The position numbers and the translations under genes are program-made. Positions 1-64,000 of a DNA stretch of 64,000 bases are shown here, one piece after another. How positions within the stretch are numbered: position 1 is the stretch's first letter; each line of letters opens with the position of its first letter. Origin of the DNA: a virus; the IMG/VR virus record IMGVR_UViG_3300027852_000039, positions 1-64,000 of that record; one strand, written 5' to 3'. Under the pieces are notes generated by a model. The model searched no databases, was not told where the DNA came from, and saw only the letters and a list, made by a program, of their open reading frames with translations.

Positions 1-2
1 CA

Positions 3-1439
3 TTAAAGCCTATTGGAGTTACCCTTGGAACTACAATAGGCTTTAATGAACCGGTCTGTGCGTTCAAGCCCGAGCCGATAGCAAAGAGAATCATCGCAGA
101 ATGGCGAGCGGGAACACTCGCCTTCGCAACGTTCAAGATCATCCCCGGACTTGAGCAAGCTTCGGAGTATTGGGCGAACTACATAGGAGTAATCGGAAGC
201 CAACAATACGTCCACAGAGGGAGCGCGGCGGTCGATTGTGATCCTCGTACATCTGACGGACATTTCGCTCATTTGGGATGGACATCCAGCTACACGCTCG
301 GAGGTTCAAGCCCCTTCCCAGGCGATCATGATTGGTTCGAGACGAAAACAAGTTTAACCGCCGTTGCCGTTTACCGAGCGACAGCGACGGGTCCATGGAA
401 TGAACTCGTCTCGGACGGGTCGTCTCTCATCATGCACGACATCTATGACGGCGCGACGTGGGCACAAGACGAAGCGCTGTACGCGGGAGCGACTCTTTAC
501 GGGTCGACGAGGAGCTTTCCGTTTTCCGGTGGAGTGGATCAAGGGGATAGGATTGAATTTACATCGATGTACGGCGTCTATATGCGGTGGACAGATGATT
601 ACGAAGCCGCGTCGATTGATTGGGTCACTGGAGTTCAGGCGGATGCGAGCGCGTGGGTCGCCCTGAACAACGGAGTGTACATTAAGTTTTCTCACGCTGT
701 CGCTTCCGCGTTCAACGAGGGAGATTACTGGAGATTCTTCGGTTCGTACAGATACAGGCCAGAGAACATATACAACTACAATCAGCGCGAGTCATGGAGA
801 TCGACCGATGGATCGGGCGAGTACGTCTTGATCGATCTCGGAAGCGGGAATACTCGCGCGTGCGATGGCGTCGGGATCCTGAACTCAAACCTCACTCCGG
901 AGTCGACTGTAAGACTCCAGGGAGGAGACGGTTCGTCGTGGGATTATCCTCCTTTGAATGAGACGCTCACGGTCGGAACCGATGGGACGCTGTTGACAAG
1001 GATTACGAACTCGACCGCGTATAGATACTATCGTCTATACCTGGACGATTCCGAACTGAGCTTCTTCGAAGTCGGAGCGTTCTTCCTCGGACGGGCGATC
1101 GACTTTTCTTACGAACCCGCTCCTCCGTTCGGACTAACTGAGCGAGACTCCATCCTGATCGGAGAAACACCGTACGGTCAGAGAAGTGCGAGACATCAAA
1201 CGGACAGGGAGATGTTTCAGCTTTCATGGAACCCGATCGATCCCGAAGATTATACACGACTCGTGGACCTTCGAAGAGTTGTCAAGGGCGGGAAACAGCC
1301 GTTTATTTTTGGACTTGCCGGGGAGACTCATTTCGTCCGATGGATGAGCGATTTTACGAGAACGCGTCGAGTCGAGGCTGACGGATCAAACGCGCTGCAT
1401 TCAGGCGTTCAGGTGATCTTCGAAGAGGAGCTTCCCTAG
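3..1439 (+). CDS. Virion tail protein (5'-truncated) with a discoidin/F5-8-like carbohydrate-binding region and a distal-tail-like C-terminus
   Basis: Frame is open from base 3, so the gene extends beyond the 273 start in the ORF track. Motifs WRST..EYVLIDLG and YRYYRLY are typical of F5/8-type domains. It lies directly upstream of the hub-like gene. Confidence 0.6.
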   Translation, partial: LKPIGVTLGTTIGFNEPVCAFKPEPIAKRIIAEWRAGTLAFATFKIIPGLEQASEYWANYIGVIGSQQYVHRGSAAVDCDPRTSDGHFAHLGWTSSYTLGGSSPFPGDHDWFETKTSLTAVAVYRATATGPWNELVSDGSSLIMHDIYDGATWAQDEALYAGATLYGSTRSFPFSGGVDQGDRIEFTSMYGVYMRWTDDYEAASIDWVTGVQADASAWVALNNGVYIKFSHAVASAFNEGDYWRFFGSYRYRPENIYNYNQRESWRSTDGSGEYVLIDLGSGNTRACDGVGILNSNLTPESTVRLQGGDGSSWDYPPLNETLTVGTDGTLLTRITNSTAYRYYRLYLDDSELSFFEVGAFFLGRAIDFSYEPAPPFGLTERDSILIGETPYGQRSARHQTDREMFQLSWNPIDPEDYTRLVDLRRVVKGGKQPFIFGLAGETHFVRWMSDFTRTRRVEADGSNALHSGVQVIFEEELP

Positions 1440-1440
1440 T

Positions 1441-1629
1441 ATGCCTCTCGACATCTCTGCGGACATGTGGGATGCAATCCGCGATCGCAACAGAAAATTC
1501 CAAATCGTCGTCAAGATCGAGTGGCCTAACGGGACGAAGGTCTACGGAGGAAAGGCGGGGGTCTATATTGCTGATATTGGCGGGACGGAACCGATCATCG
1601 ACCGAGACGAGCTGGAAGGGAAGTATTGA
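1441..1629 (+). CDS. Small tail protein resembling the N-terminal segment of a tail hub/baseplate protein
   Basis: 62 aa, GAGGAG RBS, FQIVVKIEWPNGTKVYGG; TGATG overlap with the next gene. Confidence 0.55.
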   Translation: MPLDISADMWDAIRDRNRKFQIVVKIEWPNGTKVYGGKAGVYIADIGGTEPIIDRDELEGKY

Positions 1630-4556
1630 TGTCGACAAGAGCGTGGAACTTTACGGAATGGGATCTTTACGTTCAGAAGCTCGTCGCGCAGGGAACGAAC
1701 GCGCGGATTGCGAACGACTATTTCGGTAGAAGGAACTTCAACCCTGCGGACTACGGTCGAGGGAGCGCGTTCGCGGCGCATAATCTGTACATGGGAATCG
1801 GAGCGTGTGAGCACGATTACGACGAAGACGGCGTGGACGCTCTCTCGAATGCTGGAGCCGTATGGATCTTCGAGAGAGCGGACTATGAACAGGCGACACA
1901 GTACGAATTCAAACAGAAAGTAACGGGGTTCGGTACGAACGGAAGAGCGGCGGGAGACCTGTTCGGCGCTGCGCTTGACATCTATCTCGATCGCATGGTC
2001 GTTGCCGCTCCTGGACAGGACTACGACGAGGACGGAGACAATTTCCTCGGAAGCGCTGGAGCGGCATACGTTTTTCAAAGACACTCGATCACTGGAGCGT
2101 GGACAGGAATTCAGAAGCTCGCGGGAAGCGGGTTCGGAACAAACGATCGGATCGCAGGAATGTATCACGGCGGATCCGTCGCGATGTCCGAGGAGTGGCT
2201 TTTCGTCGGAGCGGAAGAACACGAATACGACAGGAACGGGGAGAACTACTTTCAGAGCGGGGGACACGGACCCGGAGTCATCTTCGTTTACAAGTGGAAC
2301 CAGAGCTTGAATCAGTACGAAGCGCATTCTCGGATTTCTCTTCCTGCTGTTTATCGGAACGCGAACTGTCTGTATTTCGGACTGAACTGCGCTGCATGGT
2401 ATCCGCATATGATTTCATCCGCGTGGATTCATGGTCTCGACGAAAACCTCGACCCCTTGTCGACATGCGGAGCGGCATATGTTTTCAAGTACAATACAGG
2501 AGCGGACGAGTGGGGGTTCCTTCAGAGGTTGATTCCATATTTCAGCGACCATGAGACAGTCGATTACGAAGCGGTTCAACGATTCGGGTCTGACTGCGAT
2601 ATCCTCGACGAATTGATAGTCGTCGGTCATCTTCAGAACAACCACGACGAAGACGGCGGTTTCTCTGCGGCGACGACGGGAGCGGCGCATATTTACGAAC
2701 TGAACGCAACGAGCGGACTGTATGAACACACGAAGAAGCTCGTCAAGTTCGGAGCGTACTCGGAGCTAAACTTCGATTGGATGGGAGACGGCGTTTGCTG
2801 TATGCATAGAGATCTCGTCGCGGTTGGAGTTCCTCATCACGGGTACGACCAGGACGGAGACGACTTCGTCTATCGGTCCGGAGCGGTCTATGTCTACGAA
2901 AAGGTCAACGGCATCTGGACGGACAAGCTGAAACTCGCAGCGGCGGACACAGCGAACTTCAGAAACGCGAGCGACTATTTCGGGAAACAGGTCCAGTCGG
3001 ATCGAGCGGGAGGGCTTTACGCTGCTTCTACGCAACAGTATTTCGACGAGAACGGAGAGAACAGCATTCAATACGCGGGAGCGATTTATCTCCTCGGTGG
3101 TCAAGATCCGATCGTTGATTATCAGGTCTACCATTTTAACCCGGATGCAAACCTTCTCGGAAAGCTGAAGAGCGTCCAGGGAGTAATCTCTCGAGAAGTG
3201 AATTTCGCAACGGGAGAGATTCCAGCGAACTCGATCACGATGGTCTTCGATAATACGGACGATCATTTTTGGAGAGAAGACATCGAGCAAAACATCGTGA
3301 ACACCCCGGTCTCATTAAAGCTGTACATGGACGGCGTAACGGGATCCGGTCTTCTCATTCACAAGGGAAGGATCGTCGACTATACCTTCGGGGAGGGGGA
3401 GTTTCAGTGCGTGGTCGCGGACGTCGGCGCGGAGATCCGGAACAAGATCATTCCCACGAGAGCGGTGTCCCCCTCGACAGGGTTCACGCAAGCGGGACAA
3501 CACGTCATCGATCGGTTGTCGCAGGACTCGCGTCCGGTCATGATTCCGTACGGGAGTCTGTACGATGAAGAGGGCGCATGTCCGACCGTTCTGTACGATA
3601 CGGAAAGCTACAGATATCTCTGTGCGGGTTGTACGATCAGCCTGATCGACCAGGTCTATGTCGATGGCGTGTCACAGACGAGCGGGTTCACAACCAACCT
3701 CGGATCCGTGGGCCCGGACGGCGAGATCGTCGCGTTCATCGAGTTTGCTGCGGACAAGGGACAGAGCGTCGTTACGTGGAACGGGGAAGGGAAACTCGAT
3801 TACAAGGACGAACTCATGGAGAACGGGGTCGACATCATGGTCGACGTTCTTCAGACGCTTGCGGGACTGACGAGCGGGGATTTCGATCTCGGGAGCTTGA
3901 CGGGAGCGAAGGACAAGGTCACGGGTCTGAAGTATGCCGGGGTCGTGGGATCCCAAACGTTCGAGCGGGTCGGGGAAGTGATTGCGAATCTGTCTCTGTC
4001 CATGAACGCGAGGAGCTTCTTTAACTACGATGATCGATTCTCCTGTCGTGTGGTCGACGGATCAACTCAGGATACGGTCCTTCCGTTGAACGTACACTAT
4101 GACTTCACGCAAGAACCGAGGATCCGGCGCGCCACCGAGGAGTTCATCTCCGGGGTTCGGGTCATGACGAGACAGGTGATCCAATACAAGCGCCGATACC
4201 AGGAAGGTCAATACAAAGGATACAAAGAGATCTCTTCCGAGGTCTTCCGTAAGCAATACGGATTCCGGTCCCACTCCTCGGGAGTCCTTCAATCGAGTTG
4301 GATCCGCGACGACGACACAGCGGATTGGTTGATTCAAACCCGCTTCGTCCGGTTCCGGAAGCCGTTGTACTATCTCTCGGGGAACCTCTTCTTCGAGGCG
4401 CTCGAAGGGGAGATCGGGGATACTGCGGAGATCACGCGAGCGAGCGTCCCCGCTGATTCGGGTCGATACGATTGGAACGGGAAAGCGTTCGAGATCGTCC
4501 GGGTATCCGTGGACCCGAACAACATCGGCGTTCAGATGGCATTCCTTGAGATCTGA
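1629..4556 (+). CDS. Tail tip/hub protein with N-terminal FG-GAP (integrin-alpha-like beta-propeller) repeats
   Basis: About 7 repeats such as DYFG..GA..D.DEDG....AGA[AV]Y[VI][FY] over the first ~490 aa, followed by a hub-like region (ISREVNF..G..NSITMVFDNTD; lambda J-like EIGDTAEI tail). Confidence 0.7.
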   Translation: MSTRAWNFTEWDLYVQKLVAQGTNARIANDYFGRRNFNPADYGRGSAFAAHNLYMGIGACEHDYDEDGVDALSNAGAVWIFERADYEQATQYEFKQKVTGFGTNGRAAGDLFGAALDIYLDRMVVAAPGQDYDEDGDNFLGSAGAAYVFQRHSITGAWTGIQKLAGSGFGTNDRIAGMYHGGSVAMSEEWLFVGAEEHEYDRNGENYFQSGGHGPGVIFVYKWNQSLNQYEAHSRISLPAVYRNANCLYFGLNCAAWYPHMISSAWIHGLDENLDPLSTCGAAYVFKYNTGADEWGFLQRLIPYFSDHETVDYEAVQRFGSDCDILDELIVVGHLQNNHDEDGGFSAATTGAAHIYELNATSGLYEHTKKLVKFGAYSELNFDWMGDGVCCMHRDLVAVGVPHHGYDQDGDDFVYRSGAVYVYEKVNGIWTDKLKLAAADTANFRNASDYFGKQVQSDRAGGLYAASTQQYFDENGENSIQYAGAIYLLGGQDPIVDYQVYHFNPDANLLGKLKSVQGVISREVNFATGEIPANSITMVFDNTDDHFWREDIEQNIVNTPVSLKLYMDGVTGSGLLIHKGRIVDYTFGEGEFQCVVADVGAEIRNKIIPTRAVSPSTGFTQAGQHVIDRLSQDSRPVMIPYGSLYDEEGACPTVLYDTESYRYLCAGCTISLIDQVYVDGVSQTSGFTTNLGSVGPDGEIVAFIEFAADKGQSVVTWNGEGKLDYKDELMENGVDIMVDVLQTLAGLTSGDFDLGSLTGAKDKVTGLKYAGVVGSQTFERVGEVIANLSLSMNARSFFNYDDRFSCRVVDGSTQDTVLPLNVHYDFTQEPRIRRATEEFISGVRVMTRQVIQYKRRYQEGQYKGYKEISSEVFRKQYGFRSHSSGVLQSSWIRDDDTADWLIQTRFVRFRKPLYYLSGNLFFEALEGEIGDTAEITRASVPADSGRYDWNGKAFEIVRVSVDPNNIGVQMAFLEI

Positions 4557-4568
4557 ACCCCTCTTTCC

Positions 4569-4587
4569 GGGAAACCTCGGGTTTCCC
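4569..4587 (+). terminator. Hairpin ending the tail operon
   Basis: GGGAAACC-TCG-GGTTTCCC perfect stem 12 nt after the stop; weak U-tract. Confidence 0.45.
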
Positions 4588-4616
4588 CCTCAGAAGCACA
4601 AGAACCCCTCAAATTT

Positions 4617-4674
4617 GCGTTGACCCGAACCCACGTCCGATCATCGCGTTGACCCGAGGTCGTCCGTTTGACCC
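4617..4674. repeat. Direct repeats GCGTTGACCCGA (x2) plus partial GTTTGACCC
   Basis: Copies at 4617-4628, 4646-4657 and 4666-4674 in the intergenic gap between late and early modules. Confidence 0.6.
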
Positions 4675-4853
4675 TGTACGGGGGCCCTCCTATGGGGTCG
4701 ACCGCGCGCGATCCCCCTGAGAGACGCAACCCCGCGTCGATCGACAGATCTCGACAGAGTTCTCTGTTCTCCAATCGAGATTGACTCTCGACCGAGACTA
4801 GGCGAAAATAGACTTTGATAAGGTTTAATAACATCGGAAAGGAGGTGAGATGG

Positions 4854-5060
4854 ATGGAGGACAAGCTCTTGACGGCGGCGCAAGTGGCGAAGCTCCTGGA
4901 CGCGGGAGAACAGTACGTCCGGGAACTCGTCACGAAGGGGGAGATCCCGCATCTGTTCCTACCAGGGAAGAAGCGGGGACTCAGGTTCCGGGAGTCGGAG
5001 ATTCAGGGATGGATCGCGAAGCTCTCGGAGGAACAGCGGGAAGAAAGGAAGATCGGATGA
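4854..5060 (+). CDS. Excisionase-family/HTH_17 DNA-binding protein
   Basis: LLTAAQVAKLL..GEQYVRELV..GEIP......LRFRESEI..W; GGAGGTG RBS. Confidence 0.8.
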   Translation: MEDKLLTAAQVAKLLDAGEQYVRELVTKGEIPHLFLPGKKRGLRFRESEIQGWIAKLSEEQREERKIG

Positions 5061-5079
5061 GCGGTCCCCGAAAAACAGA

Positions 5080-5107
5080 ACGCTCCCCGGAGGGAGCGTC
5101 CTTTCTT
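5080..5107 (+). terminator. Intrinsic terminator
   Basis: ACGCTCCC-CGGA-GGGAGCGT followed by CCTTTCTT. Confidence 0.6.
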
Positions 5108-5201
5108 CGGAGGAGCTTCACGAAGACCGCGAAGCGGTGAAGAGGATTTCACCGTAACCCAAAACGAAGACACTGTCAACGGAAAAACGGAGGAGAAGAG
5201 C

Positions 5202-6137
5202 ATGACGAACGGCGAGCGTAGTGGAATGGATCCGGAAGACCCCGGATACGATGGAGAGTACATCGAGGATGAGGCGTCGGTAGATACGCAAATCATGAAG
5301 TACGATCCGCACCTTCTCGAAAAGCTGGAGGTCACGCATCTCGCGGCGAAGAAAGCGATCGAGATGATCGACGATCTTGTGAAGACATCTCTTCGCATGA
5401 CCAAGTCGCGCCATTGGTACGACTACGAAGGGAAACCCTACCTGAAGGAATCCGGAGTCATGATCGTCAAGCGCGGTCTTCCGGTCGAGATCGAACCGCT
5501 CGGGGAAGTGAAGTGGGAAACCTTTGACGACGATCGTGGACCGTACTATGTGGGATCCCGAGATTTCAAAGCGTCCTGGACGAACGGGATGTTCGGGTCG
5601 GTGACGGTCACGGGGACCGCGTCCTCGCGAGATGCTCTCGTCGGAAGGAAGGGAGGAGAGGACGTCCCCATTCAGGAGATTGACCGAACAAAGGTTATGA
5701 GGAAGCTTGACACGAACGGACGACGTCGAGCTTTGATGCGTCTTCTCGGAGTGGACGATATCTCGTGGAAGGAATTCGAAGAACTGACAGGGGTCAAGCG
5801 TGACGAACTGGAGAAAGTGTCGTACGCGGGAGCGGGAGCGGACAAGACTGAAGGATGGTCGGAGGAACAGAAAGACAAGGGCGAGAAAATGCGAGCGTGG
5901 ATTTTGGAGATGCACGGCAACAACGCTCAGACGGCGCAACAGTACCTCGAAGATCTCACGACCTGGACTCCTCGGGGAAAGAGCGAACCTGTCAAGGGAA
6001 AGAGGACAGTCAAGGCGCTCACGGGAAAACAGATCGACATTCACTTCAAGAAGGTCAAGAACGACTTCGATAGCTTCCAGCGCGGACAGGATCGCGGCGG
6101 GAAGGAGACGGGCGAGCGAAAGGATCTGTTCGACTAG
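5202..6137 (+). CDS. Probable single-strand annealing/recombination protein
   Basis: 311 aa; GKPYLKESG motif and K..TN..RRA..RLLG; located before a Cas4-like exonuclease; ends in KDLFD. Confidence 0.5.
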   Translation: MTNGERSGMDPEDPGYDGEYIEDEASVDTQIMKYDPHLLEKLEVTHLAAKKAIEMIDDLVKTSLRMTKSRHWYDYEGKPYLKESGVMIVKRGLPVEIEPLGEVKWETFDDDRGPYYVGSRDFKASWTNGMFGSVTVTGTASSRDALVGRKGGEDVPIQEIDRTKVMRKLDTNGRRRALMRLLGVDDISWKEFEELTGVKRDELEKVSYAGAGADKTEGWSEEQKDKGEKMRAWILEMHGNNAQTAQQYLEDLTTWTPRGKSEPVKGKRTVKALTGKQIDIHFKKVKNDFDSFQRGQDRGGKETGERKDLFD

Positions 6138-6149
6138 GAGGGGACGACG

Positions 6150-6284
6150 ATGGAGACACCGGAAAGTATCGCGCAATTTTTGATCGAAATCGCTGCGGAT
6201 ATCAAGAACGGGAAACCCATTCCTTCGGCGCTCGACGAACTAGAGGAAGCTCTCGTAGAGTGGAGAGAGGAGTTCGGTGAATGA
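6150..6284 (+). CDS. Hypothetical protein (44 aa)
   Basis: GGAGG RBS, ATGA overlap with the next gene. Confidence 0.55.
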   Translation: METPESIAQFLIEIAADIKNGKPIPSALDELEEALVEWREEFGE

Positions 6285-6802
6285 ATGAAGGCGAACACTT
6301 CTATATCGAGACGTTCGTGAATCCGGACGCGTGGGACTTTGCAGCGGAGGACGCCGATCTGTTTATGGACTTGCTCTTCAGGCTGCTCTTCGAAGAGTTT
6401 CAGAAGACCATGAAGAAGATGAGGTTCAAAGGAGACGTGTCGCTTCGATGCAAGGTCGACACGGTCCTTTTCCCTCCGCATTCGACGGAGACGACGATCG
6501 AACAGATCGAGGTCAAGGCGAAACCTTTTGTCCGGATCCGGATGTTCGTCAAGATGCTGAAGACCCACGATCGAGAGCGAGCGTGGAAGTACGGGATCCC
6601 GGAACCCTGGATCGAACGAAACACGCTCGCGGGGCAGGCGCGTATCCTCGCGGTTCGATGGGAAGAGCTTTGTACAGAGCTCTCGAAAACAAGAGAGGGT
6701 CGCTTCGTCCTTTGGATTGCGGAGATCCTCGGGAGGTTTTTGGAATGGACAAGGAGAGTTGTTCACCGTCGCCGGCCGATTCCACGGCGTTCTCGACGCT
6801 GA
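6281..6802 (+). CDS. Hypothetical protein
   Basis: ORF track; coupled to the upstream gene. Confidence 0.55.
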   Translation: MNEGEHFYIETFVNPDAWDFAAEDADLFMDLLFRLLFEEFQKTMKKMRFKGDVSLRCKVDTVLFPPHSTETTIEQIEVKAKPFVRIRMFVKMLKTHDRERAWKYGIPEPWIERNTLAGQARILAVRWEELCTELSKTREGRFVLWIAEILGRFLEWTRRVVHRRRPIPRRSRR

Positions 6803-6994
6803 CAGAGGAGATGATCCTCGACCTGTTCGAGATGGTTCCGAAGAACGGGGATCCTCCTCGTCTCTGGATTCGTTACGACGGAGATCTCTTCCCATTTGAA
6901 GAGGTCGTTCGGGGAGCGCTCCCTCAATTCTGGTTTTGATTTACTACTATCTGATTAGCTAATATGTTATTAGCTACGGAAGGCGGAGGAACTT

Positions 6995-7222
6995 ATGATC
7001 TACACGGACGGAGCGCACTATATGAGGATCAAGGGCAACAGAGGACCAGGAAGAGAGGTCTTCGCAATCTATCGAACCCCGGATCTGAAGAAGAAGGGAA
7101 CGGGGGTGAAGATCCGGACTGATTCATTTCAAGGTATTCGGCTAAACCAAGAGAGCGCGGAGACGGCGCTCGCGGAGTATGCGGTAAAGCGAGGATGGAA
7201 ACCTTTGAGCGAGGGGGGATGA
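6995..7222 (+). CDS. Hypothetical protein
   Basis: GGAGG RBS; AT-rich sigma70-like element upstream (TTGATT-18-TAATAT near 6936-6965). Confidence 0.6.
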   Translation: MIYTDGAHYMRIKGNRGPGREVFAIYRTPDLKKKGTGVKIRTDSFQGIRLNQESAETALAEYAVKRGWKPLSEGG

Positions 7223-7225
7223 ACA

Positions 7226-7597
7226 ATGGAGCTTATTGACAGGATGAGAGACAACCGGACGAGAAAGGGGGATGGACCGCGCGCGGAATGGAGATGTTCG
7301 GAGAGCGGATGTGCGGAGCGCGTGACTCATATTATTTTTCATCCGGACAACCCGCGTTACTGGAAAGTCTGTCTCGGGTGCGGGGAGCGACTTCAGAGCG
7401 CTCGGGATAAAGCGACTCCGAGGGGTTTGGTTTTGGAAGGAGTCGACAGCTACTATTATCGAAAGGACTGGAGGGTGTTCAAGCGAATCGCTCTTCGACA
7501 CCCTGAGTTCCTTTCCCCGAGGATGGTCGACAAGTGTCACGATGAGAACCGCAAGTCGGAGGAACGAAGAGATGAGCGACGAAGAGGTAACGGTTAA
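7226..7597 (+). CDS. Hypothetical zinc-finger protein
   Basis: CxxxxC and CxxC motifs. Confidence 0.55.
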   Translation: MELIDRMRDNRTRKGDGPRAEWRCSESGCAERVTHIIFHPDNPRYWKVCLGCGERLQSARDKATPRGLVLEGVDSYYYRKDWRVFKRIALRHPEFLSPRMVDKCHDENRKSEERRDERRRGNG

Positions 7598-8633
7598 AGC
7601 GGAGGAGGTCGAGGATCTCTCGAAACAGAAACCGACGAGGAGGATCATTCGTCCGAGCGAGCTTCCTCCGAGAACGGTCACGCTGAAGCGACCGGACATT
7701 ATCGGGAGACTCGTCGAATCCAAGGCGAAGAAACAGGAGCGTTATCCGGTCTACTCTAATTGGGCTTCTATGATGGGAAGCCCCTGTATCCGGGAACTGT
7801 TTCATCATAGAGTGAACTGGAAGTTCCGGGAGATGCCTGATCCCGAGAAACAGTTCCTCTTCGAAGGTGGAGCGTGGATCGAAGACAAGGCGTACAGGGA
7901 TCTTCAGGACGCGGGGTTCCGCATTGAGGCGCAAGGCGCACGCTTTGAGATCAAAGACCGTAAGGAGAACATCACGGGAAAGATCGACATGCGTCTGATA
8001 TGGGAACGTCTCACGATCCCCGTCGAGGTCAAGGGTCTTCAGATGTGGGACGCGGAGAAGCTCAACAGCGTTCACGACTTTTGGGAGTCCTCGAAACCCT
8101 GGATCAAGAAGTATCCGTGTCAATTGCTTTTGTACATGTTCGCGCATGGGTCCGAGTGGGGTTTCTTCTACGTCGTGAATAAGCTCACGATGTTTCCGAA
8201 CGTGATATGGGTCAACCTGTACGATCATCTCGATTACGTGACGGAACGTCTCGAAACGGCGATCCTCGTGAACAAGTGCATCAAGAACCCGAAGCTTCTC
8301 GACAAACAACCGAACAAGGGGTTCAACACGGACCCGGACTACTGTAAGAACTGCGATTACTTCGCGGTCTGCGGTCCTCCGGAAGCGTACGAAGGCGCAG
8401 CGATCGAAAACGATCCGGAGATCCTGAAGCTCCTGGACACGAGGGGAGCGAACGAGAAAGCTCATAGGGCGTTCGAGCAAGCGGACCGGATATTAAAACC
8501 AAAGATCAGGGAAAGGGAATTCCGCTGTGGAGACTGGATCGTGACCGGGAAGAAGGGGTCTCGTCCGAAGATGGTCGCTCACGAGACGGAACGAAACGTG
8601 ACATGGACAGCAAGGATTAAGAGGATTGAGTAA
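7572..8633 (+). CDS. Cas4-like PD-(D/E)XK exonuclease with a 4Fe-4S cluster
   Basis: N-terminal Cys (SPCIR), GKID..EVK, QLLLY, C-terminal CxxCxxxxxC (CKNCDYFAVC); no CRISPR array or other cas genes nearby. Confidence 0.8.
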   Translation: MSDEEVTVKAEEVEDLSKQKPTRRIIRPSELPPRTVTLKRPDIIGRLVESKAKKQERYPVYSNWASMMGSPCIRELFHHRVNWKFREMPDPEKQFLFEGGAWIEDKAYRDLQDAGFRIEAQGARFEIKDRKENITGKIDMRLIWERLTIPVEVKGLQMWDAEKLNSVHDFWESSKPWIKKYPCQLLLYMFAHGSEWGFFYVVNKLTMFPNVIWVNLYDHLDYVTERLETAILVNKCIKNPKLLDKQPNKGFNTDPDYCKNCDYFAVCGPPEAYEGAAIENDPEILKLLDTRGANEKAHRAFEQADRILKPKIREREFRCGDWIVTGKKGSRPKMVAHETERNVTWTARIKRIE

Positions 8634-8659
8634 GTCGGGGAAGAGAACTCTGAAAAAGG

Positions 8660-8690
8660 AAAGAGCGGAGGATCCGTCCCCCGCTCTTTC
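8660..8690 (+). terminator. Hairpin terminator
   Basis: AAAGAGCGG...CCGCTCTTT inverted repeat after the nuclease gene. Confidence 0.5.
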
Positions 8691-8942
8691 TGGTAGCGCG
8701 TTTAAGGACGTCACTACCGCTCCGCATTCCAGGTTCGAGAGAATGCGTACACGATCACGAACGAGATGTCAAGGAAAATCAGGTCGAATCTTTTTCGAGA
8801 ATTCTCTTTACAAGCTTGGCAGATTCCGCTAATCTCTACCGCATCCAACAATCCCACGGTCAAGTCGAAGTTCAGGAAATAATCCAGCCATACGAAACAA
8901 TCAGAACAGGTCCGTTCAAACGGCGCTCGGGGAGACGAGTGA

Positions 8943-10004
8943 ATGGGGGGGCTCCGAAAATGGTTCAAGGTTCCGGTAGAGCTTTTGATGTCAACGCGGT
9001 TTCAACGTCTGTCAGACGAATACGCGGGAAGGCTGTTCAGACTTCTCGGGTTCGTTTGGAGAGACTCTCCCGATCAATTTTCCATACCCTACGACACAGA
9101 GGATCTCTGCAACCTTCTTCGGGGGATCTCCGAGGAAGAGCTTGAGAGAACTCTGTCCAAGCTGGCGAACGGCGATGATCCGATCATTCTGGTCGAGAAC
9201 GATCGTCTCGTCGTCCCATTCCTTCAAGAACAAGCTGAAGACAACGAGAAGGCGGTCGAGCAACGACGGAACGCGGCGCGGTCCCGGTGGGGATCGAGCG
9301 CGTCCGACGATGCGGGAGACATGCGGTCCGCATCCGGGTCGCATACGGGTCGGAATGCGGGTCGCAATGCGGGAGGTGTGCGGTCCGGTATGCGGGGAGG
9401 CATACGGGGATCATGCGGTCCGCAGCAGAATAAAGATGAAAAGATAGAGAGAGAAAGAGAAAGAGAGGTTGAGATGTGTAATAAGGGGGAGATAGGGGGG
9501 AGTGTGAGGGGGGAAAGAGGGGGGGACAACGCTCCCGTCGCTGACGCTTCGGGGTCGTCAGAAAAAAACGCTGACGACACGCTTCCAGGGATCCCGCCTT
9601 CGCGCTCTCGGAAGAAGTTCCCGGATTGTCCTTGCGCGAAGATCATCGAGTCGTATCGGGAGAGACTCGTCCCTCCCCTGGAGGACGCGGTCGATGAGGC
9701 GGTCCTTCGCACTCAGATCCGGAATCGATGGAGGGACGAGAAGGATCGACAGTCGCTTGAATGGTGGGACGCATACTTCGACATCGTCTCCGGGTGTCCG
9801 TATCTCATAGGGAAGGTGAAGGACTGGAGAGCGACGCTCTTGTGGTTGACCGGGAAAAAGAACACGGCGAAGGTTCTCGCGGGTCAGTACGTCCCGAACG
9901 AACTGAAGGGTAAATTCACGACGAAGGGTCTGAAGAACATGAACGTCGCAGCGGACATCATTCGCAAGCTCAGAGAGCAAGAGGAAGGAGAGAAGACAGG
10001 ATGA
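8943..10004 (+). CDS. Phage replication initiator protein
   Basis: N-terminal winged-helix-like region (WFKVPVELL), RRNAARSRW, low-complexity linker, C-terminal WRATLLWL..KVLAGQY; followed by a DUF6475 gene. Confidence 0.7.
   Translation: MGGLRKWFKVPVELLMSTRFQRLSDEYAGRLFRLLGFVWRDSPDQFSIPYDTEDLCNLLRGISEEELERTLSKLANGDDPIILVENDRLVVPFLQEQAEDNEKAVEQRRNAARSRWGSSASDDAGDMRSASGSHTGRNAGRNAGGVRSGMRGGIRGSCGPQQNKDEKIEREREREVEMCNKGEIGGSVRGERGGDNAPVADASGSSEKNADDTLPGIPPSRSRKKFPDCPCAKIIESYRERLVPPLEDAVDEAVLRTQIRNRWRDEKDRQSLEWWDAYFDIVSGCPYLIGKVKDWRATLLWLTGKKNTAKVLAGQYVPNELKGKFTTKGLKNMNVAADIIRKLREQEEGEKTG
9310..9470. repeat. Iteron-like repeats (ATGCGG/ATACGG core, ~11-12 bp period) plus A/G-rich tract; candidate replication origin
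   Basis: Cores at ~9310, 9321, 9343, 9355, 9367, 9390, 9402 and 9413, followed by AAAGATGAAAAGATAGAGAGAGAAAGAG. Confidence 0.6.
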
Positions 10005-10705
10005 AAGAGATTGAGTCGATGACCAGGGAGGAGCGGATCCAGTTCGAGGAGTTCATCCTCATCATGACGGCGATCGCGGAGGAGTACGGGGAAGAGATGT
10101 CTGAACGAAGACACCTTCTCCGATGGCAAGCGTTGAAGCAATACGGGATCATCCGGATCCGGGACGCCACGTCGGAGCATCTCTCGAAGTCGAACTTCTT
10201 CCCGAGGATCCACGACCTTGTCGATCTGATCGAGGGGACCGGAAGAGACGAACTCACCGAAGGCGGGGCGCTCGCGTGGGACGAGTTCATCCGAGCGATG
10301 GAAGGAGTCGGCCGATACAACAGCGTCCGGTTCTTGAACAGAAGGATCAACGCGATCGTTCAAGAGTGGGGAGGATGGGAGCGCGTCTGTACCCTGGAGT
10401 ACGACGAACTCAAATTCAAGCGGAAGGAATTCATCGAACTGTACAAGGCGTTCACGCGTCGAGATTCGGAGACGCTTCCGGAGAGATGCGCGGGTTTGAT
10501 CGAGGGACACAATCAGGGAAGAGAGGATCGCTTGATTGAGACTCCTCCGGACAAGATTGTCGGAAGAGTCGGCGCGATGATCGAGATCCAGGAAGGGGAG
10601 AGTCCGGTCTTGATTAGAGTTGATCTCGCGAAAGAGGGAAGCGAGAAGACGGTTCAGGTTCCGGTACGAGAACTCTTGAGTAAGATCGGGAGGACGAAGA
10701 AATGA
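10001..10705 (+). CDS. DUF6475-like replication protein (helicase loader-like position)
   Basis: FFPRIHDL, AW..F..AM..VG.YNSV.F.N..I..IVQEWGGW..VC, FKRKEFI..Y. Confidence 0.7.
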   Translation: MKEIESMTREERIQFEEFILIMTAIAEEYGEEMSERRHLLRWQALKQYGIIRIRDATSEHLSKSNFFPRIHDLVDLIEGTGRDELTEGGALAWDEFIRAMEGVGRYNSVRFLNRRINAIVQEWGGWERVCTLEYDELKFKRKEFIELYKAFTRRDSETLPERCAGLIEGHNQGREDRLIETPPDKIVGRVGAMIEIQEGESPVLIRVDLAKEGSEKTVQVPVRELLSKIGRTKK

Positions 10706-11040
10706 AAGAGGGAGAGCTTCGTAAATTGGAATTGACGACCGAGAGAATCGATCTCATGAACTCGTTTGTTGAACTTTTTGAGCTTGCCGACTGGTCCGCA
10801 ACGCAGATCTTCAAGCAACTTTGTCAGAAGGCGATCGAGGGAAAGCACGGATGGAGAGACAGCGGCTATCATAGAGAGCTTGAAGGAGATATCAGCTACA
10901 ACGTGAAGGATATCCTCGATCATTTCGAAAAGGTGAAGATGTTGCAGTTCGACAGCAAGACCACGATCGTCGATCTCGTGAATTTGTTGATCTTTCGTCT
11001 GTGGTGGCTTTACGAAACGAACGGAGCGAATGAGGAATGA
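10702..11040 (+). CDS. Hypothetical protein
   Basis: ATGA-coupled ORF. Confidence 0.6.
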   Translation: MKEGELRKLELTTERIDLMNSFVELFELADWSATQIFKQLCQKAIEGKHGWRDSGYHRELEGDISYNVKDILDHFEKVKMLQFDSKTTIVDLVNLLIFRLWWLYETNGANEE

Positions 11041-11426
11041 ACGGACAACACGATTCCGATTGGGATGTTGATACAGACGGATTTCGGACAATCTCAGAAG
11101 TGAAGATCACGCTCGTCGACGGGACACGTCTGACCATGAGTCCGAAGGCATTCCGGATGCAAATGTCGATCGTTGATTCCAAGAGGAAAGCGAACGCGCT
11201 CCGGATCCCGCTGTACTTCAAGAGCGAGATGGATCGTGTCCACAAGAAACCGGACGACGTCGCATTCAGAATTACGCTTGCGACCGAATACATCAAGCAA
11301 GAAAAGATCGGGGAAGACCCCGTTCACATAGTTTCGAATTCGCTGAAGAAGAAGATCCCGAAAGACCGGACTCGAAGGATCGTTCGTCCCAATCAACCCG
11401 AAGAAGAAGAGGAGAAGGAAGAATGA
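11037..11426 (+). CDS. Hypothetical protein with C-terminal RRIVRP motif
   Basis: ATGA-coupled ORF. Confidence 0.65.
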   Translation: MNGQHDSDWDVDTDGFRTISEVKITLVDGTRLTMSPKAFRMQMSIVDSKRKANALRIPLYFKSEMDRVHKKPDDVAFRITLATEYIKQEKIGEDPVHIVSNSLKKKIPKDRTRRIVRPNQPEEEEEKEE

Positions 11427-11899
11427 AACCAGGATTAAAATCGTACGAGTCCGCTATCGTTCTTGCTCTCGTCTGTTGCGTTCTTGCCACCGTGGTCGTG
11501 GCGAACCGATGTGAGGAGAAGGGGGAAATTCAGGGGGACTTTCCGACAGAGATGTCGGGAGACTCAGAGTTCATTTATCAGGACGATCCGAAATATGATT
11601 ACGTCCCTCCCGGAGATCTCCCGGACACGTCGGACATTGCTCCGATCAGGTTCGCTGTGGAAGCAACGACCGCCAAGATCGCGGCGATGGCATCGGACGA
11701 TCTTGCAACCATACATTTCTATTTCGAAGGCGAAGAGGTCGGGATCATGTCGTGGAAGGACAGCGACGGCGACGGCGAACTCGAACTTACGTGGGAAGGG
11801 ATCTCTGTTGAGAAGAGCGGACAAGCTCTCATCGAATGGTTGAAACAGAGCGGACGTGTCTGTACGTGTCCGCAGAAAGGAGCGTCTATGGTCGACTGA
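11423..11899 (+). CDS. Membrane-anchored/secreted acidic protein
   Basis: Hydrophobic N-terminal helix AIVLALVCCVLATVVVA. Confidence 0.6.
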   Translation: MKPGLKSYESAIVLALVCCVLATVVVANRCEEKGEIQGDFPTEMSGDSEFIYQDDPKYDYVPPGDLPDTSDIAPIRFAVEATTAKIAAMASDDLATIHFYFEGEEVGIMSWKDSDGDGELELTWEGISVEKSGQALIEWLKQSGRVCTCPQKGASMVD

Positions 11900-11987
11900 C
11901 TCAGTGACGCAGCGACGACAGGGAATCAAGAAGGTAGGGGAGGTTGAATCTTTAGACGGGTGGGTTTGGTGGGACAAAGGAGAAACC

Positions 11988-12679
11988 ATGACGAAAAAGA
12001 AAGATGGAAAGATCACCGAAAAGGAACAGATTCCTGGAGAGAAGCTCAACTTCATGACGACTGTTCTCGGAAACGGAATCGCGGATATGCTTTTTCTATT
12101 CGAACAGAAAACAGGAGTCGAAGTTCTCGCGCTGGATATTCACAGAAGAAGAGGACGGACGTGTAATCATTGCCAAATGCGAAACATCAAAATCGTGGTC
12201 CACGTTCACACAAACTATCCGGGACGATTAGATCCGGACAACGTTCCTCGTGAACATCGCCATCTCGTCAACGTAGATCTCGAACGGAAGATGGTAAAAA
12301 AGATCGTCCGAAGACGAGAAAAGAGTTCGTTCTCATCGGGTACACGGAAAAGGAGAAGGCGAGGCTCCGACGCGCAATCGTGGCGGCGTCGAATCAGGGA
12401 TACACGGAAACTCCAGAAGAAATGGGGCGATGTCTTGACAAGGAACGGGTTCTCGCGCTCGCCGTTCGGAAGGAGGTCGGGATGTGTCTTGGGCGATTCA
12501 GGAATCGGACGAAAGATTTCGCGTGGATTGAAGCAATCCGAGATGCGAACGGACGCCATAGAATGAACCTCGAAGCGCTCGTAAAAGAACTCGGACATCT
12601 CAAATGGTCGATCGAAAGTTATCTTGAGGACCAGGGAGCCGAGATTCAACGCAGGATCGTATTGGAGGGGGGCACATGA
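11988..12679 (+). CDS. Hypothetical protein, probably spanning a -1 frameshift at A_AAA_AAG (12296-12302)
   Basis: Frame 0 (11988-12566) becomes Arg/Ser-rich nonsense after the heptamer, while the -1 frame is open 12254-12679 and reads as protein paralogous to 12676-12918. Confidence 0.45.
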
Positions 12680-12918
12680 ACAAGACACTCGAAACCCTCG
12701 TCGACGTCGTCAAAGACCTAGAATTCATGAGACAGAAGGTTCGGTCCTATGCGTTCGTTCAAGACTACATCGATCAGAACGGGGTTCCGATGGTTACTGT
12801 TGAGAGCGTGCTCCGAGAACTCTGTTATCTTCAATGGGCGATGGAGTTCGTTCTCGTTCAACAGGGAATCACAATCAAGAGGGAGCTTCTTGTCGAGGAA
12901 ACCGAGGAGACTTTTTGA
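12676..12918 (+). CDS. Hypothetical protein, paralog of the 12422-12679 C-terminal region
   Basis: D.NG.....E....EL..L.W..E..L..QG..I.R alignment. Confidence 0.65.
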   Translation: MNKTLETLVDVVKDLEFMRQKVRSYAFVQDYIDQNGVPMVTVESVLRELCYLQWAMEFVLVQQGITIKRELLVEETEETF

Positions 12919-13748
12919 TGAACAAGACGGGGATAGAGTGGGCGACCAAGACGGTGAATCCGATCGTAGGATGTACAGAGATCTCTGAAGCGTGCGAGAA
13001 TTGCTACGCGAGATTTTGGGCTTATCGACAGTACAGGATCTCGAAGGCGCTCGACGAACATGTTCGAGCGGCGCGATACAAGAAGACCGTCACGGAGAAG
13101 GGAAGAGCATGGACGGGACATCTGTCGTGGTTTCCCGAGCGATTGTCCGACATGAGGAAGCGGACGAAAGGAAAGAGAGAGCACGTGTTCGTCGGGTCGC
13201 TTACGGACCTGTTCCACAAGAACGTCGAGGACGAATGGAGAGACAAGATCTTCAGCGCGATCCGTCAATCTCCGGGGAACACGTACATGATCCTCACGAA
13301 GCGAGAGCGCGCGATGCAAAGGTACTGGAAGAGCTTGAAGGAAAAGGAGCGTCCTCGGAACCTATGGTTAGGAGTGACCGCAGAAAACCAGAAGCGCGCG
13401 GATCAACGGATTCCTGTCTTGCTCTCTCTTCCGGGAGTGTCCATGTACTTCGTGAGCGGAGAACCTCTCCTTGAGGATGTCGACTGGCGTCCGTATCTTG
13501 CGAAACGCTTGCGCGGACTGCGAAGCGGGGGATCCACGCACGACTGCGATCCAGGCGCGCGCGTGAATTGGTTGATCGTGGGAGCGGAGACGGGATCGAA
13601 CAAGCGAGAATTCCGGGTCGAATGGGGATACTCGTCGCTCGCGCAAGCGAGGAACGCGGGGATCCCGTTCTTCTTCAAAGGGATGAGAGGACGGAAAGAT
13701 CCTCCGAAGGATCTACTCGTCCGGGAATTTCCGAAGGTGAGAAAATGA
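12918..13748 (+). CDS. Phage Gp37/Gp68 (DUF5131) family protein
   Basis: KTGIEWA..T.NPIVGC..IS..C.NCYA, VFVGSLTDLFH, ILTKR, SGEPLL, WLIVGAETG, PFFFK. Confidence 0.9.
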   Translation: MNKTGIEWATKTVNPIVGCTEISEACENCYARFWAYRQYRISKALDEHVRAARYKKTVTEKGRAWTGHLSWFPERLSDMRKRTKGKREHVFVGSLTDLFHKNVEDEWRDKIFSAIRQSPGNTYMILTKRERAMQRYWKSLKEKERPRNLWLGVTAENQKRADQRIPVLLSLPGVSMYFVSGEPLLEDVDWRPYLAKRLRGLRSGGSTHDCDPGARVNWLIVGAETGSNKREFRVEWGYSSLAQARNAGIPFFFKGMRGRKDPPKDLLVREFPKVRK

Positions 13749-14014
13749 GAATGAACAACAGAAGAGGAACGAGCGTGGGAAAGAAACCCATTCGTGCGAA
13801 GATCGAGACGTGTCCGACTTGTGAGGGGAAAGGAAAGATCAGCGTTATCGCGACAGAGAGTCTTCGCGAGATGCGCGAGTCGCGGGGGATCACGATGACC
13901 GAGGTTGCGCGGCGCTTGAAGCTCTCACTCCCTTACCTCTCAGACGTTGAAAAGGGGAACCGTCAACCAACAAGAAAGATCCTGGATATGTATAGGGAGA
14001 TCGAAAGGCAATGA
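13745..14014 (+). CDS. XRE-family HTH protein with zinc knuckle
   Basis: CPTCEGKG; LREMRESRGITMTEVARRL.LS..YLSDVEKGNR.P. Confidence 0.85.
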   Translation: MRMNNRRGTSVGKKPIRAKIETCPTCEGKGKISVIATESLREMRESRGITMTEVARRLKLSLPYLSDVEKGNRQPTRKILDMYREIERQ

Positions 14015-14208
14015 CACAAACAAGGCAATCGCTGCAATTCGAGGACGTCGTTAAAGTCACTCTGGAGATGTCAAGGGGAGACAAGCTCGAGCTTAAGCCC
14101 GCGCGATGTAGAGGGGAACTATCTTGTATGACGGACACAAGAGAATTCTTCACCATACCTGTGATCTTGAACTCTTGAGAGAGAAAGACGACGAACTTCG
14201 GGAGAGAC

Positions 14209-14706
14209 ATGGACGGATCTGAACTAAACGATGTTTGCTTCTTCTGTGAAGTGGAGAAGAAGTCCCGAATCGATGGTCGGAAGAAGATCATTCACAAGGG
14301 GATCGACACGGAGAGACTGAAGTTTCCGAGCGGAGATCTCGAAAGAGCTTTCGCGAGGCTATGGGAAAAACAGAACAAGCGTCGTCCAGGCTTGAACTAC
14401 GGAATGGGGACACTTCAAGATCTCATGGTTCGACGAAGCGAGTCCGCTCCGTACGGTCATTCGGTCCCGTATTGGATAACGCAGAGGGAAGCGACGATCG
14501 TCGCGACTATCATTCAGTGGCTCGGAACGAATTGTGGGTTCGCCTTTCTGTGTCAAGCGCTTGGAGATTGCGATATTCACGTCGAGAGCACGGAAGCTTA
14601 TAACGAGAGACTCAAAAAGACCAACAGGAAGTTCCGAGAAGCAGAGGAGCATAAACGAACGCGGACGCGACGAGTCGTCCGTCCAGGAGGAGCGAGCGAT
14701 GAGTAA
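14209..14706 (+). CDS. Hypothetical protein with C-terminal RRVVRP motif
   Basis: ERAFA..W, TQREATIVATIIQWLGTNCG (conserved-looking phage family). Confidence 0.65.
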   Translation: MDGSELNDVCFFCEVEKKSRIDGRKKIIHKGIDTERLKFPSGDLERAFARLWEKQNKRRPGLNYGMGTLQDLMVRRSESAPYGHSVPYWITQREATIVATIIQWLGTNCGFAFLCQALGDCDIHVESTEAYNERLKKTNRKFREAEEHKRTRTRRVVRPGGASDE

Positions 14707-14911
14707 GAAGGGAGAAGACACTCCGATAACGATGCAAGTGAAGGAGTCAGATCTTCGTATGATTCAGAGTAAATGTAACGAGATCCTTCATCCATCTTGT
14801 GCGTGGAACAAAGATCCGCTGAAGACAGCGGAGCAAGCGATCGAGAACATGAAGGCGTCGGCAATAACGATCCTACAGACTGTAACGAGGATATTTCCCA
14901 GCCGTGCCTAG
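14699..14911 (+). CDS. Hypothetical protein
   Basis: GGAGG RBS, coupled. Confidence 0.55.
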   Translation: MSKKGEDTPITMQVKESDLRMIQSKCNEILHPSCAWNKDPLKTAEQAIENMKASAITILQTVTRIFPSRA

Positions 14912-15116
14912 CGAAACGTACATGAGGGTTTCAAGAATCGTGGGATGGAGCGAGAAAGAAATCTATAATTATCCTCTGATCGATCGAGTTCGGAGCGAGA
15001 AGGATATGACGAAGTTTCTTCGATGGCATCGCTTCTTGAGACATCCGAGGACGGAGGAAGAGGAAGAGATCATCGCAATCATAAAAGAAAAGCTGGAGGA
15101 TCTGTGGAATGACTAA
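14904..15116 (+). CDS. Hypothetical protein (N-terminus resembles the NrdD C-terminal peptide YMRVSRIVGW)
   Basis: ORF track; weak motif. Confidence 0.45.
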   Translation: MPSETYMRVSRIVGWSEKEIYNYPLIDRVRSEKDMTKFLRWHRFLRHPRTEEEEEIIAIIKEKLEDLWND

Positions 15117-15393
15117 AAAGCGCAAAAAGGAAGAGAGAAGAGGAAAGCCCGTGTTCGCTATTTCACAAGTGGATGACCTTCTGAAGGATGGATATGTTCA
15201 AGACTGTCCGTTCTCGATAAATGAGCGCCCTTGTGGAAACTGGTGTCCGTTCTTCGAGAAGCTCATGGAGCCGACGCGCGGGCTGATCATAATCTTCAAT
15301 TGCAACGAGTCCATCAGTGGCACCTTCCAGGTCGATATTTCGGAAAGCGAGACTCCGAAGATCGGGAAGGAAGCGGAGGAACCCAAACAGTGA
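15109..15393 (+). CDS. Hypothetical Cys-rich protein
   Basis: CPF....PCGNWCPFF. Confidence 0.6.
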   Translation: MTKKRKKEERRGKPVFAISQVDDLLKDGYVQDCPFSINERPCGNWCPFFEKLMEPTRGLIIIFNCNESISGTFQVDISESETPKIGKEAEEPKQ

Positions 15394-15968
15394 GGATTTG
15401 TGCAATTGATACGGATACGCGCTCCCCCGGTTACGCGATTTTCGACGGTGTCAAGTGTATCGAACATGGAATCATCCCGCTCAAGAGAGGGAATCGAATC
15501 AGAGATGTCTTCGCAAAGTGGATGCTGGACCTTGTGTCTCGATCTGATATTCTGGTCATAGAGGATCAGTTCATCCCGAAGAAGAAACCGAATGTCGCGA
15601 AGTCGATGTTGTACCTTGCGGCGGCGAGAGGGAAGCTCGAACTCTTTTTCGAACTGGAAGGGAAGCGCGTCGTTCGCTTGATGGCGTTCAAGTGGCAGAG
15701 CGATGTTCTGTGGACGACCGCGCGGAAAAACAAACCCTGGATGAACCGGGAGGAAGCGGAGCGACGGACGAAGATGGTCGCGGAGGAGATCGTCGGAGGG
15801 GGGGTCACGAACGCGGACGTCGCGAGCGCGATCTGTATCGGGAGCTATTTCGCGAGACTCTATCAGGTCCACGGGGATCTCGCGCTCGATATAGCGACAC
15901 AGTCGAAGAAGAAAACCAAGGTGAGCGCAACGAAAAGGGGTCAAACAAGAGGAGGAAAGAAAAGATGA
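15390..15968 (+). CDS. RuvC-like Holliday junction resolvase
   Basis: ICAIDT....GYAIF, LVIEDQF, W, NADVASAICIG. Confidence 0.75.
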   Translation: MRICAIDTDTRSPGYAIFDGVKCIEHGIIPLKRGNRIRDVFAKWMLDLVSRSDILVIEDQFIPKKKPNVAKSMLYLAAARGKLELFFELEGKRVVRLMAFKWQSDVLWTTARKNKPWMNREEAERRTKMVAEEIVGGGVTNADVASAICIGSYFARLYQVHGDLALDIATQSKKKTKVSATKRGQTRGGKKR

Positions 15969-16411
15969 GTACGAAAACCCTCAGACAAGAATGGACATTC
16001 TTACACACGATTCTCGTGACGATGGCGGCGCTTATTAGCGTTCTGTTGCTTTTTCAGGGACGCGTCTCGGGAGCGGATATCGAAGCGTGGGTTACTCCGG
16101 GGGAACCGTTCAATATTGGGTGGGCGGCGGCGAATCCTCCGGGAGATGGATACGAGGTCGAGCGATCGATGAACGGCGCAGCATGGGCGCTCCTTGGACA
16201 GACGACCGAGCAAGCTCAGTTCACGGAGATGCTCACCGGAGGAGCGGCGCAGTACAAGGTCAAAGCGTACAACCTGATTTCGTACACGGATCTCGACGGG
16301 ACGCACGAGTCGAGACAGTACGGACCTTATTCAGAGATCTCTTTGACGTTCATCGCGGGAGAGGAACCCGAAGAGCCTGGACCTTGCGGAAGACCCGGAC
16401 TTCTCCAATAG
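15965..16411 (+). CDS. Secreted fibronectin type III-like domain protein
   Basis: Hydrophobic signal/TM segment, then IGW.....GYEVERS.NG..W, YKVKAYN, GPYSE. Confidence 0.65.
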   Translation: MSTKTLRQEWTFLHTILVTMAALISVLLLFQGRVSGADIEAWVTPGEPFNIGWAAANPPGDGYEVERSMNGAAWALLGQTTEQAQFTEMLTGGAAQYKVKAYNLISYTDLDGTHESRQYGPYSEISLTFIAGEEPEEPGPCGRPGLLQ

Positions 16412-16423
16412 GAGGGAGATCGA

Positions 16424-16885
16424 ATGCCCGATCCCGGATCCATTCCTCCGTTCGAGATCTACGTTGACGAGATGGCGATGTTCACGAGGAACGTTGTCCG
16501 GATCTACGTGAAGGTCAGAGCGAACTATTCCCTCGGGATGATCTCAAACCCGGACGTCATTGAAGCGAACAAGGAACACCTTCTCCGACCGGACGGGAAG
16601 GGAGAGTTTGAAGTCGTCCCCTACGATCAGACGATGGTCAGAACGATCGACGAGAACGATTACTTCCTGGACATCCCTCGTCCGTTATTCGAGCATCTTC
16701 TCGAAGCGATGCTGAAGTATGCGAAGAGGAACGGAATCGAACCCGATTCTCTTGCGGACCTGAAAGCGACACTGAGGGCGAAGGAAGAACATCTCGAAGA
16801 CTTCCGGAATCTCGTTCAACAGAAGTTCAACATCACGCTTCCTCAACGTCGTGTCGTGAGGGGAGGTTCTGAGAATGGAAAGTGA
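16424..16885 (+). CDS. Hypothetical protein with C-terminal RRVVRG
   Basis: GGAGG RBS; EHLEDFR coiled-coil. Confidence 0.65.
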   Translation: MPDPGSIPPFEIYVDEMAMFTRNVVRIYVKVRANYSLGMISNPDVIEANKEHLLRPDGKGEFEVVPYDQTMVRTIDENDYFLDIPRPLFEHLLEAMLKYAKRNGIEPDSLADLKATLRAKEEHLEDFRNLVQQKFNITLPQRRVVRGGSENGK

Positions 16886-17285
16886 TCGAGAATACATCGA
16901 CATCGAGGTCGTCATGGACTGGAGCGATCCGGGTCCGGAGGGGATGTCTGTTCGTCCTGGAGCGCTGAAGGTCGACGAGTACATGAAGAACTCCGTCGTT
17001 CTTTCGAGCTTCGATGTGAGGACTCCTCCGGTCGGAAAGACGACGGAGATCGAGTTCGGTGAGGACGGGAAGTGTCGGATCAAGATGAAGATCGAACGCA
17101 CGTACGCGGAAGCGATCCTCGAAGGCGCGATGTTTGCGAACCCTGGATTCATCGCGAAGAAGTGGACCGAGAAGGACGACGGGACGAAGGAGTACGAAGA
17201 GGGCGATCTTCTCTCCATTGGACTCGTCGCGAAACCTCCCGCTGAGAGTCAAGACAATGGCGAAGATCCCGGATCTAAAGGCTAA
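16875..17285 (+). CDS. Hypothetical protein (weak resemblance to an HK97 prohead-protease fold)
   Basis: YMKNSVVL.SFD...PPVGK, ..LLSIGLVAKP. Confidence 0.45.
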   Translation: MESDREYIDIEVVMDWSDPGPEGMSVRPGALKVDEYMKNSVVLSSFDVRTPPVGKTTEIEFGEDGKCRIKMKIERTYAEAILEGAMFANPGFIAKKWTEKDDGTKEYEEGDLLSIGLVAKPPAESQDNGEDPGSKG

Positions 17286-17640
17286 GGTTGACGTGTCGTT
17301 GTCCGAACAGTTGAAGATTTTTGTTGAGATAATGAGGGCGTTCGGGATCTCGACAGTGGATGCGGCGAAGAACTTCGAAGAGTTCGGGAAAGCGATGAAG
17401 AAGATTCAGCCGAAGAACCCGGACGCGGTTGAGATGGATCTCCCCCCTTACGATGACGGTCTTTCGGATTTCTGCAAGAACACGGTCGCGATAGGAGAAC
17501 AGGGAAAACCGCAACAGGTCACGAGCTGGAAGGCCACGATCGGACCGACCGGAAGATTTCCCGCGACCTTCCCGATGGAAGCATCCAAAGGAAGCGACGG
17601 ATTGTACAACCCACAAACGGAAAAGAAGGAGGAGTCGAAG

Positions 17641-18882
17641 ATGAATGTTGAGTTTTCACGCGACGTACTCGAAGAAAAACTCTCATACGCGAGGGTCTTC
17701 ACAGAAGCAAAGGGATCGATGCAACGACTCGACGCGGTCCTCTGTGAAGCGAAGAAGCTGGAGGGAGGAAGAACCGTCCTTCAGATCACAACGACAAACC
17801 TTGAGACGTCCTATGTCGGTCTAGTCGACTGCGATGTGAAGGAGGAGGGGACGGTCTGTCTCAACGCTGCGAAGCTTCTCGATATTGTGAAGACGTTGAA
17901 CCGAGAAGCGGCGGCGTCTCTCACCGTGACGAAGAAGGATCCGGAGACGGTCCTCCTGAAGAGCGGTCGATCGAAGTTCAAGCTGAAACTGTTTCCTCCG
18001 GAGGAGTTCCCGAAGCTCTCGAAGGTCAAGTACACGGAGGGGATCCCGATCAACCCGTTCACGCTGTCGAGAGCAATCCGGAAAGCGAAGAAGGGAACGT
18101 CCAAACAGTTACAGACGGGTCGGGTCGGACTGGAGTCTCTTCTCTTCCGGTTCGAGGGAAAAGACTTGAAGAAGCTCTTTCTCGTGAATGTCGGGACGGA
18201 CGGTCATCGTTTGGCATACGTGAGGAACAAGATCCCTCTCGACGAATCTCAGATCGCTTCACAAGAGCTTCCTCCCTGGATCAAGGGAGCGGAGGACGGA
18301 AAAGCGCGAGAGTACGTTCTTCCGATCTCAGGACTCCTTCAGCTTGAGAGGGTCGTCACGGACTATCTGTCGTCACTGAAGGAGGGAGACGAGGAGATTC
18401 CGGTCGAGGTTGCTCCGGATGAAGAAACCCGAGCGATTGCGTTCGCGATCAACGACTCGATTCTTCATCTTCAATGTATCAACATGATGTATCCGGATTT
18501 CGAGGCGATCAGGAAGCACGAGTTCGGTGTGACGCTCCACGTGGATCTCCCGCAAATATCGGCGGCGCTGAAGCGGGTTGCGGTCCTCACAGATTCCAAG
18601 CATCGCGAGGTCACGCTGAAGGCGAGATCGACCGAGCTTGATATGAAACACGTCAGCGCGGAGATCGGAGAAGCTCAGGACACGGTCGCTTGTGAACTCA
18701 TGGGGGAACCGTGGGAACTGAACTTCAACGTTACGTATCTCCGAGAAGGCGTCCAGGGGATCGCGGAGGAGGAGGACGTCTTGATCGAGATCGCGGAGGG
18801 AGGAAAACCCGTCCGGATCCGGGGATCGAAAAATGCGTACGCGGACGAGTTCGAGTATATCTTGATGCCGCTCAGGATATAG
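17641..18882 (+). CDS. dnaN: DNA polymerase III beta sliding clamp
   Basis: TNLE, KLLDIVK.L, SGRSKFKL...PEEFP, GTDGHRLA, YPDF, FNVTYL, YILMPLR; strong AAGGAGG RBS; in-frame upstream extension from 17257. Confidence 0.92.
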   Translation: MNVEFSRDVLEEKLSYARVFTEAKGSMQRLDAVLCEAKKLEGGRTVLQITTTNLETSYVGLVDCDVKEEGTVCLNAAKLLDIVKTLNREAAASLTVTKKDPETVLLKSGRSKFKLKLFPPEEFPKLSKVKYTEGIPINPFTLSRAIRKAKKGTSKQLQTGRVGLESLLFRFEGKDLKKLFLVNVGTDGHRLAYVRNKIPLDESQIASQELPPWIKGAEDGKAREYVLPISGLLQLERVVTDYLSSLKEGDEEIPVEVAPDEETRAIAFAINDSILHLQCINMMYPDFEAIRKHEFGVTLHVDLPQISAALKRVAVLTDSKHREVTLKARSTELDMKHVSAEIGEAQDTVACELMGEPWELNFNVTYLREGVQGIAEEEDVLIEIAEGGKPVRIRGSKNAYADEFEYILMPLRI

Positions 18883-18900
18883 CGGCGCGGAGGAACAGAG

Positions 18901-19335
18901 ATGTCTGAAGAGAAGAGGGAGAAGCGCTTCAAGGTCTGGAAGGTGTCCACGATCGCGGCGGGTCTGTTCTTTTGGGGGATCCTTATTCTGTGGGGATACT
19001 CGGTCATAAGAATGGCGATCGCGGTTACGCTCGAAGAAACGCTCTCTGAGAGGACGATCTTCTTTCTGTTGGGTCAAGGGTCTATCATCTCCTTGCTGGT
19101 CCTTTTTGTTGGGACTCCGTTCGCGTGGCGGCGCTTCAAGAAGTGGCGCGCGTGGAGAAGGCGAATCATCAAGGACGATCGCCCTCCCACGGTCCAGGAG
19201 ATTCATGAAGCGATGCTTGACGCGATCGAACGTCTGACGGGCCGGCGACCGAACACGACCGAGATCCAGTTCCCCGGAACACCTCCGGAGTTCCTTCCGA
19301 AGTTCAATCCAGGACCGCCATATGGGAGTGCATAA
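18901..19335 (+). CDS. Membrane protein with two TM helices
   Basis: Two hydrophobic segments. Confidence 0.65.
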   Translation: MSEEKREKRFKVWKVSTIAAGLFFWGILILWGYSVIRMAIAVTLEETLSERTIFFLLGQGSIISLLVLFVGTPFAWRRFKKWRAWRRRIIKDDRPPTVQEIHEAMLDAIERLTGRRPNTTEIQFPGTPPEFLPKFNPGPPYGSA

Positions 19336-19349
19336 AGGAGGACCAGGAA

Positions 19350-19646
19350 ATGAAGAAGCACGAATTGAAGACGGACCCGATCGTGTTCGCGGAGACGTGG
19401 TCGGGAAAGAAGAACTTCGAGGTCCGCGTGAACGATCGAGACTTCCAGGTCGGAGACGCTCTCGATCTTTGGGAGACGAGCTTTACGGGCGAGGAGATGA
19501 AGAAAGGGTCGTCTCTCATCTATACGGGGAGATACATCGAGGTCGAGGTCGAGTACATCCTTCACGGTCCGATCTATGGACTCGCGGAGGGATGGGTCAT
19601 CATGGCGACACGGTTCATCACGAGAGGAACGAAGGATCGCAAATAG
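19350..19646 (+). CDS. DUF3850/ASCH-PUA-like protein
   Basis: HELK....F....SGKKNFEVR.NDRDFQVGD.L.L.E, YTGR. Confidence 0.9.
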   Translation: MKKHELKTDPIVFAETWSGKKNFEVRVNDRDFQVGDALDLWETSFTGEEMKKGSSLIYTGRYIEVEVEYILHGPIYGLAEGWVIMATRFITRGTKDRK

Positions 19647-19657
19647 GAGGATTGATC

Positions 19658-19921
19658 ATGGATCCTGAAACCTTCTGGACGAAGTTTCTTCCGGGAGTTC
19701 TTACAGTCCTCTTCCTGATTTGGGTTCTGTGGTACGTGGGGATCGACTTGCTAAGATGTTACCTTCGACGGCGACGGTTGATCTGTCCGAAGTGTAAGCA
19801 TCGAGGAAGCGATGGAGGAGGGAACCCCTATTGCGAAGCGCTCGACAGGAAGCTGTACGAGTACGTCGAGCGATGTTGTAGCTTCGAACGGGGACGAGGG
19901 AGGTACGGTCGGATATGCTAG
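19658..19921 (+). CDS. Membrane protein with Cys cluster
   Basis: TM helix then CPKC..C..CC. Confidence 0.55.
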   Translation: MDPETFWTKFLPGVLTVLFLIWVLWYVGIDLLRCYLRRRRLICPKCKHRGSDGGGNPYCEALDRKLYEYVERCCSFERGRGRYGRIC

Positions 19922-19959
19922 GACTGATCCGTGAAATGGAGAGGAGGAGGGAGCGAGAG

Positions 19960-21000
19960 ATGTTGATCGAAGAGAAGCAATGGACGCCGTTCTTCCCCTG
20001 GAAGGCGCTTCTGTACCCGAGAGAATGCGAGGGGATCGTCAAGGGAGACTTCCTCCCTCCTGTCGTGTTGCATATCTACGTGACGAACAAGTGTAACTCT
20101 AATTGTGCGTGGTGCATCATGCGCGAGGAGCGCGCTCTCGGAGGGGAACTCGACAGAGATGTTTTTAGAGACATCGTCGAGCAAGCGATCAAGCTCGGAG
20201 TGAAAGCGATCCATATCAGCGGAGGAGGGGAGCCGCTTCTTTACAAACATCTCCATATCCTCGACAGATTTCCGGGGAAGAAGATCCTCTCGACGAACGG
20301 GATCGCGATCCGGGACACATACAGCGCGCGAGATCTTTGGAAGCTCTTCGATCGCATCCGGATCTCGATCGACGCGGGATCGTCCGGAGTATACGACGAT
20401 GTCAGAGGGGGAGAGCTAACGTTCTGCAAAGTACTCGACAACTGTCGCGCGTTGTCTGAGGACGACGGGAGGGACGGGACAAAGACGCTCGGACTCGGGT
20501 TCGTCCTGGATCATAATAACTGGAAGGACACGTTCGACTTCTGTCAGATTCCGAAGGTCAGAGATTTTGATGCGGACTTCCTTCACATTCGACCCGCATA
20601 TTACCCGAGAGGATCGGAAGAGGATCGGATGGTCCGCGAGATTATCCGTCCCGCGTATCATCTCTGTGAAGCGGCAAGGGGAGCAACGAACGTTCCGATC
20701 TTTGCTATCTCGGACAAGTTCCGGGGATACTGGACCCCGAGGTCGACCGTGTATTGTTACGCAACCCCGCTTCACGCGGTCGTGACGGCGACCGCTGAGT
20801 TCATCGTCTGTCAAGACGTCTTCATCCGGTTTGGAGACTTGAAGAGACAGCGGTTCGGGGAGATATGGGGGGGACACGAACACAAGGAAGCGATCGCGAG
20901 AATCGGGACCGATAAGTGTCCGCGATGCGTAATGAACAACGCGAACGAAATTATCGAAAAAGTATTTGTCGAGGATCAAATCATGAAGGAGCTACTATGA
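19960..21000 (+). CDS. Radical SAM/SPASM-twitch domain protein
   Basis: CNSNCAWC, SGGGEPLL, STNG, RISIDAG, C-terminal C..C..C. Confidence 0.9.
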   Translation: MLIEEKQWTPFFPWKALLYPRECEGIVKGDFLPPVVLHIYVTNKCNSNCAWCIMREERALGGELDRDVFRDIVEQAIKLGVKAIHISGGGEPLLYKHLHILDRFPGKKILSTNGIAIRDTYSARDLWKLFDRIRISIDAGSSGVYDDVRGGELTFCKVLDNCRALSEDDGRDGTKTLGLGFVLDHNNWKDTFDFCQIPKVRDFDADFLHIRPAYYPRGSEEDRMVREIIRPAYHLCEAARGATNVPIFAISDKFRGYWTPRSTVYCYATPLHAVVTATAEFIVCQDVFIRFGDLKRQRFGEIWGGHEHKEAIARIGTDKCPRCVMNNANEIIEKVFVEDQIMKELL

Positions 21001-21770
21001 CCGATCAGAAGAAAGTTCTCGTAACGGGAAGCGAAGGGTTCGTCGGGAAGTACGTATGCGAGGGACTGAGGAGCGCGGGGATCGACGTCGTTCGGTTTGA
21101 CTTGGCTTTAGGGAACGACGTCTTCGACCCGAAGCATCTATCGACGGCGCTGTGGGAGAAGGGGATCGACGCGGTTGTTCATCTTGTCGCGCATCCGCAT
21201 CGACATAGCGTCTATACGAAATGGGGCAAGTCGAAGGACAGCGTTGACAAACGAGAGGAGTTCCTTGAATTCGTGCGGTTGAACTCCGAAGGAGCGAAGC
21301 TCGTATACGACGAATGTGATCGAGCACGGACGCGTCGGCTCGTTTACTGTTCTTCTGGAGCGGTCTATGGATTCGAGGATGGATTCGGGACTCCGGTCGG
21401 ACGGATCAAGACGACCGACGTTCCGGATCTTGCGGACGACCGACTTCACTCGTATCCGCGATCGAAGCTTCTCGCGGAGCAATATCTCGGTCTCGCGACG
21501 GAAGCGTTGTCGGCGATCGACAACAAGGTTCCCGAGGTCGTGATCCTTCGCTTGAACTGGATCCAGCATCCGACACTCGGAGACGGAAAGAGCGGACCGG
21601 AATGGAAGGGCGCGACGTGTTCAATCCCGAGGATGGTTCAGGGGTTCGTGAACGCCGTCGATGCGGACGTCTCGGGTTACGTGAATCCGATCGTCATGGA
21701 TCTGATCGAGAAAAACGACGCATGGGAGGGATCGCTTCTTGCGAGCGAGATCCTGTTCGGAGGGGAATGA
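20997..21770 (+). CDS. NAD-dependent epimerase/dehydratase (extended SDR)
   Basis: VLVTGSEGFVG, SSGAVYG, YxxxK (YPRSK). Confidence 0.88.
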   Translation: MTDQKKVLVTGSEGFVGKYVCEGLRSAGIDVVRFDLALGNDVFDPKHLSTALWEKGIDAVVHLVAHPHRHSVYTKWGKSKDSVDKREEFLEFVRLNSEGAKLVYDECDRARTRRLVYCSSGAVYGFEDGFGTPVGRIKTTDVPDLADDRLHSYPRSKLLAEQYLGLATEALSAIDNKVPEVVILRLNWIQHPTLGDGKSGPEWKGATCSIPRMVQGFVNAVDADVSGYVNPIVMDLIEKNDAWEGSLLASEILFGGE

Positions 21771-22036
21771 AAATGAGAGTGATTATATGTTTATGGGAGG
21801 ATCTTCCAGATGATGTTCCCGACGAGCCTGGAGGGTTTGACGAGTGGTCGTTTGGACGAGGAGGGGACGGACTTCCTGACGGGACATGGCATCTTCACAA
21901 GGTCGTGGAAGAGGAGGGAAGGATTGTCGATTATATTTACCCGTTTCCCCCGTGCGTTCAGTACGTCATCAAACAAATAAAGGAAGGGGAGAGAGAAAAG
22001 GTAAAGAGCGAAATACGTCGAGCGCTTGGACTTTGA
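21767..22036 (+). CDS. Hypothetical protein
   Basis: ATGA-coupled ORF. Confidence 0.55.
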   Translation: MKMRVIICLWEDLPDDVPDEPGGFDEWSFGRGGDGLPDGTWHLHKVVEEEGRIVDYIYPFPPCVQYVIKQIKEGEREKVKSEIRRALGL

Positions 22037-22051
22037 CGGAGGGGATTAAAC

Positions 22052-22267
22052 ATGGACACAAGGACCGGACACATTTACTCGCCGGAAGAGGTCGCGGAAC
22101 TCAAGAAGAAGGGACTGGATACTTCTCACTTGAAACAGATGGAGCTTCCCCCTACGGACAAACAGATGAAGCGACGTCCCCCGAAGGTTGGACGGAATGA
22201 ACTTTGTCCGTGCGGGAGCGGGAAGAAGTTCAAGAAATGCTGTCTCGATCTACAGAGGAGACCGTAA
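22052..22267 (+). CDS. SEC-C motif protein
   Basis: [20 protein letters not shown]. Confidence 0.9.
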
Positions 22268-22268
22268 G

Positions 22269-22430
22269 ATGAGCAAGAACTGTATTCAATGTGTGAAGAA
22301 TGAAAGGACTGGACCGGATCTCCTTTGCGATAAGTGTCGGGAGCGAGAGAGCATTCCTGGAAGAAACGAAGAGCATGCGGCTCTCGTAAAGGCGACAGCA
22401 GCCAAGAGAGGATTTCGGATAGACGGTTGA
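22269..22430 (+). CDS. Small zinc-finger protein, paralog of 23686-23970
   Basis: MSKNCIQCVKN..GPDLLCDKCRE. Confidence 0.6.
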   Translation: MSKNCIQCVKNERTGPDLLCDKCRERESIPGRNEEHAALVKATAAKRGFRIDG

Positions 22431-22757
22431 AGAGAATAATCAAAATTGTAACTACAGAGTTGGCCGAGATGCCCTATCGCGAAAGAAGGAAGGTGTTCAA
22501 CCGCATGTTGGCGGTGAAGGGCTGGCACTATTCAGAATCTGGTCCTCGACTGCGCCCCTTGCTCCCACTGTAACAAGTTCCATGCAGCCCCAAGAAACGA
22601 GGGGTGAAAAAATCCGAAGTGGATAAATCCGAATCAGAGGTATGGTCCTTGCCCCTACAGTGCGGAGGAGCAAGCGGAACACAAAAAGGACTGCGGAATC
22701 TTTCGCAGTTCAGCCTGTACTTGTGGGCAGCATGAGCAAGAGACATGTTGCCACGCC

Positions 22758-22826
22758 TGGCATCACCCGGATGGCCTGATGGTCAAGATCAAGAAGAAGG
22801 ACTTCGGTTTGAAGCGGAATGCGTAG
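22758..22826 (+). pseudogene. Remnant C-terminus of an RNA-ligase-like (DUF5565-type) gene
   Basis: WHHPDGLMVKIKKKDFG* with no upstream catalytic domain and no start for that frame. Confidence 0.45.
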
Positions 22827-22862
22827 TGTATCGGTATTATGTTCGATTCGGGAGGGGGAATA

Positions 22863-23081
22863 ATGTCAGATCCAGACAGGAAAGCAATGAGAGAATACCG
22901 CCGAAAGTACTTTGCCGTCAGGATCGAGGAGGGCCGCTACTTCTTGGATGAGGGGGAGGTGCTGGTATCCATCACGTCGAACGGGAAACAGTGGCAGAGT
23001 TTAGGGCTCTACCTGGACGACGAAGTGCCCCAGGTGATTGCAGCCCTACAGAGGACACAGATACCACAGAAAGTACAGTGA
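22863..23081 (+). CDS. Hypothetical island protein
   Basis: GGAGG RBS. Confidence 0.6.
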   Translation: MSDPDRKAMREYRRKYFAVRIEEGRYFLDEGEVLVSITSNGKQWQSLGLYLDDEVPQVIAALQRTQIPQKVQ

Positions 23082-23107
23082 CAAATATACAGGATGCGGA
23101 GGACGAG

Positions 23108-23314
23108 ATGGGATATTTCAGAGAGCTGCACGGAATTCGTAGCCCCGAGTTCTTCGAGGGCGTAGTGGCAGGCATGACAGCCTATGCTGTTTGGCGTGAC
23201 GGAACGCAGTGGGTGGGAGATCCGGCGAAATCCCTCAAGGTTGCTATCGAAGAGGCAAGGCGGGATCTGCTCGAGCACGATGACCAAAATACATGTCACC
23301 GGGAGGAGCCATGA
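23108..23314 (+). CDS. Hypothetical island protein
   Basis: GGAGG RBS; AYAVWRDGTQWVG. Confidence 0.65.
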   Translation: MGYFRELHGIRSPEFFEGVVAGMTAYAVWRDGTQWVGDPAKSLKVAIEEARRDLLEHDDQNTCHREEP

Positions 23315-23514
23315 GAAACCGCAAGGGCTGGAAAGAGTACCCACTCAGGCGGTGCCGATGGCTGAATGGGTGTTGCGTCTGCGGTAAAGACATCGTATCC
23401 GGCGAGCTCTACTACGATGGAGGGTACAGTAGGCGGGCGCACAAACTGTGTGTAGATATTATGGCAAAGTATAGCAACCCAGACACACGTGGAGGAACTG
23501 ATGAGCGATCTTAG
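23311..23514 (+). CDS. Hypothetical island zinc-binding protein
   Basis: C..C...I..GE.YY......H..C. Confidence 0.65.
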   Translation: MRNRKGWKEYPLRRCRWLNGCCVCGKDIVSGELYYDGGYSRRAHKLCVDIMAKYSNPDTRGGTDERS

Positions 23515-23689
23515 ATCCCCGCTGGCAAAGGCCAGAGATGCCTTCCTTGAAAGAGATGAGGGCAAGAAGCTCCTGGAGGGCTCTGCGAGCGGCCAATACC
23601 TGAAGAACAGAATCGAGGCCGCATGGTTGGCTGGCGTGAGGTATGGCATGGTGCTGCATGACCCAGATACATGTGGAGGTAACGAATGA
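23501..23689 (+). CDS. Hypothetical island protein
   Basis: GGAGG RBS; YLKNRIEAAW.AG. Confidence 0.65.
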   Translation: MSDLRSPLAKARDAFLERDEGKKLLEGSASGQYLKNRIEAAWLAGVRYGMVLHDPDTCGGNE

Positions 23690-23970
23690 GCACTAATTGT
23701 ATTCAATGCGTGAAAAACAAAAGGAGGGGACCAGACCTGCTCTGTGATGCTTGCCGGGAGAAGCAAATGCAAGCATCCGGCAGCGAGGCCAACTACTCTA
23801 TGGAAGAGCCGGAATTTTTAAGGTATGTGAAATTACTCTCGTCGATGTGCCTCGACTACCAGATGGACGGTATCAGCCGGGAAACGTTCATATCAAATCT
23901 GGACATCATATCGAGACAGATTGGGGAGCAATATGACCACAAGACGTGTTCGCAAGGAGACGAGGAATGA
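23686..23970 (+). CDS. Hypothetical island zinc-finger protein
   Basis: MSTNCIQCVKN..GPDLLCDACRE. Confidence 0.65.
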   Translation: MSTNCIQCVKNKRRGPDLLCDACREKQMQASGSEANYSMEEPEFLRYVKLLSSMCLDYQMDGISRETFISNLDIISRQIGEQYDHKTCSQGDEE

Positions 23971-24155
23971 GGCGGCTACTTGAGAAAAACCTGCCAATCT
24001 ATATTCGCTTCTGGCCTACGCAGTTTTGGCTGGCAGTGTGGTCGGCTCCGTCCCGGCAGGGGGGAGAAACAGACTGGAAGGCCCTCCGAATCACCATAAG
24101 GAGAGGCCGTCACCATTCTTTGCTCGTTGCGGTCATAAAGGCCGGAACAATATGA
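23967..24155 (+). CDS. Hypothetical island protein
   Basis: ATGA overlap. Confidence 0.5.
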   Translation: MRRLLEKNLPIYIRFWPTQFWLAVWSAPSRQGGETDWKALRITIRRGRHHSLLVAVIKAGTI

Positions 24156-24185
24156 CCCAGACTCACTTGACCCTACGGAGGGGTG

Positions 24186-24443
24186 ATGCAGTTATCAAGA
24201 GAAGTCCCCAAGCACACAAAGACGGAACACTTCAACTGGTGCAAGAAGGGTTGGCTCAAAATGACCCCGAGATTCCGGGAGCTTCGGTCGATATGTAGCA
24301 ACAAGATGGACACATGCTTCTGGTGCCGTCACAAATTCAAAGATGGCGAAGAAATGGCGCTGGCGCAACCCAAGAAGAGAAGAAATAAGGTTCTCTGTGA
24401 TGGGTGTGCCGACGCTCTTTTGCGTAGTGATACGGAGTCATAA
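24186..24443 (+). CDS. Hypothetical island zinc-finger protein
   Basis: CFWC...F..GE, LCDGC. Confidence 0.6.
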   Translation: MQLSREVPKHTKTEHFNWCKKGWLKMTPRFRELRSICSNKMDTCFWCRHKFKDGEEMALAQPKKRRNKVLCDGCADALLRSDTES

Positions 24444-24802
24444 TGTCTTCTGAAACGATCTACCGCATTCAAGATAACGAAGGCCGAGGGCCGTTCAGGC
24501 CGGGCTTTTCCAGGCGATGGGTGGAGCCCCGACCGGATCATGAAAACCTGATGCCCTGGACGATGGAGTTTGGCCGAGTGGACAGGGCTCTCCTCTTCGG
24601 CGAAATGGCTGGTAGTGGGTGTCGGACCCTGGAGCAGCTACGTCGCTGGTTCACTCAGTCCGAGTACGAGACGCTCGTGAAATACGGATACAGGGCGGTG
24701 AAGATGGGAATAGGCCGCGTCCTGGCCGAGCCAGAAAAGCAATGTATGTTCGGTCGGGCCGAGCCGTTGAGAGAGGACGTGGAAGAAGTACAACTGTACT
24801 AG
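24443..24802 (+). CDS. Hypothetical island protein
   Basis: IYRIQD.EGRGPF, GC..LEQL.RWF. Confidence 0.65.
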   Translation: MSSETIYRIQDNEGRGPFRPGFSRRWVEPRPDHENLMPWTMEFGRVDRALLFGEMAGSGCRTLEQLRRWFTQSEYETLVKYGYRAVKMGIGRVLAEPEKQCMFGRAEPLREDVEEVQLY

Positions 24803-24839
24803 GCGACATGACTCACAATCTTGATGCTCGGAGGAAACA

Positions 24840-25739
24840 ATGAAGATCGGAATCATGTACTCGGGAATCGGACAGAGAAACGGAGCGGACTTCGTTGCGG
24901 AGTTCATGATAAACGCAGTCAAACTTCTCGGACACGAGTGCGTTGTGTTGGGATCGCACGGAGGTCCGCAAGCGACGGAGATCCCGGACGGACTTGACTT
25001 CATCGTCCATTCATCCGGGAGGGAACTGAAACTCGGGCTCGTGTACAAGCTCAAGAAGAAGACGAAGGTCGTCCTCTGGACCCATAACGACGAGATGGAA
25101 GACTGGAGACAGATCATCGCTCCGATCTCTCCTGTGGTTGACATTCATTTCTCGTATACGAAAGGACATCCGTATGGAGATCACGTCCGATACTTACCGC
25201 TCGCAGCGGACGAAACGATCTATCATCCGATCGACGCATGGGAAGCGTTCTATGAATACGATGTCGCTCTGATCGGAGCGCGGCGCTCCTGGAGAGAGAA
25301 GTTCGCGGAGGGAATTCAAAAGAGCTTCCCGAAAGCGTTCTTTCATTTCGAGATGGCGCTCACGCACGAGGAAGTGAACCGCATATACAACTCGACAAGA
25401 GTTGTTCTCGCTCCCGTCCAGGATTGCGACGAGGACTCTCCCGCTCGCGCGTGGGGTTGTCCCTGTAGAACCTTCGATGTCCCCGCGTCCGGAGCTTTTC
25501 AGATCCAGGTCGCGCGGGGAGGACTGTACGACGTTTATCCTGAAGCAATCGTGATCGACCCGATCGAGGACGTCGACGTCGCGGTCGATGCGTGGTCGGA
25601 AGTGATCGACTACTACATCACGCACGAGGAAGTCCGGTTGTACAAAGCGACTGAGTTGTGGGTCCGGACCCGCGCGCAACATAAGTACACTCACAGAATT
25701 CAAACCATGATCGACGCGATCGAGGAGCTTGCGGGATGA
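24840..25739 (+). CDS. Glycosyltransferase, CgeB/Glyco_trans_1_2 (GT-B) type
   Basis: YLPLAADETIYHP, YDVALIG, IYNS, RTFDVPASGAFQ, HKYTHRI. Confidence 0.85.
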   Translation: MKIGIMYSGIGQRNGADFVAEFMINAVKLLGHECVVLGSHGGPQATEIPDGLDFIVHSSGRELKLGLVYKLKKKTKVVLWTHNDEMEDWRQIIAPISPVVDIHFSYTKGHPYGDHVRYLPLAADETIYHPIDAWEAFYEYDVALIGARRSWREKFAEGIQKSFPKAFFHFEMALTHEEVNRIYNSTRVVLAPVQDCDEDSPARAWGCPCRTFDVPASGAFQIQVARGGLYDVYPEAIVIDPIEDVDVAVDAWSEVIDYYITHEEVRLYKATELWVRTRAQHKYTHRIQTMIDAIEELAG

Positions 25740-26473
25740 TAACAACGGATACGATCTACACGATGAAGCATGAAGAGCTTGATCGATGGATTATCGAGAA
25801 CGTCATGGAATGGAGAGCGCTCCCCTTCGACGCGCTTCAGGGACTCTTCGACCCGGAGGTATACATCGAGTTCCCCGCGTGCGTGTTCAATCCGAGGACT
25901 GAGGTCTATGAGATGTTTCCGCATTCGAAGGCGAGACATCCGATCCCCTTCTCGCCGTCGACGTTTCCGGAATCAGCGACGGCGGCACTCGACAAGATCT
26001 CCGATCGAGACGGATGGACCTACTCGATTCTTCGCGGATCCGCGAGCGAGCGACAGGCGATCCTCCGCGCGCTGAAGTGGAAGCTCGCGACGGAGGACGA
26101 GGAGAGAGACGGAGAGGGGATCTTCGTGGTTCTCGCGAGGAAAGGTCTTTGCGTCCTTGGACACGGTCCCCTCCTTCCACTTGCAGCGGCGCGCGCGGTC
26201 TGTCAGACCTTCGGGAAACCGGACGAGAGAGGTTTCGTCACGTCGAAGGAGATCCTCGAACAGACGGGAGTCAAGAGCGTTCAGACCCTCATGAACTGGA
26301 CGAAGCTCGGGATCCTTCCGTCTCCAAGAGTGACCGCTCAGAAGAACGGGCGCGGGTCGATCGCATGGTTCCCGTACTTCGCGCTCGACCGCGTGTCGAT
26401 GATCCTGGACCTAAAGAGGCAAGGGTACGGGATCCGGAGGATCAAGAAGATCCTGGACGTCGTCGGGCGCTGA
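25736..26473 (+). CDS. Protein with C-terminal MerR-like HTH
   Basis: EILEQTGV.S..TL.NW...GILP.P.......G....F; LK.QGY.I..IK. Confidence 0.7.
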   Translation: MITTDTIYTMKHEELDRWIIENVMEWRALPFDALQGLFDPEVYIEFPACVFNPRTEVYEMFPHSKARHPIPFSPSTFPESATAALDKISDRDGWTYSILRGSASERQAILRALKWKLATEDEERDGEGIFVVLARKGLCVLGHGPLLPLAAARAVCQTFGKPDERGFVTSKEILEQTGVKSVQTLMNWTKLGILPSPRVTAQKNGRGSIAWFPYFALDRVSMILDLKRQGYGIRRIKKILDVVGR

Positions 26474-26783
26474 TCTCGACGTTCTATCTCGTGCGAGATT
26501 TGTTCTACGAAGCACAGAACGATCGTTATATTCCTGGATTTCTGAGCGCGGCGAATTGGGCCGGTTAAACGCCGAAAAACGTGAATGCTGAAAAATCAAA
26601 GGCATAGCAAAAAGTCTCATTTTGAGAAAAATCTCTAAGCAGGAATCGCTCCTGTCTGAACGGGGTTAATTGTAAAAGTTTTGTAAAAAGACGGATATCA
26701 ACGATCCGCGATATCCGGTCGAACAAAGTCTCATAGAATCAACCGTTCGGATTGGGCCTATTCCTGACCCCCCCCTATGCGTA

Positions 26784-26941
26784 GAGCGTCACTTTCCCGT
26801 CCCCAAAAAAGAAGCCCATCCATCGAGGCATAGCTCGATCGGTGACGCTCGCCGTCACTCGGTTGACGCTCGTGGTCACTTCCCCGAGATCTCTGCGGGG
26901 GTCTATTCTCGCAAGTCCCCGGCGATGGGCCGCTTTTTTTT
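26784..26941. repeat. Nested inverted repeats / structured non-coding element
   Basis: GAGCGTCAC (26784) vs GTGACGCTC (26842); AAAAAAGAAGCCCATC vs GATGGGCCGCTTTTTTTT; tandem palindromes GTGAC-N7-GTCAC and TTGAC-N7-GTCAC. Confidence 0.6.
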
Positions 26942-26951
26942 CGGCGCGCTC

Positions 26952-26967
26952 TGGCACGGTTCCTGCT
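26952..26967 (+). promoter_or_regulatory. Sigma54 (-24/-12) promoter
   Basis: TGGCACGGTTCCTGCT vs consensus TGGCACG-N4-TTGCW (one mismatch), ~95 bp upstream of the gene at 27063. Confidence 0.65.
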
Positions 26968-27062
26968 CTATTTCTCGGGTAATGAATACATCTCTTAACT
27001 TTTGTTCGACAGGCATATACCACAGACCGCGCGGGAACGCGCAAGACGAAAAGGAGAACATC

Positions 27063-27362
27063 ATGAAGACGTTGACCGAGGGGACGAGGATCTTCAATCG
27101 CGGCGACATGGCGAACATCGAACACTTCGGAACGATTATCAAGGTCAAGACGGATCGATGGGGAACGCATTACAGGATCAGGATCGACGAGGAAGACAGA
27201 ACGACAGAGAGAGAAGAGTACGAAGTTCCGAAGTGCATGGTTCACGAAGTCGACAAGGGTCACGGGGGAACGAGGATCGTGACCGAGGAAGCGTACAACA
27301 GGTTGGGAGAGGAAAGGATCAGGGAGTTCAAGGAACGATACGGAAAGAAGGAGGTCGCGTAA
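27063..27362 (+). CDS. Hypothetical early protein
   Basis: AAGGAG RBS; GTRIFNRGDMAN. Confidence 0.7.
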   Translation: MKTLTEGTRIFNRGDMANIEHFGTIIKVKTDRWGTHYRIRIDEEDRTTEREEYEVPKCMVHEVDKGHGGTRIVTEEAYNRLGEERIREFKERYGKKEVA

Positions 27363-27547
27363 TGCGTTGTCCGAATTGCCCGAACATGGTCGACACGGTT
27401 GTCGTCGAGGAGAGAGAGGGGACCAGGGGAGCGATGATCGAGTGTCCCCTCTGCAAAGTCCGCGCTCGGGAATTTACGTGGGCGAACGCGAGCGCAAGGT
27501 ACGAAGAAGAATACGGACCGGACGAAGACGAACCTGTCAACGTGTAA
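27362..27547 (+). CDS. Zinc-ribbon protein
   Basis: CPNC...CPLC. Confidence 0.6.
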   Translation: MRCPNCPNMVDTVVVEEREGTRGAMIECPLCKVRAREFTWANASARYEEEYGPDEDEPVNV

Positions 27548-27631
27548 CCCGAAAGAAGTAAAGCGCAGCAAACCACAAACAGGAGAGCGGGGCGTCGACG
27601 GAGGAACCCGCTCTCCCCTGGAGGATGGAAC

Positions 27632-27808
27632 ATGACGATGCAAGCGAGAGAAAGAATCGAAGAGAGACTCGACGCGATCGAGAGAGAGATCGAAGAAGAG
27701 AAGAACGAAGTCCGCAAGGTTCTTCTTCGGCGCGAGCATAGGATTCTCTCGGGTTGGGATCACGTCGAGCAACAGTGTAAGAGAGACGGAATAGTCGAGG
27801 TATGGTGA
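27632..27808 (+). CDS. Hypothetical protein
   Basis: GGAGG RBS; preceded by hairpin GGAGAGCGGG..CCCGCTCTCC. Confidence 0.5.
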   Translation: MTMQARERIEERLDAIEREIEEEKNEVRKVLLRREHRILSGWDHVEQQCKRDGIVEVW

Positions 27809-27847
27809 ACGATCCTTGTCGGAGGGGATTGCTCACATCATAGAAGG

Positions 27848-28168
27848 ATGGAAGGAAGGACAATGAAGAGCGACACAAAAGACGAGATCATGGAACTAGT
27901 CAAGGAAGCGGAAGCGATGATGCTGGACGACACGTCAAGGTATTTCCTGAGCGGGTTGAGAAAGAAGCTAAAGGATCCGAACCTGAGAGCGGCGAACGCG
28001 TTCTCATGGAGCGAGGATCCGGAGAAGACGATCTTCGACGGGATCACCGGGATCCCGATCGAGAATTACGAAGGTCTGGTCCTCGTGTTCTTCAGCGACG
28101 GGTCGTGTTTCATGAGGACTTGGATCGAGAACCGCGAACGGAATTGGAGAGCGCTCGGAACCGACTAG
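27848..28168 (+). CDS. Hypothetical protein
   Basis: ORF track. Confidence 0.55.
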   Translation: MEGRTMKSDTKDEIMELVKEAEAMMLDDTSRYFLSGLRKKLKDPNLRAANAFSWSEDPEKTIFDGITGIPIENYEGLVLVFFSDGSCFMRTWIENRERNWRALGTD

Positions 28169-28193
28169 ACATCTCTGTCAAACATGGTACACT
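28166..28193 (+). promoter_or_regulatory. Sigma70-type promoter
   Basis: TAGACA-16-TACACT with TG extension, upstream of the AAA operon. Confidence 0.45.
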
Positions 28194-28241
28194 AGAATTA
28201 TGCGAATCGCATAACAACATGAACGAAGTACGGAGGAAGCA

Positions 28242-28514
28242 ATGAAAAAAGCGAGTGCGAAGAAAAAAACGGAGAAGAGGAACGATGAGATGTTCAACGA
28301 GAATGCTTCGGTCTTTGCAATCAAATATAAACGGTATGGAGAACTCAGCGATAGACTCATGGAGATTATCCATGTGAAAGTGGATTACTCCGAAGATCCT
28401 CTCCTTATGGCGAATGACGCGATTCGAAGGATGAGGAATCGCGCTGCGGATGCTCATCGGATCCTTGAGTCAGCATACGTCCTGAAAAACTTCGAAGCAA
28501 AGAAAGGAGACTGA
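28242..28514 (+). CDS. Hypothetical protein
   Basis: GGAGG RBS. Confidence 0.6.
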   Translation: MKKASAKKKTEKRNDEMFNENASVFAIKYKRYGELSDRLMEIIHVKVDYSEDPLLMANDAIRRMRNRAADAHRILESAYVLKNFEAKKGD

Positions 28515-28517
28515 ATC

Positions 28518-30068
28518 ATGAGAACACAAGACTTGAACTTCACGCATTATCACAACGCGGGGTTTCCGTACATTTGGATCGAGACGTTCGAAGCGGACCG
28601 ATTGATCCGAGACATGACCGCGATGATCCCCGAGGAGGAGGAGGTCTTTCAGTGGGACATGGTCGACGGGATCTACGAAGCGCGGTCCGGGAAGCACATC
28701 GAGATCGAGAGGAGCGACGATGATGATGACAAAGACGAGGGACCGAAGGCGCAAGACATGATCGATCTTCTCGTGTCAAGGGACGGACCCGCGATCATGT
28801 TCGCGGTGAACTTTCATTTCGTCCTGGACGAGAGGGTCAACCCGGAGGAGAGAGCGGAGATCATTCAGAAGCTCGTCAACGCGCGAGACGAGCTTCAGAG
28901 AAAGGGGAACTGCCTCGTCGTTGTCTGTCCGGTCCTGGAGATTCCGCTCGAACTGTCCAAGATATTTCAGACGATCGAGTTCGATCTCCCCACGAAAGAA
29001 AAGCTCCGAGAGGTCTTCGAGCAGCAAGCCAAGAACGCGAAGCTCCCGGAATCGAGCAATGACCACATGGAGAGCGTTCTCGAATCGGCGGTTGGTCTGA
29101 CAGCACACGAAGCGGAAAACGCTGCGGCGCTCTCTATTGCGGCGATCGACGCTCTCGACCCGAAGATCATCTCTCATCTTCGCGCGGATATGATTCGTCA
29201 GAGCGCGACTCTTGAGGTTGGAAGGTTCGAGAAGACGCTCGATGACCTGAAGGGGATGGACGCCGTCAAGGGATACATTCTCGATTCCCTGAAGAGCGAC
29301 AAGTACAAGGGGATCCTCCTCATCGGGATGGCGGGAAGCGGGAAAACGGAACTCGCGAAGACGATCGGAGCGCACGTCGAGCGGGACACGATCATCGCGG
29401 ATATCAACAAGATCATGTCGGAAGGAAAGGCGCTTGTCGGTCAAGCGGAGACGAAAGCGTATCAGTCGACGAAGATCATCGACTCGCAAGGAAGTCCGAT
29501 CGTCATGTTCGACGAGATCGAGAAGGGACATCCGGGAGCGCGCGCGCACGAAGGAGACGGGGGATCGAGAAGCGGCGTCGGCGCGATTCTTCTGAAGTGG
29601 TTGTCGGACCGTCCTCGCGGAAAGGCGTACGTGATTGCGACGTGTAACGCAATCGACAAGCTCCCTCCGGCATGGAAGCGCGCGGGACGATGGGACGCGA
29701 TCTTCTTCGTGGACTTCCCGGACAAGGAGACGCGGGACGAGATCCTCGATCATTACTGCAAGATTCACGACGTCGATAACTTCGACGCTCCCGAGATGGA
29801 AGGATGGACCGGAGCGGAGATCGAGCAAATGGTCCTCAACGCGTCGATGTTGAATCGGACCCTGAAGGACGCGAGCATGTTCGTGACTCCGATCGTGGAA
29901 GTGGATCCCGAGGGAGTGAAGGAGCTTGAAGACTGGGCATTCCCGAAGGGGAGAGACAAGAAGGGGCGATGTGTCCTTGCGACCACGAGGAAGAATCCGA
30001 AGGACAAGAAGATCGATCCGTCCGGATCGACCAGGAGAATCAAGCGGGACGGCGAGAGCGTCAACTAG
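28518..30068 (+). CDS. Ycf46-like AAA+ ATPase
   Basis: N-terminal AGFPYIWIETFE, inactive first domain, Walker A GMAGSGKT, Walker B MFDEIEK, ATCN....LPP...R.GRWD..FFVD.P, GWTGAEIEQ. Confidence 0.88.
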   Translation: MRTQDLNFTHYHNAGFPYIWIETFEADRLIRDMTAMIPEEEEVFQWDMVDGIYEARSGKHIEIERSDDDDDKDEGPKAQDMIDLLVSRDGPAIMFAVNFHFVLDERVNPEERAEIIQKLVNARDELQRKGNCLVVVCPVLEIPLELSKIFQTIEFDLPTKEKLREVFEQQAKNAKLPESSNDHMESVLESAVGLTAHEAENAAALSIAAIDALDPKIISHLRADMIRQSATLEVGRFEKTLDDLKGMDAVKGYILDSLKSDKYKGILLIGMAGSGKTELAKTIGAHVERDTIIADINKIMSEGKALVGQAETKAYQSTKIIDSQGSPIVMFDEIEKGHPGARAHEGDGGSRSGVGAILLKWLSDRPRGKAYVIATCNAIDKLPPAWKRAGRWDAIFFVDFPDKETRDEILDHYCKIHDVDNFDAPEMEGWTGAEIEQMVLNASMLNRTLKDASMFVTPIVEVDPEGVKELEDWAFPKGRDKKGRCVLATTRKNPKDKKIDPSGSTRRIKRDGESVN

Positions 30069-30116
30069 AAGTTGAACAGAGATCTCTAACGACTTAGGAA
30101 ACAGGAGGAGAACATC

Positions 30117-30584
30117 ATGAGTCACGTCGACGTAATGGAAGTCGATTGTTCCGACCTGGACGTGGTCGAGGCGGCGATCAAGCGGTTGCACCCTGGAGCG
30201 GAACTTCGGAGGAATCAGAAGACATACGCATGGTGGGGACACTCGATCGGAGACTATCCGATCCCGGACGGGTTCACGGAGAAGGATCTCGGGAAGTGCG
30301 ATCACGCGATCAGGATCCCCGGCTGCGCGTATGAGATCGGGATCGTCAAGCATCCGAAGACCGGACAGTACGTCTTCATCGCGGACTTCTTTCAAACGGG
30401 AAGCTTGAAAAGGATTTGCGGCGCTCACGGAAATCTGTTGAAGCAAGCGTACACCGTCGAGAAGACGACGAAGGCGGCGAAGGCGAAGGGGTTCAAGGTG
30501 AAGGAGACGAAGCGGTCCAAGCTGCGGCGCTTCTTGAGCCGCGACAAACAATCGCTCGGGATTCAACTAAAGATCACGAGGTAA
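30117..30584 (+). CDS. DUF1257 (Ycf35-like) protein
   Basis: MSH......DL..., YEIG, Y.F.AD.F, LKQAY......A...GF. Confidence 0.75.
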   Translation: MSHVDVMEVDCSDLDVVEAAIKRLHPGAELRRNQKTYAWWGHSIGDYPIPDGFTEKDLGKCDHAIRIPGCAYEIGIVKHPKTGQYVFIADFFQTGSLKRICGAHGNLLKQAYTVEKTTKAAKAKGFKVKETKRSKLRRFLSRDKQSLGIQLKITR

Positions 30585-30598
30585 CGGAGGTCAACATC

Positions 30599-30805
30599 AT
30601 GACGAGAAGACTCAAAAAAGGCGAAGAGATCATCGTGAATTGTTACGATGACGGTGAAGTCGAGGTCAAGGCGAAAGGGTTCAAGGGAGGATCCTGTTAT
30701 GAGGCAACGCAATTCCTGGAGAAAGCTCTCGGACGCGTTAAGAAAACGAGGAAGACTTCCGATTACTTCAAACAGCGGAAAGAACGAGAGCGTGTCCGGG
30801 GATGA
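30599..30805 (+). CDS. DUF2997 protein
   Basis: DGEVEV...GF.G.SC..AT..LEKALG.......T.DY. Confidence 0.85.
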   Translation: MTRRLKKGEEIIVNCYDDGEVEVKAKGFKGGSCYEATQFLEKALGRVKKTRKTSDYFKQRKERERVRG

Positions 30806-30962
30806 GATCACGATGTTCTGTCGAGACGATGGAAAGCTCGAAATCCCGTGGTCGACACCGGAATCTCGGGACGTCCTTTGTGGCGTCTGCGAGAAGTGCG
30901 CGGGATGGAGAACGGAGAGTCGTCCAAGAGATTGTGTGGTCGGGAATCCGTGGTGCGGGTAA
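30792..30962 (+). CDS. Small Cys-rich peptide ending PWCG
   Basis: GTG start at 30792 (alternative ATG at 30813); lies between DUF2997 and DUF3150-like genes. Confidence 0.4.
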   Translation: MSGDEITMFCRDDGKLEIPWSTPESRDVLCGVCEKCAGWRTESRPRDCVVGNPWCG

Positions 30963-31000
30963 ATTTCAAGACAATGTGATGTGCAACGGAGGAGAGAATC

Positions 31001-31963
31001 ATGAAGACGAAGAAGAAAGAAAAGTCTGAAGAGAAGAAGATCCCCGAGGTCTTCGAGTGCGGTCGACTCCTGAAGCTCCGCTTCTCCCAATGGCAAGGGA
31101 GGAAGAAGGTCGATCAGGATAAAGTCGAGTGCAAACCAGGAGATGACGGGGCGGTCGCGAAAGAAGGGACGTGGGACGCGAGGAAGTCCCTTGTCGATCG
31201 AGACAAGGCGATCCTTCCAATCAACAGGGTAAAGGGACAAACCGTCGCAGAAGTCGAGAGAAGGATGGTTCCCGGATGGGATGACCGCGCAAGCTTCTTC
31301 ATCGCGAAGAACGACATCCTGTCGACGGAAGCGTTACTGAAGGAAATGAGCGTCCTGTTTTATGAGAAGGTCGAGACGCTCCATAAGGAGATGGAGAATC
31401 TCAAAGCGGAAGCGCGAGTGAACCTCGGTCCACTCTACAATCCGGAAGACTATCCGGACGACGTCCGGAATCACTTCAAGATGTCTTGGAACTGGTTGAA
31501 GGTCACTCCCGAGAACGGTGACGACGTCCTCCCTCCCGAGATGCAAGCGAACGAGATCGACAAGTTCAAGGACATGATGGGAGAGTTCCGAGAGACGGCG
31601 ATGTTCAATCTTCGTCTCGCGTTCAAGGAGGTCGTCGGGGAGATCGTCGAGGGTCTGACGTCCGGATCGAAGGACGGGAAGCGGAAGGTCATCCGTGGGG
31701 ACTTCGTCGAGTCCAGGGTCGAGAAGATTCAACACCTGTCCTCCCTGAACGTCTTCCAGGACGGCGATCTTGAGAAGGAGATCGAGAACCTTCAGCGGAT
31801 CCTGAACGGCGTCGACATCGAGGATCTGAAGGAGGACGAGAAGTTCAAGAAGCGGGTCCGGACCGAGGTCGGGAAGATCTCGAAAGCGGTCCGTCCCTGG
31901 ATGGACGACGCTCCGATTCGGAGGATCATCCGTCCGTCCAGGTTGAAGCACCTGGATAAGTAG
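31001..31963 (+). CDS. DUF3150-like protein with C-terminal RRIIRP
   Basis: W.G.KK, L...YNP.DYP..VR..F...W, LNVF.D..L; usual neighbour of this AAA module. Confidence 0.6.
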   Translation: MKTKKKEKSEEKKIPEVFECGRLLKLRFSQWQGRKKVDQDKVECKPGDDGAVAKEGTWDARKSLVDRDKAILPINRVKGQTVAEVERRMVPGWDDRASFFIAKNDILSTEALLKEMSVLFYEKVETLHKEMENLKAEARVNLGPLYNPEDYPDDVRNHFKMSWNWLKVTPENGDDVLPPEMQANEIDKFKDMMGEFRETAMFNLRLAFKEVVGEIVEGLTSGSKDGKRKVIRGDFVESRVEKIQHLSSLNVFQDGDLEKEIENLQRILNGVDIEDLKEDEKFKKRVRTEVGKISKAVRPWMDDAPIRRIIRPSRLKHLDK

Positions 31964-31977
31964 GATCCCCGAGAATG

Positions 31978-32010
31978 GGGAAGGGGGACAAGGCGCTCCC
32001 CTTCCCTTTC
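31978..32010 (+). terminator. Intrinsic terminator
   Basis: GGGAAGGGG...CCCCTTCCC followed by TTT. Confidence 0.55.
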
Positions 32011-32064
32011 GGGAGCGGGGGACATGCTCAGAATCGATTCTCGTAAGCGAGGGAGGACATTCAG

Positions 32065-32334
32065 ATGACGGACGACGTCGTACAGAAAAACCGGAGGAAA
32101 TACCTCGGATACAAGGTCCAGGGAACAGGAGTCGACGCGAAGATCATCGCCGTGGATCTCCGCGATGCAACGGGGGTCACGCTTCAGGAAGCGAAGAGTC
32201 AACTCCGGATCTATCATCTCGCGCAAGCGGAGCGTCTCGCGGGACTCGCGAGGATGCACAAGGACGCGGCGAAGAATGTCCGGTCGATCCGGAAGAAGGA
32301 CATTCCGAAACGAGACAGGAGGAAGAAGAAATGA
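32065..32334 (+). CDS. Hypothetical protein
   Basis: GGAGG RBS. Confidence 0.6.
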   Translation: MTDDVVQKNRRKYLGYKVQGTGVDAKIIAVDLRDATGVTLQEAKSQLRIYHLAQAERLAGLARMHKDAAKNVRSIRKKDIPKRDRRKKK

Positions 32335-32612
32335 AGGCGATACTTCTCGAAGATCTGTCTCCGTCTTGTCATCGCTGCGGGGGACGGATGGAGTTTCACA
32401 GATGGAAGGACGGAGCGAACATTTGTCAAAGGTGTCAGACCGAGGTCGCGAATCTCAAGGACGAGAGCGAGGAGTTTCTCAATTCGGAGGAGACGTGTAC
32501 GGATTGTGGGGACACGGTCCGGATGGGAGACATCTCGATCGACAACGGCGGTTTGATGCTCTGCGAGTTGTGCGCTTCGTGGAAGAGAAGACCCGATCAG
32601 AGGAGGAACTGA
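32331..32612 (+). CDS. Double zinc-finger protein
   Basis: Four CxxC pairs. Confidence 0.65.
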   Translation: MKAILLEDLSPSCHRCGGRMEFHRWKDGANICQRCQTEVANLKDESEEFLNSEETCTDCGDTVRMGDISIDNGGLMLCELCASWKRRPDQRRN

Positions 32613-32614
32613 AC

Positions 32615-32932
32615 ATGAAGGACTCGGAGTTATTGAAGGCGCTCAACGCGCATAGAGCGGTAACGAGCGAAGTGAGCCTCCTTCTTCAGACATACAGGGA
32701 CTCGGAGATCGAGCAAGGAGAGGACTCGTACGGAACCTTCGCGGAGAGGATTGCTTGTGCGTGCGAGGATATCGTAACGCGTCATCGGTCGGAGTGGGAG
32801 TCGATGACGAAAGAGGAACGGAAGATCGCAGCGTCGCAGATCTTGAGCGCTCGAATGTTATTCATGAAGGTCGTCCCGGAAGGATACGTCTCCGGATACG
32901 AGGGGAAGGTAATCACAGAGATTCCTTTTTGA
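32615..32932 (+). CDS. Hypothetical protein
   Basis: GGAGG RBS; ends EIPF (SSB-like tail). Confidence 0.6.
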   Translation: MKDSELLKALNAHRAVTSEVSLLLQTYRDSEIEQGEDSYGTFAERIACACEDIVTRHRSEWESMTKEERKIAASQILSARMLFMKVVPEGYVSGYEGKVITEIPF

Positions 32933-32950
32933 AGGACGGAGGATCTGAAC

Positions 32951-33343
32951 ATGATGGAGACGAAGAAAGGATCCGCGCTCCCGCTTGCGGAGTCGGTCGA
33001 GGCGTTCCTGTCGGAAGCGGAGTGCGCGCTCCACGAGCGCGATGTGATCGAGGCGAACGGGCGAACGTACTTGACCGCGTTCGGAATGCGACGGATCGCG
33101 AGAATGTATGCGAAGTATCATCCGAAGGAAGACCCGGAGGAGCAAACCATGAAGACGCATCGTACGGATCAGGAAGGTCGGTTCAGAATGTGGATCCCGG
33201 AAGTATCGGAGGAGATCTTCGATCACTTCGCCGTGAAGAAGATCGTCGTCCAGGTCGAGAAGGATGGTCGTCCGACGAGCTTCGTCTTTTATCGAACGGA
33301 AGGAGAACAATATGCCTTCTCAGGCAAAATGCACAACCTGTAA
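32951..33343 (+). CDS. Hypothetical protein
   Basis: GGAGG RBS. Confidence 0.6.
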   Translation: MMETKKGSALPLAESVEAFLSEAECALHERDVIEANGRTYLTAFGMRRIARMYAKYHPKEDPEEQTMKTHRTDQEGRFRMWIPEVSEEIFDHFAVKKIVVQVEKDGRPTSFVFYRTEGEQYAFSGKMHNL

Positions 33344-33632
33344 AGTCCGGTTCGTTTGGGATCCTGAGTATCTTCCGAAGGACGTCGACGCGGCGACGCG
33401 GAGGAAGGTGACGACGAGGATCAATCAACGGGGGAGCGACAACTCGATCACGAATGAACCACTCCGGAAGCTCGCGTGTCGGCACTGCAACGGCGCGCTC
33501 GAAGCGACGTCGTATCATTCGAAGCTTCTGGTATCCACGGATCTTCCGGTCTATCGCGAGGGTGTCGAGGGAAAGCATCGGTCGTTCCCTCCGGAGTTTC
33601 GGAAGAGATCTCGGGGACAATTCTCTTCTTGA
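33312..33632 (+). CDS. Zinc-ribbon protein
   Basis: CTTC ... CRHC. Confidence 0.55.
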   Translation: MPSQAKCTTCKVRFVWDPEYLPKDVDAATRRKVTTRINQRGSDNSITNEPLRKLACRHCNGALEATSYHSKLLVSTDLPVYREGVEGKHRSFPPEFRKRSRGQFSS

Positions 33633-33695
33633 TCTCTTTATGCAATCCGCATAAACTGAAGTCATACCCTGAGACGAACCGGAGGAAAGGAAGAG

Positions 33696-33953
33696 ATGTC
33701 GAACGGATGCATCAAGAAGAGAAAGAGGAAGCTCGTTCCGTGGGATCGTGAATGGAAGAACGTCAAGGAAGATGCGCGCTCGCTTACGAAGGAACTCGAT
33801 TTTCTCGGGGTCGACAACCTGATCGTTCGGAAGCTCGATCTCAAAGAACTTCGAACTCTCCGCGCGGCGCTCCTGAATCTGTTTGTTCGCGCGGATCTGT
33901 ACTATTCGATGAGACTGGAAGAGTCAATCGACAAAGGAGGGAAGAAAAAATGA
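33696..33953 (+). CDS. Hypothetical protein
   Basis: Preceded by TTGATC-17-TAAACT (33629-33657) and a GGAGG RBS. Confidence 0.55.
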   Translation: MSNGCIKKRKRKLVPWDREWKNVKEDARSLTKELDFLGVDNLIVRKLDLKELRTLRAALLNLFVRADLYYSMRLEESIDKGGKKK

Positions 33954-34189
33954 ATGTCATGGGCGCTGTGTGTGATGCGTGCGAGGTTGCGTTCGAGTCG
34001 AGGTCGGTCCCTTTCGACGTGAGGAAGGCGCAGTGTCTGTACTGCGGGGGGAAACTTCGACCGCTGTCGTTCAAGGACGAGTACCCGAAGCTCACCGTCA
34101 ATCCTCCGAGTCAGTACGGGAGAGCGACAGAGAAGACGGATCGGATCTTCGGGAAACCTGAGAAGTCAAGAGCATGGGGGACGGTATGA
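33950..34189 (+). CDS. Zinc-ribbon protein
   Basis: CDAC ... CLYC. Confidence 0.6.
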   Translation: MNVMGAVCDACEVAFESRSVPFDVRKAQCLYCGGKLRPLSFKDEYPKLTVNPPSQYGRATEKTDRIFGKPEKSRAWGTV

Positions 34190-34536
34190 AGACACCTAAA
34201 TGGGTTTGGATTGTGATCGGGATCGCGGCGCTCGCGACGGTTGTGTCGATCGTCCTGGACTTCATGAGTGTCGCGGAAGGATCCGAGGTCGGGACGATCT
34301 TCTGTTCCGGAAGAATCGTGGATGTCGGAGATCCGGAGATCGAGCTTCTCTCGAAGTGTGGAAGTCCGACGACGTCCTCGCCGTGCGATCAGGACTATTA
34401 CTTCGAACCGAACCACGTCCGGAGGAAGTGTGTCGTCACGCATTACTACAACCGAGGGTCCGGACAGTTCATGAAGGCGGTTACGGTGAGCGGCGGGAGA
34501 GTGATCGGAATCCAGGATCTCGACTATGGGAACTGA
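34186..34536 (+). CDS. DUF2845 family exported protein
   Basis: TM/signal, C.GRIV.VGD...ELL.KCG.P, YN.G......V....GRV..I. Confidence 0.8.
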   Translation: MKTPKWVWIVIGIAALATVVSIVLDFMSVAEGSEVGTIFCSGRIVDVGDPEIELLSKCGSPTTSSPCDQDYYFEPNHVRRKCVVTHYYNRGSGQFMKAVTVSGGRVIGIQDLDYGN

Positions 34537-34608
34537 ACCCAAGAAGCCTATCCTTATCTCTATCGTGAACTTGACACGATGACTAAACCAAAAGGAGGAT
34601 GTGAAGAG

Positions 34609-35025
34609 ATGTCTGAAAAGAATCTGAGTCTGAAGAGGGTCGCGAGGGAAGTTCTCGAAGCGTATCGACTCCGAAAGTGGATCCCTCGGGATCTCCTCGT
34701 GGACCTGGAGACGGCGATCAAGGAACCGAAAGCGACCGAGAAGGAAAAGGCGAAGGACGCTCCCTTCGAATGGGACAAGATCTCGAAGCTTACCGCACGC
34801 GGGAGGAACGGAAACTTCGCGGTTCAGGGGATCGAGATTGACCGTACGGCGCTCGTCGACGGCGAGGGAGTGGGGACTGTCGCCCTCTTCTCGAAACAGC
34901 GCGGAAAGACCGCTCCCGTTCTTCTCACGGGGGAATCTCACGAGCTTGTCCCCATGTTCCGAGCGATCGCGGACATCCTCGAAGGGGACCATTCTCAGAC
35001 GATCGCGCTCAAGTTCAAGATCTGA
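34609..35025 (+). CDS. Hypothetical protein
   Basis: AAGGAGG RBS. Confidence 0.6.
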   Translation: MSEKNLSLKRVAREVLEAYRLRKWIPRDLLVDLETAIKEPKATEKEKAKDAPFEWDKISKLTARGRNGNFAVQGIEIDRTALVDGEGVGTVALFSKQRGKTAPVLLTGESHELVPMFRAIADILEGDHSQTIALKFKI

Positions 35026-35038
35026 AGGAAGGGAGGAC

Positions 35039-35275
35039 ATGAACAAGAAGAGAAGAAAGATCAACAGGATCCTTACGAACCCGTTCATGAAGGGAGAGGA
35101 TCTCCGGAACCTCCGGGAGACGTTCGGGTGGACGCAATTTCAGGTAGCGACCATCTTGGGGGTGGATCAATCTCAGATCTCGCGATGGGAGACGAGGAGC
35201 GAGTATGTCCCGAACATGGCGCGGAAGCTCCTTCAAGATCACTGCGATGTTGTTCGGGAGAAGTACGGAGTATGA
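35039..35275 (+). CDS. XRE-family HTH protein
   Basis: LRNLRE..GWTQ.QVA..LGV.QS.ISRWE. Confidence 0.85.
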   Translation: MNKKRRKINRILTNPFMKGEDLRNLRETFGWTQFQVATILGVDQSQISRWETRSEYVPNMARKLLQDHCDVVREKYGV

Positions 35276-35592
35276 CAGGAGAGGAGAGAACGGTACAGAA
35301 ATGACAACGGGAGATCTCGGGGAGGAGGTCGGTCCGATCACGGTCCGTTCTCGCTTCCTGAGTCTCCCGCTGTACGTTTGAGAGGATACCTCACCGAAAA
35401 AGTTCGGGTCAAGAGAAATTCGAGCTTGACAAGGCGACCCTCCATCTGAGAGACTTCCCGTCGTAATCCCCTTTCTTGATTCAAAACGATTCCCTCATGA
35501 AGCTCCGTCGCTTCGAGTCGACGATACGATTCGGCACGCTCGGAGCTTTTCTTTTTTCAGGGGGAATCAACCGCGTCAGAGGAGGAGAAGAG

Positions 35593-36246
35593 ATGTCGAA
35601 AAAGAAGACAGCACGTCCGGATCCCTCCGGACTTCCCGTCGAATGGGTTCCTCTCGACAAGATCATCGAGTACGAACACAACCCGAAGAAACATCCCGAA
35701 CATCAAGTGAAGAAGATCGCGGAACAGATTGAACTGTATGGGTTCCATCCCGCGATCGAGCTTGACAGGGACGGGGTTATCATCGCGGGTCATGGTCGCA
35801 AGCTCGCAGCAAAGCGACTCGGACGGAAGGAAGCTCCGTGCGTCCGAAGAAAGGATCTCACGGCGAGGGAAGCAAGGGGCCGGCGATTAGGGGACAACGT
35901 TGTCGCGGAATCCCCGTGGGACGAGGATCTTCTCCGGACGGAGTTCGATGTCCTCGCAACCGAGGAAGGGATGAGTCACGAAGAGATCGCGAAGATGAGC
36001 GGGTTCGACAAGGACGTGGTCGAGGATCTCTTGAAGGCGAGCGGGGAGGCGACGATCCCTCCGGACGGTTCGGAAGGTTCGGAAGGTGAGGACTCCTCGG
36101 GAGTGAAGACATACAAGAAGGATCCGAACATCATAATCCGGATCTCGGTTCATCCGGGATTGTGGGCGGGGAAGCGGGACGAGATTCGTCAAGTTCTCTT
36201 TGACATGGAAAAGGCGTATAACTGCAAGATCTCGATCGAGGAGTAA
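35593..36246 (+). CDS. ParB N-terminal (ParB/Srx) domain protein
   Basis: I..Y.HNPK.H...QV..IA..I..YGF, IIAGHGR.LAAK.LG, R.GDN.VAE..WD..LL. Confidence 0.9.
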   Translation: MSKKKTARPDPSGLPVEWVPLDKIIEYEHNPKKHPEHQVKKIAEQIELYGFHPAIELDRDGVIIAGHGRKLAAKRLGRKEAPCVRRKDLTAREARGRRLGDNVVAESPWDEDLLRTEFDVLATEEGMSHEEIAKMSGFDKDVVEDLLKASGEATIPPDGSEGSEGEDSSGVKTYKKDPNIIIRISVHPGLWAGKRDEIRQVLFDMEKAYNCKISIEE

Positions 36247-36247
36247 C

Positions 36248-36490
36248 ATGGAGTTTGTAGGTTCCAAGGAATCGAGGGAATGCTGTCAGGTCGGATCGTA
36301 CGAACATCAAGTCCCGATGCCGATCAACGGAAGGCGGCAAGACATTGATTTTTGCATCGCGGACATAGTCGCGGCGCTGAACGCTGCGAACATCGTGACC
36401 ATTGCTTTATGCTGTGGACATGGAATCATGGAAGCGAGGATCGACCTTCGGGACGGAAGACGAATGATCGTGACGAATCCGAAAAGATGA
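36248..36490 (+). CDS. Hypothetical protein
   Basis: ID.CIADIV.ALN...I.T...CCGHG family motif. Confidence 0.7.
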   Translation: MEFVGSKESRECCQVGSYEHQVPMPINGRRQDIDFCIADIVAALNAANIVTIALCCGHGIMEARIDLRDGRRMIVTNPKR

Positions 36491-36500
36491 GGAGTGGTCC

Positions 36501-37154
36501 GTGAGCGATCCGTACGACGCCGACCGTTACGACTGGAAGCATTGTCCGGGGAATTGCGAGGAGTGTGAATTCGATCCCGAGAAGAGTTTGATAAAGGAGG
36601 GGTTGAACATGGGAGACGGAAACCGAAGGAGAGAAGAGATCCAGAAGCAAGAAGAGGAAGCGCGCGAAGCGTGGGGACTCCCTGAACTCGACGGACCGGA
36701 ATGGAGAAAGCTCTTCGTCTACGAGGGGGAGATCCAAATCATCACCGATCGCGATCGCGCGGTCATGGAGTATCAACGGAACCTCTTGATGGACTATCTC
36801 CCGATGATTCTGAACATGCTTCTTGAGATCCATCCCATCACGTACGAAGAGTTCAACAGGGTCGTGGTCACGCAACCCGGAGTCCAGGAGAAGGCGCTCC
36901 TTTCTCTTGAGGAGAACTATCCCGCGATCGGAATAACGAAGGTCGGGGGATTGTGGGGATGGTCGACCCTGTCCCTGATCGCAACGATCACGGAGATCCT
37001 CGTCGGGGATCGTCTTGCATTCCTCATCGACACACCCTCCAAGAAGGGAGGACGGTTGTACGCGTGCGAATGGTACAACCGGGACTCCATCCCTCGACAG
37101 AACTTCCTGAACTGGATCACACCGAAAAGATGGAACACGACGGAGATCGGATGA
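36501..37154 (+). CDS. Hypothetical protein
   Basis: ORF track. Confidence 0.6.
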   Translation: MSDPYDADRYDWKHCPGNCEECEFDPEKSLIKEGLNMGDGNRRREEIQKQEEEAREAWGLPELDGPEWRKLFVYEGEIQIITDRDRAVMEYQRNLLMDYLPMILNMLLEIHPITYEEFNRVVVTQPGVQEKALLSLEENYPAIGITKVGGLWGWSTLSLIATITEILVGDRLAFLIDTPSKKGGRLYACEWYNRDSIPRQNFLNWITPKRWNTTEIG

Positions 37155-37531
37155 CCGAGTTCGTGCGAGTGTATCTCTGTACGCGGGAATCTTGTCGCGC
37201 GTTCTTCAATCTGAGCACGGAGGGGTTCGACTTCTGTCCGGGAGGTTACATGCTTCCGTGTCGAGACTGCGGCGGGGTCACGAAGTACAGGATCATTCCG
37301 AAAGAACTTCTCGAAGTCGAGCATATCGCGGGGAGAATCCGGAGGACGGAGAAGTCTCCGCTTGTATCGAACGACGGGGGAGTGTTGCTCCCGAAAGAAC
37401 TCGCGGACTACCTGAAGGGATCGTTCGCGAAAACGCGTAACAGAGCGAAGGGGGACAGCCATGCAGAAAAACAAAGAACGATTCATCAGAAAGTATTGAG
37501 AGTCGGGGGGAAGTATGTTCGTCGCATGTAG
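37151..37531 (+). CDS. Zinc-ribbon protein
   Basis: CxxxxC, CxxC. Confidence 0.55.
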   Translation: MTEFVRVYLCTRESCRAFFNLSTEGFDFCPGGYMLPCRDCGGVTKYRIIPKELLEVEHIAGRIRRTEKSPLVSNDGGVLLPKELADYLKGSFAKTRNRAKGDSHAEKQRTIHQKVLRVGGKYVRRM

Positions 37532-37664
37532 ACACGCGGGGATCCCGAGAACCGTCTTCTACCGATGGCGCAAAAGCGACGAGGAGTTCCGGAAAGAGAT
37601 CGAGAAGGTCAACGCGGAGAACGTTGACAAGATCATGGACGCCCTTCAAAGGACGGGGACATGA
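37461..37664 (+). pseudogene. TerS-like/phBC6A51-type HTH gene interrupted by an in-frame TGA (37497-37499)
   Basis: MQKNKERFIRKY*ESGGSMFVACRHAGIPRTVFYRWRKSDEEF; RBS upstream, ATGA overlap with the next gene; absent from the ORF track. Confidence 0.6.
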
Positions 37665-39040
37665 AGATCGGGTATCTATCATTCGGGCGCGACGACTTCT
37701 CGTACGGACTCGCGCTCGTCCTGTCCAGGATCAAGGACAAGTGCGAGACGTTCCGGGTGTCACCGAAAACCGCGAGGTACGCGGACGAGATCTTCTTCTC
37801 CCTATTTTGGTGGGAACACCTTTACCTTCTCGCGGACTTCCTCCGGAAAGCGGGTATCTCGAAGAACGAGGATCTCAAAAGTCGACCGCGTATCCGGATC
37901 GGAGGATATCAAACATTCAACCCTGTCCCTCTCCTCGCGTATGGTGACGAGGTCTTCGTCGGTGACGGCGAGGAGGGGTTCCCTCTTCGACTCTTCAAGA
38001 ACGAAACTCCTCCCTCCCTTTATCTCTCGCACAAACAGAAGTCGGTCGAGTACGCTTGTGTCGAGAGTCTCCGAGGATTCTCCCACATCACGAACGACTT
38101 CACGCGCGTCGAGATCGCGCGCGGATGTCGCTACCGCTGTAAGTTCTGTCTCGTCTCCCATCTGAAACCATACCGCGAAGTTCCGATCGAGGAGCTTCGT
38201 CCGCTCGTGCGGCGCTGCAAGACGAAGCGGATCTCTCTCTTCGCCCCTGAAGTCACGGCGTATTCGTCGGCAGAAGAGCTTGATTACCTCTGCGCGGAGA
38301 AGAAGCTCGTCCGGAGCGAACAGGACACGCGGATCGAGAACGTTCATCTCCGACAACAGAAGACGCTCCCGCAAGTGGGGATCGAGGGGATCTCCGAGCG
38401 ATTGCGGAAGAGCGTTCGGAAAAACATCTCTGACGAGATTCTTCTCGAACAGGTCGCGAGGATGATCTCGCAAGGCAAGCGGGGACTCCGCGCATACTAC
38501 ATCCTCGGACTACCGGGAGAGACGTCGGAGGATTGGGACTCCTTCAAGGAGTTCCTCGTGAAGATGGGAAATCTTCCAGGAGCGGAGAAGTTCTCGTTCT
38601 TCCCGTACCCGAACGCGTTCAACGCGAACCCTCATACTCCGTTCGAGATGGAACCCGTCCGATGGGAGGTCGACTATCGAAAGAAGTGGACCGATCTCTT
38701 TTTCCTGAGAGGGTGCTCCATGGAGTCTCTTCCCTGGAAAATGAAAATCATGGCGTTCACGAGGATGCACGGACCCGCGTCCAGGATCCTCGCTCAGATC
38801 GCGTTGAGAGCGGGAGAGGAGTTCTTCGACCTGGAGAGGGACTTGTCTCGGAGAGGAGTGATCCGGATCCAGAAGACCCGCGTCGTCTGCAAGAGTGCAG
38901 ACGCGCTCGTCGATGCGTTGAAGAAGTGGGGAGGGGTTGAGCGATATTGCGGAGTCCCGAAGGAAACTCCATGGAAGAAGGTCAAGCTTCAGAAACCCAA
39001 AGAGAAGGGGAAAGACAATGGGGATACTACAGGACGTTAA
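37661..39040 (+). CDS. Radical SAM protein (B12-binding/TIGR03960-like architecture)
   Basis: IGG....NP.P, FVGDGEE, EIARGCRYRCKFC, GIEGISERLR..V.K.I, YYILGLPGE, PHTP. Confidence 0.88.
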   Translation: MKIGYLSFGRDDFSYGLALVLSRIKDKCETFRVSPKTARYADEIFFSLFWWEHLYLLADFLRKAGISKNEDLKSRPRIRIGGYQTFNPVPLLAYGDEVFVGDGEEGFPLRLFKNETPPSLYLSHKQKSVEYACVESLRGFSHITNDFTRVEIARGCRYRCKFCLVSHLKPYREVPIEELRPLVRRCKTKRISLFAPEVTAYSSAEELDYLCAEKKLVRSEQDTRIENVHLRQQKTLPQVGIEGISERLRKSVRKNISDEILLEQVARMISQGKRGLRAYYILGLPGETSEDWDSFKEFLVKMGNLPGAEKFSFFPYPNAFNANPHTPFEMEPVRWEVDYRKKWTDLFFLRGCSMESLPWKMKIMAFTRMHGPASRILAQIALRAGEEFFDLERDLSRRGVIRIQKTRVVCKSADALVDALKKWGGVERYCGVPKETPWKKVKLQKPKEKGKDNGDTTGR

Positions 39041-39449
39041 AAGCTTCATTCAGGAAGTCGTCGAGTATCTCACGAGCGAAGAGGGACAGGAGAAGGTGAG
39101 CGATACAGTGAAGAACCTTGTCGATCTCGCGAAGGCCGCGATCTTCATCCTGTCGTTATTCAACCATCCGCTGACACCGACAGAGAAGCGGGAACTTCTC
39201 CGGAGGTTTTTTGAGATCCTCCGCAAGATGGATCCGCGAGACTTGGACCTGTTGATCGAGGTCGTCCAGTCCAGAGCGATTCGATCGATGAGCGATGCGG
39301 AACTCGATGCGCTCGTCGGGATCGTCCTCGCGATCACGCTGGAGGATCAAGTCATCGATACCTTCGCGTCTTCCGAGATGGGAGGAAAGAGGATGAAAGG
39401 ACCGCTTCCAACCGAGTTCAAGAGGAGAGGGAAAACCCACAAGAAGTAA
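39018..39449 (+). CDS. Hypothetical protein
   Basis: ORF track. Confidence 0.55.
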   Translation: MGILQDVKSFIQEVVEYLTSEEGQEKVSDTVKNLVDLAKAAIFILSLFNHPLTPTEKRELLRRFFEILRKMDPRDLDLLIEVVQSRAIRSMSDAELDALVGIVLAITLEDQVIDTFASSEMGGKRMKGPLPTEFKRRGKTHKK

Positions 39450-39461
39450 AGGGAGGGAGTC

Positions 39462-39734
39462 ATGTCAAAGACGGAAGCAATCTATGAAGGTCTTCTGTGG
39501 GTCGGAGCGGCGTTGCTCCTGTATTTCTGCGGGAAGCATGGACTCGCAGACACGAAGACGCTCTCGACGCTCCTCGGGGTTCTGATCGGCGCTGTTGCGA
39601 GACAGTTCGGGTCAACGTGGTCGAACGCGAAGCAAGGCGCGGCGCTCACGAAAGAAGACATCGAGGCGCTTCTCAGGCAACCGATTCCATTGGACGTAAC
39701 GGCGCTTCGAGAAGCTCTGAGGGAACAAGGATGA
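39462..39734 (+). CDS. Small two-TM membrane protein (holin-like)
   Basis: Two hydrophobic helices. Confidence 0.5.
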   Translation: MSKTEAIYEGLLWVGAALLLYFCGKHGLADTKTLSTLLGVLIGAVARQFGSTWSNAKQGAALTKEDIEALLRQPIPLDVTALREALREQG

Positions 39735-40072
39735 GACACCAACAGTACAATCTCCGGATAGAGGTCGAGGAGAAGCGGACCGTCATTCGGATGTCCAAGC
39801 TCGGGATGTTGGACATCCTGTCCGCGTTGAGCAATCTGAACCGGATGTCGACAGAGATCTCGGAGAAGGAGTGGAGGGAGAGGGACGAACCGTTCGTCGT
39901 GCGGTTTCTGAGTAAACCGCTCGGAAACATCGAATGGATACTCGATCCGAAATTCGAGCGCGAGATCCTGGAGCAACAGCGCGCGGAAATCGAGGAAAGA
40001 GTCCGCAAGACATGGGGAGCGGCAAATGAGACGAAGGTATTGTCCATGCGGAGCAAGGATCGCGGAGGATGA
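39731..40072 (+). CDS. Hypothetical protein
   Basis: ATGA-coupled. Confidence 0.55.
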   Translation: MRHQQYNLRIEVEEKRTVIRMSKLGMLDILSALSNLNRMSTEISEKEWRERDEPFVVRFLSKPLGNIEWILDPKFEREILEQQRAEIEERVRKTWGAANETKVLSMRSKDRGG

Positions 40073-40532
40073 CAACCCGTGTCCTTTTTGTGGGAAGGAG
40101 CGGGAGACGAAGCCGTCGATGTTCACGACGCCGACGTTCTTTCAGGAGAAGGATCCCGTCAAACTTCTCACAGTGATCGAGGACTACATTGACAAAGGAC
40201 CGTTCGACGATTCACACATCACGAAGTCGTTTCCGATGATCCCCTTCGTGGAGATCATCGGAAACGACATGGGGTTAGGGTGCGAGATAACGAAAGACCT
40301 GATCTCGAAGACGACGAGTAACTCGCCCATCATGTACTACAAAATGCTTCAGGCGCAAAAGGACAAGGAGATCGAGAAGCTCAAGGAAGAGATGCGCGGG
40401 GAGATCATCAAGGAGCTTGGAATCCCGAAGTCGATCCTGAACATGCGGACTGGACCGGCGAAGAAGGAGAAGCGAAGACCCACGGAGCGAACCCGGAGGA
40501 TCATTCGTCCGGGGATGAAGAAGGAGGAATAA
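40026..40532 (+). CDS. Zinc-ribbon protein with C-terminal RRIIRP
   Basis: CPCG ... CPFC. Confidence 0.65.
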   Translation: MRRRYCPCGARIAEDDNPCPFCGKERETKPSMFTTPTFFQEKDPVKLLTVIEDYIDKGPFDDSHITKSFPMIPFVEIIGNDMGLGCEITKDLISKTTSNSPIMYYKMLQAQKDKEIEKLKEEMRGEIIKELGIPKSILNMRTGPAKKEKRRPTERTRRIIRPGMKKEE

Positions 40533-41032
40533 TGCGATATCCCAAACCGAAGACGTACTTCATCGAGGTCGACCATTATCTTTCGGACGAGGAACACGAC
40601 AGGATGCTTCACGAGTGGGGGATGCGAAACCGGAGAATGGGATTCAAGGATGAGCTTATCCTCCTGGACGGCGGGATGCGTCTCGCGAATCCGGGATCCG
40701 TCTGGAAAGCGTTCGTCGGTGGGTTCCTCGTGGCGGCGATGGCGGCGCTCGTGTTCGCGGTCGTCATGGCGGCGGTCGAGGCAGAGGGAGCAATGCTTCG
40801 AAATCCCTTTGAGAGCAACGAGGATGCCGAAAACGAGGGGAATCTCCCTGGACAGATACAAGTGATCCAGGATTGGAAGGGGGACGATCTGACCTGTATT
40901 CCGTGGGAAGTGGCGTGTGTCGAGGACGGAGGGGAGAAGCTTCTCTGTATAATCCCATGCGGCGACGTCCGCGCGGATCCGGGGGATCTCCTCGTCTGTC
41001 CGGACGGACGTCAATACATAGCGGACCCATAA
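40532..41032 (+). CDS. Membrane protein
   Basis: Central TM helix, Cys-containing C-terminal domain. Confidence 0.6.
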   Translation: MRYPKPKTYFIEVDHYLSDEEHDRMLHEWGMRNRRMGFKDELILLDGGMRLANPGSVWKAFVGGFLVAAMAALVFAVVMAAVEAEGAMLRNPFESNEDAENEGNLPGQIQVIQDWKGDDLTCIPWEVACVEDGGEKLLCIIPCGDVRADPGDLLVCPDGRQYIADP

Positions 41033-41095
41033 GAAACAGACATCGACCGGAATCGATGTTGTAAAACGACGTACAGAAAGAGAGGAGAGTAAAAC

Positions 41096-41566
41096 ATGGC
41101 GAAATCAGGAAAGACAGCGGGAGCGGGAAGGGGAGGGGGAGGAGCGGCAGGGACGACAGTAAGCTCTGACGTCCTGGATATGCTCAAGAACATTCAACAG
41201 CTTGTGTCCTCGATGGCGACGAGAACCGTCACGAGTTCCGAGCAATACAGTGTCGGACAGGACATCGGAATCGACGAAGTACAGAAGACCGCGAGCGGCG
41301 TCCTGTCAACGGTCATGGCACAGGAAGCGCAAAAGATCCAGGCGCACGCGGACGGACTTCGGGACGCGCGGAACCTGTCGATCCAGTGTCACCTTGCATC
41401 CTTGCAAGCGATCGCGGGAGTGGGGAACGCGGTGGACAAGCTTCAGAACATCAACGAGACGGACGCGATCGCGGCGACGATGGTCGAGGCGATGCAGCGG
41501 AATCCCGCGCTCATGGAGCTTGTTCTTGCAAAGCTCGGATCCGATCTTCTGGAGAAGAATAATTAA
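41096..41566 (+). CDS. Hypothetical helical protein
   Basis: GAGGAG RBS. Confidence 0.65.
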   Translation: MAKSGKTAGAGRGGGGAAGTTVSSDVLDMLKNIQQLVSSMATRTVTSSEQYSVGQDIGIDEVQKTASGVLSTVMAQEAQKIQAHADGLRDARNLSIQCHLASLQAIAGVGNAVDKLQNINETDAIAATMVEAMQRNPALMELVLAKLGSDLLEKNN

Positions 41567-41649
41567 CAAACCCACAATATGATTCCGGTCGGTGTTCTTT
41601 TTTTGGAGGACGACGAAAGCGCGAGGCGACGAAGGGTTGAGGGCTAATT

Positions 41650-41805
41650 ATGAGGGTATATTGTCCAGCTTGTGGGGAATGGATCGATCAATCTGAGGAA
41701 ATAGATCTATGTCCTGGAGACTCGATTCCGTGGGAATGCCCGGATTGCGGAATGAGGTTCTATATCGATGTGGAGTTCGACCAGACGCAGGGTGTTTTCG
41801 AATAG
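41650..41805 (+). CDS. Zinc-ribbon protein (51 aa)
   Basis: MRVYCPACG...WECPDCG; below the ORF-track cutoff. Confidence 0.6.
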   Translation: MRVYCPACGEWIDQSEEIDLCPGDSIPWECPDCGMRFYIDVEFDQTQGVFE

Positions 41806-41819
41806 CGGGGGATAGAAGG

Positions 41820-42008
41820 ATGGCGATCGTAAAGACTTCTCAGAGAATAACGAACCTGTCGTTGACGCTCGAACACGAGGACGAGGTTTGCGCATTCGCA
41901 GAGATCATCGAATACGCAAAGTCGTACATGCACAAGCATTCGACGGGATCCCCCGGAGCGATGGATTTGATCCGGAAGATCGAGGAGGGCGGGGTCAAGA
42001 GGAAATGA
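41820..42008 (+). CDS. Hypothetical protein
   Basis: RBS, ATGA overlap. Confidence 0.5.
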   Translation: MAIVKTSQRITNLSLTLEHEDEVCAFAEIIEYAKSYMHKHSTGSPGAMDLIRKIEEGGVKRK

Positions 42009-42511
42009 GAGCGGACCTGTTTGACTGGAGAGGCGCGCTTTTCTCGGAGGACCGGAAGCATCGGTTCGCCTTGTGGCGATTGTGGCGTCCTTCCGGAGCG
42101 TACGTGACGTTCGTTCTTCTGAACCCATCGACAGCGGACGAGGAGCGGGACGACCCTACGATCCGAAGGTGTATCGGGTACGCGGAGAAGTGGGGGTTCG
42201 GGGGAGTCGTGATTCTGAACCTGTTCAGCTTCCGGACGTACAACCCGAAGGAGATGAGGGAGCAAGGCGCGGGAGCGAATCTCCCGGAGAACGACGACTT
42301 CATTCGATGGTTTAATCGCGGATCGTGGGAGACGGTTTGCGCGTGGGGAGCGCACGGGAACTTCCTCGGGAGAGCGCACGAGGTCTTCCCGATGATAAGT
42401 AATCCGAGATGTCTGTCGAGAACGAAGGACGGCGAACCCTCGCATCCGCTTTACCTGAAGAAAACACTCAGGACAAGGAGATATCACCGTGAAGGAAGAG
42501 GACAAGGTTGA
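42005..42511 (+). CDS. DUF1643 family protein
   Basis: A.FS.D..HR..LWR.W, LLNPSTAD...DDPTIRRC..YA..WGFG, NLF, AWG, G.P.HPLY. Confidence 0.92.
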   Translation: MRADLFDWRGALFSEDRKHRFALWRLWRPSGAYVTFVLLNPSTADEERDDPTIRRCIGYAEKWGFGGVVILNLFSFRTYNPKEMREQGAGANLPENDDFIRWFNRGSWETVCAWGAHGNFLGRAHEVFPMISNPRCLSRTKDGEPSHPLYLKKTLRTRRYHREGRGQG

Positions 42512-42815
42512 TTTCAAGATGCCGTCAGACGAGGAGATCGCGCTCGTCGGAGACGGAACCGAGGGGTTGACGACCCACGAGCGGAAGGGATGGTTCGACT
42601 CCGGACGACTGAGGGGATTCATCGATCTCGCGCGGATGGTCGTCTCCTCGCGGAAGCGGGAACCGAAGCACGGCGTAAAGGCGTCGCGTGGAAGGAGGAT
42701 GAGGAGATCCGATCGACGTCACGCGGCGAACAAGGTCGCGCGGCGATCGCGGAAGACGAGCGCGAAGAGTGGAGCGACGGGGAGTTCCCGTCAGACCTGG
42801 AGGAAGAAGCGGTGA
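42489..42815 (+). CDS. Basic hypothetical protein
   Basis: ORF track. Confidence 0.5.
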   Translation: MKEEDKVDFKMPSDEEIALVGDGTEGLTTHERKGWFDSGRLRGFIDLARMVVSSRKREPKHGVKASRGRRMRRSDRRHAANKVARRSRKTSAKSGATGSSRQTWRKKR

Positions 42816-43006
42816 GCGTAAACAAGGAGATGTTCGTCCCTGTGGATCTGTGGGAAGAGATCATGAAGACGCTTCGGACGTATGCGTCTCCACTCATGTA
42901 TCGGGGACATTGGAATCGGCCGGCGACTATTCTCGTCCACGACAAAGGGGAGCAAGCTCGCGCGATCCTGGAGAGGATCAAGGAGAAAGGACTCCCCACA
43001 AAATGA
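42812..43006 (+). CDS. Hypothetical protein
   Basis: L..YA....Y.....D.G..AR..L family pattern. Confidence 0.55.
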   Translation: MSVNKEMFVPVDLWEEIMKTLRTYASPLMYRGHWNRPATILVHDKGEQARAILERIKEKGLPTK

Positions 43007-43527
43007 AGGAGGAAAAAGAGATGAAGACATTCCAGAAACCAGTCGGACCCGGAACGGTCCGGACAGAGACGATCGAGATCTACGAGGGGGAGGACGCGTG
43101 TCCGGAGTGTGAGGGATGGAAGTATATCGCGAACGACGAGGAGGGAACGTCGTGGCGTGCGTGGGACGAGCTTCCGGGGATGTCGAAGGGAGCGATCCGC
43201 GCGGGAGTGGTTCGTCCTCTCCCGTGTCCGAGATGCCGGGGAGAAGGGAGAGAACCGATTGAAGAGGAGGAGGTTCCGACCCTGGACATTGAACCGAAGC
43301 GTCCGAAGCTCTCGGTCGACTTTCTCTTCGAGATCGGGGAGATGGTTCGGACGCCGTTCAAGACAAGAGGGATCGTGAGGATGCTCGGGTTCGATGACGG
43401 GGGAGCGAAGATCAACGTTCAGACGGAGAAGGGAGCGGAGTGGTTCACTCAGGACGAGCTTGTCGCGGCGTATGTGGACGCGGAGGTCGAGAGGAAGATC
43501 CCCTGTACGGTTGAGGCGGTACGATGA
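43003..43527 (+). CDS. Zinc-finger protein with SH3-like C-terminus
   Basis: CPECEG..CPRCRGEG; FEIGEMV. Confidence 0.6.
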   Translation: MKEEKEMKTFQKPVGPGTVRTETIEIYEGEDACPECEGWKYIANDEEGTSWRAWDELPGMSKGAIRAGVVRPLPCPRCRGEGREPIEEEEVPTLDIEPKRPKLSVDFLFEIGEMVRTPFKTRGIVRMLGFDDGGAKINVQTEKGAEWFTQDELVAAYVDAEVERKIPCTVEAVR

Positions 43528-43895
43528 AGACGGGTCCATGCACGGAGCGCTGTCCGGACGATTGTCCATACAGAGATCTCGTGAAATCTGAGTGTCGGAA
43601 GTTCGACCCGAGGAGACTGAAGGGGGAGTGTTCCCTCTACGTCGCGAGCGAGGCGGGGGTCGTGCATGGAGAGGAGGACTTCTTGGTTGCGAACAAGGAG
43701 AACCGCTTCTCCCCGTGGAAGTGGAAAGCTCCGAAGAATCAGGGGAGGGTCAAGAGATTGCGGAGTGGAGAGTCGATCGGGGACGTGTCCAGGGACACGG
43801 GGATATCGGCGGCGAAGCTCGGAAAGTGGATGAAAGAAGACGTCATCGGAGAAGCAAGAGAAGAGGAACGAAAGGAGGTGGTTTGCGATGAGTGA
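43524..43895 (+). CDS. HTH protein
   Basis: GESIGDVSRDTGIS...L.KW. Confidence 0.6.
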   Translation: MKTGPCTERCPDDCPYRDLVKSECRKFDPRRLKGECSLYVASEAGVVHGEEDFLVANKENRFSPWKWKAPKNQGRVKRLRSGESIGDVSRDTGISAAKLGKWMKEDVIGEAREEERKEVVCDE

Positions 43896-44451
43896 GGACA
43901 TTCGAGCGCGATGCGCGATCCATACGAACAACTCTCTCGGGATCGTTGAATACGAGGGAGAGGACGGAATCCGGACCCTGAGCGTGGGACAGTGCGGAAC
44001 GTGCATGAAGAACCGGGAGAAGTGGGCGAAAGACAAGGCGATCTCTGCGATGGTTCTCGCGATCGATTCCTTCAAACTGGAGGACATTATGAAGATCGTC
44101 GAGGGGATTCTCGCGCGGTTGAGTCCGGACAGCAACTTGAAGATCGCGGAGGACATCGTCCTGTCCCTGGGCATGGACAGGTTGATCGCTTTGGAGGGAA
44201 CGGTCGGGACACAACAGGCGGCCCTTCACGCGAGGGAAGGAGGTAAGCGTGATTCTGGGGATCCTCTCGTCATGAACAGGATCGTCAAGGAGATCGTCGA
44301 TAGATCGGACATGCTCCGACCTGGAGGGGTCGTCGAGGTAGCGAACAGGATCGTGAAGGAGATGGATCTTGAGGCTCTCGCGGAGTTTGATTTCGAGATC
44401 TCTGCAAGAATGTCGGAGCTTGAAGCAAAAAGGAAGGAGTCGGAGCGATGA
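43888..44451 (+). CDS. Hypothetical protein
   Basis: Internal NRIVKE duplication. Confidence 0.6.
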   Translation: MSEDIRARCAIHTNNSLGIVEYEGEDGIRTLSVGQCGTCMKNREKWAKDKAISAMVLAIDSFKLEDIMKIVEGILARLSPDSNLKIAEDIVLSLGMDRLIALEGTVGTQQAALHAREGGKRDSGDPLVMNRIVKEIVDRSDMLRPGGVVEVANRIVKEMDLEALAEFDFEISARMSELEAKRKESER

Positions 44452-44714
44452 AAACGAAGGAGATCAGGAACGATACGCAGTTAATGCAATACGCGATCTC
44501 GATCATCGAGGAACTGAGGGACGAGAAGTCCGGACACGTCTGGACGGTGAGGATTCAACTCGGGGGGATGCGCGCGAGACTCGATCGGTTGACCTACGAA
44601 GAAGTGACGCATTTGTCCGGGTTCCTCTTGAACATCCAGGGGATAGAGGTCGAGGTTGTCAAGACGAAGGAGCTTCAAGAGAGGGAGGAAGAGGAGAAGA
44701 GCGGGGGAGATTGA
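44448..44714 (+). CDS. Hypothetical protein
   Basis: ATGA-coupled. Confidence 0.55.
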   Translation: MKTKEIRNDTQLMQYAISIIEELRDEKSGHVWTVRIQLGGMRARLDRLTYEEVTHLSGFLLNIQGIEVEVVKTKELQEREEEEKSGGD

Positions 44715-44843
44715 GGGACGGAAAAGGGGTTGAAGCGAAGCATGTAGACAAAACGACGGACTTGTGAACTCTCGGAATGAGGCAAAGTCCGCGATTCCAA
44801 ACGAGAAGCATGAATGATGTGTACACTTCTATAAAAAAGATCA

Positions 44844-45323
44844 ATGGCGACGACGAAACGCGAGCGACAAGAGGAGTTCCTTTTCCTGTATCCTCAATGC
44901 GGGTATTCGATCACTCGGACGATCCGGAAGATGAGTCCTCCTCTTCATCGGAATCAGGTCTATCGATGGAAGTCGGAGAAGGGCTTTAAGGAAAAACTCG
45001 CGGCGCTCGACATGGAGCAAGCGGACATCGCAAAGGATCAGATGTGGAGATGGTTCATCGTTCCCACGAAGGTCAAAGAGGACAAGGACGGAAACCCGGA
45101 GATAGATCCGGAGACGGGAGAGGAGAAGCGGATCCCCGCGAAACCGAATCTCACAGCGTTGATCTTCTGGATGAATATGACGGGAGACTTCGTCGGGTTC
45201 GACTTGGAGAAGGTACTCAAACAGGAAGAGCTTCAGCGGAAGAACAAGGAGCGGACGAAGAAGAAGGGTCGGAGGATCGTTCGTCCATCTGACGTGAAAG
45301 CGGTGAAGAAGGAGAAGTCATGA
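44844..45323 (+). CDS. Probable terminase small subunit (HTH) with C-terminal RRIVRP
   Basis: FL..Y...G.SI, R..VYRW....F, NLTALIFW; upstream of TerL. Confidence 0.55.
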   Translation: MATTKRERQEEFLFLYPQCGYSITRTIRKMSPPLHRNQVYRWKSEKGFKEKLAALDMEQADIAKDQMWRWFIVPTKVKEDKDGNPEIDPETGEEKRIPAKPNLTALIFWMNMTGDFVGFDLEKVLKQEELQRKNKERTKKKGRRIVRPSDVKAVKKEKS

Positions 45324-45622
45324 CGGTCGACCTGTTGCATATTTCTCTCGTCGGTGCGTGCGTCGTGTTCGTTGCGCTCGTCTTCTATCTTGGACAGAGG
45401 AGGGAGCGCTCGATCTGGATCCGGAGCGGTCGAGAGAACAGGTTCATGGTGTTCGGAGACAGGAGGTTTTTCGTGTTCAACGCGACAGAATTTGATATAG
45501 TCGACCGCAAGACAGCGGAGGTAGTTGCGGAAGCGGCGCAACGGGGAGAGAATCCCGTCAAGCGAATCACGAAGGCGTTCCGAGCTTTTCGGGAAGAGAT
45601 GTCTTCGAAGAAGGAGTCGTAG
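45320..45622 (+). CDS. Membrane protein
   Basis: N-terminal TM helix. Confidence 0.55.
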   Translation: MTVDLLHISLVGACVVFVALVFYLGQRRERSIWIRSGRENRFMVFGDRRFFVFNATEFDIVDRKTAEVVAEAAQRGENPVKRITKAFRAFREEMSSKKES

Positions 45623-45624
45623 TC

Positions 45625-45888
45625 GTGGCGAGGAAAGACGTCTCTGATCTTCAAGTCTGTTTCGTCTATTGGTTGAGATCGGACTTCCACTTCAAGCAAT
45701 GGCCGGAACAGATCCTCTCGACGATCACGGGAGAACCGGAGAAGGTTTGCTTCCGAGCAATGGAGCGCGCTTACGATCGTGATCTGATCGAGTACGGCAT
45801 GTCGCTCCGAGCGGGATGGTTGAGCGATAAGGGGAGGGAGCTTCTCTCGAACGCTTCAGGAGAGGATCTCGGGAGGACCATCCATTGA
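45625..45888 (+). CDS. Winged-helix-like hypothetical protein
   Basis: KDVSD..V, TG.PEKVC..AMERA..R.LIEYG.SLR.GWL..KG. Confidence 0.65.
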   Translation: MARKDVSDLQVCFVYWLRSDFHFKQWPEQILSTITGEPEKVCFRAMERAYDRDLIEYGMSLRAGWLSDKGRELLSNASGEDLGRTIH

Positions 45889-46412
45889 CGTTGACAGATG
45901 CGATCAAGCGACACGGACTCGGGAGCGATGAGACAGGAAGGGCGCTCCTTGCTTACGTGCGCGGAATTGTGTACAACAAGATGAACGCGGACAACGAGAA
46001 ACAGCGGGAGATGATCGCTCGATGTGTCGCGGGAGGATGGGAAGCATTATCGAAGAACCGGAAGAAGCTTCAGACGGAGAATCATCACTTCGCGGAGCGG
46101 GTCGTCCGGTCGAGGGTTGCGAGTGTCTTCAGGACGTACAGAGCGGAGCGGAAGAGGGAGGGGATCTTCCTGTCGCTCCTGGACGTCGAGGAGTATGAAC
46201 TCGCGACGAAACAGGAACTCCTTCTCGTGAGGATCCGAGACGAGATTCTTGACGAGATCGGAATCAAGGCGAAGTGCAAAGCGCGGAAGATGGCGCTCGA
46301 CGTATTGCAAGGAAGGCGAGAGATCTCTTCGTATAGTGCGGAGGATCAACGAACCATCAAAACTTTCGTATGGAGGATTATCGATTATGTCGATCCTGAT
46401 CCGTCCCCCTGA
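45885..46412 (+). CDS. Possible sigma-factor-like transcription regulator
   Basis: Region-2-like pattern (WEAL...F..RVVR..V...R); weak. Confidence 0.35.
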   Translation: MTLTDAIKRHGLGSDETGRALLAYVRGIVYNKMNADNEKQREMIARCVAGGWEALSKNRKKLQTENHHFAERVVRSRVASVFRTYRAERKREGIFLSLLDVEEYELATKQELLLVRIRDEILDEIGIKAKCKARKMALDVLQGRREISSYSAEDQRTIKTFVWRIIDYVDPDPSP

Positions 46413-46806
46413 GAAGAGCGCGGAGGAAGTCTTCATCAAGCTCCTGGCGCACGAGATGAAGGACACGTTTATGATGGATCTGTTCCAAGCACTTCAGTAT
46501 CCCGACATGAAAGCGTCCAAGGGGAAAGGAAAGAAGGAGGAGGACGAAGACGCAAAAGCTCAGACCCCGGACAAGAACTTCCCCGCTGAGTTCTATCACA
46601 TCCTGTCGCATGGGGTCGGAAGGAGACTCATAATCCCGAGGAAAAACACGATCGACTCGTTGATTTCAAAAGCGGAGATGTACGTGTTCATCCGGGACCA
46701 GAAGAACCCGGATGAGGCGTATCGCGCGGCGATGGCGAGATACAAGCTTTCCCGAGGAGACATTGATCGGATCTTTAGGATGGTCCGGAGCATTGCGGAG
46801 AAATAG
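46387..46806 (+). CDS. Possible Mor-like late transcription activator
   Basis: G..L.IP, A.YKLS...I..I; weak. Confidence 0.4.
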   Translation: MSILIRPPEKSAEEVFIKLLAHEMKDTFMMDLFQALQYPDMKASKGKGKKEEDEDAKAQTPDKNFPAEFYHILSHGVGRRLIIPRKNTIDSLISKAEMYVFIRDQKNPDEAYRAAMARYKLSRGDIDRIFRMVRSIAEK

Positions 46807-46808
46807 AC

Positions 46809-47216
46809 ATGCCGATGTTAGATCTTCGACAGGTTCTCGCTCGCGTGAGCGAGGCACAGTTCAATCGGATCGAGCGCCTTATGTCGTTCGTGGAGGCGAT
46901 CGAGAAGAAGGAGTTCGATCCGCTCATGGTCAAGAGTAACGGATACAAGGCGCACGAACTCGAACGAGGATACAAGATCGCATCGAAGGCGCTCGTCGAT
47001 ATTTGGAAGGCGACGTTGGCGCAACAAGTCTCCTCGATTTCGGAGGATGTCCCGGACGATCTCGAAGCGCTGTACTACGAACTCTTGTCAATGTCCGAGA
47101 AAGATGTCGGTCGTCTTCAGGCGGCGGTCAAGCTCTTCCGGAGCGATGTGGACATCGAGCAATTCCTCGCGCTCGCGGAGAAGATCGAAGGAGGGAAGGA
47201 TGGGAAAGAGCCTTGA
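46809..47216 (+). CDS. Hypothetical protein
   Basis: ORF track. Confidence 0.6.
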   Translation: MPMLDLRQVLARVSEAQFNRIERLMSFVEAIEKKEFDPLMVKSNGYKAHELERGYKIASKALVDIWKATLAQQVSSISEDVPDDLEALYYELLSMSEKDVGRLQAAVKLFRSDVDIEQFLALAEKIEGGKDGKEP

Positions 47217-47475
47217 CGAAAAGCTCCGCAACAAACCGAGGAAAGAGTACATAGCGTTCCTCTGTCCATTCCAGGAGATAGAGGACAGAATGAACTTTCA
47301 TGCGGAACAAGGTTATTGGTATCTCGACGCGAAGGAGTCGCGGCAACCCTGGAGAGGAGGAAGCGAACCACAGTGGTTGATTATCATGAGGTATCGACCG
47401 AAGGAAGCAATGACTAAGCAAGGTGGGACGAAAACCAAACCCGTTATTCCCTACGGAGGAACTCGTGAGCAATAG
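47200..47475 (+). CDS. DUF4177-like protein
   Basis: YIA...PF..IE..MN.HAEQGY. Confidence 0.5.
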   Translation: MGKSLDEKLRNKPRKEYIAFLCPFQEIEDRMNFHAEQGYWYLDAKESRQPWRGGSEPQWLIIMRYRPKEAMTKQGGTKTKPVIPYGGTREQ

Positions 47476-47716
47476 ACTGTACAACTACATCGCGAAGACG
47501 GTTCCGTTTGGAGGGCTTGAAGAGTTCCTGAATCATTTTGCTGAACATGGATACGTCCTCGTGAGCAATCATCCGGCGACGATCGATGTGTCTCATCGAG
47601 AAGCAGAAACCGAAGACGGGAAGGAAGGAGCTACCGGAACGCTCGTGTACGACAAGTTCAATGTCGTCATGGCTCAGTACGTCGGACCGAGAGGTCCAGA
47701 AGTCCAGGGGAACTAA
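47465..47716 (+). CDS. DUF4177-like protein, tandem paralog
   Basis: YIA...PF..LEEFLNHFAEHGY.LVS. Confidence 0.55.
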   Translation: MSNRLYNYIAKTVPFGGLEEFLNHFAEHGYVLVSNHPATIDVSHREAETEDGKEGATGTLVYDKFNVVMAQYVGPRGPEVQGN

Positions 47717-47718
47717 TC

Positions 47719-49494
47719 TTGACGGACTCAATCCTCGAAGCACTTGACACCCTCCGAAGAATCAAGTCTCCCAAAACAGCGAAACAGGTCCGCGAGATCG
47801 TTCCTATATCGGAGTGGCTTGAATCTCCGTACTACGTCGGGGAAGACGGTCTGAAGCTCTACGACGTATGGAAGGACGAGCTTGCGAAGGTCTTCGACGA
47901 GGACAAGCCGAAATCCGAGTGGATCGTAACAGGATCCCTCGGGAGCGGGAAGTCGACGGCGGGGGAGTTCGCGGAAGTCCGGAAGGTCTACGAGCTTTCA
48001 TGCTTTGAACCGATCCCGTATCTGTTCAATTTCATGAAATCGTCGACGATCATGTTCATCTATTTCTCGATCACTCTGGAGCAAGCTCAGAGAACGGGGT
48101 TCGGGGAGATCCGGAGAAGGGTTGACTCGATCCCGTACTTCACAAGGCGCTTCGGTAGAAACCGAGACAAAGACAAAGCGCTCGAATTCAAGAACCTCTC
48201 GATCATCTACGGATCGGACGTCGGTCATCAAGTAGGAACCCATCTGATTAGCGCTCTACTGGACGAAGCGAACTTCATGGATCGGAAGTTCGATGCGATG
48301 AAAAAAAACTACTCAAAAGCTCAGGCGCTTTACAATAGCGTCCTGAACCGGAGACTGAACCGCTTTGTGATTGACGGCGTCGATCATGGTCTGTCCGTTC
48401 TTGTGTCTTCAGCGGCAACGACGTCGAGCTTCACGGAAGAGCGCATCGAGGCGGCGAGGGACAACTCGCGATCGCACGTCTCTGAAGTGACGGCGTTCAA
48501 GGTCAAGCGGAAAGAATACGACCTGAACGAGTTCCTCGTGTTCGTGGGGACGGAGCTTGTCGACCCGTGTCTGATCGACAACTATGGAGACTTGACCCGG
48601 ACGTGCGAAGCGCTCGGGACCGAATGTCCGGAGCATGGATCCCTGAGACGGAGAGTCCGAAGGATCGAAGAGAAATACAGAGATCTCTTTCAATGGGTTC
48701 CCTCCGAACAGTTCCGGGACAGCTTCGAGAAGAACCTCCTCGATTCGATTCAAGACGTCCTCGGGATCTCGACGCGACCGCTCGGGAAACTCTTTCAGAG
48801 TCATTCGAAATACGCGAAGGTAATCGAGCTTGCGGACTATCTCGAAGCGAGACATCCGTTCACGAGCGAGGTCATCACGATCTCGACCGAGAACAACAAG
48901 ATGATCCAGGACTTCATAATCGAGGAACGGATGGGTCCGAAGAACAAGGCGCGATGTATCCACGTCGATCAATCCAAGTCGAACGACTGGACGGGGATCG
49001 CAAGCGCATACGTGGACGGATACATCGACATTCAGGTCGGAGAGAAGAGTCAGAGGGTTGCGCTCGTCCGGGTTGAATTCGTGATCGTGATCGAACCTCC
49101 AAAGAAACCCGCAGAGATCCCGATCGAGCGAACACGTCTCTTCGTCAATTGGTTGAAAGACAATAAGTACAGAGTCTCTCGTGTGACCTATGACGCATGG
49201 GGATCCGTGGAGTCGATTCAGATTCTTCAGCGTCAAGGGATCGCGGCGTCTCACTATTCCGTCGACAAGGACGACGAACCATACAAGCAACTCGTCACGA
49301 TGATAAACCAGGGTCCGAGGATCCTCCTGTACGATCATCCGATTTTCAGGCGCGAGCTTTTCAACCTGGATCATGATCGGATGAAAGGGAAGGTCGACCA
49401 TCCGGAGAAGGGATCCAAGGACGCAGCGGACGCGGTTTGTGGCGCGGTGAACAACGCTCTCCTCGCAATTCTCCCCGAACCGAGGATTCGGTAA
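47719..49494 (+). CDS. terL: Terminase large subunit
   Basis: Walker A GSLGSGKST, Walker B LLDEA, nuclease IHVDQS..D.TG, TYD.W.S, KVDHP..GSKD.ADA. Confidence 0.9.
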   Translation: MTDSILEALDTLRRIKSPKTAKQVREIVPISEWLESPYYVGEDGLKLYDVWKDELAKVFDEDKPKSEWIVTGSLGSGKSTAGEFAEVRKVYELSCFEPIPYLFNFMKSSTIMFIYFSITLEQAQRTGFGEIRRRVDSIPYFTRRFGRNRDKDKALEFKNLSIIYGSDVGHQVGTHLISALLDEANFMDRKFDAMKKNYSKAQALYNSVLNRRLNRFVIDGVDHGLSVLVSSAATTSSFTEERIEAARDNSRSHVSEVTAFKVKRKEYDLNEFLVFVGTELVDPCLIDNYGDLTRTCEALGTECPEHGSLRRRVRRIEEKYRDLFQWVPSEQFRDSFEKNLLDSIQDVLGISTRPLGKLFQSHSKYAKVIELADYLEARHPFTSEVITISTENNKMIQDFIIEERMGPKNKARCIHVDQSKSNDWTGIASAYVDGYIDIQVGEKSQRVALVRVEFVIVIEPPKKPAEIPIERTRLFVNWLKDNKYRVSRVTYDAWGSVESIQILQRQGIAASHYSVDKDDEPYKQLVTMINQGPRILLYDHPIFRRELFNLDHDRMKGKVDHPEKGSKDAADAVCGAVNNALLAILPEPRIR

Positions 49495-49576
49495 AGAATC
49501 CAAGGACTTGCCGAAGACATCTCTGAAACTCCCTGATCGCGCGCGCACTATATCTTGAATAGGAGGCCCGTTTCCT

Positions 49577-51655
49577 ATGCAAGATATAGTGTCCGGTTCG
49601 AAGGCGCTCGCACCCTTCAATCCTGGAATCCCCCTGTCAAATTACCGAATCATCCCTCGATCCCCTGTCGTCGCGGATCGTCTTCGGTCAGTCGCGAAAG
49701 CGCATAAGCTGACGGATCCAGGATGGGCGCAAGTGTTCGGGTCCGGGAAGTGGTCTATCTCGGAAGAGAACTTTTACAAACAACACCTTTGGGTCTACGC
49801 GTGCATAAATCGGATCTCGTCCAACGTCGGCGGCGTCCCCTACGAAGTGTACAAGGGGGACACGGAAGTTCCGGTCGATGACGAGAAGGACGATTGCTTC
49901 CGACTCTTCCGAGATGTCAACCCGCACCTTTCCCGATACCAGCTATTCGAAGGAACTTCGATCTTCCTCTATGGGTGGGGCGAAGCGTTTTGGGTTCTTG
50001 AGAAACTCGGGATGCCGACCGTCCAAGAGATTTGGATGTTCCGTCCGGATCACTTCAAGCATGTCGTCAAAGACGGGAAGCTCATCGGATGGGTATACGA
50101 CCGGGGAGTGAAACAGGTTCCGCTCGAACTCGACGAAGTGATTCATTTCCGACTGTTCAATCCGTACGACGACATTCGCGGATTCAATCCGATGCAAGTC
50201 GCAAAGCTCACGGTCGAGACGGATTACTTCGCGCAAAAGTTCAACTGGAATTTCTTCAAACAGGGTGCGACCCCTGGACTCTCTCTCACGACAGAGCAAG
50301 CACTCGACGACGATCAGTACGATCGCGTCATGGCGCAATGGGAACAGAAGTATTCCGGACTGTCGAAGTCTCATTCGATCGCGATCCTCGATGGAGGACT
50401 CAAGTTCGACAAGATGCCGATCACGCAGAGGGACATGGACTTCGGAGGTCTTCGGAAGATGGCGAGGGAGGAGGTCTGTGCAATCCTCGGAGTTCCTCCC
50501 GCTGAAGTCGGGATCCTCGAATACTCTCGCGCGTTCGCGAACACGAAGTCGCAAGACAAAGGGTTTTGGCAGAAGACCCTGATCCCTCGGATGCATTACT
50601 TCGAAGACATCCTGAACACGAATTTCTTTCCCGTCCATTTCCCGGAACATCAAGGGTACTTCGATCTGTCGGTTGTCGAAGCGCTTCAAGCGGATCTCCA
50701 TGAGAAGGCGAAGACGGCGAAGACCTTTCATACGATGGGATATCCGATCAACGTTATCAACGAGAGCATGGGTCTCGGGTTCCCGGAAATCAACGGGGGA
50801 GAGTTCGGATACCTTCCGCAAAACTACATCCCCGTTACGGCGGTGAAGGACGCGAAGAAGACGGTCGACAAGGTGCGCGAGGAGATCGGAGAGAAGATCA
50901 CGCGACGGATCGTTCGACCGAAAAGGAAGTACACGAAGGTCGGTTCTCTCAACACGCGGAAGATCGAAGCGATGAGAGTGCGGTACGCGGAAGAACTTCG
51001 CCTTGAGATCGAGAGCGCTAAGGAGCGGATCCGCGATCATCTGAAGGGTGTCTTCGGATACGGAAAGAAGATGCGGACGAAAGGACCGAAACAGTACGCT
51101 CCCGAAGTCATCGAGGGAATCTTTTCCGATTGGGTCAAGGGATGGAAGGAGAAGGGTGCGGAGTACCTCAAGGAAGCGTTCGAGTTTGGTCTGTCTTCTG
51201 CAGAGGAACTCATGGGAGACTTGCTCACGAGCGAGACGTTCCGAGAGACGGTTCTCATTCAATTGACGTCGAAGAACGACGCGTTCGTCCAAAAGAGGAT
51301 CGATTCAATCCTCGCACAACTCGCGAGCGAGCTTTCAGATATAGGATGGGAAGGCGAAGGGGCGGCGTCGGTCGCGGTTGATCTGTTGAACCGACACACC
51401 TTCCGCGCTGAAACCTTCGCGAATTTTGTTCTCTCTGTAGCGCACCATTCCTTCGTAGCGGAGGGGGCAGAGAGAAAGTATCAAGGCATCTGGCACACAA
51501 CCGGAGACGGGAACGAGTGTCCCACTTGCGAGGGGATGCCTTCCGGAAATCCGTGGAAGCTCGGAGAGATGACGACGCTTCCGGGAGAGGACGTCATCTG
51601 TAACGGTCGGTGTCGATGCTATGTGGAGATCGTGAATCCAGAAGAAGGGGGTTAG
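49577..51655 (+). CDS. HK97-family portal protein fused to a Mu gpF-like head morphogenesis domain
   Basis: VYACI..I, NP, GEAFW, EVIHFR..NP.D..RG..P, FF.QGA.P, GVPP..VG; C-terminal W....D...C..C...CRC. Confidence 0.9.
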   Translation: MQDIVSGSKALAPFNPGIPLSNYRIIPRSPVVADRLRSVAKAHKLTDPGWAQVFGSGKWSISEENFYKQHLWVYACINRISSNVGGVPYEVYKGDTEVPVDDEKDDCFRLFRDVNPHLSRYQLFEGTSIFLYGWGEAFWVLEKLGMPTVQEIWMFRPDHFKHVVKDGKLIGWVYDRGVKQVPLELDEVIHFRLFNPYDDIRGFNPMQVAKLTVETDYFAQKFNWNFFKQGATPGLSLTTEQALDDDQYDRVMAQWEQKYSGLSKSHSIAILDGGLKFDKMPITQRDMDFGGLRKMAREEVCAILGVPPAEVGILEYSRAFANTKSQDKGFWQKTLIPRMHYFEDILNTNFFPVHFPEHQGYFDLSVVEALQADLHEKAKTAKTFHTMGYPINVINESMGLGFPEINGGEFGYLPQNYIPVTAVKDAKKTVDKVREEIGEKITRRIVRPKRKYTKVGSLNTRKIEAMRVRYAEELRLEIESAKERIRDHLKGVFGYGKKMRTKGPKQYAPEVIEGIFSDWVKGWKEKGAEYLKEAFEFGLSSAEELMGDLLTSETFRETVLIQLTSKNDAFVQKRIDSILAQLASELSDIGWEGEGAASVAVDLLNRHTFRAETFANFVLSVAHHSFVAEGAERKYQGIWHTTGDGNECPTCEGMPSGNPWKLGEMTTLPGEDVICNGRCRCYVEIVNPEEGG

Positions 51656-51659
51656 GAGA

Positions 51660-53183
51660 ATGGACAAGAAGCAAGTCTTCGCTCACATCAAAGAAATGAA
51701 GGACAGGAAGTTCTTCGCTTATGCTTCGACACGATCTCTCGACCGGGACGGGGAGGTCATCCTTCCCGAAGCGTTCAACAACATAATTGAGTTCATGAAG
51801 AACCCGGTTCTCTTGCAGATGCACGATTACCAGAAACCCTCTGCCGGAAAGATTTTGAACCTCGACATCGATTCGAAGGGACTCCTTTTCGAGGGGGAGT
51901 TCGCTCCCACGGACGAAGGTCGAATGTTCAGGACCTTGTACGAAGAGGAATTCATGAACGCGTTCTCGATCGGGTTCATTCCGAACTCCTGGACCGAGAT
52001 CGATCCGGAGAACAACGAGACGGTCTATCGTCTGACCACTCCGAACGGAGTCGTTGAGTTCAACCTTGACGACTACAAGAAAAGCGGGACGGTTTATCGC
52101 GTGTACACGGACGTCGAACTTCTCGAAGTATCGGTCGTTCCTGTCCCCGCTAACCCGGACGCGCTTCAGCGGATGCACCAGCTTTCCGTAAAGCTCAAGG
52201 AGTGGGTCAACAAGCTGGACGTAAAGGGGAAGGACGCGAAGACCGGAGACACGGACGATCCGAACAAGGACAAGGAGCTTCCCGGACGTGAGATCGAAGT
52301 GGGGGACGTGGTTCAACTCGAAACCGAACACGGGTATTTCCTCACGGAAGAGCTTGAAGGATTCAAGAGCTTCCGGCGAGTAGACGACGCGGAGGTCGTC
52401 GATCACAAGGGAGTCGACGCGATCCTCGGATTCGACGAGGAGAGGAAGGAGACGACCGTCTGTTACCTGTACAGCGCGGAAGCGTGGACGGAAGAGAAGG
52501 CGACCAAGGACGTCAACGCGCGCGAGGTCGAAGGACAGATCGGGAACTTCTACGCGGCGAAGGGAGAAGGAGAGTCCGAGGGGGGAGACGACAAGGAGGA
52601 AAGGAAGCGAGTCATCCCCTACAAGAAGTATCCGACCATCGATCGTTCGTGGGATGCTGGCGCGGCAAGGAAGCGCCTTGTCTCGTGGGCGGGAGGTCCG
52701 GAGAAGGAGGACATCGACTTCTCGAAATTCCGTCTCGGGTTCGGGTGGTACGACGAGTCGAAAGCGGATGCTGTGACGGCGTACAAGTATCCGCATCACG
52801 ACGTCATTGACGGCGCGCTGAAGACGAACATTCGCGGTGTCGTCGCGGCGATGCAAGTCGTCAACGGTGCGCGAGGAGGGGACTCTCTCTCCGACGCGGA
52901 TAGGAAGAAGCTGTACAACCATCTCGCGAAGCATTATCGAGACGCGGACATGGAACCTCCCGAGCTGAAGGAGTTCGATGATCCGGAACTCGACCCTGCT
53001 CTTGACGCTCTCTTCGAGGTCAAGCGAGAGGTCGCGGACCTTGCGAAGATGGTCAGTGAGATCAAAGAGAAAATGGTCCCGAAGTCCGAAGGATCAGGAG
53101 ATCCGTCTGAGGACACAAAGGACGCGGAAACGTGGGACGCAATCGCGAACGGAGTGAAAGAGATCTCTGAAGCGGTTCAGTAA
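51660..53183 (+). CDS. HK97 prohead maturation protease with C-terminal accessory domains
   Basis: YAST..LDRDGEVI, HDY, FSIGF, ELLEVSVVPVPANPDAL; C-terminal YK.PHH..., HLAKHY. Confidence 0.9.
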   Translation: MDKKQVFAHIKEMKDRKFFAYASTRSLDRDGEVILPEAFNNIIEFMKNPVLLQMHDYQKPSAGKILNLDIDSKGLLFEGEFAPTDEGRMFRTLYEEEFMNAFSIGFIPNSWTEIDPENNETVYRLTTPNGVVEFNLDDYKKSGTVYRVYTDVELLEVSVVPVPANPDALQRMHQLSVKLKEWVNKLDVKGKDAKTGDTDDPNKDKELPGREIEVGDVVQLETEHGYFLTEELEGFKSFRRVDDAEVVDHKGVDAILGFDEERKETTVCYLYSAEAWTEEKATKDVNAREVEGQIGNFYAAKGEGESEGGDDKEERKRVIPYKKYPTIDRSWDAGAARKRLVSWAGGPEKEDIDFSKFRLGFGWYDESKADAVTAYKYPHHDVIDGALKTNIRGVVAAMQVVNGARGGDSLSDADRKKLYNHLAKHYRDADMEPPELKEFDDPELDPALDALFEVKREVADLAKMVSEIKEKMVPKSEGSGDPSEDTKDAETWDAIANGVKEISEAVQ

Positions 53184-53243
53184 CCCACGGCGGCGCGGAT
53201 CGGGAAAGACGGTTTTCAACTCTGAAGGATGGAGGGAAGCGAA

Positions 53244-54380
53244 ATGGATGAGAAAGTACAGGAGGTTCTTCAGTCCTTGGAGGAACTGAAGGGACTCGCG
53301 GGGAAGATCACAACCCTGGAGGAAATGCACAAGGCGACGGACGCGATCGCACAGAAGGCGTACGGCGCGATCGAGAGTCTGAAAGCCGCGAGGAAGATCG
53401 GGATCACCGACTTTGACTCCGAAGGCGAGTCGAAGAAGTTCCTCGAATGGTTCATGCACGCGGCGAACGACTTCAAGTTCGTGGACCCGGAGAAGAAAGC
53501 AACGATGGTCGGAGACTCGGCGGCGAGCGGTGGATACCTCGTCCCGGAGGAGTTCCTTCCGACACTGATCCGGATCATCTACAAGTACGGGAAGTTCCGA
53601 CAGGGTGCGACCGTGGTCCCCATGAACACGGACACGCTCAAGATCCCTTCCCTCGCTTCTGAGCTTACGGTTCAGTGGTTGTCCACTCAGGCGTCCTCAA
53701 TGAACGAGGTCGCTCCGACGTTCTCCGAGGTCGAACTCGCCGTCAAGACGATGGCGTGTCTCGTCCCGGTCGCGAACGAACTCATGATGGACTCCATGAT
53801 CGACGTCGCGAACCTTCTCGCGACCCTCATGGGCGAAGCGGTCGCGAAGGAGGAGGACAGGATCGGGTTCGCCGGGGACGTGACTGGAAACGGCGATCCA
53901 TACAACGGGATCCTGAACGCGACAGGCGTGAACATCGTTACGCTCGGGACCGGAAGGACGAAGTTCGCTGATCTGACCGCTGACGATATCGCGGACATGA
54001 TCGACGCAGCGGAGGACGACGACAACGCGGTGTTTGTCCTTCATCGTACGATCTTCAACGTGATCCGGAAGCTGAAGGATCAGAACGGGAATTACATCTA
54101 TCAGTCTCCGGACGCGGGAGAACCCGGAACCATTTGGGGATACCCGTACGTTAAGTCGAACGTCATGCCGAAGATCTCGCAGAGCGCCGCAGATACCTCG
54201 TATGTGATCTTCGGGAACCTTCGGTATGCGTACCTCGGGAACCGTCAACAGATGCAGATCGCTTCCTCCCCGCACGCGGGTTTCACGAAGAACGTCACGT
54301 ACGTTCGAATGATTGAGAGGATCGCGATCGCTGTCGGTGCCGGGGATGCTTTCTCGGCTCTGAAGACTGCCGCGCAATAG
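53244..54380 (+). CDS. Major capsid protein, HK97 fold
   Basis: GGYLVPEEF, EL..DS, G......P.GIL, LKDQNGNYI, GYP, FGNL. Confidence 0.93.
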   Translation: MDEKVQEVLQSLEELKGLAGKITTLEEMHKATDAIAQKAYGAIESLKAARKIGITDFDSEGESKKFLEWFMHAANDFKFVDPEKKATMVGDSAASGGYLVPEEFLPTLIRIIYKYGKFRQGATVVPMNTDTLKIPSLASELTVQWLSTQASSMNEVAPTFSEVELAVKTMACLVPVANELMMDSMIDVANLLATLMGEAVAKEEDRIGFAGDVTGNGDPYNGILNATGVNIVTLGTGRTKFADLTADDIADMIDAAEDDDNAVFVLHRTIFNVIRKLKDQNGNYIYQSPDAGEPGTIWGYPYVKSNVMPKISQSAADTSYVIFGNLRYAYLGNRQQMQIASSPHAGFTKNVTYVRMIERIAIAVGAGDAFSALKTAAQ

Positions 54381-54422
54381 TCGACAGGCCTGGAGAGTGG
54401 TTGCTGAAGGAGGGGTCGGGTC

Positions 54423-54617
54423 GTGGAATCTATGGAGTGTGTTGTCAAGCGCCCGTTCTTTCATCGTCGGGTCGGCCGGCGACTGGAGAAGGACGAGCGG
54501 ATTGACTTGACCCCTCACGAAGCGAAAGCAATCGGACCGAGGTTTATATCGATCACGACGAGAGGTCTGAAAGGACCGCATTCGCACAAGATGATCGAGA
54601 ACGCTTCCAACAAGTAA
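54423..54617 (+). CDS. Small head-associated protein
   Basis: P..HKMI tail typical of post-MCP genes. Confidence 0.5.
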   Translation: MESMECVVKRPFFHRRVGRRLEKDERIDLTPHEAKAIGPRFISITTRGLKGPHSHKMIENASNK

Positions 54618-54638
54618 AAAAGAAAAGAGGAGGTTCTC

Positions 54639-55181
54639 ATGGGAACACAAGTCTTCGGTGACAGCGTTTATGTGAACGTTGCTTCCGCAGTGATCGCGAG
54701 CGTTGTTGCCACGATTCCGGGTCGCGATGCGTCCGCGATCAACATCAACACGATCGACGTTACGGGAGACAACGCATCCCAAACCCTTGACGTCTACGTC
54801 GAGACGGGGCGCACGCGCGCGAGCATGGCAATGGCGGCGGGTCAGAGCGTCTGTTACGTCGGCGTGACGAGCGGGTTCGAAGCGGACGACAACGTGATCG
54901 TTCAGCACAAGAGCGGGAAGTATCAGAAGACAACCGTCCTGTCGGTCGGTACGACTTCGATCACGCTCGGGGCGAACCTCACGAACGCGTTCGCGTACGA
55001 CACCGATCGTCCGGATGAGATCATCGAGCTTGAGAAGAAAGCTCAACTCATCATCGGAGCGGGGACGTTGCAAAAGTACGGAGACAAGCAGCTTTGGATT
55101 CCGAGGGGATCCCCCGCGTACTTCGCCGTCTCGAACGGAACGACCGCTGCGATCAATGCGATCGCGGGAGTTTACACGTAG
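54639..55181 (+). CDS. Virion structural/decoration protein
   Basis: Beta-rich T/S/G/V composition, located after MCP. Confidence 0.6.
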   Translation: MGTQVFGDSVYVNVASAVIASVVATIPGRDASAININTIDVTGDNASQTLDVYVETGRTRASMAMAAGQSVCYVGVTSGFEADDNVIVQHKSGKYQKTTVLSVGTTSITLGANLTNAFAYDTDRPDEIIELEKKAQLIIGAGTLQKYGDKQLWIPRGSPAYFAVSNGTTAAINAIAGVYT

Positions 55182-55212
55182 AAGATCGGCGCGCAAGCGC
55201 TTACCTCACTCG

Positions 55213-55247
55213 GGGGTCCGCTTTGATGTGGGATCGAAACGGACCCC
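55213..55247 (+). terminator. Long hairpin after head genes
   Basis: GGGGTCCG...CGGACCCC stem. Confidence 0.45.
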
Positions 55248-55301
55248 TTATCCCCCTTCTGGAAGTTAGCTCCTCAACCATGAACGCGAGGAGTCCGTTC
55301 G

Positions 55302-55637
55302 ATGTTAAAAGAGAACGCGAGTTACTTTCCGCTTCAAAGAAACGCCACGGCCCAGGGTACGGATCAAACGGTTGACGCTGTCCCTGTTGCTTCGGCGTCC
55401 GGGTGCATCTGGACGTATCTCGCGGTCAGTGGAGGGAACCGACAACTCGGGAAGATGGAAGCTTCATGGAACTTAGATGGATCGACGATCAGCTATTCGC
55501 GAGAACGGATCGAGGACGTCGGGAATTGTGATGGACTCTCCTCGATGGATGTCGCGTTGAGCGGATCGGATATCGTCTTCCGGTCCTCGTCAAGTAACGA
55601 ATGGACGATCTATTACAGAAGGAGTCGAATCGGATGA
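55302..55637 (+). CDS. Virion structural protein
   Basis: Beta-rich; GAGGAG RBS. Confidence 0.6.
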   Translation: MLKENASYFPLQRNATAQGTDQTVDAVPVASASGCIWTYLAVSGGNRQLGKMEASWNLDGSTISYSRERIEDVGNCDGLSSMDVALSGSDIVFRSSSSNEWTIYYRRSRIG

Positions 55638-58600
55638 TACGGAAGAGATCTCTTTTCATACTGCTTCTGATCCTCTCGTTCGTCTCGTCTGCGATCGCCG
55701 GGGACAAGATCTTCGACGAAGGGATCCGGATCGGAACATCGGACGAAACCAAGGACGGGACGGTCCGATACAACGGATCGAACTTCCAGGGATACAAGTC
55801 CGGATGGACGAACCTGGACGACACGGTCGCGGGTGGCGGCGCTCCCTCGGACTCCCTGTATCTGACGCTCGGGTACGACGCGGATCTCAGCGGGGAGCGT
55901 CTGTTCACACCGGGGACCGGACTCTCCGCGACAGACGCGGGAGCGAACTCAACGTACACTCTCGACGTCACATTGTCCCCATTTTCGACGACAAATCTTT
56001 CGGAGGGGTCAAACCTTTACTTTACGGATGAACGCACGGATGACCGCGTCTCGTCGCTCATACAGAACGGAACGGGGTTGACCTGGACGTACGTCGACGC
56101 TTCGAACACCTTAACCGGAAACGTCGCGCTTGTCGCGGGAGAAGGGATCGATGTCTCCGGAGTCACGATCTCCGGGGAAGACGCAAGCGACACGAACAAG
56201 GGGATCGCGACCTTTGATTCCTATTGGTTCAAGGTGACGACTGGGGATGTCTCCGCGTCCGACGATGTCGCGTTATCGTACGATACGCTTGACGGGATGG
56301 CTTTCGATAAACCCGATATGACGATCGTCGACGATGTTGGATTGAAGCTCGATATCGAGAAAGTCGGGGGAGGGGACATGAAGTTCCTCGTCGACGGAGT
56401 CATCTCGACTTTGGATTGTACGACGGGGAGCGGAGCGGGAGGGAAGGCGCGCGTATCGTTGACCGCAGGATCGGACGCTAATACTCCCGCGACGAATTAC
56501 ATTTACATCACGGGCTCGGGAGGGACCGCGACCTTGTCCGCGTCGACGTCTCTTCCGACTGGAGCGTTTGCGTGGATAGGAAAGATCATCGTTCCGGATG
56601 CGACGACCTGGACGTCGACCGGAGCATACGGATTCCAAAGATATACAGAAGCATTTCAGAACGATACGCGGGGACTTCTATCCCACGAGCGAGAGAAGCT
56701 TCGAGCGTTTGGAGCAGTCTATATTAGCGGAGTGTCTCAGAGTCTCGCGATAACGACGAACGTCGGAACTCCGGACAACGTACATCTCGTGACCGGATCG
56801 GGGTCGGTATATCAACTACATCGACAGGCGTTTCCCGCCTTCTCGACCGGACCGTATTACTACGGGAACGGGTCCAATATCTACGAAGAGATCTCTGATC
56901 TGAACGAGCTTCTGACAGATGCGGACGGGGGGTCGATGTCCGGGAAGAAGTTCAACCTTGTCGTATGGGGAGCGGTCAATGTCTCTTCAGGAGAGTGCAA
57001 ACTGTTTGTAAACCTCCCGAACGATTCGTACGTCCGGAACTCGCAAGCGATCTCGGACGTCGACAACACTTCGGACTACACGGTTCCCGACGATATGCGA
57101 TCAGTCGCGTTCATGATCTCCCGGATCGCGCTCGCGCATACGACGACGAGCGGGGGAACCTGGGTGGAACTCGGGACGTATTCCCTTCTTGGATCTCCAT
57201 ACGGAGCTAGGAGCGGAGGAGCGGGAGCGGTCGCGTCAAATGAGTTCGACGACTCGCAGTTCAGGATCTATGACGACGCGGACAATACGAAACTGATTGC
57301 GTTTCAAGCGAGCGGAATCACGACCGCGACGACGCGAACGCTCACGGCTCAGGACTCTGACGGAACGATCGCGTATCTGACGGACATCCCGACAGACATC
57401 TCGGGAGAACCTTTCTATACAGTTTCCCTTTCGGGAAATCTTTCAAATGAAACGATCTTATCAGCCGGTGAAGGAATCGATCTTGCGACGGGTGCTATCT
57501 CGGGAGAAGATGCAAGTTCATCCAACAAAGGGATCTTGTCTATTTCCGACACAGGAAACTTCACGATCACAACGGGGGATATGGTTGCCAATCTTGCGAA
57601 TGGTTCGACCTATTCAAACTTTGGTGTGGTGGGGGATGACACGTTTGATGAACTGTTTGCTGCAATAGATACGGCTTGGCCTTCGGCAACATCACCTGCT
57701 GGAAACGATGGAAATGTCCAATATAACAACGGTGGGGTGTTTGGAGGAGAGGATGAATTTTTTTGGAATGATACTAATAAGTCTCTTTCTCTTGGTACTT
57801 CTTCAAATCCCACTTCTAGTGTAAGACTTCTTGTTCAAGAAGATGATGGAACGAATGCCGCTATTCGTGTAACGACATATTCTAGTTCAGAGGAAGCTTA
57901 CGGTGGGTTACAACTTAGTCACGCACGTGGAACACCAACAATTCCATCTGCCGTTCTCGATCAAGATCACCTTGGTATTTTAGGATTTCTTGGTCACAAT
58001 GGGACCGGCATGCTACCCGGACCTCAGATTGTTGGTGCTGCAACAGAAGATTGGAGTGTTGGCAATCAGGGCTCGGGCATACTTTTGAAAACCATGATTA
58101 ATAATTCAACAACTGCGAATGCAGCCCAATGGATCGACCACGATGGCAATGTTCATATAGGTAATAATATTGATAGAACAACTAATCCTATTATTCGCCT
58201 TGAAGTATCAGAAGATGCAGCCCAAGCTCGGCAATTAATAATTGCTTATGCAGACACAGCAACATATCAATCAGGGGTTCTTGCTTTGGCACGGGGACGA
58301 GGTACAAGAGCTTCTCCAGAAGCAATTGACCTGGATGATAGTCTTGGATATTTGTTGTTTCAGGGACATGACGGGTCTGCAATCGGGCCTGGAGCTTTCT
58401 TTTATGCTGCTGCTACAGAAAACTGGTCTGGAAGTGGTCACGGTGCAAAATTAATTTTAAGGATGGTTGCAAATACTTCTACTACACCTGCTGATGCGAT
58501 AATTATTGAAAACGATGGAGCGGCACAGTTACTTGGTCAAGACGCGAACGCAGTGTCGTATTCCGTCGCTGGGTCAGGCCTGTGTCGAGAGCTTGCAGTC

Positions 58601-58651
58601 GACGAGAACGGAAATCTTATTGTCGGAAGCTCGGACGTAGCATGTCCGTGA
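55634..58651 (+). CDS. Large fibre/spike-like protein with N-terminal signal peptide
   Basis: MIRKRSLFILLLILSFVSSAIA^GDK; fibre motifs GTVRYNG.NFQGY, L.EGSNLYFTDER, TRTLT..D..GT, VQYNN.G.FGG, RGT...P.A; mosaic composition. Confidence 0.75.
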   Translation: MIRKRSLFILLLILSFVSSAIAGDKIFDEGIRIGTSDETKDGTVRYNGSNFQGYKSGWTNLDDTVAGGGAPSDSLYLTLGYDADLSGERLFTPGTGLSATDAGANSTYTLDVTLSPFSTTNLSEGSNLYFTDERTDDRVSSLIQNGTGLTWTYVDASNTLTGNVALVAGEGIDVSGVTISGEDASDTNKGIATFDSYWFKVTTGDVSASDDVALSYDTLDGMAFDKPDMTIVDDVGLKLDIEKVGGGDMKFLVDGVISTLDCTTGSGAGGKARVSLTAGSDANTPATNYIYITGSGGTATLSASTSLPTGAFAWIGKIIVPDATTWTSTGAYGFQRYTEAFQNDTRGLLSHEREKLRAFGAVYISGVSQSLAITTNVGTPDNVHLVTGSGSVYQLHRQAFPAFSTGPYYYGNGSNIYEEISDLNELLTDADGGSMSGKKFNLVVWGAVNVSSGECKLFVNLPNDSYVRNSQAISDVDNTSDYTVPDDMRSVAFMISRIALAHTTTSGGTWVELGTYSLLGSPYGARSGGAGAVASNEFDDSQFRIYDDADNTKLIAFQASGITTATTRTLTAQDSDGTIAYLTDIPTDISGEPFYTVSLSGNLSNETILSAGEGIDLATGAISGEDASSSNKGILSISDTGNFTITTGDMVANLANGSTYSNFGVVGDDTFDELFAAIDTAWPSATSPAGNDGNVQYNNGGVFGGEDEFFWNDTNKSLSLGTSSNPTSSVRLLVQEDDGTNAAIRVTTYSSSEEAYGGLQLSHARGTPTIPSAVLDQDHLGILGFLGHNGTGMLPGPQIVGAATEDWSVGNQGSGILLKTMINNSTTANAAQWIDHDGNVHIGNNIDRTTNPIIRLEVSEDAAQARQLIIAYADTATYQSGVLALARGRGTRASPEAIDLDDSLGYLLFQGHDGSAIGPGAFFYAAATENWSGSGHGAKLILRMVANTSTTPADAIIIENDGAAQLLGQDANAVSYSVAGSGLCRELAVDENGNLIVGSSDVACP

Positions 58652-58737
58652 ACCTTGTCCGATCTTTGCGCGGAGGGTTCGTGTTAGGACTGGAGGATTA
58701 CAAAGGACCGAAGAGTCCGAAGAAAGGAGAGAGGGGA

Positions 58738-59064
58738 ATGAAAGCATCAACGAGACAATGGATCTTCCTCGCGATCATGGCAACGATGTTGATTTCGACG
58801 ACGTGCATCGCCGGGGACAAACCGGACCAGGAGCAAACGGTCGAACAGAAGGATCCGCGCGACTTTCTTCAACCATTCGATCAGTTGAACATGAAACGAT
58901 CGAACATCCTCGCTCAGATCCTCGTGAAAGAGAAAGAGATCGAAGTGCTCGAAGAACGTCTGAAGGTGAACGAGACGCGGATCCGCGTACGACAGGAAGA
59001 AGAGAGAAACATCCGACAGTATGAGGAAGAACTCCGGAGACAGGAAGAGGTCGAGAGTGAATGA
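58738..59064 (+). CDS. Signal-peptide coiled-coil protein (fibre chaperone-like position)
   Basis: MKASTRQWIFLAIMATMLISTTCIA^GDK then heptad repeats. Confidence 0.65.
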   Translation: MKASTRQWIFLAIMATMLISTTCIAGDKPDQEQTVEQKDPRDFLQPFDQLNMKRSNILAQILVKEKEIEVLEERLKVNETRIRVRQEEERNIRQYEEELRRQEEVESE

Positions 59065-59846
59065 AGTTCGCGATCAAAGACTTTCCTGTTTACGATTACT
59101 TCCCGGTCGTCGACTCGGAACTCGCGCAACGGGTCGACGGCCTGACGACGGGACTGTTTCAGACATCCCTGTACGATCCGGACGGAGAGACAAGCGGACA
59201 ATCCGTGACGCTCTCCGTCCTTCCGAACGGACTGTTCGCGGTCGAGTTCACTCCGAACGAGGAGGGGACATGGATTCTCAACGTCGATCATCCGACGTAT
59301 TTCCCTTACGGAAAGAGCGAAGCGTATCACGCTTTGGAGACGCTCTCGGGAGCTTTCGTTTCTACGGGATCGACCTTTTACGACGGGGTTCAGATAGTGG
59401 ATCTCGTCGACGGGGAGAGGATCGGAGGACTGGCGTCGAGCGACTTGACGATCACGTTGTACGAACCGGACGGAACGACGTCCTCGCTTCCGGTACATTT
59501 CGAGGAGATCCCAAACAAGATCTATCGAGCGGGGTTCAATCCGGACGAAGACGGACGATGGATCCTGAACGTTGACAGCGCGACGTATTTTCCGTTCGGC
59601 AAGAGCGCGGGATACGAAGCGGGGACGCACAGCGCAAGCGGACAGACTCAGATCGTCACGGTCGGATCGACAGTGTACGTCCTCGATCGACAGATCAATG
59701 CGTCGGTCAAGAAGAAAGACGTGACGGCGTCCAGGACGGGAACGGAATCGATCGTCGTGAATAAGAGGTTGACAACCGTTGTCGATTTAACATCCAGGGA
59801 AGTAACGATCTCGACCACGAAGCGACAGATAACGATCTCTCAATAA
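59061..59846 (+). CDS. Virion protein with two tandem Ig-like repeats
   Basis: LY.PDG.TS..V....PN......F.P.E.G.WILNVD..TYFP.GKS..Y occurs twice. Confidence 0.7.
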   Translation: MKFAIKDFPVYDYFPVVDSELAQRVDGLTTGLFQTSLYDPDGETSGQSVTLSVLPNGLFAVEFTPNEEGTWILNVDHPTYFPYGKSEAYHALETLSGAFVSTGSTFYDGVQIVDLVDGERIGGLASSDLTITLYEPDGTTSSLPVHFEEIPNKIYRAGFNPDEDGRWILNVDSATYFPFGKSAGYEAGTHSASGQTQIVTVGSTVYVLDRQINASVKKKDVTASRTGTESIVVNKRLTTVVDLTSREVTISTTKRQITISQ

Positions 59847-59859
59847 CGGGGGCATAGAG

Positions 59860-60195
59860 ATGGCACTCAACGACACTCCTTTCGATTTTTACATGGGGGA
59901 TTCGGACAGCGTCACGTTCAGGTTGAGGGAGGACGGCGCGAACAAGAACATGGATGGATTGACGGCGCGCTTTGTCGGGAAGACTGCGTTTGCCGATGCT
60001 GCGACGGAATACGTATTCGATATCGAATGTACGAATCTCGGAGAAGGAAGGGTGCGCGCGAGCTACACAGGGGACGACATGTCGGAAGAAGTGAAGGCGG
60101 GAGTCTGCGAGGTCGTCGTCATCAATGTCGATGGATCACACAAGACTTTCGATCAATGGGGATTCATTATCAACCCGGACGTATACAGGGGATAA
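59860..60195 (+). CDS. BppU N-terminal-like structural protein
   Basis: GDS....F.L..DG....DG.T..F, G.V......DD. Confidence 0.55.
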   Translation: MALNDTPFDFYMGDSDSVTFRLREDGANKNMDGLTARFVGKTAFADAATEYVFDIECTNLGEGRVRASYTGDDMSEEVKAGVCEVVVINVDGSHKTFDQWGFIINPDVYRG

Positions 60196-60199
60196 GACC

Positions 60200-60772
60200 A
60201 TGTCTTCTCTTTGCACTCTCGACGATATTCGAATGGTGATTGACGTCGCTGACGGAGACACGAGGGACAACAGACTCCTCGAACGATTGATCGTGTTCAC
60301 GTCCGGGGTCTTCTCAAAGCTGACGAGAAGGATCTACGACGAGCGCATTCATACCGAATACTTCAACACGACTCACGGACAGAAGAAGCTCCTTCTGAAG
60401 CAATATCCCGTCACGTCCTGGAGCGGGTTGACCAGGGTCGAGGACAACGAAGCGTATGCGTCCTCAGAGTTTCAGGTCAACACGAGCGCGGGAATTGTGA
60501 TGTTGCTCGACGACACGTTCCCCGTGGGAGATCGCGAGATCGTCTTCACGTACGTCGCGGGATATACGACGTCGAACGTTCCGGACGAGATCGCGGCGGC
60601 GGTTGCAATTCAGACCGTTTCCTTTTTCAACAGCGTCAAGGAGCGTGGGTTCGAGACAGAGAAGCTCGACGCACATTCGTACAAGGCGCTCGGGGATCTC
60701 GAACCCGAATTCAAACTCGCGATCGCGGACAACATGAAGATGGGACACGCGAGCGGGTTCAACTCTCAATAA
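60200..60772 (+). CDS. Head-tail connector (gp6-like) protein
   Basis: LCTLDD, D..LL..LI, YPV, TY.AGY...VPD.I..A. Confidence 0.8.
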   Translation: MSSLCTLDDIRMVIDVADGDTRDNRLLERLIVFTSGVFSKLTRRIYDERIHTEYFNTTHGQKKLLLKQYPVTSWSGLTRVEDNEAYASSEFQVNTSAGIVMLLDDTFPVGDREIVFTYVAGYTTSNVPDEIAAAVAIQTVSFFNSVKERGFETEKLDAHSYKALGDLEPEFKLAIADNMKMGHASGFNSQ

Positions 60773-60810
60773 GACTCCGACGAAGGAGCGAACGAGAGAA
60801 AGGAACGATC

Positions 60811-61548
60811 ATGGATAATCGAACGGTGTCAGTCGTGACGTGTCTTTGGAACAACATGGAATATTGGGATCTCTTCTATTCCTCGCTGAAGAGACTGTCC
60901 GCGAGGATCGATGAGCTTATCGTCGTGGACAACGGGTCGGAAGACGACACGGCGAGGATCCTCGAACAATGTCCGGACGTCACGTTCGTACGACTGGAGG
61001 AAAACCTCTTTGAAGGCGGCGGGGTTCGGTGTGCGATGAAGAAGGCGACCGGAGATCTCGTCTTCAAGTGCGACCCGGACATCGAGTTCACGAGCAACGA
61101 ATGGCAAGAACAAATGATCGAGATGTTGGACAAGGGCGAGGAGATCGGCGGCGTGGTCTGTGAGCCTTATTTCTGGCATCGATGCAAGCATAACGAGTAT
61201 CAGGAAGCGAGCGTCCTGATCGGGACTCTGTTCCTCCTGGAGAGGAAGGTTCTTGATGCGTGCGGGTATTGGGACGCGGCGCTCAAGTATGGGACGAACG
61301 AGTTCGATTACGCGGTGCGGATGCGGCGTGAGGGGTTCCGGATCGCGATCGCGGACTTCATCCCGATCAATCATTTTGTAAACCATGCAAGACTCCGAGA
61401 GATCGGAACATTCGATGTCGGTCCTCTTATTCAAGAGTCCTGGAGGGCGCTCTTCGAGAAGCTCGGGACAATGGAGTATTGGGAGATCGACGTGAACACG
61501 AGGTTCAACGGGGAATGGGACAGAGCTTCCAAACCTCCGGAGGTCTGA
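60811..61548 (+). CDS. Glycosyltransferase family 2
   Basis: VSVV, ELIVVDNGS.D.T, DxD (CDPD), G.WD, E.DY..R....G. Confidence 0.88.
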   Translation: MDNRTVSVVTCLWNNMEYWDLFYSSLKRLSARIDELIVVDNGSEDDTARILEQCPDVTFVRLEENLFEGGGVRCAMKKATGDLVFKCDPDIEFTSNEWQEQMIEMLDKGEEIGGVVCEPYFWHRCKHNEYQEASVLIGTLFLLERKVLDACGYWDAALKYGTNEFDYAVRMRREGFRIAIADFIPINHFVNHARLREIGTFDVGPLIQESWRALFEKLGTMEYWEIDVNTRFNGEWDRASKPPEV

Positions 61549-61552
61549 GAAC

Positions 61553-62011
61553 ATGAGAGCGGATTCAATCGTACTTCACCATAGTTTGACGCGAGACGGA
61601 AAGACGGTGTCGTGGGGTCCGATCCGGAAATGGCACACGGGACTACATCCCGAGAGTCCATACGTCAACGACCCGATGATCGATATCGGGTATCACGCGG
61701 GGATCGAATTGATTGGAGACAGACACGAGATCCTCGTCGGAAGAATGTTCGACGAAGACGGTGCTCACTGTAGACAACAGGGAATGAATAGGCGATCACT
61801 CGGGGTTCTCTTGATCGGGAACTTCGACCTTGCTCCTCCTCCTATAGACATGTGGACGCTTGCGATCAGGTTCGTTCGATCTATGTGTGATGTTCTGTAC
61901 ATCCCGAGGAATCGGGTATACGGACATCGCGAATTCACTTCCTACAAGACGTGTCCCGGAAGATTGTTCGATCTCGATAGATTCAGATCTGATCTTCTCA
62001 ACGCAGCATGA
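61553..62011 (+). CDS. Endolysin, N-acetylmuramoyl-L-alanine amidase (Amidase_2, T7-lysozyme-like)
   Basis: IVLHHS, DIGYH, GAHC...MN..S.G..L.GNF, GHRE...KTCPG. Confidence 0.92.
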   Translation: MRADSIVLHHSLTRDGKTVSWGPIRKWHTGLHPESPYVNDPMIDIGYHAGIELIGDRHEILVGRMFDEDGAHCRQQGMNRRSLGVLLIGNFDLAPPPIDMWTLAIRFVRSMCDVLYIPRNRVYGHREFTSYKTCPGRLFDLDRFRSDLLNAA

Positions 62012-62038
62012 AAACACATTCGCAAGGAGGACCGTACT

Positions 62039-62494
62039 ATGTGGGAAGGCGTATTCAAAGCTGTTGCTGGATACCTCGGACCGGGGATTGCGCTGATTCT
62101 TTTTGGGGTCGTGATCGGAATAGTCTATATGCAGCGGCGCTGCAAGGCGACACAAGAATGGTGTCAAGCGGTTAGGGAGAGGAACAAGGAGGAGGTCATG
62201 TCGAAAATCGGAGAAGCGAAAAACGGAGCGAAACAGGAGATCGACGCGCACTATCCCGCATGTCCGAACACCGGAATCCTGACCGAGCTAAGAACCAAGG
62301 TTGACGGAGAGATCGAACGCATTCATCACAGAATCACGGATGCGGAGGAACATGCGAGAGAGATCAAAGGCGACGTAAAAAGAGAGCTTGAAAGCACGAG
62401 AGGACAGATCAACACAGCGCTTACCGAGCAACAAAGATTCCTGAACGATCTCGCGCTGAAGCTTATGAATGGGGAAAGCAAAGGGAAGGGATGA
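62039..62494 (+). CDS. Single-TM coiled-coil protein (holin/spanin-like position)
   Basis: N-terminal TM helix, coiled coil, directly after the endolysin. Confidence 0.5.
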   Translation: MWEGVFKAVAGYLGPGIALILFGVVIGIVYMQRRCKATQEWCQAVRERNKEEVMSKIGEAKNGAKQEIDAHYPACPNTGILTELRTKVDGEIERIHHRITDAEEHAREIKGDVKRELESTRGQINTALTEQQRFLNDLALKLMNGESKGKG

Positions 62495-62551
62495 TCCCGC
62501 TCCCTTATCGAACAAGAATACGCTTCGACGCGTGAGAAAGGCGAGAAGACG

Positions 62552-63175
62552 ATGAAGCATCGTTTACTCACTGACCGAGCTATTCTCAGGCGATCGTCGA
62601 ACATTCTTCTCGATTCGGTCGATGGCAATACGACGGCGACGTTGACTCTCGATTTGGAGATGCCCGATCCCGCTTATCTCCTGATCGAAGCGGACGACGG
62701 GGGGTCCGGATTCATCACCGGGGTCGTGAGCGGCGTCACGATGACGGAAGCGCTGACGGAAGCGCTGACAATCCCCTCGGACGGGATCCTGAAGTCGGAG
62801 AACGAGTTCGCATCCGTTGTAGGGATGACGTTCTCGAATATCGCGGGAGAGATCTCGATCCGAGCGGTCGAACGACAGGGTCAACCGAAGATGTTTTACG
62901 AAGACGTTTGCGGAATTGTTCCGTGTCGAGTGTTCGACAAGAGTTCGGTGATCGTCCCGTCTGGCCGTGGAGAGACCAGGGAGGATCAGAACAAGGTCTA
63001 TGTCGATTGGGATCATGACCGATATCGACTTTACAACAGAGATGTCTTGTACGTCTATGATCCGAAGACGCCGTCAATTCCGGGTATCACGATTGCTCTG
63101 AAGGGGGTCCGGGTGCAACGAGGGAAGAGAGGAAGACCGAGCTTCTATTCGGCGCGAGGAATACAGATCAACTAG
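62552..63175 (+). CDS. Head-closure/neck-like structural protein
   Basis: LL.DRA...R N-terminus and VPCRV..D.L C-terminus with an inserted domain. Confidence 0.45.
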   Translation: MKHRLLTDRAILRRSSNILLDSVDGNTTATLTLDLEMPDPAYLLIEADDGGSGFITGVVSGVTMTEALTEALTIPSDGILKSENEFASVVGMTFSNIAGEISIRAVERQGQPKMFYEDVCGIVPCRVFDKSSVIVPSGRGETREDQNKVYVDWDHDRYRLYNRDVLYVYDPKTPSIPGITIALKGVRVQRGKRGRPSFYSARGIQIN

Positions 63176-63188
63176 GAAAGGAACATCG

Positions 63189-64000
63189 ATGAAAACATTC
63201 GCGCTCGTCATTGCAACGATCAGGGACGTCGGGTTCCTCGGGGAGTGGGACAGACATCTCGGAGGAGATACGACTGTGTACATCGTCGAAGATCGGGAGG
63301 AGAAGACCGTACAAATCCCGGAGGTTCGACAGAAAGTCGTTCATCTCTGTCACGAGGATATCGACAGGGATCTCGGAAAGGATTCATGGATCATCCCGAG
63401 GAAGACGAGCGGGATCAAGTCGTACGGAATTCTGAAAGCATGGAGGGACGGACATGAAGGGATCGCGATTCTTGACGACGACTGCTTTCCTTCCGAAAGT
63501 TCTCCGCATTGGGAAACCGATCACAAACGAATCCTCAACTCGTACGCCGTCGTCGGACAAGGCGTCTTCAATACGGTCTTCGGATTCTATCCTCGCGGGT
63601 ATCCGTTCGGACCAAGGGAAAGGGAATCGAAAATAGTGTTGAGCGTGGGAGGATGGGAACAATACCCGGACATCGACGCGAAGACCGAACTCACAAAGGG
63701 AGTGCCGGGAATATGGTGGATGACAGACGCGATCGTTCCGTACGGACAATACTTCCCGCTGTGCGGAATGAACATCGCGTTCAGGCGAGAGATCGCTCCC
63801 TTGATGTACTTCGGACTTCAGGGGAAGGGATATGAGTTCGATCGATACGATGATATTTGGATGGGAATCTTCGCGAAAGCGGTGATCGATGGGATGGGAC
63901 AAGCGATCCACGTCGGACGACCGATCGTCAGACATTCGCGCGCAAGCGACCCGAGAGAGAACCTGAAGAAAGAGACGGCGGGATATCCGGTCACGGAAAG
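63189..64000 (+). CDS. Reversibly glycosylated polypeptide / UDP-arabinopyranose mutase (GT75) family protein, 3'-truncated
   Basis: Manual translation (missing from the ORF track): VIATIR, ILDDDC, YPRGYPF, PDIDA.T.L, PLCGMNIAF.RE..P.MYFGL, RYDDIW.G...K, HSRAS.P..NLKKE. Confidence 0.85.
   Translation, partial: MKTFALVIATIRDVGFLGEWDRHLGGDTTVYIVEDREEKTVQIPEVRQKVVHLCHEDIDRDLGKDSWIIPRKTSGIKSYGILKAWRDGHEGIAILDDDCFPSESSPHWETDHKRILNSYAVVGQGVFNTVFGFYPRGYPFGPRERESKIVLSVGGWEQYPDIDAKTELTKGVPGIWWMTDAIVPYGQYFPLCGMNIAFRREIAPLMYFGLQGKGYEFDRYDDIWMGIFAKAVIDGMGQAIHVGRPIVRHSRASDPRENLKKETAGYPVTE

Follow-up and report, generated by a model that had tools for sequence, protein, structure and literature searches.

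Seven proteins encoded along one stretch of an uncultured marine phage genome carry the same six-residue peptide, RR[IV][IV]RP. Is this chance, a signal in the nucleic acid, or a peptide with a function of its own? The copies were noted in a preliminary description of a 64,000-nt stretch (hereafter, the window) of the 75,760-bp genome, which placed them on seven unrelated proteins and proposed that they recruit replication, packaging and early proteins to a common hub. We searched the whole 75.8-kb genome in all six frames. RR[IV][IV]RP occurs seven times, always on the plus strand and in the frame of the gene, at the positions first reported; the other five frames are empty, and the 11.7 kb of the genome outside the window contain no copy. 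Two near copies, RRVVRG (at 16847) and RRIKRD (at 30033), were also recovered as described, both in frame and in C-terminal tails. The nine copies are listed here together with two genes that may encode a partner of the motif.

7638-7655, plus strand: RRIIRP after Thr, in the N-terminal tail of a Cas4-domain exonuclease (probable gene 7572-8633).
11373-11390, plus strand: RRIVRP after Thr, ending 11 residues short of the C-terminus in a 129-aa protein with no recognisable family (11037-11426).
14668-14685, plus strand: RRVVRP after Thr, ending 6 residues short of the C-terminus in a 165-aa protein with no recognisable family (14209-14706).
16847-16864, plus strand: near copy RRVVRG, ending 6 residues short of the C-terminus in a 153-aa protein (16424-16885).
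17641-18882, plus strand: beta sliding clamp DnaN (PF00712 and PF02768), a candidate reader.
28518-30068, plus strand: AAA+ ATPase (PF00004, phrog_8638), a candidate tag reader or another client of the reader.
30033-30050, plus strand: near copy RRIKRD after Thr, ending 5 residues short of the C-terminus in the AAA+ ATPase.
31919-31936, plus strand: RRIIRP, ending 8 residues short of the C-terminus in a DUF3150-like protein (31001-31963).
40494-40511, plus strand: RRIIRP after Thr, ending 6 residues short of the C-terminus in a 168-aa zinc-ribbon protein (40026-40532).
45270-45287, plus strand: RRIVRP, ending 11 residues short of the C-terminus in a TerS-like protein (44844-45323).
50903-50920, plus strand: RRIVRP after Thr, in the variable linker that joins the portal domain to a MuF-like C-terminal domain (gene 49577-51655).

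As the preliminary description had remarked, the copies lie mostly near the ends of tails and often after Thr: just 5-11 residues separate the motif from the stop codon in seven of the nine, and Thr directly precedes it in six. The other two copies are in the portal linker and in the Cas4-like N-terminal tail, where the motif follows the probable N-terminus (ATG at 7572, preceded by GGAGG) by ~22 residues. An S78 prohead protease gene adjoins the portal-MuF gene, and the 153-aa carrier is encoded immediately 5′ of the clamp region. The flanks of the motif are rich in Lys and Arg, and several tails are net acidic just after it (for example, NQPEEEEEKEE). Structure prediction gave residues 141-159 of the TerS-like tail a pLDDT of <50 and no secondary structure; the AlphaFold model of the Cas4-like protein was poor over its full length (mean pLDDT 47), so it is silent on disorder.

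The nine carriers comprise a Cas4-type exonuclease, an AAA+ ATPase, a DUF3150-like protein, a TerS-like protein, a portal-MuF fusion and four small proteins. Among the names first given to the carriers and to a proposed AAA/DUF1257/DUF2997 machine, those of the Cas4-domain exonuclease (phrog_1990, E = 1.4e-19), the AAA+ ATPase and the portal (PF04860) were upheld. The MuF assignment is indirect, coming solely through homologs that bear PF04233; the DUF3150-like assignment is an Atlas lead only, and the TerS-like assignment derives from weak fold matches and gene position. DUF1257 scored under the Pfam cut-off, no DUF2997 was detected in the phage, and we found no literature on such a trio in phages. 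The carriers belong to different families or to none, and calling them unrelated is fair; the wording ‘replication, packaging and early proteins’ applies in part, four carriers having no recognisable family.

Short linear motifs are stretches of three to ten residues that recur on unrelated proteins far above chance. Against the seven strict copies observed, 0.008 would be expected from the composition of the proteome, 0.006 from that of the tails only, and 0.013 from shuffling inside 30-residue windows, where the maximum in 1,500 shuffles was two. An earlier rough estimate of ~0.01 copies agrees with all three null models. In the frame of the motif, codon usage is of coding type in every one of the nine carrier ORFs (per-codon log-likelihood ratio 0.21-0.35), as compared with −0.12 to −0.31 for antisense ORFs overlapping the carriers. 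We conclude that the peptide recurs on real proteins of different or no families at 7 strict copies versus 0.006-0.013 expected.

It had been pointed out that a DNA operator would be betrayed by copies of the string off frame or on the minus strand. No out-of-frame, minus-strand or intergenic DNA copy is present in the genome. Searches of both strands with zero or one mismatch returned no sites beyond the in-frame ones, and matches with two mismatches were no more numerous than expected by chance; the idea of a peptide motif thus came through this test unrefuted. A scan of IMG/VR with the coding DNA pattern of the motif gave two matches, in short ORFs of non-coding appearance, which we judged to be chance. 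An RNA hairpin was rejected, since the sites fold differently, with z-scores from −3.8 to +1.0 and differing pairings. The synonymous codon variation described earlier among the copies is real. The frequent CGT-CC, which had been attributed to genome-wide avoidance of GCC and GGCC, is indeed accounted for in this way: genome-wide, CGT makes up 56% and CGA 27% of the Arg codons before Pro, compared with 10% and 22% overall. A mild bias is left over, in that the second Arg is AGG in five of the seven strict copies (versus 26%, p ~0.015) and position 4 has a T-ending codon in five of seven (versus 26%, p ~0.015). This residual bias leaves room for some constraint on the nucleotides or for a common origin of the copies.

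Conservation of the motif in orthologs was compared for four carriers (Cas4-like, DUF3150-like, TerS-like and portal), setting the identity of the five-residue core against that of the ±15-residue flanks. In orthologs of the first three, at 53-78% identity, the core RRI[IV]R is kept amid diverging flanks with insertions and deletions. Core and flank identities were 0.93 and 0.49 for the Cas4-like protein (4 lineages, with TRRIVRP, TRRIIRP and KRRIIRA in the orthologs), 1.00 and 0.32 for the TerS-like protein (RRIVRP and RRIVRN, with indels on either side), and 0.90 and 0.70 for the DUF3150-like protein (TRRIVRP and TRRIIRP). In the Cas4-like and TerS-like proteins the motif is thus an island of conservation (0.9-1.0 versus 0.3-0.5), and indels flank it in TerS and in the portal. 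Portal values were lower, at 0.60 and 0.25. The closer portal ortholog, L019, has TRRIVRP intact: three of its codons have changed synonymously and none non-synonymously, and indels adjoin it. In the portal of the GY847 relative the motif is lost and SRKVGTP stands in its place, which shows that at least one carrier can do without it. Selection had been placed at the protein level in the preliminary description, and the retained core and the purely synonymous changes in L019 bear this out. As judged from these alignments, purifying selection is shown to keep the motif in at least three related phage lineages. A Cas4 homolog at 30% identity lacks the whole segment and ~300 kb of sequence from distant relatives contain no strict copy, and we therefore consider the tag to be clade-specific. 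No close relatives were found in IMG/VR, GTDB contigs or INPHARED, and the sole match to the relatives in JGI metagenomes was a 2.5-kb contig.

These comparisons weigh on three readings in which the peptide itself has no partner. If the motif were a nucleotide-level signal (an operator, promoter, RNA processing site or RNA structure), the peptide would be a by-product; the recurrent core GGATC(A/G)TTCGTCC, the mild surplus codon bias and the position of most copies shortly 5′ of the next gene speak for such a signal. However, all nine copies are in one frame with none elsewhere, sequence context accounts for most of the codon bias, the ortholog changes three of seven codons synonymously, no common fold unites the sites, and two conserved copies are far from gene starts. 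We regard this reading as largely refuted and give it very little probability. The same proximity to downstream genes could reflect a pause, at the level of the nascent peptide or of its codons, that holds the ribosome 5′ of the next ribosome-binding site for translational coupling. Six of the seven C-terminal copies end 11-67 nt 5′ of the next start codon, and at 14668 and 16847 the Shine-Dalgarno sequence of the next gene follows or overlaps the motif (at 14668, GGAGGAG and the ATG are directly 3′); moreover, arrest peptides containing Arg and Pro are known. For these six copies a translation-linked role thus keeps a small probability. The spacing from motif to start varies, though, and no start lies downstream of the copies in the Cas4 N-terminal tail, the portal linker and the DUF3150-like protein (a terminator-like hairpin comes after the last), which are nevertheless conserved in orthologs. 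We also know of no strong arrest motif made of one Pro after Arg, and we rate a pause just as improbable. Lastly, the copies could be functionless, either remnants of a single ancestral tail module that recombination has spread or an accident of composition. The codon bias common to the copies fits a shared origin, whereas chance yields ~0.01 copies and the motif persists at 53-78% identity while its flanks diverge with indels; this reading is unlikely, and indeed scarcely credible to us.

The interpretation of (T)RR[IV][IV]R(P) as a protein-level short linear motif, located in probably flexible N- or C-terminal tails and in one inter-domain linker, is by comparison well supported by both tests, the absence of off-frame DNA copies and the retention of the motif as tails diverge. 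We think it more likely than not that the motif is a docking tag read by one conserved partner. The beta-branched hydrophobic pair, with three arginines around it and often a closing Pro, would bind as an extended strand, docking in an acidic and hydrophobic groove of the shared partner. The partner would thereby gather, remodel or time the turnover of proteins of DNA replication, recombination and packaging; recruitment to a common hub, as first suggested, is our inference, and the hubs named at the outset, an AAA/DUF1257/DUF2997 machine, DnaN, a protease or a viral-factory scaffold, are at most candidates. The motif does not change between lineages whose identity is just 53-78%, and its reader would therefore be expected to evolve slowly, as either a conserved machine of the phage or a conserved protein of the host would.

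Two further readings give the tails another role at the protein level. The motif might be a nucleic-acid-binding tail, an Arg-rich module for DNA or RNA grooves with a role like that of an AT-hook, in which case the hub would be the phage DNA. The recognisable carriers act on DNA (the nuclease, the TerS-like protein, the portal and the zinc-ribbon protein), the flanks are rich in Lys and Arg, and TRRIVRP is found in the ribosomal protein eS7, though at chance level. However, the strict beta-branched pair and its invariance across lineages suit a protein groove more than a phosphate backbone, the Gly-Arg-Pro core of the AT-hook is missing, and the net acidity of several tails just past the motif counts against such binding; we consider this reading unlikely. 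Alternatively, the S78 prohead protease or a host protease could recognise or cut the motif, freeing the MuF-like domain and trimming the tails. Dibasic sites are frequent protease targets, and one copy is located exactly in the portal-MuF linker, beside the S78 gene. However, neither the major capsid protein nor the protease-scaffold protein, the usual substrates, has a copy, early replication proteins would miss a protease confined to the prohead, cutting off 5-11 terminal residues has no obvious purpose, and the GY847 portal is without the site. We therefore hold cleavage to be very unlikely.

If the motif is a docking tag, its reader can be named only as a guess. The phage AAA+ ATPase has perhaps one chance in several, the adaptor site of a host ClpX-type N-domain a little less, and the phage beta clamp less again, with the remainder of the probability going to another protein. 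A complex prediction of the Cas4 N-terminal tail with AAA residues 1-470, DnaN and E. coli ClpX residues 1-60 scored 0.01 (mark 0.32), in one job without controls and with a four-chain design outside the calibration of the tool; it counts neither for nor against binding. The most attractive version is a clade-specific address-tag system, in which a conserved reader, perhaps the Ycf46-like AAA+ protein with its small neighbours, gathers, remodels or retires tagged replication, recombination and packaging proteins on schedule; the tail of this ATPase itself holds the near copy RRIKRD. We put this forward as a speculative and rather unlikely scheme, which, if true, would amount to a viral counterpart of degron/adaptor or clamp-toolbelt systems with a previously undescribed peptide code. 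A few hubs, such as sliding clamps, SSB, ClpX and p97, organise many clients by shared docking peptides, and to our knowledge only a handful of such peptides are known in phages, for example, the clamp-binding tails of T4 and the acidic tails of T7. The preliminary description knew of no phage motif of this form, and we likewise found no description of the motif strings in a relevant context in the literature. A basic, clade-specific tag that ties together a nuclease, an AAA+ ATPase, a small-terminase-like protein, a portal and family-less proteins would point to an unrecognised organising interaction in this uncultured marine phage group. It would also offer a common experimental handle on proteins without assigned function, since naming the hub could link nine proteins to one process.

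Several known peptides resemble the tag in part. The Tat signal is an N-terminal [ST]RRxFLK followed by a hydrophobic h-region; it was rejected, eight of the nine copies being C-terminal or internal and none being followed by a hydrophobic stretch. The AT-hook, with its Arg-Gly-Arg-Pro core, was rejected as well, the residue before Arg-Pro being Ile or Val in all strict copies and never Gly. A profile of the nine tails gave chance-level matches only against PDB sequences: the heptapeptide TRRIVRP in eukaryotic eS7 had an E-value of 0.96 (about 1), and IRRIIRPSR in 6n0s, a 181-residue chain annotated as AAA_5, had an E-value of 2.4, with no wider similarity between that chain and the DUF3150-like protein.

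Bacterial beta-clamp-binding motifs (consensus QL[SD]LF or QLxLxL) are, like the tag, linear and near the ends of proteins of DNA transactions, and the phage has its own beta clamp. None of the nine copies has the Gln or Leu/Phe anchors, which led us to reject a canonical motif, and the basic chemistry of the tag is at odds with the canonical pocket. No phage-encoded polymerase was detected in the families searched, so the phage clamp should still accept canonical host motifs. The N-domain of p97/Cdc48, an AAA+ protein of the classical clade, reads Arg-rich VBM and VIM motifs, which are helical and eukaryotic, on unrelated cofactors. The phage similarly has a classical AAA protein (PF00004) whose own tail holds a near copy, with no sequence relationship between VBM/VIM and the tag.

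SspB binds the N-domain of ClpX through its XB peptide, RGGRPALRVVK, and phage lambda O and MuA are recognised by that domain too (PMC3983244). The end of XB, LRVVK, has the same basic-hydrophobic-hydrophobic-basic pattern as the tag (RRVVR, RRIVR or RRIIR), so that R-[IV]-[IV]-[RK] is present; in contrast to XB, the position of Leu161 is Arg in the tag, and 5-11 residues follow where XB is at the extreme C-terminus. The XB Leu is reported as a key hydrophobic contact, and UmuD and the FtsZ linker are further ligands of the ClpX N-terminal zinc-binding domain. The phage itself encodes no ClpX zinc-binding domain that we could find, and we treat the apparent resemblance as a lead only.

The T4 proteins gp43, gp33 and gp55 have similar C-termini that bind the gp45 clamp via divergent linkers (PMC2988020). 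There, as may be the case here, several functionally unlike phage proteins share one short peptide on divergent linkers of variable length, the T4 hub being gp45 (PMC2988020). In T4 the peptide combines hydrophobic and acidic character and forms the very C-terminus, whereas the tag is basic, is followed by 5-11 residues, and is also found in an N-terminal tail and a linker. Unlike the T4 set, its nine carriers include packaging proteins.

Each of the seven strict copies of RR[IV][IV]RP listed in the preliminary description was found at exactly the coordinates claimed, always on the + strand and sharing the frame of the ORF around it, and two near copies are in frame too:

7638, + strand: strict copy, N-terminal tail of the Cas4-like protein
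11373, + strand: strict copy, small protein of no recognisable family
14668, + strand: strict copy, small protein of no recognisable family
16847, + strand: near copy RRVVRG, small protein of no recognisable family
30033, + strand: near copy RRIKRD, tail of the AAA+ ATPase
31919, + strand: strict copy, tail of the DUF3150-like protein
40494, + strand: strict copy, small protein of no recognisable family
45270, + strand: strict copy, tail of the TerS-like protein
50903, + strand: strict copy, linker of the portal-MuF fusion

Neither the five remaining frames nor the final 11.7 kb of the genome contains the strict motif. Chance would yield 0.008 copies given the composition of the proteome, 0.006 given that of the terminal 40-residue segments alone, and 0.013 when residues are shuffled within 30-residue windows with the motif's own residues kept in place; the earlier rough estimate was ~0.01, and seven are observed. 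In the motif frame, codon usage is of the coding type for all nine carrier ORFs but not for the antisense ORFs that overlap them.

Seven copies are followed by only 5–11 residues, and Thr directly precedes the motif in 6 of 9. In the Cas4-like protein the motif is ~22 residues in from the probable start codon (ATG 7572, preceded by GGAGG); in the portal protein it occupies the linker that joins the portal domain (Pfam match, residues 73–388) to a C-terminal domain, which in homologs carries the MuF annotation. An in-frame ATG at 50972 is found ~50 nt past the portal-linker motif, where the MuF-like domain begins. In an AlphaFold model of the TerS-like protein the N-terminal fold is confident and the motif-bearing tail (residues 141–159) is unstructured, with pLDDT below 50. 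At 14686–14700, 16855–16877, 40515–40534 and 45300–45322 the next gene's Shine-Dalgarno sequence and start codon double as coding sequence for the last residues of a carrier; the ends after the motif are charged and non-conserved because the GGAGG of that gene is read as G/E/K-rich codons.

Protein searches yielded orthologs for four of the carriers; at least three other lineages are represented. The Cas4-like N-terminal tail reads TRRIIRP, TRRIVRP, TRRIIRP and KRRIIRA (the last from GY847, a 53%-identical phage from an NCBI MAG), with residues on either side varying freely; a 30%-identical homolog lacks the entire segment. The TerS-like tail reads RRIVRP, RRIVRP and RRIVRN, flanked by indels before and after, and all three DUF3150-like tails carry (I/T)RRI[IV]RP. 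In the portal linker, TRRIVRP is retained at 78% identity, and the GY847 phage has a degenerate version, SRKVGTP. With that exception the motif is kept while the flanking tails diverge: identity to the window's protein is 0.9–1.0 over the five-residue core where it is 0.3–0.5 over the ±15-residue flanks. This pattern is the textbook hallmark of a short linear motif maintained by purifying selection, and such conservation leaves a functionless relic as the least probable reading of all. The strict motif is absent from ~300 kb of loci of more distant relatives (portal 22–37% identical), indicating that the tag belongs to this clade. Two of the ortholog sequences, P0017 and P0026, have a longest contig of equal length, 20,575 bp, and are thus probably on one contig; two others, P0003 and P0022, share a MAG name and a 73,557-bp longest contig, and their accession numbers, 62 apart, fit a conserved gene order.

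On first inspection the DNA of the motif also appears conserved (CGG AGG ATC rTT CGT CCG). CGT makes up 10% of Arg codons overall; before Pro, however, Arg is encoded genome-wide by CGT in 56% of cases and by CGA in 27%, because GCC (226 observed versus 1,278 expected on the coding strand of the whole genome) and GGCC (47 versus 395) are strongly avoided. These counts uphold the earlier explanation of the frequent CGT-CC. A milder residual bias is seen at the second Arg (AGG in 5/7 versus 26%) and at motif position 4 (T-ending codons in 5/7 versus 26%; p about 0.015 for each). The degenerate DNA pattern, and the 13-nt core at 0–1 mismatch, match in-frame sites only; at two mismatches the core matches at the shuffled expectation, and the pattern gains only six matches, versus 6.5 expected in total. 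The DNA string is therefore not found off-frame or on the minus strand, which disfavours the DNA operator raised earlier as the alternative. No common RNA fold was found across the 98-nt motif contexts (z-scores −3.8 to +1.0, with differing pairings). In the portal ortholog L019 (76–78% identical), the one ortholog compared at the DNA level, 3 of the 7 TRRIVRP codons are changed synonymously and none non-synonymously; the adjoining codons carry substitutions and two indels. Moreover, the Cas4 N-tail and portal-linker copies, both conserved, are far from any gene start. The data on frame, orthologs and position thus stand against a DNA or RNA signal, which we regard as highly improbable, and equally against a translational pause, to which we give just as little credence. 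We conclude that selection of the motif at the protein level, in flexible tails of unrelated proteins, is well supported.

The most likely role inferred for this peptide is that of a tag docking on one partner; the hub originally proposed is plausible. The carriers would be recruited through their tails, with the motif adding as an extended strand to an acidic and hydrophobic groove of the partner; this mode is suggested by the three Arg, the neighbouring pair of beta-branched hydrophobic residues and the Pro that usually closes the motif. A free C-terminus is not part of the signal, since the residues after the motif are non-conserved and partly dictated by the next gene's ribosome-binding site, which overlaps them. 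The motif is unchanged across lineages of 53–78% identity rather than changing in step, which suggests a slowly evolving partner. One candidate is the phage AAA+ ATPase, whose own tail bears the near copy TRRIKRD and whose gene lies two genes upstream of a carrier's. Another is a host ClpX-type N-domain (the phage itself encodes none): lambda O and MuA, both from phages, are recognised by this domain, and its ligand XB, the SspB docking peptide, ends in LRVVK (PMC3983244). The phage beta clamp may be a third, by analogy with the tail peptides that bind the T4 gp45 clamp (PMC2988020), and nucleic acid itself is a fourth.

A nucleic-acid-binding tail would agree with the DNA-related carriers and basic flanks, less so with the strict pair of hydrophobic residues, and we consider it unlikely. 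A protease site would suit the copy in the portal-MuF linker; however, capsid and scaffold proteins have no copies and the early carriers do not suit, making this quite improbable. The closest described systems to a docking tag are the T4 clamp-binding C-termini, the XB/ClpX N-domain interaction and bacterial clamp-binding motifs, in which, as would hold for the phage tag, a tail peptide common to several proteins is read by a hub. The phage motif is nevertheless unlike canonical clamp-binding peptides in sequence and fits the XB class only in part. The clamp-binding, AT-hook and Tat-signal classes were ruled out, their defining residues being absent. The motif strings do not occur in any relevant paper of the literature searched, and match PDB sequences at chance level only.

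The DnaN clamp domains begin at residue 170 of the longest ORF at 17134–18882. ATG 17641 of DnaN is preceded by a strong AAGGAGGAG, and a 128-aa ORF of no known family, starting in frame further upstream at ATG 17257, continues into DnaN without a stop, so that a plain clamp and an extended version of it could both be made. The adjoining 136-aa ORF (16875–17285) has no Pfam match and aligns weakly (29% over 92 residues, pairwise E 2e-5) to the N-terminal portion of the S78 prohead protease encoded at 51660–53183.

The window covers the first 64 kb of a 75,760-bp virus record. A stretch of ~126 nt near the start of the record (window 15–140) recurs at its end (genome 75635–75760); the first 14 nt are a small inverted artefact. 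Given this repeat, the contig is probably a complete genome, circularly closed or terminally redundant, despite a completeness estimate of 58%. A single sequencing run, from a marine metagenome, was found to contain it and is its probable source. Practically all genes are on the + strand, and the nearest cultured phages are very distant (large terminase 28% identical to Vibrio phage SIO-2-like phages). The recognisable genes include:

Cas4-domain exonuclease, lambda-O-like replication initiator, beta sliding clamp
two radical-SAM enzymes, several sugar enzymes
large terminase, portal fused to a MuF-like domain, S78 prohead protease
DUF5131 protein, ParB-like protein, AAA+ ATPase

None of the scanned proteins was recognised as a DNA polymerase. 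GGC, the complement of GCC, occurs 677 times versus 1,691 expected, a strand-specific asymmetry suggesting more than restriction-site avoidance. CTAG (21 versus 280) and TGCA (123 versus 280) are likewise avoided on the coding strand, and GATC (1,021 versus 280) and TCGA (952 versus 280) are ~3.5-fold over-represented. Directly 3′ of the DUF3150-like stop, a GC-rich hairpin followed by a T run (31964–32020) looks like an intrinsic terminator, among the few obvious ones in the early region.

Follow-up and report, generated by a model that had tools for sequence, protein, structure and literature searches.

A candidate leader or junction element repeated ahead of small genes in a hypervariable slot of an uncultured tailed phage

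The present analysis concerns a short sequence repeated ahead of consecutive small genes in a 64,000-nt window of DNA whose source is an uncultured tailed phage, the full virus record being 75.8 kb long with a CheckV completeness of 58%. The motif family is genuine, comprising six strong and two weaker plus-strand copies of ATGACCCAGAyACATGT between positions 22732 and 24824, with an extended consensus of rRGyAnn-ATGACCmArAyACAyGT that covers about 17–24 nt. The pattern is tentatively best explained, with a probability of about 0.45, by a leader or junction element that is strand-specific and private to the lineage, lying directly 5′ of the SD in each of seven genes that follow one another in a hypervariable slot for accessory genes. 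Such an element is analogous to the SAS/ESAS of mycobacteriophages and the PeSLs of T4-type phages, probably cis-regulatory, and possibly a recombination substrate as well.

The family was recovered de novo by an unbiased repeat finder (families D2, D4, and D15), and a PWM scan of the whole record, which the initial annotation had suggested, found backbone matches at background level and a cluster confined to the array. When a leave-one-out PWM was scored on both strands of the 75.8-kb record, or about 151,000 positions, the copies at 23280 and 23658 ranked first, the copies at 22732 and 24152 were each exceeded by one position, and those at 23933, 23078, and 23474 by 5, 15, and 20, respectively. 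With a PWM built on six core copies, the untrained copies at 23078 and 24808 took ranks 14 and 36 among the 75,744 positions of the plus strand, each at the same start-codon distance as the core copies. Allowing up to five mismatches to the consensus gave 12 plus-strand matches against 6.5 expected per strand; six of the 12 fell within 1.4 kb, five of these six ended 10–17 nt 5′ of a called start, and the remaining matches, including seven on the minus strand, were at background level and 61–575 nt from a start. No above-chance occurrence was found in the 75.8-kb record beyond 22732–24824, and the cluster itself, restricted to 2.1 kb, greatly exceeds chance expectation. Eight of the copies listed in the initial annotation therefore hold (22732–24824), but two further sites were noise: 262 positions scored better than 23052 in the leave-one-out scan, and around 24427 there was nothing, −2.6 being the highest six-core PWM score ahead of the start at 24443.

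All eight copies lie on the coding (plus) strand, and seven end 10–17 nt 5′ of a start codon with GGAG(G) placed 0–8 nt 3′ of the motif, between it and the start; this is the arrangement first described for most copies, the one exception being 22732. Identity among copies is 65–88% over 17 nt and spacing is 184–656 nt. All eight copies agree at positions 4, 10, and 13, with freely varying positions adjoining them (7, 9, 11, and 15 are the variable ones), and conservation is graded from the perfect consensus down to barely detectable copies.

The array is bounded on the left by a radical-SAM gene (19915–21000) and an NAD-dependent epimerase-like gene (20997–21770) of the backbone, and all array and backbone genes described here are on the plus strand. 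Its first two genes, encoding a SEC-C-motif protein (22052–22267) and P2 (22269–22430), have no motif copy upstream. They are followed by a stretch of 433 nt (22431–22862) without a confident gene, in which copy 1 (22732–22748, ATGAGCAAGAGACATGT) is an orphan with neither SD nor start directly 3′, 114 nt 5′ of the P3 start; the same stretch holds a junction-like remnant (22648–22672, repeat family D5) similar to 24166–24185, and possibly consists of decayed units. P3 (22863–23081) is a 72-aa ORFan whose stop is the TGA of the weaker copy 2 (23078–23094, GTGACAAATATACAGGA), from which 13 nt containing GGAGG lead to the start of P4 (23108–23314, 68 aa). Copy 3 (23280–23296, ATGACCAAAATACATGT) lies in the P4 tail, where it is read within DDQNTC, and is 14 nt from the start of the small, Cys-rich P5 (23311–23514, 67 aa); copy 4 (23474–23490, GCAACCCAGACACACGT) lies in the P5 tail (NPDTR), 10 nt from the start of P6 and with GGAGG directly adjoining. 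P6 (23501–23689, 62 aa) belongs to a widespread unnamed small-protein family with 449 cluster representatives, and its tail (HDPDTC) contains copy 5 (23658–23674, ATGACCCAGATACATGT), which is identical to the consensus, directly adjoins GGAGG, and is 11 nt from the P7 start. P7 (23686–23970, 94 aa), with an N-terminal CxxC...CxxC zinc ribbon, carries copy 6 (23933–23949, ATGACCACAAGACGTGT) in its tail (YDHKTC), 17 nt before P8 (23967–24155), a 62-aa ORFan that stops at the TGA of copy 7 (24152–24168, ATGACCCAGACTCACTT), itself 17 nt before P9. The small, zinc-ribbon-like P9 (24186–24443, 85 aa) and P10 (24443–24802, 119 aa, with a weak phrog_1106 match and no upstream motif) form one unit. The right edge of the array is marked by the weak copy 8 (24808–24824, ATGACTCACAATCTTGA), which is intergenic, 5 nt past the P10 stop and 15 nt 5′ of the start of a glycosyltransferase-like backbone gene (24840–25739); a MerR-like protein is encoded at 25736–26473. 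The claim that the motif occurs at nearly every gene junction was overstated, as no copy accompanies the junctions at 22052, 22269, 22863, and 24443.

Genes of the array are drawn from widely distributed small-protein families and are unrelated between units, with no similarity among units beyond the junction except that the P7 zinc ribbon is paralogous to P2 (repeat family D1), a local duplication inside the array. P2, P5, P7, and P9 are grouped as zinc-ribbon proteins. Atlas matches for P7 and P9 were to unnamed clusters only, mostly viral. The possibility that P6 and P7 are a split fusion protein was rejected, a C-terminal zinc ribbon being present in 8 of 152 family members and none of these being similar to P7.

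The motif acts at the level of nucleic acid, as had first been proposed, and not as a peptide. Translated within upstream genes, four copies give (H/Y/S)(D/N)xxT(C/R); two others supply the upstream TGA stop, and one is intergenic, in agreement with the variety of readings originally noted; two different frames of upstream ORFs are occupied, and the variable motif positions have no codon periodicity, i.e. they are not third-codon (wobble) positions. Homologues of P4 and P6 elsewhere have no motif-coded tail. A P4 homologue (P0156, 75% identity) has the C-terminus ...ARRDLLGEVVK, with homology ending 7 nt 5′ of the motif, and the P6 family core stops at about residues 45–53, a few codons ahead of the tail, with a [DN]xxT[CR] tail found in none of 150 P6-family representatives.

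Searches at the junctions revealed little else. Conserved RNA structure was absent, with fold z-scores of −2.2 to +1.2 (seven of eight within −1.3 to +1.2), and a conserved hairpin or SD sequestration was rejected, junction folds being no more stable than shuffles and having no common structure. Rfam gave no match at E≤1, no inverted repeats were found at the junctions, and no sigma-70-like promoter or intrinsic terminator was found on the plus strand from 19000 to 28000. Mini-ORFs beginning at the motif ATG were also discarded: they are 11–48 aa long, just one has an SD, one frame lacks a start, and one is fused into P4. Restriction-site avoidance was not apparent, with no depletion of ACRYGT or CATG, and a genome-wide search for further start-associated words recovered the SD alone.

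Comparison with related phages indicates that the small-gene array is a lineage-specific insertion in a hypervariable slot. At least six related lineages have the radical-SAM and glycosyltransferase-like genes directly adjacent, the closest relative (69% aa identity in the flanking gene) has different genes in the slot, and in related phages the whole array is absent or replaced. The region had been called a foreign island; the insertion is borne out against relatives, but composition is not deviant (GC 0.52 vs 0.54). The motif was absent from the relatives examined and from 20 viral loci encoding P6 homologues, and it therefore does not travel with P6 as a cassette site. A scan of IMG/VR for the motif plus GGAGG gave 0 matches; a degenerate 17-mer gave 20 single matches, which is chance level, none of them followed by GGAGG or accompanied by further strong copies, with low sensitivity because the pattern matches just two of the phage's own eight copies. 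GenBank phages matched neither the region at the DNA level nor P6 by tblastn. P0002, P0005, and P0156 are encoded on metagenome contigs of 8,276, 6,856, and 2,045 bp, respectively, and a search of IMG/VR for P0002 found nothing. Of the sequencing runs listed, a single DNA run, probably the source, contained the region and no RNA run did; among the assembled contigs of the DNA run one spans the region, with no variants, alternative junctions, or circles. Within the scope of these searches the motif is private to the present phage lineage. Other phages of this kind have private start-associated repeats of their own, with AAGGAACGGAGGA ahead of seven starts in L008 and four exact copies of GGGAAAGGAGTAGAGCG ahead of four starts in L045.

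A start-associated regulatory sequence, offered in the initial annotation as the alternative to cassette acquisition, is the best fit to the anatomy of the motif. One sequence-specific factor, perhaps encoded by the phage, could recognize the element, either in the DNA or as the 5′ portion of the translation-initiation region, and its binding would turn all small genes in the array on or off jointly, making the element an operator beside each ribosome-binding site. Upstream ORFs would enter the motif in any frame because it belongs to the leader of the downstream gene, and they would either end at the motif TGA or gain a short foreign tail. Eight copies in the same orientation are implausible by independent point mutation and must have passed from junction to junction by recombination or copying, and the element would then probably also have given short homology for the assembly of unrelated small genes, in the manner of the PeSLs discussed below. 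Several points weigh against this reading: neither a conserved RNA structure nor a sigma-70-type promoter or terminator was found on the plus strand; the motif is dispensable for translation as such, since some 110 other genes of this phage have an SD and no such element; to postulate a regulator dedicated to a single, young array of 2 kb is elaborate; and the gene-less copy 1 at 22732 is not predicted by a purely start-associated role.

Several known systems have features in common with the motif. Stoperators are short asymmetric sites in short gene junctions, in one orientation to transcription and recognized by one DNA-binding protein, and the present motif is similarly asymmetric, at gene junctions, and in a single orientation relative to transcription. 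They were reportedly described by Brown et al. in 1997 in Cluster A mycobacteriophages such as L5. Stoperators occur throughout the genome, where the immunity repressor binds them, whereas the sites here are confined to 2.1 kb. Integrons also have one small gene per unit and a repeated site at unit boundaries, but attC sites are imperfect inverted repeats (R″/L″...L′/R′) with a bottom-strand hairpin and a GTT core that the motif lacks, and the motif is at the next gene's 5′ leader and is not a 3′ recombination site; an IntI-type tyrosine recombinase (PF00589) gave no match in the 75.8-kb record (58% complete), with positive controls matched. CRISPR repeats differ as well, the copies here being divergent, widely and variably spaced, and separated by a protein-coding gene per interval; the early judgment that the motif resembles neither system was correct. 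The published precedent for start-associated sequences, from 2011, is the SAS and ESAS of Cluster K mycobacteriophages, which are short, conserved, and found at the starts of many non-structural genes, nearly all in one orientation; the ESAS is 17 bp long and directly upstream of the RBS-containing SAS, with little support for an mRNA hairpin (PMC3203893; PMC12699233). The present motif is like the SAS in its single orientation (8/8 on the plus strand) and its position ahead of a start in 7/8 copies. However, the SAS (GGGATAGGAGCCC) includes the RBS, whereas the motif is 5′ of GGAG(G), 10–17 nt from the start, and unrelated in sequence; the ESAS consists of paired 17-bp imperfect inverted repeats with a 4–13 bp spacer, whereas the motif is single and asymmetric with no partner; and both SAS and ESAS span half a genome and are conserved in their cluster, whereas the motif lies within 2.1 kb and is absent from relatives. 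The promoter-early stem-loops (PeSLs) of T4-type phages (Arbiol et al. 2010, PMC2839356; PMC4122927) are likewise repeated small sequences flanking small ORFans in hyperplastic regions that vary among relatives, and the repeats can act as recombination substrates. A PeSL, however, combines a sigma-70-like promoter with a terminator stem-loop, neither of which was found at the motif, and recombination between copies, yielding mini-circles, was demonstrated for PeSLs, whereas for the motif such recombination is a possibility.

Among other explanations, the one that survives best, unlikely as we consider it, is that the motif is only a recombination boundary, a crossover site for insertion, loss, or exchange of single genes with no role in expression, used either by PeSL-like homologous exchange or by an unrecognised site-specific enzyme. 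This is consistent with eight copies flanking seven units (n+1), with a leftmost copy that is not start-associated, with the unrelated and widely distributed families represented in the units, with the break in homology to outside relatives just 5′ of the motif, with slot content not shared even by the closest relative, and with the PeSL precedent (PMC2839356). Against it, integrase, resolvase, RecT, ERF, YqaJ, and HNH (PF00589 and PF00239 among the searches) were absent from the 58%-complete, 75.8-kb record, as the initial annotation had stated for recombinases in the window; neither an inverted repeat nor a hairpin is present in the motif; and copies at just 65–88% identity over 17 nt are too divergent to be a good substrate for homologous exchange. 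Homologues of P6 at 20 other viral loci lack the motif, contigs of the source run (contigs only) show no alternative junctions or circles, and the model does not require a fixed site directly 5′ of the SD. The proposed acquisition or shuffling of gene cassettes found no positive evidence, and the P6-homologue loci speak against it, but the idea is not refuted.

Somewhat more doubtful is a short phage-specific promoter, in which a phage-encoded or phage-modified RNA polymerase would read the asymmetric element of about 23 nt and initiate transcription within the 3′ portion of the element, so that each gene receives a short SD-containing leader. Length, asymmetry, single orientation, and the variable 0–8 nt distance to the SD all fit, dense promoters precede small early genes in T7, T4, and SPO1, and T7 class II promoters are comparably placed within the ends of upstream genes. 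However, a T7-like RNA polymerase (PF00940) gave no match in the 58%-complete record, nor did any control genome match, and sigma-70 region 2 was not detected in it either; some 90 other non-structural genes have no copy ahead; known promoters of single-subunit RNA polymerases are far less degenerate than the copies; and where GGAGG adjoins the motif the transcription start would fall within the motif.

We find it improbable that the motif is a functionless relic, i.e. that the motif and SD junction were copied by local duplication or template switching as genes were joined and are now drifting. Graded decay, the orphan copy and junction-like remnant in the gene-free stretch, and the proof of local duplication given by P2 and P7 are all in keeping with this, but apart from that pair there is no unit similarity outside the junction, and invariance at positions 4, 10, and 13 amid freely varying positions looks like selection and not uniform decay. 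Less probable again is a minimal gene-capture system, with the motif as recognition or crossover site and small genes inserted singly 5′ of a resident ribosome-binding site. The n+1 arrangement, the orphan leftmost site, and homology breaks 5′ of the sites are compatible with capture, in which every insertion would leave one additional site copy; the enzyme would have to be outside known recombinase families or have its gene in the ~40% of the genome that is missing. Very improbable, and in effect already refuted by reading frames and homologues, is a C-terminal D-x-x-T-C peptide under protein-level selection or a chance resemblance: four consecutive genes do share the motif reading frame, but three other copies differ in frame or are intergenic, variable positions are not wobble positions, P4 and P6 homologues have no tail, and PWM ranks and clustering rule out chance.

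Hypervariable small-gene arrays house genes for host takeover and anti-defence in phages, and little is understood of the assembly and co-regulation of these arrays. Since 2011, repeated sequences associated with gene starts have been recognised without an assigned function, and the present motif is a clean, compact added case in an unrelated uncultured phage, separable from the SD, demonstrably outside the neighbouring proteins, and limited to a single lineage. If it is regulatory, the motif would be a handle for finding its binding factor. A private motif here, together with differing private repeats in relatives (L008 and L045), suggests a general principle of fast-evolving “junction adaptors.”

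The array of a 17-mer motif is genuine, with solid statistics and a clear anatomy. The motif family was recovered by a repeat finder without prior knowledge (three repeat families, D2, D4 and D15), and at three or fewer mismatches the consensus had 4 matches in the window versus 0.06 expected. Allowing five mismatches gave 12 plus-strand matches, half of them inside 1.4 kb, where five of the six end 10–17 nt 5′ of a called start; the remaining six and all seven minus-strand matches were at chance level (6.5 per strand) and distant from starts. Copies, named by start coordinate, were ranked by leave-one-out PWM on both strands of the entire record: 23280 and 23658 ranked first, 22732 and 24152 were outscored by one position each, 23933 by five, 23078 by 15, 23474 by 20 and 24808 by 58. 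A PWM from six core copies placed the untrained 23078 and 24808 14th and 36th of 75,744 plus-strand positions, and both lie at the same distance from the start codon as the core copies. These eight of the copies listed in the initial annotation stand, and two were dropped, 23052 because 262 positions score better in the leave-one-out ranking and one near 24427 because the six-copy PWM found no site at the junction before the 24443 start. Successive accepted copies are spaced 346, 202, 194, 184, 275, 219 and 656 nt apart. Positions 4, 10 and 13 of the 17-mer are invariant and 7, 9, 11 and 15 freely variable, and junction alignment showed weak additional conservation, rRGyA, 3–7 nt 5′ of the 17-mer, which brings the element to about 24 nt. 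A plus-strand site at 42894–42910, inside gene 42590–43006, is the complement of the consensus at 14/17 positions, a quality for which about 0.06 matches are expected by chance window-wide; the site may be coincidental or act as an antisense partner.

Downstream of seven copies come GGAG(G), 0–8 nt away, and a start codon, 10–17 nt away, which is that of small genes P4, P5, P6, P7, P8 and P9 and of the glycosyltransferase-like gene. The claim of a motif at nearly every junction holds for seven starts but not for those at 22052, 22269, 22863 and 24443, which have no copy. P4–P7, each the ORF upstream of a copy, cross the motif in one frame (tails HDDQNTC, SNPDTR, HDPDTC and YDHKTC) and terminate at or shortly past the following gene's start; the stop codon of P3 (22863–23081) and P8 is the TGA of the motif itself, and copy 24808 is intergenic. 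Copy 22732 lies within a 433-nt stretch (22431–22862) with no confident gene in the gene call and no family match, in which the repeat search also found a junction-like remnant resembling the spacer that follows copy 7. The minus strand of this gene-free stretch carries a hairpin resembling a terminator, with a T-run (22690–22709), in a genome whose genes otherwise lie entirely on the plus strand. Outside this phage P4 has one homologue, P0156 (75% identical), which ends in ...ARRDLLGEVVK; P4 itself goes on ...ARRDLLEHDDQNTCHREEP, the homology breaking off 7 nt ahead of the 17-mer. P6 (23501–23689) belongs to a large unnamed small-protein family (449 cluster representatives at E<=1e-3) whose common core stops near residues 45–53, and the [DN]xxT[CR] tail occurred in none of 150 representatives. 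Members are ~55–130 aa with the core DLRSPLAKARD...GQYLxNRIExAFLAG, no Pfam or PHROG match and highly variable C-termini, some with fused zinc ribbons. Similarity of P7 to its sole outside relative is limited to the N-terminal zinc ribbon. Because homology of P4, P6 and P7 ends before the motif-coded part, the motif lies outside the neighbouring proteins and is part of the leader of the downstream gene, upstream ORFs merely running into it. The N-terminal CxxC-x11-CxxC zinc ribbons of P2 and P7 are paralogous (22269–22343 and 23686–23760; 76% identity over 75 nt) and the C-termini beyond them unrelated, which demonstrates local duplication or domain shuffling within the array.

The source is a tailed phage, with a portal gene (49577–51655), a head protease/major-head region (51660–53183) and a DNA-polymerase-related gene (17257–18882). 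The linear IMG/VR record, whose first 64 kb make up the window, is 75,760 bp (58% complete by CheckV). Prediction from codon usage and SD sequences gave 120 genes, 119 of which are on the plus strand. Three 23-nt direct repeats (ATGCGGGAGACATGCGGTCCGCA-like), 57 and 35 nt apart, occur at 9310–9424 inside gene 8943–10004; they may represent a repeated peptide or iteron-like sites. There is little compositional variation (GC 0.52 in 22–24 kb versus 0.54 overall; GC and AT skew positive throughout), so the array is not compositionally the foreign island first proposed. Rather, 21770–24840 is a lineage-specific filling of a hypervariable slot, since a glycosyltransferase-like gene lies directly 3′ of the radical-SAM gene in relatives L006/L010, L007, L009, L012/L013, L014/L019, L015/L016 and L040, and in L008, the nearest relative (69% identity in the glycosyltransferase-like gene), an epimerase-like gene precedes genes of 212 and 35 aa and then the glycosyltransferase, homology to the window picking up again exactly at the glycosyltransferase ATG. 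The radical-SAM, NAD-epimerase-like and glycosyltransferase-like genes (19915–21770, 24840–25739) form a conserved module, the first and last being neighbours in at least six lineages, and may represent a nucleotide-sugar or DNA-modification pathway. At L015:1–3500, on a 103-kb related contig, a long ORF region is made up of degenerate GGN repeats with a 9-nt period, numbering in the dozens and encoding collagen-like Gly-X-Y. The motif was absent from all these relatives (L006–L010, L012–L016, L019, L040) and from 20 IMG/VR loci encoding P6 homologues, and an IMG/VR scan found no motif cluster; by these comparisons it is confined to this phage and does not accompany the P6 gene.

The explanation we favor, at roughly 45% probability, is a cis-acting leader element just 5′ of each SD: a single putative factor would read it, as DNA or RNA, and so co-regulate the array genes, and the element would have spread by copying from junction to junction, which could also help gene assembly. 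A pure recombination boundary is an unlikely alternative. The n+1 arrangement of copies and units, the orphan leftmost copy 22732 and homology breaks adjoining the motif favor a recombinational history, but a dedicated gene-cassette acquisition or shuffling system, as initially suggested, is disfavored by a degenerate, unstructured site (no common hairpin or excess folding energy in junction folds, no inverted repeats in the repeat search), by absence of the motif beside homologues elsewhere and by the enzyme searches. The reported lack of a recombinase in the window extends to the whole 75.8-kb record, 58% complete, with no tyrosine or serine recombinase, RecT, ERF, YqaJ or HNH found. On present evidence the array is not an integron-like system. 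Somewhat less probable again is a short phage-specific promoter; the same incomplete record gave no match to sigma-70 region 2, nor to a T7-type RNAP in a search without a working control. Slightly further down stands the view that junction copying left the motif as a relic with no function. That it is a peptide motif or a product of chance is very improbable: the variable positions do not coincide with third-codon positions, so conservation is at the nucleotide level, and the differing frames, stop or intergenic placement and tailless homologues agree with the original view of a DNA/RNA element.

No sigma-70 promoter or intrinsic terminator was found on the plus strand around the array. Lack of hairpins, inverted repeats, sigma-70 promoters, terminators and, in the 58%-complete record, recombinases rules out membership of attC/integron, PeSL, ESAS and CRISPR classes, the attC and CRISPR exclusions having been anticipated; there was no match to an Rfam family or tRNA. 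L008 (4378–7671) carries AAGGAACGGAGGA with 0–2 mismatches 7–9 nt 5′ of seven consecutive start codons, several copies with TAAACAACTAG ahead and at least two with a GC-rich hairpin in front of them (GGGAGCGCGAAGCTCCCC at 4359 and a related hairpin at 5408). In L045, a viral contig otherwise unrelated yet encoding a P6 homologue, GGGAAAGGAGTAGAGCG occurs four times with 100% identity (192–982), spaced 193–326 nt, directly 5′ of four consecutive small-gene starts. Neither AAGGAACGGAGGA nor GGGAAAGGAGTAGAGCG was enriched at starts in the window, and the L008 repeat was not found there. The published case is the SAS/ESAS of Cluster K mycobacteriophages, function open as of 2025 (PMC3203893, PMC12699233); in T4-type phages, PeSLs are a regulatory repeat also mediating shuffling (PMC2839356). 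The motif is a new variant among the start-associated or junction repeats already known from phages and, given the private repeats that L008 and L045 each have at gene starts, junction sequences that are repeated and lineage-specific seem to recur in small-gene arrays.
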